The notes under the pieces: model-generated
The model's database searches: none
Seen by the model: the letters and a program-made list of their open reading frames with translations, nothing else
What the model was told of the DNA's origin: nothing
Virus record (IMG/VR): IMGVR_UViG_3300047445_000122
Strand: one strand, 5' to 3'
Length of the DNA: 21,032 bases
Source: a virus
Taxonomy: Duplodnaviria; Heunggongvirae; Uroviricota; Caudoviricetes
Program-made: the position numbers and the translations under genes
In this document: piece by piece, positions 1-21,032 of the stretch
Layout: each line of letters begins with the position of its first letter
Position numbering within the stretch: position 1 is the stretch's first letter

Positions 1-175
1 TTACCGTCACTGTGAGTTGTACTTAGGGGATTGAACCAGCAAGAATATGCTGGATAAAGGTGAGAACCCGGATTATACCCTCATGTCTAAGTATTGAGTT
101 AGAGTGAGGTTGCCACCTCAACTCAACCAGCTAGGTCAAACTGGCTGTCCTCAATGCTTTGTATATAGGTTAACA

Positions 176-769
176 ATGAACAACATGTATTACGTGTACC
201 AATTGCGTCGCGCCGACCGCGATCAACCATTCTATGTTGGTAAAGGCAAGGGCAAACGTGCCTGGACACACCTCCAAATGAGAGGCGACTCCCACAAGAC
301 CAGGACTATCAAAAGAGCAATCAGTGAATCCGTGGAGGTTCTGGTAGAAATTTTGAAAGATGGATTGTCCGAGTCCGACGCCCTAACTATGGAAGTGGAA
401 TTGATAAACAAGATCGGGCGCGCTGACCTTGGTAAAGGCCCGCTGACTAACATGACCAATGGTGGTGAAGGTACGTCTGGATTCAGTCATAGCCCGGAAA
501 CTAGGGCGAAGATGAGAGAGTCTGCCTATGCCCAACTCAGTGATCCAATCAGCAGAGAACGTTGGATGGCGAGCATGAGGAAGAAGGACAACACTAAAAA
601 CCGACTTGGACATACCAACACGCCGGAACAGAATGCAAAGATAGGAGCCGCCAATAGAGGCAGGAAACAACCAAGAGAGACTTGTATCCATTGTGGAAAG
701 TCTTGCGCTCTGCGGCTCATCAACCGTTGGCATAACGCCAATTGTAAACATAGGATTCAACATGAGTGA
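176..769 (+). CDS. Free-standing GIY-YIG homing endonuclease with NUMOD3-type DNA-binding repeats and a C-terminal Cys/His motif
   Basis: YYVYQL...FYVGKG (GIY-YIG), conserved R and E, LTNMTNGGEG, NUMOD3-like HSPETRAKMRES and HTNTPEQNAKIGAANRG, CIHC...WH...C tail. The start is more likely ATG 176 or 185 than GTG 104. The stop overlaps the uvsW start. Confidence 0.88.
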   Translation: MNNMYYVYQLRRADRDQPFYVGKGKGKRAWTHLQMRGDSHKTRTIKRAISESVEVLVEILKDGLSESDALTMEVELINKIGRADLGKGPLTNMTNGGEGTSGFSHSPETRAKMRESAYAQLSDPISRERWMASMRKKDNTKNRLGHTNTPEQNAKIGAANRGRKQPRETCIHCGKSCALRLINRWHNANCKHRIQHE

Positions 770-2276
770 TATTCAAATTCTCCCAATCAATGCCTCCTTC
801 ATGGCTGTGACCTCAGAGGATGAGGGCATTCGTGAGGACTTGTACCAATATTTTAGGTTTGAAGAACCAACATTCACCCCGAACAAATTTAGTAAATGGG
901 ATGGATCTGTCAGACTTTATGATAAACGCAGCGGCAAGATCAGCTATGGTCTGCTCTCAACAGTCATTGCGTTCGCACATGATCGCCAACTCACCATCGA
1001 CATCGACCCTGCCTTCAAGCAAGACATCAAGCCAATCACAGAGGAGCAGATTAACGAGTGGTGCGACACTCTCGACCTCCGGGACGGCGACAACAAGATC
1101 AGCCCCTACGATTACCAAAGGGCGGGGCTGTACCTCGCCATCAAATACTCCCGCGTCACGCTCCTCGCAGCGACTAGCGCCGGCAAGAGCCTGTTACAGT
1201 ATCTCATCATTCGCTTCCATCAACAGCTTAACACAGGCCGCATCCTCCTGATCGTGCCGTCCATTAACCTGGTGACTCAGATGTATGGCGACTTCAAGAA
1301 CTACTCGACCGCCAACGGCTGGGACGCCGACAAGAACTGCCATATGGTGTACGATGGGCGCACCCCCTACACGAACAAGCCTGTCGTGATCTCTACATGG
1401 CAATCCCTGAAGGACTTGGAGCCTGACTACTTCCAACAGTTCTCTGTCATGCTTGGGGATGAGTGTCATACGTTCTCCGGGGAGTGTCTTGAGAAGATCG
1501 GCAAGAACTGCACCAACGCCTACAGTCGTGTGGGTTTGACTGGTACCCTGAAGAAGGACAAGCTGCACCCGCTCCAAGTCCAACAGCACTTCGGGCCAAT
1601 CCGCCGTATCGTCACCACCAAGCAACTCCAGGACGCGGGGCGGGCAGCAAAGACTCAAGTCCACATCATCCAACTCGAACACACCACTGATGATCGCAAG
1701 AACCTGGATGGTGAGTACCAGAAGGAGATTGAATTCTTGATCGGGCATCCATATCGGAACAAGATCATCAAGGGACTCGCCAAGACGTTGAAGGGCAACA
1801 CACTGATCTTGTTTGACCGGATCGACGCACACCTCAAGATTGTCGCCAAGGAACTCCAAGATGAAATGCCCCACAAGCGGGTCTTGATCATCACTGGCGA
1901 GGTGGAGAACGATGAACGCAACGTCATCAAGGCGGAAATGGAGGTGGGCGAGGACATTGTGTTGTTGGCCTCCTTCGGTACGGTCTCCACTGGTGTCAGT
2001 ATCAAGCGCCTCCACAACCTCGTGTTCGCTCACCCATCCAAGTCTGTGATCCGCATCCTCCAGTCCCTGGGACGCCTCTTGCGTCTGCACTCCAGCAAGG
2101 ACGTTGCCAACATCTATGACATAGTGGATGTGATGATGTACTATGGCAAGATCAACCATGCTATGCGACACGGAGCGGAGCGCTTGGGCTTCTACACTGA
2201 GGAGCAACACCCAGTGACTGTCCGCAAGCTCCATGTTCCCGACCCCAACGCAACCACAGTAAGTTTGGTGGGCTGA
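762..2276 (+). CDS. uvsW: UvsW-like SF2 DNA helicase
   Basis: N-terminal ...KWDGSVRLY domain typical of UvsW, PYDYQ Q-motif, Walker A ATSAGKS, DECH, GLTGT, QSLGRLLR. ATG 762 follows AGGA. Confidence 0.95.
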   Translation: MSDIQILPINASFMAVTSEDEGIREDLYQYFRFEEPTFTPNKFSKWDGSVRLYDKRSGKISYGLLSTVIAFAHDRQLTIDIDPAFKQDIKPITEEQINEWCDTLDLRDGDNKISPYDYQRAGLYLAIKYSRVTLLAATSAGKSLLQYLIIRFHQQLNTGRILLIVPSINLVTQMYGDFKNYSTANGWDADKNCHMVYDGRTPYTNKPVVISTWQSLKDLEPDYFQQFSVMLGDECHTFSGECLEKIGKNCTNAYSRVGLTGTLKKDKLHPLQVQQHFGPIRRIVTTKQLQDAGRAAKTQVHIIQLEHTTDDRKNLDGEYQKEIEFLIGHPYRNKIIKGLAKTLKGNTLILFDRIDAHLKIVAKELQDEMPHKRVLIITGEVENDERNVIKAEMEVGEDIVLLASFGTVSTGVSIKRLHNLVFAHPSKSVIRILQSLGRLLRLHSSKDVANIYDIVDVMMYYGKINHAMRHGAERLGFYTEEQHPVTVRKLHVPDPNATTVSLVG

Positions 2277-2287
2277 CCCCTGGTGTG

Positions 2288-2337
2288 GCCCTGTGGATTT
2301 GTGGCTTCTAAGTCCATGATTCTACAGGGCGCATTTT
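2288..2337 (+). terminator. Long imperfect hairpin after uvsW, possible terminator
   Basis: GCCCTGTGGA (2288-2297) pairs with TCTACAGGGC (2321-2330), followed by GCATTTT. Confidence 0.45.
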
Positions 2338-2394
2338 CCCACTTCCGTGAATTTGATGTTGTGAATTCGAGGTCAGAGAAAATAATTTTGGTCT

Positions 2395-2472
2395 ACCACT
2401 TTACTTTCTCAATAAAGTGGTCTATAATCCTTTCATTGGTAGCGAAACTCAACTGAAAGGAACTACATCATG
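2395..2472 (+). promoter_or_regulatory. Repeat unit copy 1: sigma70-type early promoter, conserved leader and RBS
   Basis: TTTACT 2400-2405, 17 bp spacer, TATAAT 2423-2428; TTCATTGGTAGCGAAACTCAACT 2432-2454; GAAAGGAAC RBS; ATG 2470. Confidence 0.9.
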
Positions 2473-2682
2473 ACCAACTTCTTCAACACTGTAAACACCG
2501 CCAACAAAGCTGCTGATGCAGCTCAATACAAAACCGAAGGCGGCGCGACCACCCCGGTGCGCTACGTGATCGAGTATGATGGTCTGCGTATGTCTGATCC
2601 TGACTATGATAGCCTGCTCAACAGGTTCAAAGAAAAGTTCCCAGGGCGACAGCTCTGGAAAGGAACCCTCCAAATTCTCTAA
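2470..2682 (+). CDS. Hypothetical early protein, 70 aa (single-gene cassette)
   Basis: Has its own promoter and RBS upstream and a terminator immediately downstream. Confidence 0.85.
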   Translation: MTNFFNTVNTANKAADAAQYKTEGGATTPVRYVIEYDGLRMSDPDYDSLLNRFKEKFPGRQLWKGTLQIL

Positions 2683-2684
2683 AC

Positions 2685-2707
2685 AAGCGCCCTCCGGGGC
2701 GCTTTTT
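2685..2707 (+). terminator. Rho-independent terminator, repeated family
   Basis: AAGCGCCC-TCCG-GGGCGCTT plus T tract; same hairpin at 18803, 19306 and 19760. Confidence 0.9.
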
Positions 2708-2717
2708 ATTTTCCGAA

Positions 2718-2796
2718 ACCACTTTACTTGTTGATGAACTTGAGGTATAATCGTTTCATTGGTAGCGAAACTCAACTGAAAGGAAACCACATCATG
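2718..2796 (+). promoter_or_regulatory. Repeat unit copy 2: promoter, leader and RBS
   Basis: TTTACT 2723-2728, 17 bp, TATAAT 2746-2751; 23-nt leader 2755-2777; ATG 2794. Confidence 0.9.
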
Positions 2797-3159
2797 AACA
2801 AGAACCAAGCCCGCGACGTAGTGGCAGCAATCTTCAAGAAGGCAGGCAAGAAGGTCAGCATCCGCGTAGCCAAGAACAAAATCGCCAATCTTTACTCCGG
2901 CAATTTTGGTAAGAACGAGGAACTGGACATTTTGTTCGCTGAGGGATTCCGCCTCACCAAGACCTCATACTATGGCGGATGCGTACTGCGTCGCGGGATG
3001 ATCATCTGCGTCTGTATGGGAGTGGAGAAGGGCGCAACCCTCCAATCGTTTGATGTGTTATCCATGACCAGGGAAGAGGCTGACGAGAAGGATGTAGTGG
3101 ACGCAGCCCACGGCGCAACCTACAAGGGCATCAAGTTCAAGAAGTGGGAAGGCGATTAA
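2794..3159 (+). CDS. Hypothetical early protein, 121 aa
   Basis: Start moved from TTG 2728 to ATG 2794, which follows the repeat RBS. Confidence 0.85.
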   Translation: MNKNQARDVVAAIFKKAGKKVSIRVAKNKIANLYSGNFGKNEELDILFAEGFRLTKTSYYGGCVLRRGMIICVCMGVEKGATLQSFDVLSMTREEADEKDVVDAAHGATYKGIKFKKWEGD

Positions 3160-3192
3160 TTTTCAACAGCGACAACTAAAGGGAGCTATATC

Positions 3193-3465
3193 ATGGCCGT
3201 ACAACTCAACAAAGCATTCATCGACGCTATCAGCACCGGCGTCCAATCGACCTGGGCTGAACTCGCTGGCGACGCATACGCCCTCGCTGAGGAGTGCAAC
3301 GAAAAGATGACCAACAAGGGCGCACTGGAGCTGGTACTGGACGCCGACCGCATGACCACCTTCGGTTACAAGGAAGCAGATGACTTGATCGGTCAGGCTA
3401 TCAAGGAACACGGCTATGACAAGGTCATGAAGCACATCGCCAAGAACTTCAAACTGGTGCGATAA
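3193..3465 (+). CDS. Hypothetical protein, 90 aa
   Basis: GGGAG RBS, phage-like codon usage, TAATG coupling to the next gene. Confidence 0.85.
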   Translation: MAVQLNKAFIDAISTGVQSTWAELAGDAYALAEECNEKMTNKGALELVLDADRMTTFGYKEADDLIGQAIKEHGYDKVMKHIAKNFKLVR

Positions 3466-3722
3466 TGATCAGCTTCTATCAAATCTACACCCGCTACAAG
3501 GGCGGCGAGGAAATCCACAACGACACGATCACGACCGCCGCCAGCCTCAAGGAGGCTGAAGAAGACGCAAAGGGCAGTCTGTCTGGTAGCGATGCTGATG
3601 ACGGCTCCCTGCCTGAGTTTGTGAAGGCTGTGCGTATCAGCCGTGAGGCCGCTCGGAAGTTGTATGACCAGAATCCGATTGACTGGATCAATCACGATGA
3701 AATGCGTCAATATCTGGACTGA
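3465..3722 (+). CDS. Hypothetical protein, 85 aa
   Basis: Overlapping stop/start (TAATG); codon usage. Confidence 0.8.
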   Translation: MISFYQIYTRYKGGEEIHNDTITTAASLKEAEEDAKGSLSGSDADDGSLPEFVKAVRISREAARKLYDQNPIDWINHDEMRQYLD

Positions 3723-3725
3723 GCC

Positions 3726-4013
3726 ATGAAGAAGAAATCCGACCGCCACGCCTGGATCATCAAGGCCATAACCGAACGCCGGTATGTATCGGCAGATGTC
3801 CTCTCAACCGACTTTGTGACCGACTTCGCTCAGGACAATGAAGTGAATACGCGGATACAGATGTTTGGAGCGCCAAAGTGTGATCGTCTTGGCGAAGACC
3901 TTGCCGACCTCTACAAATCTGGTCAACTGACTCGCCACGCTACAGGCCTGACTGGTATGGCCGGGATGGGATTCCCTCCTTGGGTGTATGTCTACGACAT
4001 CCCGAAGAAATAA
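3726..4013 (+). CDS. Hypothetical protein, 95 aa
   Basis: Tightly packed in the operon and followed by a terminator. Confidence 0.8.
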   Translation: MKKKSDRHAWIIKAITERRYVSADVLSTDFVTDFAQDNEVNTRIQMFGAPKCDRLGEDLADLYKSGQLTRHATGLTGMAGMGFPPWVYVYDIPKK

Positions 4014-4017
4014 CAAA

Positions 4018-4054
4018 TTGCCCTGGTCTTCGGATCAGGGCAAAATTTATTTTT
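4018..4054 (+). terminator. Terminator with UUCG tetraloop
   Basis: TTGCCCTGGTC-TTCG-GATCAGGGCAA followed by AATTTATTTTT. Confidence 0.8.
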
Positions 4055-4059
4055 GGTTC

Positions 4060-4138
4060 CCACTTTACTTCTTGATAATCCTCCCGTATAATTGTCTTCA
4101 TTGGTAGCGAAACTCAACTACAGGACAACTATATCATG
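4060..4138 (+). promoter_or_regulatory. Repeat unit copy 3: promoter, leader and RBS
   Basis: TTTACT 4064-4069, 17 bp, TATAAT 4087-4092; 23-nt leader 4097-4119; AGGA RBS; ATG 4136. Confidence 0.9.
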
Positions 4139-5671
4139 CTCAAATCCTCCCCTCAGCAAGTCGCCGTGTATGACTGGATCTTGAAAGACATCGGTTCCCT
4201 CGAAGTGATGGCGCGCGCCGGGTGCGGCAAGACCACCACCCTTATGGGAGCGATCCAAGTCATCGTCAAGAACGCACTCGGCAACGTGGCGATCATGGCA
4301 TACAACAAGTCCATCGCGGATGAGTTGAAGGAGAAGTTGGCGGAACAAGGCTACAACTGGAAGGATGTTCAGGCCGGCACCTGCCACTCCTTCGGTCTCA
4401 GCGCCTGGCGACAAGTCCACAAGGACATCAAGATTGATGAGTTCAAGGTGAACGAAATCATCAAGAACCTCGCTGCGCTGTCTGAGGTGGACTCCTCCTA
4501 TGAGGTCTACAAGGAGTGTGCTGACGTGATCGAGAAATGGGTGTCTCTCGGCAAGCAGCGTGCTATCGGCTACCTGGACCGCGTTGAATACGACAAGGTG
4601 TGGTCAGACCTGTGGGATCATTTCGACCTCGACATGGAAGTCACAGGCGATTGGGACTATGCGACTTTGTTAGCCGCGACCCGGAATGTGTACCAGATGT
4701 CCCTCAACCAGTGCAAGGACATAGTTGACTTTGACGACATGATCCTGGCGCCTCTGGTGTTCAAGGCAAGGTTCTGGCCAAAAGACTGGGTGTTGCTCGA
4801 TGAATCCCAAGACACCAACGCTGCTCGCCGCGCCCTGGCGATGAAGATGATGAAGCCCCGCACCGGCCGCATGATCTTCGTTGGTGATCCCGCCCAGGCC
4901 ATCTACGGCTTCACCGGCGCAGACAGCGATTCCATGAACCAAATCAAAGTCGCCCTGAAGGCGAAGACCTTGCCGCTGTCTGTGACCTATCGCTGCCCGA
5001 AGGCGATTGTTGCGAAGGCCCAAGAGGTTGTGCCTGATATCCAAGCCCACGACACCAACGCTCTGGGTGCAGTGGAGTACATCGACTACAAGGATATGAT
5101 GGACGAAGCCCTCCAGTCTGAAGATGTGATCCTGTGCCGCAACACGGCACCCCTGATCCGCACTGCTTATGAACTGTTGGGCAAGGGCATCCCATGCCGT
5201 GTTGAAGGTCGTGAAATCGGCTCCGGGCTGATCAAGCTGGCCACTCGCTGGAAGATCAATGCTGTCGACAAGCTGCTGGAGCGCCTGGAGAAGTTCTTTG
5301 ATGAGCAGAAGGAAAAGTACATCAAGAAGGATCAGGAAGAGAAAGTCCAAGCCCTGGAAGATCAGGTGGAGTGCCTGAAGATCGTCATCAGCCGTTGTAT
5401 GGCGAAGGGTATCCACACCGTGAAGGGTCTGGTGACTGAGATTGAGAGCATGTTCGGCAACACCAAACCGGGCGAAGTAGCCAAGGTGCTGACGCTGTCC
5501 ACGATCCACAAATCCAAGGGCCGTGAATGGAACCGTGTGTTCGTCCTGGGCAACAACAAGTACCTGCCTAGCCCATACGCCAAGAAGGATTGGCAAATCC
5601 AGCAAGAACGCAACCTGCAATATGTAGCAGACACCCGCTCGAAGATGGAGCTGTTCCACGTAGCTGTATAA
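4136..5671 (+). CDS. UvrD/Rep-family SF1 helicase
   Basis: ARAGCGKT (I), AYNK (Ia), TCHSF (Ib), DESQD (II), GDPAQAIYGFTGA (III), YRCP (IV), STIHKSKGREW (V), RNLQYVADTRSK (VI). Confidence 0.95.
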   Translation: MLKSSPQQVAVYDWILKDIGSLEVMARAGCGKTTTLMGAIQVIVKNALGNVAIMAYNKSIADELKEKLAEQGYNWKDVQAGTCHSFGLSAWRQVHKDIKIDEFKVNEIIKNLAALSEVDSSYEVYKECADVIEKWVSLGKQRAIGYLDRVEYDKVWSDLWDHFDLDMEVTGDWDYATLLAATRNVYQMSLNQCKDIVDFDDMILAPLVFKARFWPKDWVLLDESQDTNAARRALAMKMMKPRTGRMIFVGDPAQAIYGFTGADSDSMNQIKVALKAKTLPLSVTYRCPKAIVAKAQEVVPDIQAHDTNALGAVEYIDYKDMMDEALQSEDVILCRNTAPLIRTAYELLGKGIPCRVEGREIGSGLIKLATRWKINAVDKLLERLEKFFDEQKEKYIKKDQEEKVQALEDQVECLKIVISRCMAKGIHTVKGLVTEIESMFGNTKPGEVAKVLTLSTIHKSKGREWNRVFVLGNNKYLPSPYAKKDWQIQQERNLQYVADTRSKMELFHVAV

Positions 5672-5678
5672 CCCAAGT

Positions 5679-5701
5679 GGGAGGCAAACGCCTCCCGTTT
5701 T
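5679..5701 (+). terminator. Hairpin or weak terminator after the helicase
   Basis: GGGAGGC-AAAC-GCCTCCC then GTTTT. Confidence 0.55.
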
Positions 5702-5720
5702 AACCACAGGAGTCTACATC

Positions 5721-6029
5721 ATGAGCAATACTTCCCTCCGCGCCCCGCGCTCCCCGGCTGAAGTCGGCAACGACATCTACTTGTCGCTGACCCGGCGCTA
5801 CGGCACTGCTGAGATGCCGCGCTATGTCCAGGAGGCTGTGAAATGCCTCGATCCAATGAAGGATATGACCAACTGGGACGCACGGCACTTCGGTCGTTCT
5901 GCGATTGATCTGGCTGATGATGTTCTGGAGCATTTGAAGAAGTGGCAAGGTCAAGACTCCCGGACTTTGAAGGCTGAGCTCAAGCGGGTGATCGAGTGGG
6001 ACACAATGCGGAAGACTCCGAAAGGTTGA
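5721..6029 (+). CDS. Hypothetical phage protein, 102 aa
   Basis: AGGAG RBS. The C-terminal WQGQDSRTLKAELK resembles, from memory and unverified, a widespread phage family ending W(R/Q)GxxAxxxKAELK. Confidence 0.85.
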   Translation: MSNTSLRAPRSPAEVGNDIYLSLTRRYGTAEMPRYVQEAVKCLDPMKDMTNWDARHFGRSAIDLADDVLEHLKKWQGQDSRTLKAELKRVIEWDTMRKTPKG

Positions 6030-6042
6030 CAAGTAGCGCCCC

Positions 6043-6071
6043 AAAGCCCCCATGACGGGGCTTTTTCTTTT
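6043..6071 (+). terminator. Rho-independent terminator
   Basis: AAAGCCCC-CATGAC-GGGGCTTT plus T tract. Confidence 0.85.
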
Positions 6072-6126
6072 CGCCGGGCCCAACAAGGCGTATAATAACA
6101 ACTCGACCTTGGTCACAGGAGGAAGA

Positions 6127-6519
6127 ATGATATACAACCCCTATCAGCCGATGTTCGATATCATCACAGCCATCAACGCTGTGAGAGCCATCGACAAAGA
6201 CTTGATTGAGACGATTGAGGCCGCACAAGAGCCTCTGGAGCGCAAGTTAACACAAATGGCCAAACTCCACGGAGTGACGGTTGAAGCTGTTATGTATGCC
6301 TATGTGATTGATCAGAAGGTGAAGAATGGATTGAGGATCAAGTACACAGGCTCATACATCGCCGGTCTGACCTCAGGCATGTATGCAAACAACCTGGGAT
6401 TCGAGGAGTATCTGTTCAAGCAGTACCTGGCATACGAGAGGCAATGCAAGGAACGCAACAAGATCGCTATGGCCGAAGAGACATGGAGAGTGGCAGAGGC
6501 CACACCATTCATGCGATAA
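6127..6519 (+). CDS. Hypothetical protein, 130 aa
   Basis: AGGAGGA RBS before ATG 6127; TATAAT at 6091-6096. Confidence 0.8.
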   Translation: MIYNPYQPMFDIITAINAVRAIDKDLIETIEAAQEPLERKLTQMAKLHGVTVEAVMYAYVIDQKVKNGLRIKYTGSYIAGLTSGMYANNLGFEEYLFKQYLAYERQCKERNKIAMAEETWRVAEATPFMR

Positions 6520-6535
6520 CGCAAGAACCCACGTT

Positions 6536-6574
6536 AAAAATGCCCCTGAGGTCACTCTCAGGGGCATTTGTTTT
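6536..6574. terminator. Bidirectional terminator between convergent genes
   Basis: AAATGCCCCTGAG-GTCACT-CTCAGGGGCATTT with an A tract before and a T tract after. Confidence 0.85.
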
Positions 6575-6588
6575 GTCGTATCGAGTGA

Positions 6589-6777
6589 TCACCACTTCTG
6601 AGGGGCACGTTTCCGGGCTTCCTCCTTTTCCTTTTCCTGATCCAACAAGATCAACTCCATACGCACATCGAGGTGCCAAGGAACCATGTTGTTGATCTCA
6701 GTCAGAGTCAGCCCGAACTTCTGTTGTAGGGTGTGACTGTTCTTGAAGTAGCTGATCAAGTCTCCCGATACGATCAG
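6589..6777 (-). CDS. Small gp51-like baseplate hub assembly protein, about 62 aa; start uncertain; absent from the ORF track
   Basis: Manual translation: LIVSGDLISYFKNSHTLQQKFGLTLTEINNMVPWHLDVRMELILLDQEKEKEEARKRAPQKW*. The LTEIxNMxPW motif matches the small ORF that follows gp26 in distant T4-like phages. Confidence 0.75.
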   Translation of the reverse strand: MIVSGDLISYFKNSHTLQQKFGLTLTEINNMVPWHLDVRMELILLDQEKEKEEARKRAPQKW

Positions 6778-7517
6778 CTGAAATGGTCATTCAAGCCGGT
6801 CAGCTCAATCTCGTGTTGGTGTCCACACTTCTCACACTTCGGCTTCAGTACAGAGGTCAGCGCTGGGAGCCGGTTGTAGAAGGTGTCAGTGATCTCCAGT
6901 CGCACCTTGGGGCTGATGCCCTTGGCGAATGTGATGAGCTCCTCCTTGGTGTGTTGATCGGCAGTCCACACCTCGTCACCCTGATAGATGGTCTTGATGG
7001 ACATGGCGATAGTCTCCAACACATCATCCGGTTTCTCCAGACGCTCAGACAGGTTCAGGGATGGATATTCCAGCTCAATGCCAATCCCGCCGCCGACCTC
7101 GAACACACGCTTGTGCCCTTCAGGTTCCACGATGTCTGCGTTTCGCAAATCGAGGGTGACTTTCATTTCATGGCCGCAAGAGGTCATCACGGTAGCGTCA
7201 GCGCCGATGTCTTGCGGCACCTTGTTGTTACAACGGTAGGACATCTCAACCAGCTCACCGTTGGCGTGTTGGCGCATCTTCAGGAAGATATATTCCAGTA
7301 CGAACACAGGGATGGTGCTGACGTCGATGTCGGCTGGCTCCACGATACAAGCCTTCACAACTTGCTTCACAGCCTCCAGAATCTCATCCGGGTCTTTGGA
7401 ATCCTTGACTTGGAGCAGAATCGACTCCTCCCCGGTCAGGTATGGACGGGCAGTCAGTTTGTTGATGTATTTGGTTTTGATGGGGAAGTGGGTGACTGGG
7501 ATTGATGGCAATGCCAT
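6774..7517 (-). CDS. gp26-like baseplate hub assembly protein
   Basis: MALP start, RPYLTGEE, LEYIFLKMR..ANGE, C...CGHE, LEYPS, CEKCGH..L.GL..F C-terminus; AGGAG RBS before ATG 7517. Confidence 0.88.
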   Translation of the reverse strand: MALPSIPVTHFPIKTKYINKLTARPYLTGEESILLQVKDSKDPDEILEAVKQVVKACIVEPADIDVSTIPVFVLEYIFLKMRQHANGELVEMSYRCNNKVPQDIGADATVMTSCGHEMKVTLDLRNADIVEPEGHKRVFEVGGGIGIELEYPSLNLSERLEKPDDVLETIAMSIKTIYQGDEVWTADQHTKEELITFAKGISPKVRLEITDTFYNRLPALTSVLKPKCEKCGHQHEIELTGLNDHFS

Positions 7518-7558
7518 GTTGGACTCCTGAATAAGCAATAAGTGAGGTAGTTAGTGGC

Positions 7559-7588
7559 TTTACTTCAACCCACAGTCCAAGCTATAAT
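7559..7588 (+). promoter_or_regulatory. sigma70-type promoter for nrdAB (no conserved leader)
   Basis: TTTACT 7559-7564, 18 bp, TATAAT 7583-7588. Confidence 0.7.
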
Positions 7589-7680
7589 TTCGTGTCGGTG
7601 TCCAGTACCTCCTCAGACCCGATTCCGCATTACCCCACCTCTAAGTATCTCCCCGACAACCAAGTAGTACAGGAAATCCC

Positions 7681-9792
7681 ATGGAACAATCACGTCCCTA
7701 TCAAGGGATCAGCATTGTCGAGTCTCGCACAGACTCGATGCCTGAATATTCACAGTACCTGATCAAGAATCACTACGCCAAGAACAACGAAACCGTCCAA
7801 GAAGCTATTGCCCGCGCAGCCATCTGCTGGGGCAGTAACCAGGCCCACTCCCAGCGCCTGTACGACTATGCCTCCAAAGGCTGGTTCATGTTCGCTAGTC
7901 CTGTGTTTTCCAATGCTGTTCTCCCCGGCGAAAAGCCACGTGCCCTCCCAATCAGCTGCTTCCTCCCATACGTCCCGGATGACGTACCAGGCCTGCTCTT
8001 CCAGAAAGTTGAGTTTGCCCTGCTGTCGGTAATGGGTGGTGGAGTTGGTCAGAGTTGGTCTGACGTTCGCCCAGTATCCAAGAAAGCCCCAGGCCCGATC
8101 CCGTTCATCCACGAGAATGACGGCGGCGTCCTGGCATGGAAGCAAGGTGCAACCCGCCGTGGTGCTCTCGCTGCCTATCTGAATGTCCAACACCCGGACA
8201 GCGCTGAATTCCTCAAGATTCGCACGCCGACCGGCGACAGCGACCGCAAGAGCCTGAACATCCACCACGCCTACAATGTCCCTGACTCCTACATGGAAGC
8301 AGTGATGTCTGGCGATGAGTCCTACCCGCTGATCAACCCGTCCAACAACCTCCAGGAAGGTGAACTCAACCCGCGTGAGCACTTCCATGAGACACTGACG
8401 ATCCGTGGTCGCACTGGCGAACCGTTCATGTACTTCATTGATACGGCCAACCGCGCTCTGCCTCTCCCACAACGTTTCCTGGGTCTCCGCACTCACGCCT
8501 CAAACCTGTGTACTGAGATTACCCTGGCGGCTGATCGCAAGCGCACCCCGGTATGCTGCCTGAGCTCAGCGAATGCCGAGAAGTATCCAGAGTACAAACA
8601 CATGCTCAAGCAGTTCATCCGTGACCTGGTTGAGATGCTGGACAACGTTCTGGAGTTCTTCATCAAGAACATCGACATCATCGCCAACAACTATGATGAC
8701 GAATTCGACCGTGAGTTCATCCGCATGATCCTGTCCAAGGTGCGCTACAGCGCTGAGCGCGAACGCTCGATTGGTCTGGGTCTGATGGGTTGGCACTACT
8801 TGCTCCAGCGCCTGGGTATTCCATATGAGTCCGAAGAAGCCATCGTGCTGAACGTACAAATCTGGGAAGACATCAAGACCGCAGCGCACGAAGCCTCCTG
8901 TGAACTGGGCGTTGAACGTGGCGTTCCTCCTGACATCCAGGAATACATCGCCAAGTGCAAGGAACAAGGTATTGAGCCTGATCCATACTGGGTCAACCGT
9001 CGCAACATGCACTTGCTGGCTATCGCCCCGAACGCCAACAACAGTGTGATCCTCGCCACCTCCGCATCTTGCGAACCAGTGTTCGCCAACCTGTACAGCC
9101 AGGAAATGCGCATCGGCACCTTCACTGTCAAGAATCGCTACCTGGAAGCGCTGTTGGAGACCTATGGCAAGAACACCGTAGAGACCTGGGATCAGATCGC
9201 TGATGATGGTGGCTCCGTGCAGAATCTGACTTTCTTGACCAACCGTGAACGTGCTACCTACCGGACGGCGATGGAAATGAATCAGCTGTGGGTTGTCCGT
9301 CATGCATCGACCCGCCAACCATTCGTTTGCCAAGCTCAATCAGTCAACTTCTACTTCCCACCAGGAACTGATATCAACTACGCCGCCGCTGTTCACGTGG
9401 CCGCATGGCGTGGTGGGCTGAAGAGTGTGTATTATTACCGTACAGAAACTGACACGAAAGTTGAACGCGTGTCGAAACAATTGGAGAAAGACACCTTGCA
9501 AGAAATCAAGAAAACCATCGTCTATGGTACCCCATCCTGTACCAAGTGCGGCGCGGCCAAAGCCCTGCTGACTGCTCAAGGCATCGAGTATGAGTATGTG
9601 GACCTGATCGCCCTGGGCAAGACCGCCGCTGAAGTGACTGGCCGTCCTGTTCGCTCCGTTCCGCAAATCTATGTCGCCGGTGAGTATGTTGGTGGCCTGG
9701 ATGAGCTGATGAAGTATCTGGCCGCTCGCAAGTCCCCAGACTCCGAAGAGGAAGGTGACGACAGTGGAGAGTGTGTAGCTTGCCAGGCTTGA
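7681..9792 (+). CDS. nrdA: Class I ribonucleotide reductase alpha subunit with an inserted glutaredoxin domain and no ATP cone
   Basis: PISCF, GGGVG, SNLCTEI, VCCLSS, AIAPNA, KSVYYYR, terminal CVAC; Grx-like segment YGTPSCTKC...RSVPQIY..GEYVGG. Confidence 0.97.
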   Translation: MEQSRPYQGISIVESRTDSMPEYSQYLIKNHYAKNNETVQEAIARAAICWGSNQAHSQRLYDYASKGWFMFASPVFSNAVLPGEKPRALPISCFLPYVPDDVPGLLFQKVEFALLSVMGGGVGQSWSDVRPVSKKAPGPIPFIHENDGGVLAWKQGATRRGALAAYLNVQHPDSAEFLKIRTPTGDSDRKSLNIHHAYNVPDSYMEAVMSGDESYPLINPSNNLQEGELNPREHFHETLTIRGRTGEPFMYFIDTANRALPLPQRFLGLRTHASNLCTEITLAADRKRTPVCCLSSANAEKYPEYKHMLKQFIRDLVEMLDNVLEFFIKNIDIIANNYDDEFDREFIRMILSKVRYSAERERSIGLGLMGWHYLLQRLGIPYESEEAIVLNVQIWEDIKTAAHEASCELGVERGVPPDIQEYIAKCKEQGIEPDPYWVNRRNMHLLAIAPNANNSVILATSASCEPVFANLYSQEMRIGTFTVKNRYLEALLETYGKNTVETWDQIADDGGSVQNLTFLTNRERATYRTAMEMNQLWVVRHASTRQPFVCQAQSVNFYFPPGTDINYAAAVHVAAWRGGLKSVYYYRTETDTKVERVSKQLEKDTLQEIKKTIVYGTPSCTKCGAAKALLTAQGIEYEYVDLIALGKTAAEVTGRPVRSVPQIYVAGEYVGGLDELMKYLAARKSPDSEEEGDDSGECVACQA

Positions 9793-9814
9793 TCGTCAAG
9801 ATCGACTGACGCGC

Positions 9815-9837
9815 CGGGAGGGTCTATGATCCTCCCG
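9815..9837 (+). other. Intergenic hairpin between nrdA and nrdB
   Basis: CGGGAGGGTC-TAT-GATCCTCCCG with no strong U tract. Confidence 0.6.
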
Positions 9838-9859
9838 CTTCACTTACAAGGACATACCA

Positions 9860-10927
9860 ATGCTGATCAAAGATTCCAAATCCCCGCTGTTCACCCATAG
9901 TCTGGTGTACCGCCCCTTCCGCTATGAATTCGCAGAGACCCTGCGGAAACAACACGAGCAAGTCCACTGGGTGCCTGAAGAGGCAGAAATCAGTGATGAC
10001 ATTGCCGACTGGCGCTTGAATTCGTCTGCTGACGAGCGCGCCAACATCAAGGCAAACCTGACCCTGTTCACCACTGGTGACGTGGCTGTGGCCTCGAACT
10101 ATGTGGACATGTTCCTGCCTGTCTTCAAGAACAACGAAATCCGCAACGCCCTACTCTCCATCGCCGCCCGTGAAGCAATCCACCAAGAGGCATACGCCCT
10201 GGTGAATGACACCTTCGGTCTCCCGGACAGCCTGTTCAGCAAGTTCAAAGAGTACAGTGAGATGCGCGACCGCGTGGACTTGATGTGTACCCGGTACGAC
10301 ATCGAGACTGTGGAAGGCGTAGCGCTGGCCCTCGCCCATACCGTCTTCAATGAAGGTGTGGCTCTGTTTGGCGCCTTCGTGAACCTGTTGAACTACAACC
10401 GCTTTGACGTCCCAGGATATCAAGGCAAGAAAGGCCGCTTCAAGGGCTTTGCGAAGATCAACAAGTGGTCTCTGCGCGAAGAGTCCCTGCACGTTGAGTT
10501 TGGCGCTGGTCTTCACAAGCAAGTTGTGAACGAACACATCAGCATCCTGAACGATGGTTTCAAGAAGCAGGTGTATGATATTGCCCGCGCCGCCGTGGCT
10601 GCTGAGGACAAGTACATTGACCTGGCCTTCTCCAACTTCCAACTGTACACCATCACCAAGGAAGAGGTCAAGCAGTACATTCGCTTCATGGCCGACCGCC
10701 GCTTGATCCAACTGGGCTACAAGCCTATCTTTGGCGTCAAGGACAACCCATGTCCATGGATCGATGAGATTCTGGGTGGCTCTGGTGGTAAGAAAATGGG
10801 CAACTTCTTCGAGGTTCGCATTGATGACTACTCTGCCGCTGGCGCCCTGACTGGCGAACTGGATTGGGACAAGGTCAAACTCATGTCCGATCCACAGACC
10901 AACTTCGGTTTGTCAACCCAAGCCTAA
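9860..10927 (+). CDS. nrdB: Class I ribonucleotide reductase beta subunit
   Basis: HWVPEE, FTTGD, REAIHQEAY (radical Tyr), EGVALFGAF, EESLH, NFFE...Y. Confidence 0.97.
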   Translation: MLIKDSKSPLFTHSLVYRPFRYEFAETLRKQHEQVHWVPEEAEISDDIADWRLNSSADERANIKANLTLFTTGDVAVASNYVDMFLPVFKNNEIRNALLSIAAREAIHQEAYALVNDTFGLPDSLFSKFKEYSEMRDRVDLMCTRYDIETVEGVALALAHTVFNEGVALFGAFVNLLNYNRFDVPGYQGKKGRFKGFAKINKWSLREESLHVEFGAGLHKQVVNEHISILNDGFKKQVYDIARAAVAAEDKYIDLAFSNFQLYTITKEEVKQYIRFMADRRLIQLGYKPIFGVKDNPCPWIDEILGGSGGKKMGNFFEVRIDDYSAAGALTGELDWDKVKLMSDPQTNFGLSTQA

Positions 10928-10941
10928 TAGGCAATATACAA

Positions 10942-10974
10942 TGGACGGGGTTATAATAGCCCCGTCCAATTTTT
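10942..10974 (+). terminator. Terminator after nrdB
   Basis: TGGACGGGG...CCCCGTCCA plus ATTTTT. Confidence 0.75.
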
Positions 10975-10989
10975 ACAAAGGAAACCCAA

Positions 10990-11484
10990 ATGACTTTCGC
11001 AGACAAAATCCAAGTGGTGCGCAGCACCTTTGAAGCCTACTCCACCGCCAAGGCAGGCACCCTGAAACTGGACATGAGTGTCCAAGATGTATACCAGGAC
11101 GATGTTCTGACTGGTGTGCGTCTGGTGATCCCGGTTGAACCCACCATCCAGGCTGTGTTCTGCCCTACTGAAGAGCATCCAGACCTCGTGGGCGTGTTCG
11201 TCTTCCCTGGTGATGACGCAGCGACTTCTGGTCAACACGTTCTGGAAATCGCCAACGCCATTCGCAGCACCGGCCTGAACCTGAATCCTGTTGTTGTCGG
11301 CGTGATCGCCCCGAACTACAGCCAGGAAGGCGTGAGCTTCACTGTCGCTCTGGATGAAGTGTATTCCATCTATGAGAACTTCATCCGCCGTCGCGCCCAA
11401 TGGCTGGATGAGCGCGATGCGAATGCCCCGCAAACCGTGGACGTGAAAGTTAACGTAACGGAAACAGGCATTACGCCGGAGTAA
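10990..11484 (+). CDS. Hypothetical protein, 164 aa
   Basis: AAGGA RBS, strongly phage-like codon usage, tandem TAATAA stop. Confidence 0.85.
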   Translation: MTFADKIQVVRSTFEAYSTAKAGTLKLDMSVQDVYQDDVLTGVRLVIPVEPTIQAVFCPTEEHPDLVGVFVFPGDDAATSGQHVLEIANAIRSTGLNLNPVVVGVIAPNYSQEGVSFTVALDEVYSIYENFIRRRAQWLDERDANAPQTVDVKVNVTETGITPE

Positions 11485-11546
11485 TAAACTGGTTGTGACT
11501 TGATGCTCTATATACTTGTATAACAACTAACAAGTTTTGGAGCATC

Positions 11547-11702
11547 ATGTCCCTAGTGAAATACACAACCGAGTGTCCGGCATGTGAGTACCCAGCGATC
11601 ATCGTTGTGGACCCCAACCTGGAACCTCCGAAATACTGCACACAGTGCAAGGCTCCACTCTCCGATAGTGAACAGCCTGAAACCGGCGAGGTCAAGCAAT
11701 GA
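11547..11702 (+). CDS. Small zinc-ribbon protein, 51 aa (absent from the ORF track)
   Basis: GGAG RBS; MSLVKYTTECPACEYPAIIVVDPNLEPPKYCTQCKAPLSDSEQPETGEVKQ*; two CxxC motifs; ATGA overlap with the next gene. Confidence 0.85.
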   Translation: MSLVKYTTECPACEYPAIIVVDPNLEPPKYCTQCKAPLSDSEQPETGEVKQ

Positions 11703-12265
11703 TCATCGCCGGCATCGACTACTCAATGTCATGTCCTGCGATCAGCGTTCATGATACCTCCCTCCCGCTGATGTTCGACAATTTGAAGTTGTATGCTCTC
11801 AGCTCCGGGGCCAAAAAATACCTGGGCTCTTGGGGATATAACAGCAATGTGTTGATCGAACCCCAGCAAAAGGAACACGACAGCCCTGAGACACGTTATT
11901 TGGCTATTGCTGATTGGACAATCTCTATCCTGGTAAGTAATAGGGTGGAAGAGGTTGTTCTGGAAGGCTACGCCCTTGGCGCCTCTGCCGGTCTCGTGTT
12001 CAACATCGCAGAAAACACCTCAGTGTTGAAGCAAAAGCTCCGCGCTGCCGGGATCAAGTTCACCACACCATCGCCCTCCGTGGCCAAGAAGCGCTTGTCA
12101 GGCAAGGGCAACTCCAAGAAGCCTGATATGTGCCAAGCATTCACAGACAAGTTCGGGGTCTCCTTGAGCGCGACCCTGGGTTGTAAGCCTGGCGACACTC
12201 CTGAGAATGACCTTGTGGACGCGACTGCGAACCTCATGACGCACCCAATGTTGGTGAACTCATGA
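11699..12265 (+). CDS. RuvC-like Holliday junction resolvase
   Basis: IAGIDYS (catalytic D), VVLEGY (E), SGKGNSKK, DLVDA (D/D). Confidence 0.88.
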   Translation: MIIAGIDYSMSCPAISVHDTSLPLMFDNLKLYALSSGAKKYLGSWGYNSNVLIEPQQKEHDSPETRYLAIADWTISILVSNRVEEVVLEGYALGASAGLVFNIAENTSVLKQKLRAAGIKFTTPSPSVAKKRLSGKGNSKKPDMCQAFTDKFGVSLSATLGCKPGDTPENDLVDATANLMTHPMLVNS

Positions 12266-12393
12266 AATGGATTGTGCTCGGATTCATGGCTGTCTTGAGC
12301 TGGATGGAGCGAAAGAAAATCTGGCGCACTATCAAGACCCAATTCAAGAAATACAGCAAGAAAGGACAAGACAGTGGAAAAACTGTACTTTGA
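12262..12393 (+). CDS. Putative small membrane-associated basic protein, 43 aa
   Basis: ATGA overlap with the resolvase stop; MKWIVLGFMAVLSWMERKKIWRTIKTQFKKYSKKGQDSGKTVL*; fills the gap to the next gene. Confidence 0.55.
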   Translation: MKWIVLGFMAVLSWMERKKIWRTIKTQFKKYSKKGQDSGKTVL

Positions 12394-12862
12394 TGGCGAA
12401 GACAGCCTGGACTCAATCGTTCAATGGGTTGCCGAGCCACATGATATCAAGGAGCGGGTTGAGCGTCTGCGGACAGCCTGTTCCAAGTCGCTTGGCTTCA
12501 GCATCTTCATCAGTGAGACGTTCAAGCCAACGCTGACATTCAAGGAGTTGTTTGACAATGGTCTTCCATTCGTGGTCCGGCCTCTCCCTTTGGGGCGCTG
12601 GGGTCAAATCCCGTTTGAGCGACTCATGAAGGAGTTGCCGAAGTTCTCAGACAAATCCACAATCCTCCCGATTTACCGACGCACTCAGCTTTTGAATTCT
12701 CTGGACGAGACACTTGCTCCAGACGCGAAGTTGATTGAGGGTCTGGTCCGGGGTCAATCAGTGTTGACCGACAAGATCAATACCCAAGTCGTTCAACTCG
12801 CCTTCCCGGACATCCATCTGGGGGAGGTAAATGGACAATCGCCAAAGGCAGAATCTCCCTGA
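12374..12862 (+). CDS. Conserved hypothetical protein of T4-like phages
   Basis: AAGGA RBS before GTG. The QLLNSLDETLAPDAKLI...VVQLAFPDI pattern resembles, from memory, a conserved T4-like hypothetical family. Confidence 0.75.
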   Translation: MEKLYFDGEDSLDSIVQWVAEPHDIKERVERLRTACSKSLGFSIFISETFKPTLTFKELFDNGLPFVVRPLPLGRWGQIPFERLMKELPKFSDKSTILPIYRRTQLLNSLDETLAPDAKLIEGLVRGQSVLTDKINTQVVQLAFPDIHLGEVNGQSPKAESP

Positions 12863-12910
12863 AAGAGATTGGCTGGTTGATCCTCAGTTACATCACTGCC
12901 CGTTGAGTTG

Positions 12911-12945
12911 AGCCCTGGGTCTATTGACCTGGGGCTTTCCTTTTT
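12911..12945 (+). terminator. Rho-independent terminator overlapping the next promoter
   Basis: AGCCCTGGGTC-TATT-GACCTGGGGCT plus TTCCTTTTT. Confidence 0.8.
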
Positions 12946-12964
12946 CCTGGATGTGGTTTATAAT
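12936..12964 (+). promoter_or_regulatory. Probable sigma70-type promoter for the cell-wall hydrolase
   Basis: TTTCCT 12936-12941, 17 bp, TATAAT 12959-12964. Confidence 0.55.
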
Positions 12965-12993
12965 TCCCCTTCCACTAGACGAAAGAGAACTGT

Positions 12994-13467
12994 ATGATTA
13001 CACAAGGTATCATCAGTGTCGTGCTAGCGACACTCCTGAACACCGGCCAGTTCCCGGATAATGTCTCTCACAAAGAGGTTGTCTGTATGGCTGAGGCGGT
13101 GTTCTTCGAGGCCAAGAGTGAGAATCAAGCAGGCAAGGAAGCTGTAGCCAGTGTGATTCTCAATCGAACGCGATCAGGTAAATTCCCAAGCACAGTGTGC
13201 GGCGTGACCTCCCAGAAAGGTCAATTTCAGTACAAGAGAGTACCAAGCCGTAAGGTCTTTGACAGCGACCAGCGCAACGCAGAGGAATCAGCATTGATCG
13301 CTATCAAAGCCCTCAATGGTGGGATCGTTGACCCCACCAAAGGCTCACTGTACTTTGTAAACAACCGGATCGCAACTCATACCGATTGGTTGGTGAATGT
13401 GAAACAGACTGTCCGCATCGGCCAGCACACGTTCTACAAAGACCGCCCAAAGAAGTCCAAGAAGTAA
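12994..13467 (+). CDS. Cell-wall hydrolase, SleB/Hydrolase_2 family
   Basis: CMAEAVFFEAKSE (catalytic E), VILNR, FPSTVCGV, GQF, DPTKGSLYF, IGQHTFY; hydrophobic N-terminus. Confidence 0.92.
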   Translation: MITQGIISVVLATLLNTGQFPDNVSHKEVVCMAEAVFFEAKSENQAGKEAVASVILNRTRSGKFPSTVCGVTSQKGQFQYKRVPSRKVFDSDQRNAEESALIAIKALNGGIVDPTKGSLYFVNNRIATHTDWLVNVKQTVRIGQHTFYKDRPKKSKK

Positions 13468-13558
13468 TCCACCGGTCATCCGACCACAGCGCTGGGCGTC
13501 CTGTCCAGCGCTCCCTCCCTCTGTAGTACCAGATTCCAATTGATAAAGGAGAATTATC

Positions 13559-14554
13559 ATAGGCGCGAAGGCAAAAACTATCCGCAAGGTCATGAAGGCC
13601 AAGCTTGATGAATGGATTGAATCCATTGAGAACGATGAACTGAAGGCCGCTGTGAAGCGTGATGCCTTCGTCACCGGAGGTAGCATCGCCTCCATGTTGA
13701 TTGGCGAGTCCATCAAGGACTTCGACATCTACTTCAAGACCAAAGAGACCACTACTGCCGTGGCCCGGTACTATGCATACAAGTTCATGCAGCTGAATCC
13801 AAACAGCATCGAACCTCAAGTGCGCCACGAGACCATCACCAATCTCAACGGCGTGAATGAAGACCGCGTTGTGATTTGGGTACAATCTGCTGGAGCTGCT
13901 GGCGAAGCCGCAGAGAAGGGCACATACAGCTACTTCGAGCAGAGCGACAATGCGGATGGCGACCTGGCCGACGCCTATGTTGAGAGTCTGGTTGGGAAGT
14001 CGGAGGACAAGGATGTCTCGAAGTCCAAGGACAGCTACCGCCCTGTGTTCCTGTCCCAGAACGCTATCACTCTGTCGGACCATGTCCAACTTGTGATCCG
14101 CTTCTACGGTCAGCCTGAAGACATCTACAAAAACTATGACTTCATCCACGTACAACAGCACTATGACTATGAGACCGACACCCTGGTGTTGAATCCAAAG
14201 TCGCTGGAAGCACTGTTGAGCCGTACCCTGATCTACACCGGCTCCCTGTATCCTGTCTGCTCCGTGTTCCGCGCCAAGAAGTTCATCACGCGGGAATGGA
14301 AGATCAGCGCTGGTCAACTCCTGAAGATGTGCTTCCAGCTTCGCAAGATCAACTGGAACGACTCGAAGATGGTGCGCGAACAGCTCACCGGAGTGGACGC
14401 TGCTTACTTCCACCAACTCATCAACAAGCTGGAAGCTCACCAAGAGTCCCTGGCCTTGGAGAACGAGGCAAACGGCGGCATCGGCGCTGTCGACATCGAT
14501 GATGTGTACCTTGTGAAGTTGATCGATGAAATCTTTGAAGGGCAGGTGTTCTGA
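13559..14554 (+). CDS. Pol-beta-superfamily nucleotidyltransferase-like protein; probable ATA start at 13559 (first ATG at 13592)
   Basis: FVTGGSIASM...KDFDIYF (GG/DxD motif), NAITL, VQLV, YDF.H; AAGGAG lies 7 nt before an in-frame ATA. Confidence 0.8.
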   Translation: MGAKAKTIRKVMKAKLDEWIESIENDELKAAVKRDAFVTGGSIASMLIGESIKDFDIYFKTKETTTAVARYYAYKFMQLNPNSIEPQVRHETITNLNGVNEDRVVIWVQSAGAAGEAAEKGTYSYFEQSDNADGDLADAYVESLVGKSEDKDVSKSKDSYRPVFLSQNAITLSDHVQLVIRFYGQPEDIYKNYDFIHVQQHYDYETDTLVLNPKSLEALLSRTLIYTGSLYPVCSVFRAKKFITREWKISAGQLLKMCFQLRKINWNDSKMVREQLTGVDAAYFHQLINKLEAHQESLALENEANGGIGAVDIDDVYLVKLIDEIFEGQVF

Positions 14555-14613
14555 TGGCCGCCTTCCTTCTCATCGTTGTGTTGCTACTGTTGCGTTCAAG
14601 CAGGAGGCACTAA
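14554..14613 (+). CDS. Putative 19-aa hydrophobic micropeptide
   Basis: MAAFLLIVVLLLLRSSRRH*, joined by TGATG upstream and TAATG downstream. Confidence 0.5.
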   Translation: MAAFLLIVVLLLLRSSRRH

Positions 14614-14813
14614 TGCCTGATGAATTCCGCATCATGACCGTGTCGCCTGCACTCCAAAACAGGCTGAACAATCTGGCTGCTAAACACGGCCTGTCCAAAC
14701 TCAGCATCTTCCCCGGAACCGATCCCGGAGCAACAGACGATCAAGTGGTTGCAGCAGTTGAGAAAGCCATCGTTGATATTGCTTCTGGCGACTATGAGGA
14801 AGTCCAGGACTGA
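14613..14813 (+). CDS. Hypothetical protein, 66 aa
   Basis: AGGAGG RBS before ATG 14613. Confidence 0.8.
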   Translation: MPDEFRIMTVSPALQNRLNNLAAKHGLSKLSIFPGTDPGATDDQVVAAVEKAIVDIASGDYEEVQD

Positions 14814-14850
14814 GGCTATAATAGAACCCTCCCAACGATAGGAGCCTACC

Positions 14851-15099
14851 ATTCCAGCCTATGACTATGAATGTGTAGGGTGCAAAACGCTGTTTGAAGC
14901 AATTCTCAAAATCTCGGAGCGCAATGCTCCAACAGAAGCACCCTGCCCAACCTGTGGCGAACTCAAAGTTGAGTCTCGTCTGACCCGCGCACCTGGCCTC
15001 GTGGCCACGGCCTACACCAACCTCAAACCTCCTTCAGGCTTCAAGGACATCTTGACGAAGATGAAGAAGGAAAACCCCCGCTCAACAATCGACGTATGA
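14851..15099 (+). CDS. FmdB-like zinc-ribbon regulatory protein with ATT start (absent from the ORF track)
   Basis: (M)PAYDYECVGCKTLFE...PCPTCG...KPPSGFKDILTKMKKENPRSTIDV*; AGGAG 6 nt before ATT; ATGA overlap with gp33; TATAAT at 14817-14822. Confidence 0.88.
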   Translation: MPAYDYECVGCKTLFEAILKISERNAPTEAPCPTCGELKVESRLTRAPGLVATAYTNLKPPSGFKDILTKMKKENPRSTIDV

Positions 15100-15380
15100 A
15101 ACAAACCGCCCCCGAAATCCCAGGCCTGGAAAATGGCCTGGTTGGGGTCGTCATGACCACTGAGCTGTTCTCTGATGAGATCGAGCGCCGTATCAACTCC
15201 GGTGAGGATGATTCCTACATCGAAGCTGTGGCCCGCTTCATCGAGGAGCTGGATCAAGACGCCTCCGACATGGTACAGTACCTCTCCCCCACACTGGTCG
15301 GTAAAATCCAAGCAGAAGCCCTGAAACGGGGCATGATGAAGGAAAAGAACCGTTCAGCCTCCCTCCTGGACATGCTCTGA
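15096..15380 (+). CDS. gp33-like late-transcription coactivator
   Basis: FSDEIE...SYIEAV..F.EE.D.D......LSPTLVGKIQAEA pattern; synteny with gp32. Confidence 0.88.
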   Translation: MKQTAPEIPGLENGLVGVVMTTELFSDEIERRINSGEDDSYIEAVARFIEELDQDASDMVQYLSPTLVGKIQAEALKRGMMKEKNRSASLLDML

Positions 15381-15700
15381 TGTCCAACTCCACTCCCCAC
15401 TTCAATGGTCTGACCCCGGCGGAACTGGAACGCCTTGCCATCCTGGCTGAAGAAGCCGGTGAAATCGTACAGGCAGTCAACAAGATCATCCGCCACGGCT
15501 ATGAGTCCTATAATCCCAACATTCCCGGAGCGCCCACGAATCGGGAAGACTTGGAACGCGAGATTGGAGATTTCACGGCAGCTCTTCAGAGTTTGGTCAA
15601 CCAAGGTGATTTGAATCCAGACAACATTGAGATGTATCGCAAGGAAAAGGTGAAGCGCGTCTGGGTCTATCTCCATCACCAGCCTCTCCCGACCAACTAA
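15380..15700 (+). CDS. MazG-like NTP pyrophosphohydrolase
   Basis: LAILAEEAGEIVQAVNKIIRHG...LEREIGD (EExxE...ExxD). Confidence 0.85.
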   Translation: MSNSTPHFNGLTPAELERLAILAEEAGEIVQAVNKIIRHGYESYNPNIPGAPTNREDLEREIGDFTAALQSLVNQGDLNPDNIEMYRKEKVKRVWVYLHHQPLPTN

Positions 15701-15784
15701 GTAACAGGTAACAAACGGCAGACCCAAACCGAGCACGCTAAATTGGGAATACCATCCAAATAACCTGAATAAGGAAAACATCAA

Positions 15785-16810
15785 ATGATCGACTTCAACA
15801 AACTGCGTCAAACCCGTGGCAACAACACCGCTGCTCTGCAACGTTCGCTGGAAAAAACCGAAGGTGGCTACCAGGAAGATCCACGTATCTGGAAGTACAC
15901 CCGCAACGCTGAAAAGAACATTTCCGTGAACACCATCCGCCTCCTGCCTATCGGCGCTGCCGACTTCAAGCTGGTTGAGGAAGGCCGCTTCAAGGAAGAA
16001 GACCTGACGCCGATGGTCAAGATTTTGAAGCACCAGTTCCAAGGCCCGAAAGGCTGGCTGGTCTCCAACAGTCCTCAGACCTTCGGTGAAGATGATCCGA
16101 TCAGCGAATGGAGCCGTCCACAGTGGGCTGCTATCAAGGGTAAAGACAAGGAAGACCCGGTTGTGAAGGCAGAGCGTGAGCGCCTGAAGGAATTCATCCC
16201 TTCCAGCGAATACTACGCCAACATTCTGGTCATCAAGGATGCTCAGAAGCCTGAGTTCAACGGCCAAGTGAAGCTGTTCAAGTTCGGTGAAGCCTTCCGC
16301 AAGTTCATCGACACTGCGTCCAACCCTCAGTTCGACAATGAAGTCAAGTTCGATCCGTTCGACATGTGGGACGGCGCGAACATCGAGCTGAACCTGACCT
16401 TCGAGGCCCGCAAGTTCAAAGGCCGCGATAGCTTTGTACCGAAATGGGAAAAGGTGAAGTGGGCTGACCGCGCTCCTCTGGGCGATGAAGACTTCATGCA
16501 AGAAATCTGGAACAAACAGCACTCGCTGCTGGAATTCCTGGATCGCAAGAACTTCATGAGCTACGATGACCTGAAGGCGAAATTCCACAAGGTCATGGGC
16601 ATGGACGAAAACGGCAATCCGACCGCTCCTGGCTCGACCCTGGGCAAGACCGCTGGTCAGTTCCTGGAACAGAAACCGGCTGCGGCCGCTGCTCCTGTTG
16701 CTGCCTCCGCGCCTGCTCCTGCGGCCGCTGCGAGTGCTCCAGCCGCTACCCCAGCCCCTGCTGCTGGCGGTGATGAACTGGCTGCTCTGGAAGCCCTGCT
16801 GGCTGGCTAA
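15785..16810 (+). CDS. gp32-like single-stranded DNA-binding protein
   Basis: FNKLRQT, EDPRIWK, IRLLP, HQFQGPKGW, YYANILVIKD..PEFNGQVKLFKFG, FDPFDMWDGAN, FMSYDDLK; Ala/Pro linker; AAGGA RBS. Confidence 0.95.
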   Translation: MIDFNKLRQTRGNNTAALQRSLEKTEGGYQEDPRIWKYTRNAEKNISVNTIRLLPIGAADFKLVEEGRFKEEDLTPMVKILKHQFQGPKGWLVSNSPQTFGEDDPISEWSRPQWAAIKGKDKEDPVVKAERERLKEFIPSSEYYANILVIKDAQKPEFNGQVKLFKFGEAFRKFIDTASNPQFDNEVKFDPFDMWDGANIELNLTFEARKFKGRDSFVPKWEKVKWADRAPLGDEDFMQEIWNKQHSLLEFLDRKNFMSYDDLKAKFHKVMGMDENGNPTAPGSTLGKTAGQFLEQKPAAAAAPVAASAPAPAAAASAPAATPAPAAGGDELAALEALLAG

Positions 16811-16828
16811 CAGACGAAGTAATACAAC

Positions 16829-16859
16829 AATGCTCCCGGAGAAATCTGGGGGCATTTTT
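16829..16859 (+). terminator. Terminator after gp32
   Basis: AATGCTCCCGGA-GAAA-TCTGGGGGCATT plus TTT. Confidence 0.85.
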
Positions 16860-17040
16860 GTTGTCTGTAAATCACAACACAAATCCGTCGAAAGTCAATT
16901 TTCGATCCTGTCTAGGACAGGCCTAGCGAGACACAAATCCACAACTCCATACCCTGGGTCAGCAAGTCAAGATCAATGGCTAACTCAACCACATCCAGTT
17001 GACGATATACTCCTTCCAATCTACATCTTCTGAAAATAAC

Positions 17041-17682
17041 ATGACCCAACGCAAGATCACTCTCGCCCTCGACATTGACCTGACTGTTGTGGACTCCTTG
17101 ACGCCATGGCTGGAATGGTTCAAGCGCCACACAGGCTTGAACTTCGATCCGCATCTGTATTGCCAGGAGTCGTACAACATGGCTCCGGCCATGAACAAAC
17201 TGGTGTTTGACATTGAGACCGAGCACGGCCTCAAGCTGGGGCTGAACGACGCCTATGACTTCTGGCGCCAGACTCGCCTCTACAACAACATGCGGCTGAT
17301 CGTGAACTGCGTCGATATTGTGGAACGCCTCCAAGCTGAATACGACATCAACCTGGTGTTCGTGTCGACCTGTGACCCTGATCATGAAGTGTCCAAGCGC
17401 GGCTTGATCGCCAAGAACTTCAAAGACTATGGTTTTATCAGCACCCATGACAAGGGATTCGTGGCCTATGACATTCTGGTGGACGACAACATCGACGTAC
17501 TGAGGAAGGCTCATGCTGTGCGTCCTCAAGCTGCGTATGTGGCTCATCGCCAGATCAACAAGTTCGGCGGGGCTGTACCTGAGTTTGCTTGGGTATCCCA
17601 CGCCTGGGACAACAATATGTATCAACTGCTCAAGACCCTCATTGAGAAACGCTTGGCCCGCCTTGAGGTTGACTTGGTATAA
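17041..17682 (+). CDS. HAD-superfamily 5'(3')-deoxyribonucleotidase-like phosphatase
   Basis: ALDIDLTVVD (motif I), FVST (II), K, DILVDDN (IV); ATG 17041 preferred. Confidence 0.85.
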   Translation: MTQRKITLALDIDLTVVDSLTPWLEWFKRHTGLNFDPHLYCQESYNMAPAMNKLVFDIETEHGLKLGLNDAYDFWRQTRLYNNMRLIVNCVDIVERLQAEYDINLVFVSTCDPDHEVSKRGLIAKNFKDYGFISTHDKGFVAYDILVDDNIDVLRKAHAVRPQAAYVAHRQINKFGGAVPEFAWVSHAWDNNMYQLLKTLIEKRLARLEVDLV

Positions 17683-17683
17683 T

Positions 17684-17758
17684 ACCACTTTACTTCATCG
17701 AATCAAGCTCCATATAATCGATCTCATCTGTAAACTACATCTGAAAGGAACTACCATG
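17684..17758 (+). promoter_or_regulatory. Degenerate repeat unit: promoter and RBS
   Basis: ACCACTTTACTT, TTTACT 17689-17694, 18 bp, TATAAT 17713-17718, CTGAAAGGAACTACC-ATG. Confidence 0.8.
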
Positions 17759-17938
17759 AATACCATCGAATTTGGACCGGCTCCAAGCCAACAACCGAAC
17801 GTCGAAGCAGTCATCGCCTCCATGGGCGCCATGTACCTGTGCCACCCGTCCAACCGTGTACGCCGCAAGACTCCGTTCCGCGCCACCGCCAAGTCGCTGC
17901 GCGCCGCCCTGGGTTCTGGTAAGAATGTGAGCCGTTAA
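17756..17938 (+). CDS. Hypothetical basic protein, 60 aa
   Basis: ATG 17756 follows the repeat-type RBS. Confidence 0.8.
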   Translation: MNTIEFGPAPSQQPNVEAVIASMGAMYLCHPSNRVRRKTPFRATAKSLRAALGSGKNVSR

Positions 17939-17939
17939 G

Positions 17940-18398
17940 ATGTCCGTAGCCAACATCCTCATCCGCAACCTGCGCGACAAGAAGGCTGAAGACAAGCGTA
18001 AGCGTGAGGCTGAGCGCCGCTGGCGTGCAGACAACATGGTTCTGATCGTGGGTGACTTCAACAAGTCCCTGAAGGAGGAACTGGAAGGCTATGACGCCCA
18101 GGTGTATATCAACGAGACCCAGAACAATGTGGACTGCTCGAATGGTGACAAGTTCTTCCTCACGGCCTCCAAGAATCACAGCAACATTCGTGTGGTCTTC
18201 CGCGTGTCCGATCCCAAGATCAGCTCTGTGGACTACATGAAGGTGTGGAATGAACAGATGGGCATCCTGCTGGGCGCCAAGGTAGTGCGTGAAGGCAAGA
18301 GCTACTTCTACATCCAGTTCATGTCGCCCCAGGCCGATGTAGCCAGCACCATCAAACGCATCATGACTCGCGTCCACCCGGCTGTCGCGATCCACTGA
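17940..18398 (+). CDS. Hypothetical protein, 152 aa
   Basis: Tight packing, codon usage, TGATG coupling. Confidence 0.85.
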   Translation: MSVANILIRNLRDKKAEDKRKREAERRWRADNMVLIVGDFNKSLKEELEGYDAQVYINETQNNVDCSNGDKFFLTASKNHSNIRVVFRVSDPKISSVDYMKVWNEQMGILLGAKVVREGKSYFYIQFMSPQADVASTIKRIMTRVHPAVAIH

Positions 18399-18604
18399 TG
18401 ACCAACCCTAACAGCATGGAGGAAACATACGTGTGTAGCCTTGAACAAGACAACAACCGCCTGGTACCAGTGAAAACTGTCACGGTGCCCCTGAGCGAGT
18501 ATCAGGAACTGCTCGCCGCCCAGCGCAAGCTCAACGCCCTCGAAGGCTCTGGCGTGGACAACTGGGAAGGCTACGATGAAGCCATGGGAAATATGGAACA
18601 GTGA
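18398..18604 (+). CDS. Small acidic protein with a GVDNWEGY motif
   Basis: VTVPLSEYQELL...LNALEGSGVDNWEGYDEAM; translationally coupled on both sides. Confidence 0.8.
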   Translation: MTNPNSMEETYVCSLEQDNNRLVPVKTVTVPLSEYQELLAAQRKLNALEGSGVDNWEGYDEAMGNMEQ

Positions 18605-18798
18605 CCATGTGCCGAATCAGCATCCCAATGGTTGTGACGGGCATTGACGATGGATACTCCAAGCATCACTCCCTGATCCAACTCAAGAATGATCTTGGAA
18701 TGGAGGCGACAGTTGTGGTGAGGTTTCCTCATCCCCATAACATCGGTGACAATAACAAGGTCACGTTCTCGATGGACAAGGCAGAGATTGATTGGTAA
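18601..18798 (+). CDS. Hypothetical protein, 65 aa
   Basis: GTGA overlap; ends just before a terminator. Confidence 0.7.
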   Translation: MTMCRISIPMVVTGIDDGYSKHHSLIQLKNDLGMEATVVVRFPHPHNIGDNNKVTFSMDKAEIDW

Positions 18799-18802
18799 CG
18801 AC

Positions 18803-18903
18803 AAGCGCCCTCCGGGGCGCTTTTATTTTGCCTGTACACTTTACTTCTTGAGAAATTGGGTCTATAATCGAGGCTCTTCTCAACTGAAAGGAACTATACC
18901 ATG
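18803..18903 (+). repeat. Repeat unit: terminator, promoter and partial leader/RBS
   Basis: AAGCGCCCTCCGGGGCGCTTTT 18803-18824; TTTACT 18840-18845, 17 bp, TATAAT 18863-18868; CTCAACTGAAAGGAACTATACC-ATG. Confidence 0.9.
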
Positions 18904-19302
18904 GAAGCAACCGTCAATACCTTCGCCAAGTTCGATCTGGAATTGATCAATACCTTCGTCCAAGCCCAGCGCCCTCATCAGGATAATCAGCCTGATGAGT
19001 TCGGAATTTGGTTGGATGGTCATGCCCAGTACCCATACGAGAAAGCCAAGTTTGTCCGCATCAGCAAGGACTTCTTCAATGAGTTGGGCTTCGGTAGTTC
19101 CTGGCCACTCCCGATTGACGAGAAGCAAGGCTATGCTCTATTCAGCGTTCACGGTGTCCATTACGAGGAACCAGACAGTGAGCCATACGAGACCGCGCTC
19201 ATGTTCTACTACGACAAGGACTACAGCAAGTGGATGTCGGTTGAAGTGAGCCACCCCTACCGTGGGATGACGTTTGTGGATACACCGATCAAGAAGAAAT
19301 AA
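18901..19302 (+). CDS. Hypothetical early protein, 133 aa (single-gene cassette)
   Basis: Bounded by repeat units. Confidence 0.85.
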   Translation: MEATVNTFAKFDLELINTFVQAQRPHQDNQPDEFGIWLDGHAQYPYEKAKFVRISKDFFNELGFGSSWPLPIDEKQGYALFSVHGVHYEEPDSEPYETALMFYYDKDYSKWMSVEVSHPYRGMTFVDTPIKKK

Positions 19303-19305
19303 GTC

Positions 19306-19418
19306 AAGCGCCCTCTGGGGCGCTTTTTTATTTTCTGAAACCACTTTACTTTCTCAATAAAGTGGTCTATACTCTCTTCATTGGTAGCGAAACTCAACTG
19401 AAAGGAAACCACATCATG
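19306..19418 (+). repeat. Repeat unit: terminator, promoter, full leader and RBS
   Basis: AAGCGCCCTCTGGGGCGCTTTTTT; TTTACT 19345-19350, 17 bp, TATACT 19368-19373; leader 19377-19399; ATG 19416. Confidence 0.92.
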
Positions 19419-19757
19419 TTTATCTCGATTCAAGGCGTTCAAGTTGTACCTTACAAGGCATATGTCCGTGCTTACCCTCTCCAGATTCGCGCTCGTGAGA
19501 CTATCGTGGGTGGTTTTCATCTGACGATGTCCATCACCGACTCCCCATCGGACGGTATGTACCAGACTGTCGATCATCCGGCCGTGTTTGAGACTGAGCA
19601 AGAGGCGTGGAAGTTTCAGAAGCTGGTGAATCGCAACCGCGACAAGATCAAGCTGAGCAACTGGATCGTTGGTAATCATCCGTGTGACGCCTGGCAGTCT
19701 AAGCCTGAAGATAACCCACTGTACTTCGGAGTTCACCGCCCAGCTCCAGCTTATTGA
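19416..19757 (+). CDS. Hypothetical early protein, 113 aa (single-gene cassette)
   Basis: Start moved to the ATG after the repeat RBS; bounded by repeat units. Confidence 0.85.
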   Translation: MFISIQGVQVVPYKAYVRAYPLQIRARETIVGGFHLTMSITDSPSDGMYQTVDHPAVFETEQEAWKFQKLVNRNRDKIKLSNWIVGNHPCDAWQSKPEDNPLYFGVHRPAPAY

Positions 19758-19759
19758 TG

Positions 19760-19893
19760 AAGCGCCCTCCGGGGCGCTTTTTCTTTGGGCGAAAATATTT
19801 TACGAAACCACTTTACTTTCTCAATAATGTGGCGTATGATTCTCTTCATTGGTAGCGAAACTCAACTCAACCCTGAAAGGCAACTACATCATG
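19760..19893 (+). repeat. Repeat unit: terminator, promoter, full leader and RBS
   Basis: AAGCGCCCTCCGGGGCGCTTTTT; TTTACT 19812-19817, 17 bp, TATGAT 19835-19840; leader 19845-19867; ATG 19891. Confidence 0.92.
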
Positions 19894-20826
19894 AAACTGT
19901 TCAAAACTCACACCGAAATGGCAAATGCAATCTCCGCAGCTCGCGCAGCCGCTCTGGTTGAAGCCAAGCAAAAGATCGAAGCCAAAGGCGGCTGGTATCA
20001 GTCCCGTGGTGCCTGGACTCTGACTGTAGGCAAGGAAGGCCGCTGCTCCCCGCGTGATGAGAGCGTGGCTAACACCGAATGGGAAACCAAGAAGGGTCTG
20101 GATGCGCTGATCGCCCTGGTACTGGAGAAGCACCCTGCTGTCTCTGAAATCTATGTGGAAGGTGGCTATGACTATGCCGCCTCCCTGATCGCCTATGAAG
20201 GCGGCGAGTATGACCCATGGGTCTCCGAGTGGAGCGTGAAGGTGTGGGAGCGTGACGGCGTTGTTGCTCCAGCCCCAGTAGTCAAGGCTCCTGTGAAAAC
20301 TGCTCCTGTAGCCCCGGTGACTCCTACTCCGCACAACCCGATTGTCGTGGCTCCTAACACCAAACTGATCGAAGCGTTTGTGAACAAACATTCCGACCTG
20401 CTGGGTATGCTGTACGGTCGCTGGCAGGATGAGTCTGAGTATGAGGACATCAACGAATACGGCGCACGCATCGCCAATGAGTTCCCAGAGGGCTGGAATC
20501 TGGTGAAGACCACCAAGCGTCCGTTCGGCGTTGTGATCCAGATCGGTGTTGAGCAACATCAGATCACTGTAGCAGCCACCTCGATCAAGTGGAAACGTCT
20601 GAAGGACGCAGCCCCAATCACCCCGGCTCCGACCGCCCCAGTTGCCGCAACCAAGAAGATCGGCATGCACAATCACAACGGCGTCCTGGTGGGCACCTAC
20701 GACAACCTGAACGCAGCGTGGTTGTCCGTGAAGTCTGAAGAAGGCCCACTGTCGAAGGAGCCGCAGACCCTGAAGGAATTCAATGACGCCCTGGCGTATG
20801 CTGATTGCTACGCCAAGGAAGTTTGA
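19891..20826 (+). CDS. Hypothetical multi-domain early protein with Pro/Ala/Thr/Val-rich linkers, 311 aa
   Basis: ATG after the repeat RBS; two low-complexity linkers. Confidence 0.88.
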   Translation: MKLFKTHTEMANAISAARAAALVEAKQKIEAKGGWYQSRGAWTLTVGKEGRCSPRDESVANTEWETKKGLDALIALVLEKHPAVSEIYVEGGYDYAASLIAYEGGEYDPWVSEWSVKVWERDGVVAPAPVVKAPVKTAPVAPVTPTPHNPIVVAPNTKLIEAFVNKHSDLLGMLYGRWQDESEYEDINEYGARIANEFPEGWNLVKTTKRPFGVVIQIGVEQHQITVAATSIKWKRLKDAAPITPAPTAPVAATKKIGMHNHNGVLVGTYDNLNAAWLSVKSEEGPLSKEPQTLKEFNDALAYADCYAKEV

Positions 20827-20862
20827 TCAAGCCCCGAAAGGGGCTCAACAACTGGAGGTAAT

Positions 20863-20952
20863 ATGCAACTTGTATTGAGTGGGCTGAAGGGCGAGACTAC
20901 GACAAGCCTGATGAGGTCCAGATGGATTGGGATGGAGGCAAGACTTTCATGA
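20863..20952 (+). CDS. Possible 29-aa peptide
   Basis: GGAGGT RBS; MQLVLSGLKGETTTSLMRSRWIGMEARLS*; ATGA overlap with the next ORF; preceded by the hairpin AGCCCC-GAAA-GGGGCT. Confidence 0.5.
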   Translation: MQLVLSGLKGETTTSLMRSRWIGMEARLS

Positions 20953-21032
20953 TATACAACGGAGGTCAACCAGGAGCACATATCACCAAGCGAGACTCTG
21001 ATATGTTCAAGAACGGTGGTTACACCCACATT
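20949..21032 (+). CDS. 5' end of a hypothetical gene running off the window
   Basis: GGAGG RBS, ATG 20949, open to the end of the window (MIYNGGQPGAHITKRDSDMFKNGGYTHI). Confidence 0.55.
   Translation, partial: MIYNGGQPGAHITKRDSDMFKNGGYTHI

Follow-up and report, generated by a model that had tools for sequence, protein, structure and literature searches.

The question raised by this locus is what repeated noncoding units are doing in front of small, mostly unrelated genes, and whether they form an integron-like cassette system, as a preliminary description had proposed. The window (the whole stretch of 21,032 nucleotides that was analysed) is part of the minus strand of an IMG/VR phage genome, complete at 165,148 bp and with a G+C content of 53%; among named phages, its closest relative is Delftia phage PhiW-14 (gp32, 55%). 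The repeats proved genuine. Each is an early promoter of the phage itself, in many cases joined to a copied terminator, leader and RBS. They represent a new example of a kind of element already described, the PeSLs (promoter-early stem-loops) of the T4-type phages RB49/phi1 (Arbiol et al. 2010, PMC2839356), T4/PST and KVP40/nt-1 (Comeau et al. 2014, PMC4122927), and no new system. We regard it as likely that they are early-gene expression signals of a composite PeSL form in a PhiW-14-like phage of the T4 superfamily; they frame small accessory genes and probably help to shuffle them.

Exact motif matches placed seven units, all on the + strand, at the positions originally reported. The exact −35 box CACTTTACTT occurs in the window at 2397, 2720, 4061, 17686, 18837, 19342 and 19809 (coordinates by which the units are also cited below), within the following features:

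2380..2472, + strand: unit 1, with an A/T-rich UP-like tract, −35 box 2397-2406, −10 TATAAT 2423-2428, leader 2432-2454, GAAAGGAA 2455-2462 and ATG 2470, without a terminator
2395-2421: 9-bp inverted repeat of unit 1, ACCACTTTA-N9-TAAAGTGGT
2470..2682, + strand: single-gene cassette, 70-aa ORFan
2685..2796, + strand: unit 2, with terminator T1 2685-2704 and T-run, −35 box 2720-2729, −10 2746-2751, leader 2755-2777 and ATG 2794
2794..4013, + strand: four-gene cassette (121, 90, 85 and 95 aa, functions unknown; the 95-aa protein matches phrog_24457)
4018..4138, + strand: unit 3, with a non-T1 terminator hairpin 4018-4043, −35 box 4061-4070, −10 4087-4092, leader 4097-4118 and ATG 4136
4136..6029, + strand: helicase cassette, SF1 UvrD/Dda-like helicase (511 aa) plus a 102-aa gene
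6043-6064 (terminator) and 6082-6087 (TATAAT), + strand: degraded unit without a consensus −35
6127-6519, + strand: 130-aa ORFan behind the degraded unit
7556-7588, + strand: weaker eighth promoter of the same type, GGCTTTACTT-N17-TATAAT, upstream of nrdA
17686..17758, + strand: unit 4, with −35 box 17686-17695, −10 17713-17718 and ATG 17756, without a terminator and with a differing leader
17756..18798, + strand: four-gene cassette (60, 152, 68 and 65 aa)
18803..18903, + strand: unit 5, with T1 18803-18822, −35 box 18837-18846, −10 18863-18868, a short leader and ATG 18901
18901..19302, + strand: single-gene cassette, 133-aa ORFan
19306..19418, + strand: unit 6, a mosaic copy with a T1 variant (TCTG loop) 19306-19325, −35 box 19342-19351, −10 TATACT 19368-19373, leader 19377-19398 and ATG 19416
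19416..19757, + strand: single-gene cassette, 113-aa ORFan
19760..19893, + strand: unit 7, with T1 19760-19779, an extra UP module AAAATATTTT, −35 box 19809-19818, −10 TATGAT 19835-19840, leader 19845-19866 with a 7-nt insertion, and ATG 19891
19891..20826, + strand: 311-aa cargo gene

The arrangement of terminator, −35, −10, leader, RBS and ATG, which occupies the entire intergenic gap, was borne out, and in all seven units the promoter is followed by AAAGGAA-N7-8-ATG. An A/T-rich tract, AAAATATTT or TTTTATTTT, lies upstream of the promoters, and the gap between CACTTTACTT and the TATAAT-type −10 is 16-17 nt (hexamer spacer, 17-18). TTTACT-N17-TATAAT was found in five of the seven units and the N18 form in one, with TATACT and TATGAT as −10 variants; these hexamers match the T4/PST PeSL/early consensus TTTACW-N17-TAYWAT (PMC4122927), and the likeness to PeSLs that had been suggested is confirmed. 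When one mismatch was allowed, CACTTTACTT gave nine matches in the window (0.83 expected), the two inexact ones (13346 and 19717) lying inside genes and lacking a −10. The −35 box of unit 4 starts 4 nt past the stop codon of the gp18-like gene.

The 20-nt T1 terminator, AAGCGCCC-N4-GGGCGCTT, is present in four copies (at 2685, 18803, 19306 and 19760), as had been stated, versus none expected in 100 shuffles. Its hairpin (folding energy −15.7 kcal/mol, z −3.7), with a U-run after the stem, is a canonical terminator. A terminator is not a feature of every unit: the unit at 4061 carries a different one and those at 2397 and 17686 have none, which leaves a strong hairpin in five of the seven. Unit 2397 lacks a terminator but contains an inverted repeat across the −35 box and spacer. 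The conserved leader, TTCATTGGTAGCGAAACTCAAC (22-23 nt), proved similarly partial, being present in five units and missing from 17686 and 18837; the leaders show no structure (z +0.1 to +0.7), as would be expected of open translation starts. The genes between the units are not mostly single, since only three of the seven cassettes contain one gene (70, 133 and 113 aa) and the others contain 4, 2-3, 4 and 2.

The genome-wide count proposed in the preliminary description gave about 34 promoters (≤2 mismatches) and eight copies of T1, seven of them identical and the eighth with a single loop base changed. The exact promoter pattern yielded 25 distinct sites from 27 listed matches in the complete genome, and the reversed control pattern none. 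All units are intergenic and oriented like the next gene, with a strong hairpin upstream at about 15-16 of the 34 promoter sites; many copies with conservation over about 100 bp are also characteristic of PeSLs. Other leader families elsewhere in the genome include hairpin leaders, and a covarying 5′ hairpin leader with a conserved GC-AAT(N3)-GC apex was observed there.

The location of the units was analyzed by comparison with PhiW-14, which left out the last 7.5 kb of that genome and used crude gene calls made for this analysis. The backbone is syntenic, and the two clusters of units in the window fall exactly at the two synteny breaks, although at 55% gp32 identity the distance is too great for nucleotide-level breakpoints. 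The first break comprises UvsW, nine extra genes and gp29/gp26; a 4.2-kb block missing in PhiW-14 extends here from the UvsW homologue to the gp29/gp26-hub homologues and ends with the 130-aa ORFan (6519). The second comprises the gp18 homologue, nine genes (one shared) and gp4/gp2. Genes without a PhiW-14 homologue make up 24 of the 28 unit-led genes versus 126 of the 203 others (Fisher p 0.019), and genome-wide the units occupy 21% of variable-variable versus 7% of core-core junctions. Like PeSLs, they prefer hyperplastic regions and stand ahead of ORFans and non-core genes.

The promoter motif of the window was not found in PhiW-14, which has hairpin-plus-CAGCTATAAT units of its own; together these observations point to a lineage-specific pattern, as described for PeSLs. 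The PhiW-14 units resemble those of the window in their order (stop codon, G+C-rich hairpin with T-run, −10, short leader, ATG) and also exist as near-identical copies (e.g. at 121207 and 124208), but they differ in sequence (AAAGCCCCTTCC...GGAAGGGGCTTTTGCTTTT-CAGCTATAAT) and have no TTTACT −35 box. In the PhiW-14 record they are annotated merely as isolated terminators. The units of the window had been taken for an independent repeat family; they fall within the PeSL concept, since PeSL sequences are themselves lineage-specific across distant T4-like phages, in probably all of which such elements have been proposed to occur (PMC4122927).

Several features of the units bear on their origin. 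The T1 terminator, spacer S1 and leaders La and Lc occur in every combination, which passes the four-gamete test. Unit 19342 is a mosaic with flanks like unit 2720 and a spacer like unit 2397; its informative sites, BBBBB-AAAAAAAAAA-B, form three segments (runs test, p about 0.002). At 149.2-150.2 kb of the genome, tandem paralogues encode proteins only 39% identical behind an identical 30-nt leader. The T1 stems are identical though their sequence is functionally unconstrained, which argues for descent rather than convergence. These patterns indirectly support the view that the units may have arisen by descent plus recombination. The exact cargo proteins are recorded on 7-10 near-identical contigs, as are core proteins, and no gain or loss of cassettes was visible among these contigs.

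The build of the units suggests that the following gene or short operon would be an autonomous, insulated early transcription unit. The intrinsic terminator, where present, would insulate it from transcription arriving from upstream; the A/T-rich UP-like tract and the T4-early-class promoter (CACTTTACTT, TATAAT), of host sigma-70 type, would drive its transcription; and the short unstructured leader would lead to a strong AAAGGAA RBS whose spacing to the ATG is constant. Recombination functions of T4 type are encoded by the phage: UvsW lies in the window, and homologues of PhiW-14 UvsY and gp46/47 are found at other sites in the genome. With some 34 near-identical copies of 90-130 bp lying in direct orientation in variable regions, this suggests that ordinary homologous recombination may act on the units, deleting, duplicating, circularising or swapping the genes between them with regulation intact and requiring no dedicated recombinase. 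What the sequence itself shows is the anatomy of the units, their copy number and location, and the mosaic make-up of their modules; early timing, promoter and terminator activity and actual shuffling are all predicted by analogy with RB49/phi1, T4/PST and KVP40/nt-1.

The cargo is heterogeneous, consisting of ORFans, a helicase and a gp5.9-like RecBCD inhibitor. The earlier suggestion of host-takeover or anti-defence genes is supported by the T7 gp5.9-like inhibitor (68 aa, 18398-18604; PF25708, E 1.3e-16). Most of the cargo consists of ORFans, for which no phage homologues were found; the 70-aa ORFan (2470..2682), identical on eight contigs, has no family match and no PhiW-14 homologue. In the cassette of the inhibitor (17756..18798), the 152-aa protein matches phrog_1253, "inhibitor of host transcription" (E 1e-10), and the 60-aa protein is PhiW-14 gp16-like (37%). 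The 511-aa helicase has no counterpart in PhiW-14; its nearest kin are in unrelated siphoviruses, the nearest phage homologues (about 40%) being those of Bradyrhizobium, Brevundimonas and Dinoroseobacter phages and cyanophages. The N-terminal 122 aa of the 311-aa protein are similar (51-53%) to hypothetical proteins from jumbo phages of Caulobacter.

T4-type phages contain dozens of highly similar early promoters, and one consensus ahead of about 34 genes could likewise represent ordinary promoters, terminators and RBSs kept alike by selection for strong, uniform expression, with no role in shuffling. Conservation of the leader and spacer could be functional, with gene conversion not required; the enrichment ahead of non-conserved genes would also follow, and could simply reflect early genes being the fast-evolving class; and the absence of cassette polymorphism among the near-identical contigs is in agreement with this explanation. 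We nevertheless consider it unlikely, since it accounts neither for the identity of the T1 stems nor for the block-wise mosaic of unit 19342 or the reassortment of modules, and the identical units beside the diverged paralogues would demand gene conversion or, failing that, very strong selection acting on some 30 nt of leader.

Quite unlikely, in our estimation, is that the additional conservation is regulatory rather than recombinational, the units also holding binding sites for phage regulators. A candidate operator for early shut-off would be the inverted repeat ACCACTTTA-N9-TAAAGTGGT over the −35 box and spacer, and a candidate target of a RegA-type translational repressor or an RNase would be the invariant leader with the ACTACATCATG start region. 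At least five genome-wide copies of the repeat are perfect, GTGG recurs at that spacer position in about ten units, the start context aaaggaActacA.cATG is kept over 32 units whose leaders differ, and a RegA homologue is encoded (genome positions 467-961; 34% to the PhiW-14 region annotated as RegA). Most units, however, retain only the left arm, which is simply the −35 box; PeSL subclasses with stem-loops that overlap the −35 box or spacer, or that follow the −10, have already been described (PMC2839356); and the leaders lack structure, no Rfam match was obtained and the genome contains no antisense partner.

A related idea, to which we assign a distinctly low probability, is that the reassorting modules (T1 hairpin, −35 inverted repeat and leader families) are recognition sites for phage factors, beyond passive linkers. 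The candidates would be a repressor shutting off early transcription, a factor of RegA type or a nuclease regulating early mRNAs, or a structure-specific nuclease that directs crossovers towards the hairpin. Cassette mobility and the regulation of early genes would then share a mechanistic link in this lineage of the T4 superfamily.

A true integron-like site-specific system, with a dedicated recombinase acting on the hairpin, is extremely improbable and close to refuted: the one point in its favour is the outward likeness of short cassettes between hairpin-containing repeats, whereas neither tyrosine (PF00589) nor serine (PF00239) recombinases had a match in the complete genome while the positive controls fired, the hairpin is a terminator with a U-run, the cassettes bring their own promoters, and units that lack the hairpin do not otherwise differ from the rest.

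We therefore return to the composite PeSL reading and to its place among known systems. Integrons and the present array both hold small, mostly unrelated genes between repeated hairpin-forming elements, and in both the cassettes could in principle exit as circles. The lack of a dedicated integrase was correctly anticipated, and because no tyrosine or serine recombinase is encoded, "integron-like" holds as an analogy only. There is no intI, no resolvase and no set of attC-bounded promoterless cassettes on a common Pc; the repeats are promoters and terminators instead of attC sites, each cassette has its own promoter instead of a single Pc, and the proposed mechanism is general homologous recombination.

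With T4 early promoters the units share a −35 TTTAC(T/A) replacing TTGACA, an upstream A/T-rich element, TATAAT, conservation extending around the hexamers and, by analogy, probable use by host RNA polymerase right after infection. Unlike them, they are fused to a terminator of identical sequence as well as to a common leader and RBS, and the conserved spacer TCTCAATAAAGTGGTC makes an inverted repeat with the −35 box.

The closest agreement is with PeSLs. For RB49/phi1, mini-circles and breakpoints between close relatives have been shown; for the present units both are predicted, and two of the seven are without the stem-loop for which PeSLs are named. The host phage also differs from the groups described, being a PhiW-14-like (Ionavirus-related) phage of the wider T4 superfamily, and so do two traits of the units: a single terminator sequence in eight copies, and discrete leader families reassorting as modules. 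Common to both are about 100 bp of conserved sequence in dozens of copies per genome, a place in hyperplastic regions ahead of ORFans, stem-loops that overlap the −35 box or spacer or follow the −10, lineage-specific sequence, and independence of a dedicated recombinase.

The preliminary description had reported repeated terminator-promoter-leader-RBS units in the window, and all seven are present: downstream of every copy of the exact −35 box CACTTTACTT (7 in the window) stand a TATAAT-type −10 hexamer (at a spacing of 17, in one case 18), a leader, AAAGGAA and ATG. The intergenic gap is wholly occupied by the unit, whose homology starts a few bases from the upstream stop codon and stops at the ATG. 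The positions, together with two related features, are as follows.

2397, −35 box of unit 1
2720, −35 box of unit 2
4061, −35 box of unit 3
6043–6087, degraded unit
7556, eighth, weaker promoter, before nrdA
17686, −35 box of unit 4
18837, −35 box of unit 5
19342, −35 box of unit 6
19809, −35 box of unit 7

The terminator and conserved leader of the full unit are found in only some of the seven. The terminator T1, AAGCGCCC-N4-GGGCGCTT (20 nt, 4 copies in the window and 0 in 100 shuffles), which folds computationally into a hairpin of −15.7 kcal/mol followed by a U-run, is present in four units, but those at 2397 and 17686 have none and the one at 4061 carries a different hairpin. The leader is invariant in five of the seven, but not in all.

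A perfect 9-bp inverted repeat, ACCACTTTA-N9-TAAAGTGGT, extends across the −35 box and spacer at 2395–2421 and 19340–19366, with a near-perfect copy at 19807–19833. Its spacer also occurs at genome positions 93739 and 149198, while that at 148717 differs in the first two bases; GTGG stands at the corresponding spacer position in approximately ten units. The leaders of the window are unstructured (folding z > 0), which excludes a structured leader and suits an open translation start. Comparison of the units with Rfam matched no known RNA family, and a trans-acting antisense partner of the leader was rejected, because the genome holds no complement besides the leader copies themselves.

The window corresponds to bases 20028–41059, on the reverse strand, of a complete 165,148-bp IMG/VR record with terminal repeats and a G+C content of 52.8%. 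Among its products are UvsW, an SF1 helicase, NrdA (with a C-terminal glutaredoxin), NrdB, a RuvC-like resolvase, an endolysin, gp33, gp32 and a gp26 baseplate hub. Of the phages with a name, Delftia phage PhiW-14 (Ionavirus; gp32 identity 55%) is the nearest, and Acinetobacter, Ralstonia and ViI-like phages come after it. The order of the backbone genes (UvsW, gp29/gp26 on the opposite strand, NrdA, NrdB, RuvC-like, endolysin, gp33, gp32, gp18-like) matches that of PhiW-14. The glutaredoxin domain (PF00462) occupies residues 613–670 of NrdA (7681–9792, + strand), whereas the PhiW-14 annotation places it on NrdB. A GIY-YIG/NUMOD3 homing-endonuclease-like gene (176–769, + strand) overlaps the uvsW start, and two paralogues of it (40% and 31% identical) lie at other sites of the genome; it adds another, independent source of local gene mobility.

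Genome-wide, the exact promoter pattern was found at 25 distinct sites (reversed control pattern, 0), and allowing up to two mismatches gave approximately 34 credible sites, all of them intergenic and in the same orientation as the next gene. The upstream half of the consensus consists of an AAAATATTT/TTTTATTTT tract, CaCTTTACTT, an often-shared spacer (TCTCAATAAAGTGGTC), TATAAT and ..ttttcat.g; it resumes at the start-codon end as aaaggaActacA.cATG. A strong hairpin lies directly upstream of the promoter at about 15–16 of the 34 sites. The terminators of this phage belong to a few copied families, T1 being present in eight copies in the genome. A further repeated family is built on AAAAGCCCCTGG...CCAGGGGCTTTT (17–18 arm counts, approximately nine hairpins in the whole genome), and a third has the form AAAGCCC(C)GGAGAAATCCGGG(G)C.

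The same promoters are accompanied by a second leader family (genome 146903–150700 and 77312–82160), which has a 5′ hairpin with the conserved apex GC-AAT(N3)-GC. The lower stems vary yet are complementary (TCGG/CCGA, TGGGA/TCCCA, ATCAGG/CCTGAT, GGTC/GACC), a covariation judged by eye only. One copy, at genome position 82097, precedes a tRNA cluster. This hairpin may stabilise the 5′ end or bind a protein.

Both unit clusters of the window coincide exactly with differences in gene content from PhiW-14. The UvsW-gp29 interval, which in PhiW-14 contains a bidirectional terminator alone, holds nine extra genes (2470–6519) headed by units 1–3 and the degraded unit. Past the gp18 homologue, three genes in PhiW-14 stand against nine in the window phage, the latter headed by units 4–7; a 60-aa gene is the only one that the two phages have in common there. 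Within the span of the unit array, the sole genes on the minus strand (6589–7517) are homologous to gp29 and to the gp26 baseplate hub (PF12322, E 2e-50) of PhiW-14, and they are bounded by a bidirectional terminator with a 14-bp stem (6538–6569). These genes stand at the ancestral right-hand border of the inserted block. The association extends to the whole genome, in which 231 genes were called with a simple codon-bias caller and searched by tblastn against the initial 150 kb of PhiW-14: 24 of the 28 unit-led genes lacked a PhiW-14 homologue, as did 126 of the 203 other genes (Fisher p 0.019), and a unit was present at 21% of variable-variable junctions and at 7% of core-core junctions.

The units themselves carry indirect marks of recombination. 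The stem sequence of a terminator is free to vary provided that pairing holds; that of T1 is identical in seven of the eight copies, the eighth differing by a single loop base. T1 is joined to the leader family La at 2720, 19342 and 19809 and to the leader family Lc at genome positions 148717 and 149198, while La occurs without T1 at 2397, 4061 and genome position 119892, and Lc with another terminator at genome position 149696; the spacer S1 was found with each of these terminator/leader classes. The existence of all four module combinations, in blocks identical over 20 nt, argues for exchange and not convergence. The outer parts of unit 19342, before the −35 box and after the leader, resemble unit 2720, and its spacer resembles unit 2397; the sites that are informative run BBBBB-AAAAAAAAAA-B (p 0.002 in a runs test), a block-wise pattern which points to crossovers within the conserved boxes.

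Each of two tandem paralogues at genome 149198–150183 (125 and 134 aa, proteins 39% identical) lies behind a unit of its own, and the two 30-nt leaders are identical; the arrangement looks like the outcome of unequal crossing-over between units, followed by unit homogenisation. The leaders of a second pair (genome 116019 and 140042, 29% identical) both belong to another family. Leaders kept in common by diverged paralogues indicate that the units have been gene-converted, or are constrained far more than the cargo. Among the cassettes of the window, no paralogy was found except for a 102-aa gene, whose paralogue lies at genome 147.8 kb (26% identical).

Identical gp32 was present on 8 contigs, of which the longest measures 165,263 bp, and Logan contigs of up to 26 kb hold gp32 relatives at 71, 68, 64 and 61% identity. 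Exact cargo proteins occurred on 7–10 contigs, the same as core proteins, and this near-clonal set gave no sign of cassette polymorphism. Viral contigs yielded 0 matches to the exact leader, scattered single matches to the promoter pattern (chance level), gp32 relatives at 42–44% only and, with a gp32 profile, one at 38%. Metagenome contigs gave no match to gp32 and three low-G+C matches to the promoter-plus-spacer pattern, attributable to chance; the gp32 profile found nothing in genome contigs, and the sole megablast match between the window and phages was a 46-bp stretch of nrdA. Relatives near enough for the placement of breakpoints were not recovered from the viral, metagenome and genome contigs and phages searched.

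The cassettes had been described as mostly single-gene, which applies to only three of them; their genes are ORFans. The proteins of 70, 121, 133 and 113 aa matched nothing in PHROGs, Pfam, a PDB sequence search or the ESM Atlas. The proposed anti-defence type of cargo is represented by a 68-aa gene (18398–18604), by family match a putative T7 gp5.9-type RecBCD inhibitor. A 152-aa gene matched a PHROG with the annotation "inhibitor of host transcription", which further searches did not confirm. The nearest kin of the helicase (~40%) occur in unrelated phages, most of which infect alphaproteobacteria, and a 311-aa gene contains a domain also found in Caulobacter jumbo phages. Such a cargo is consistent with early accessory genes that have mixed origins.

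The label "integron-like" was not upheld. The complete genome contains no tyrosine or serine recombinase, every cassette of the window is predicted to express itself, and the repeat is composed of a terminator and a promoter, so the resemblance to integrons is a functional analogy only.

The units are instead a clear, well-organised set of early promoter-terminator cassettes of the PeSL (promoter-early stem-loop) type in a PhiW-14-like phage; we infer their promoter activity, early timing and termination from sequence. No new mechanism is shown by them. They extend the PeSL architecture, i.e. insulated, self-expressing early-gene cassettes with recombinogenic promoter-terminator repeats at their borders, to a lineage of the T4 superfamily that resembles PhiW-14, and the example is unusually clean: its terminators are exact copies, its modules reassort, and its units look homogenised around paralogues that have diverged. 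The approximately 34 sites map probable early transcription units of an uncultured phage, and are places in which to seek host-takeover or anti-defence genes, the likely RecBCD inhibitor being one already.

PeSLs consist of a stem-loop, an A/T-rich tract, a sigma-70-like early promoter and a Shine-Dalgarno sequence; approximately 100 bp are conserved, and about 50 copies per genome occur mostly in hyperplastic regions before ORFans (Arbiol et al., PMC2839356). The window units agree with this description in all its structural points. Three placements of the stem-loop are described: upstream, across the −35 box or spacer, and behind the −10 hexamer (Arbiol et al., PMC2839356); the inverted repeat on the −35 box and spacer falls in one of these subclasses. 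The hexamers of the window, TTTACT-N17-TATAAT, match those of the T4/PST PeSL promoter, TTTACW-N17-TAYWAT (Comeau et al. 2014, PMC4122927). The window promoter motif is absent from PhiW-14, whose record annotates isolated terminators and two sigma-70 promoters only. PhiW-14 has repeated composite units of its own (e.g. at record positions 121207, 124208, 78485 and 80969), composed of a stop codon, an AAAGCCCCTTCC...GGAAGGGGCTTTTGCTTTT hairpin, CAGCTATAAT and a short leader; PeSLs are reported to vary between lineages in this way.
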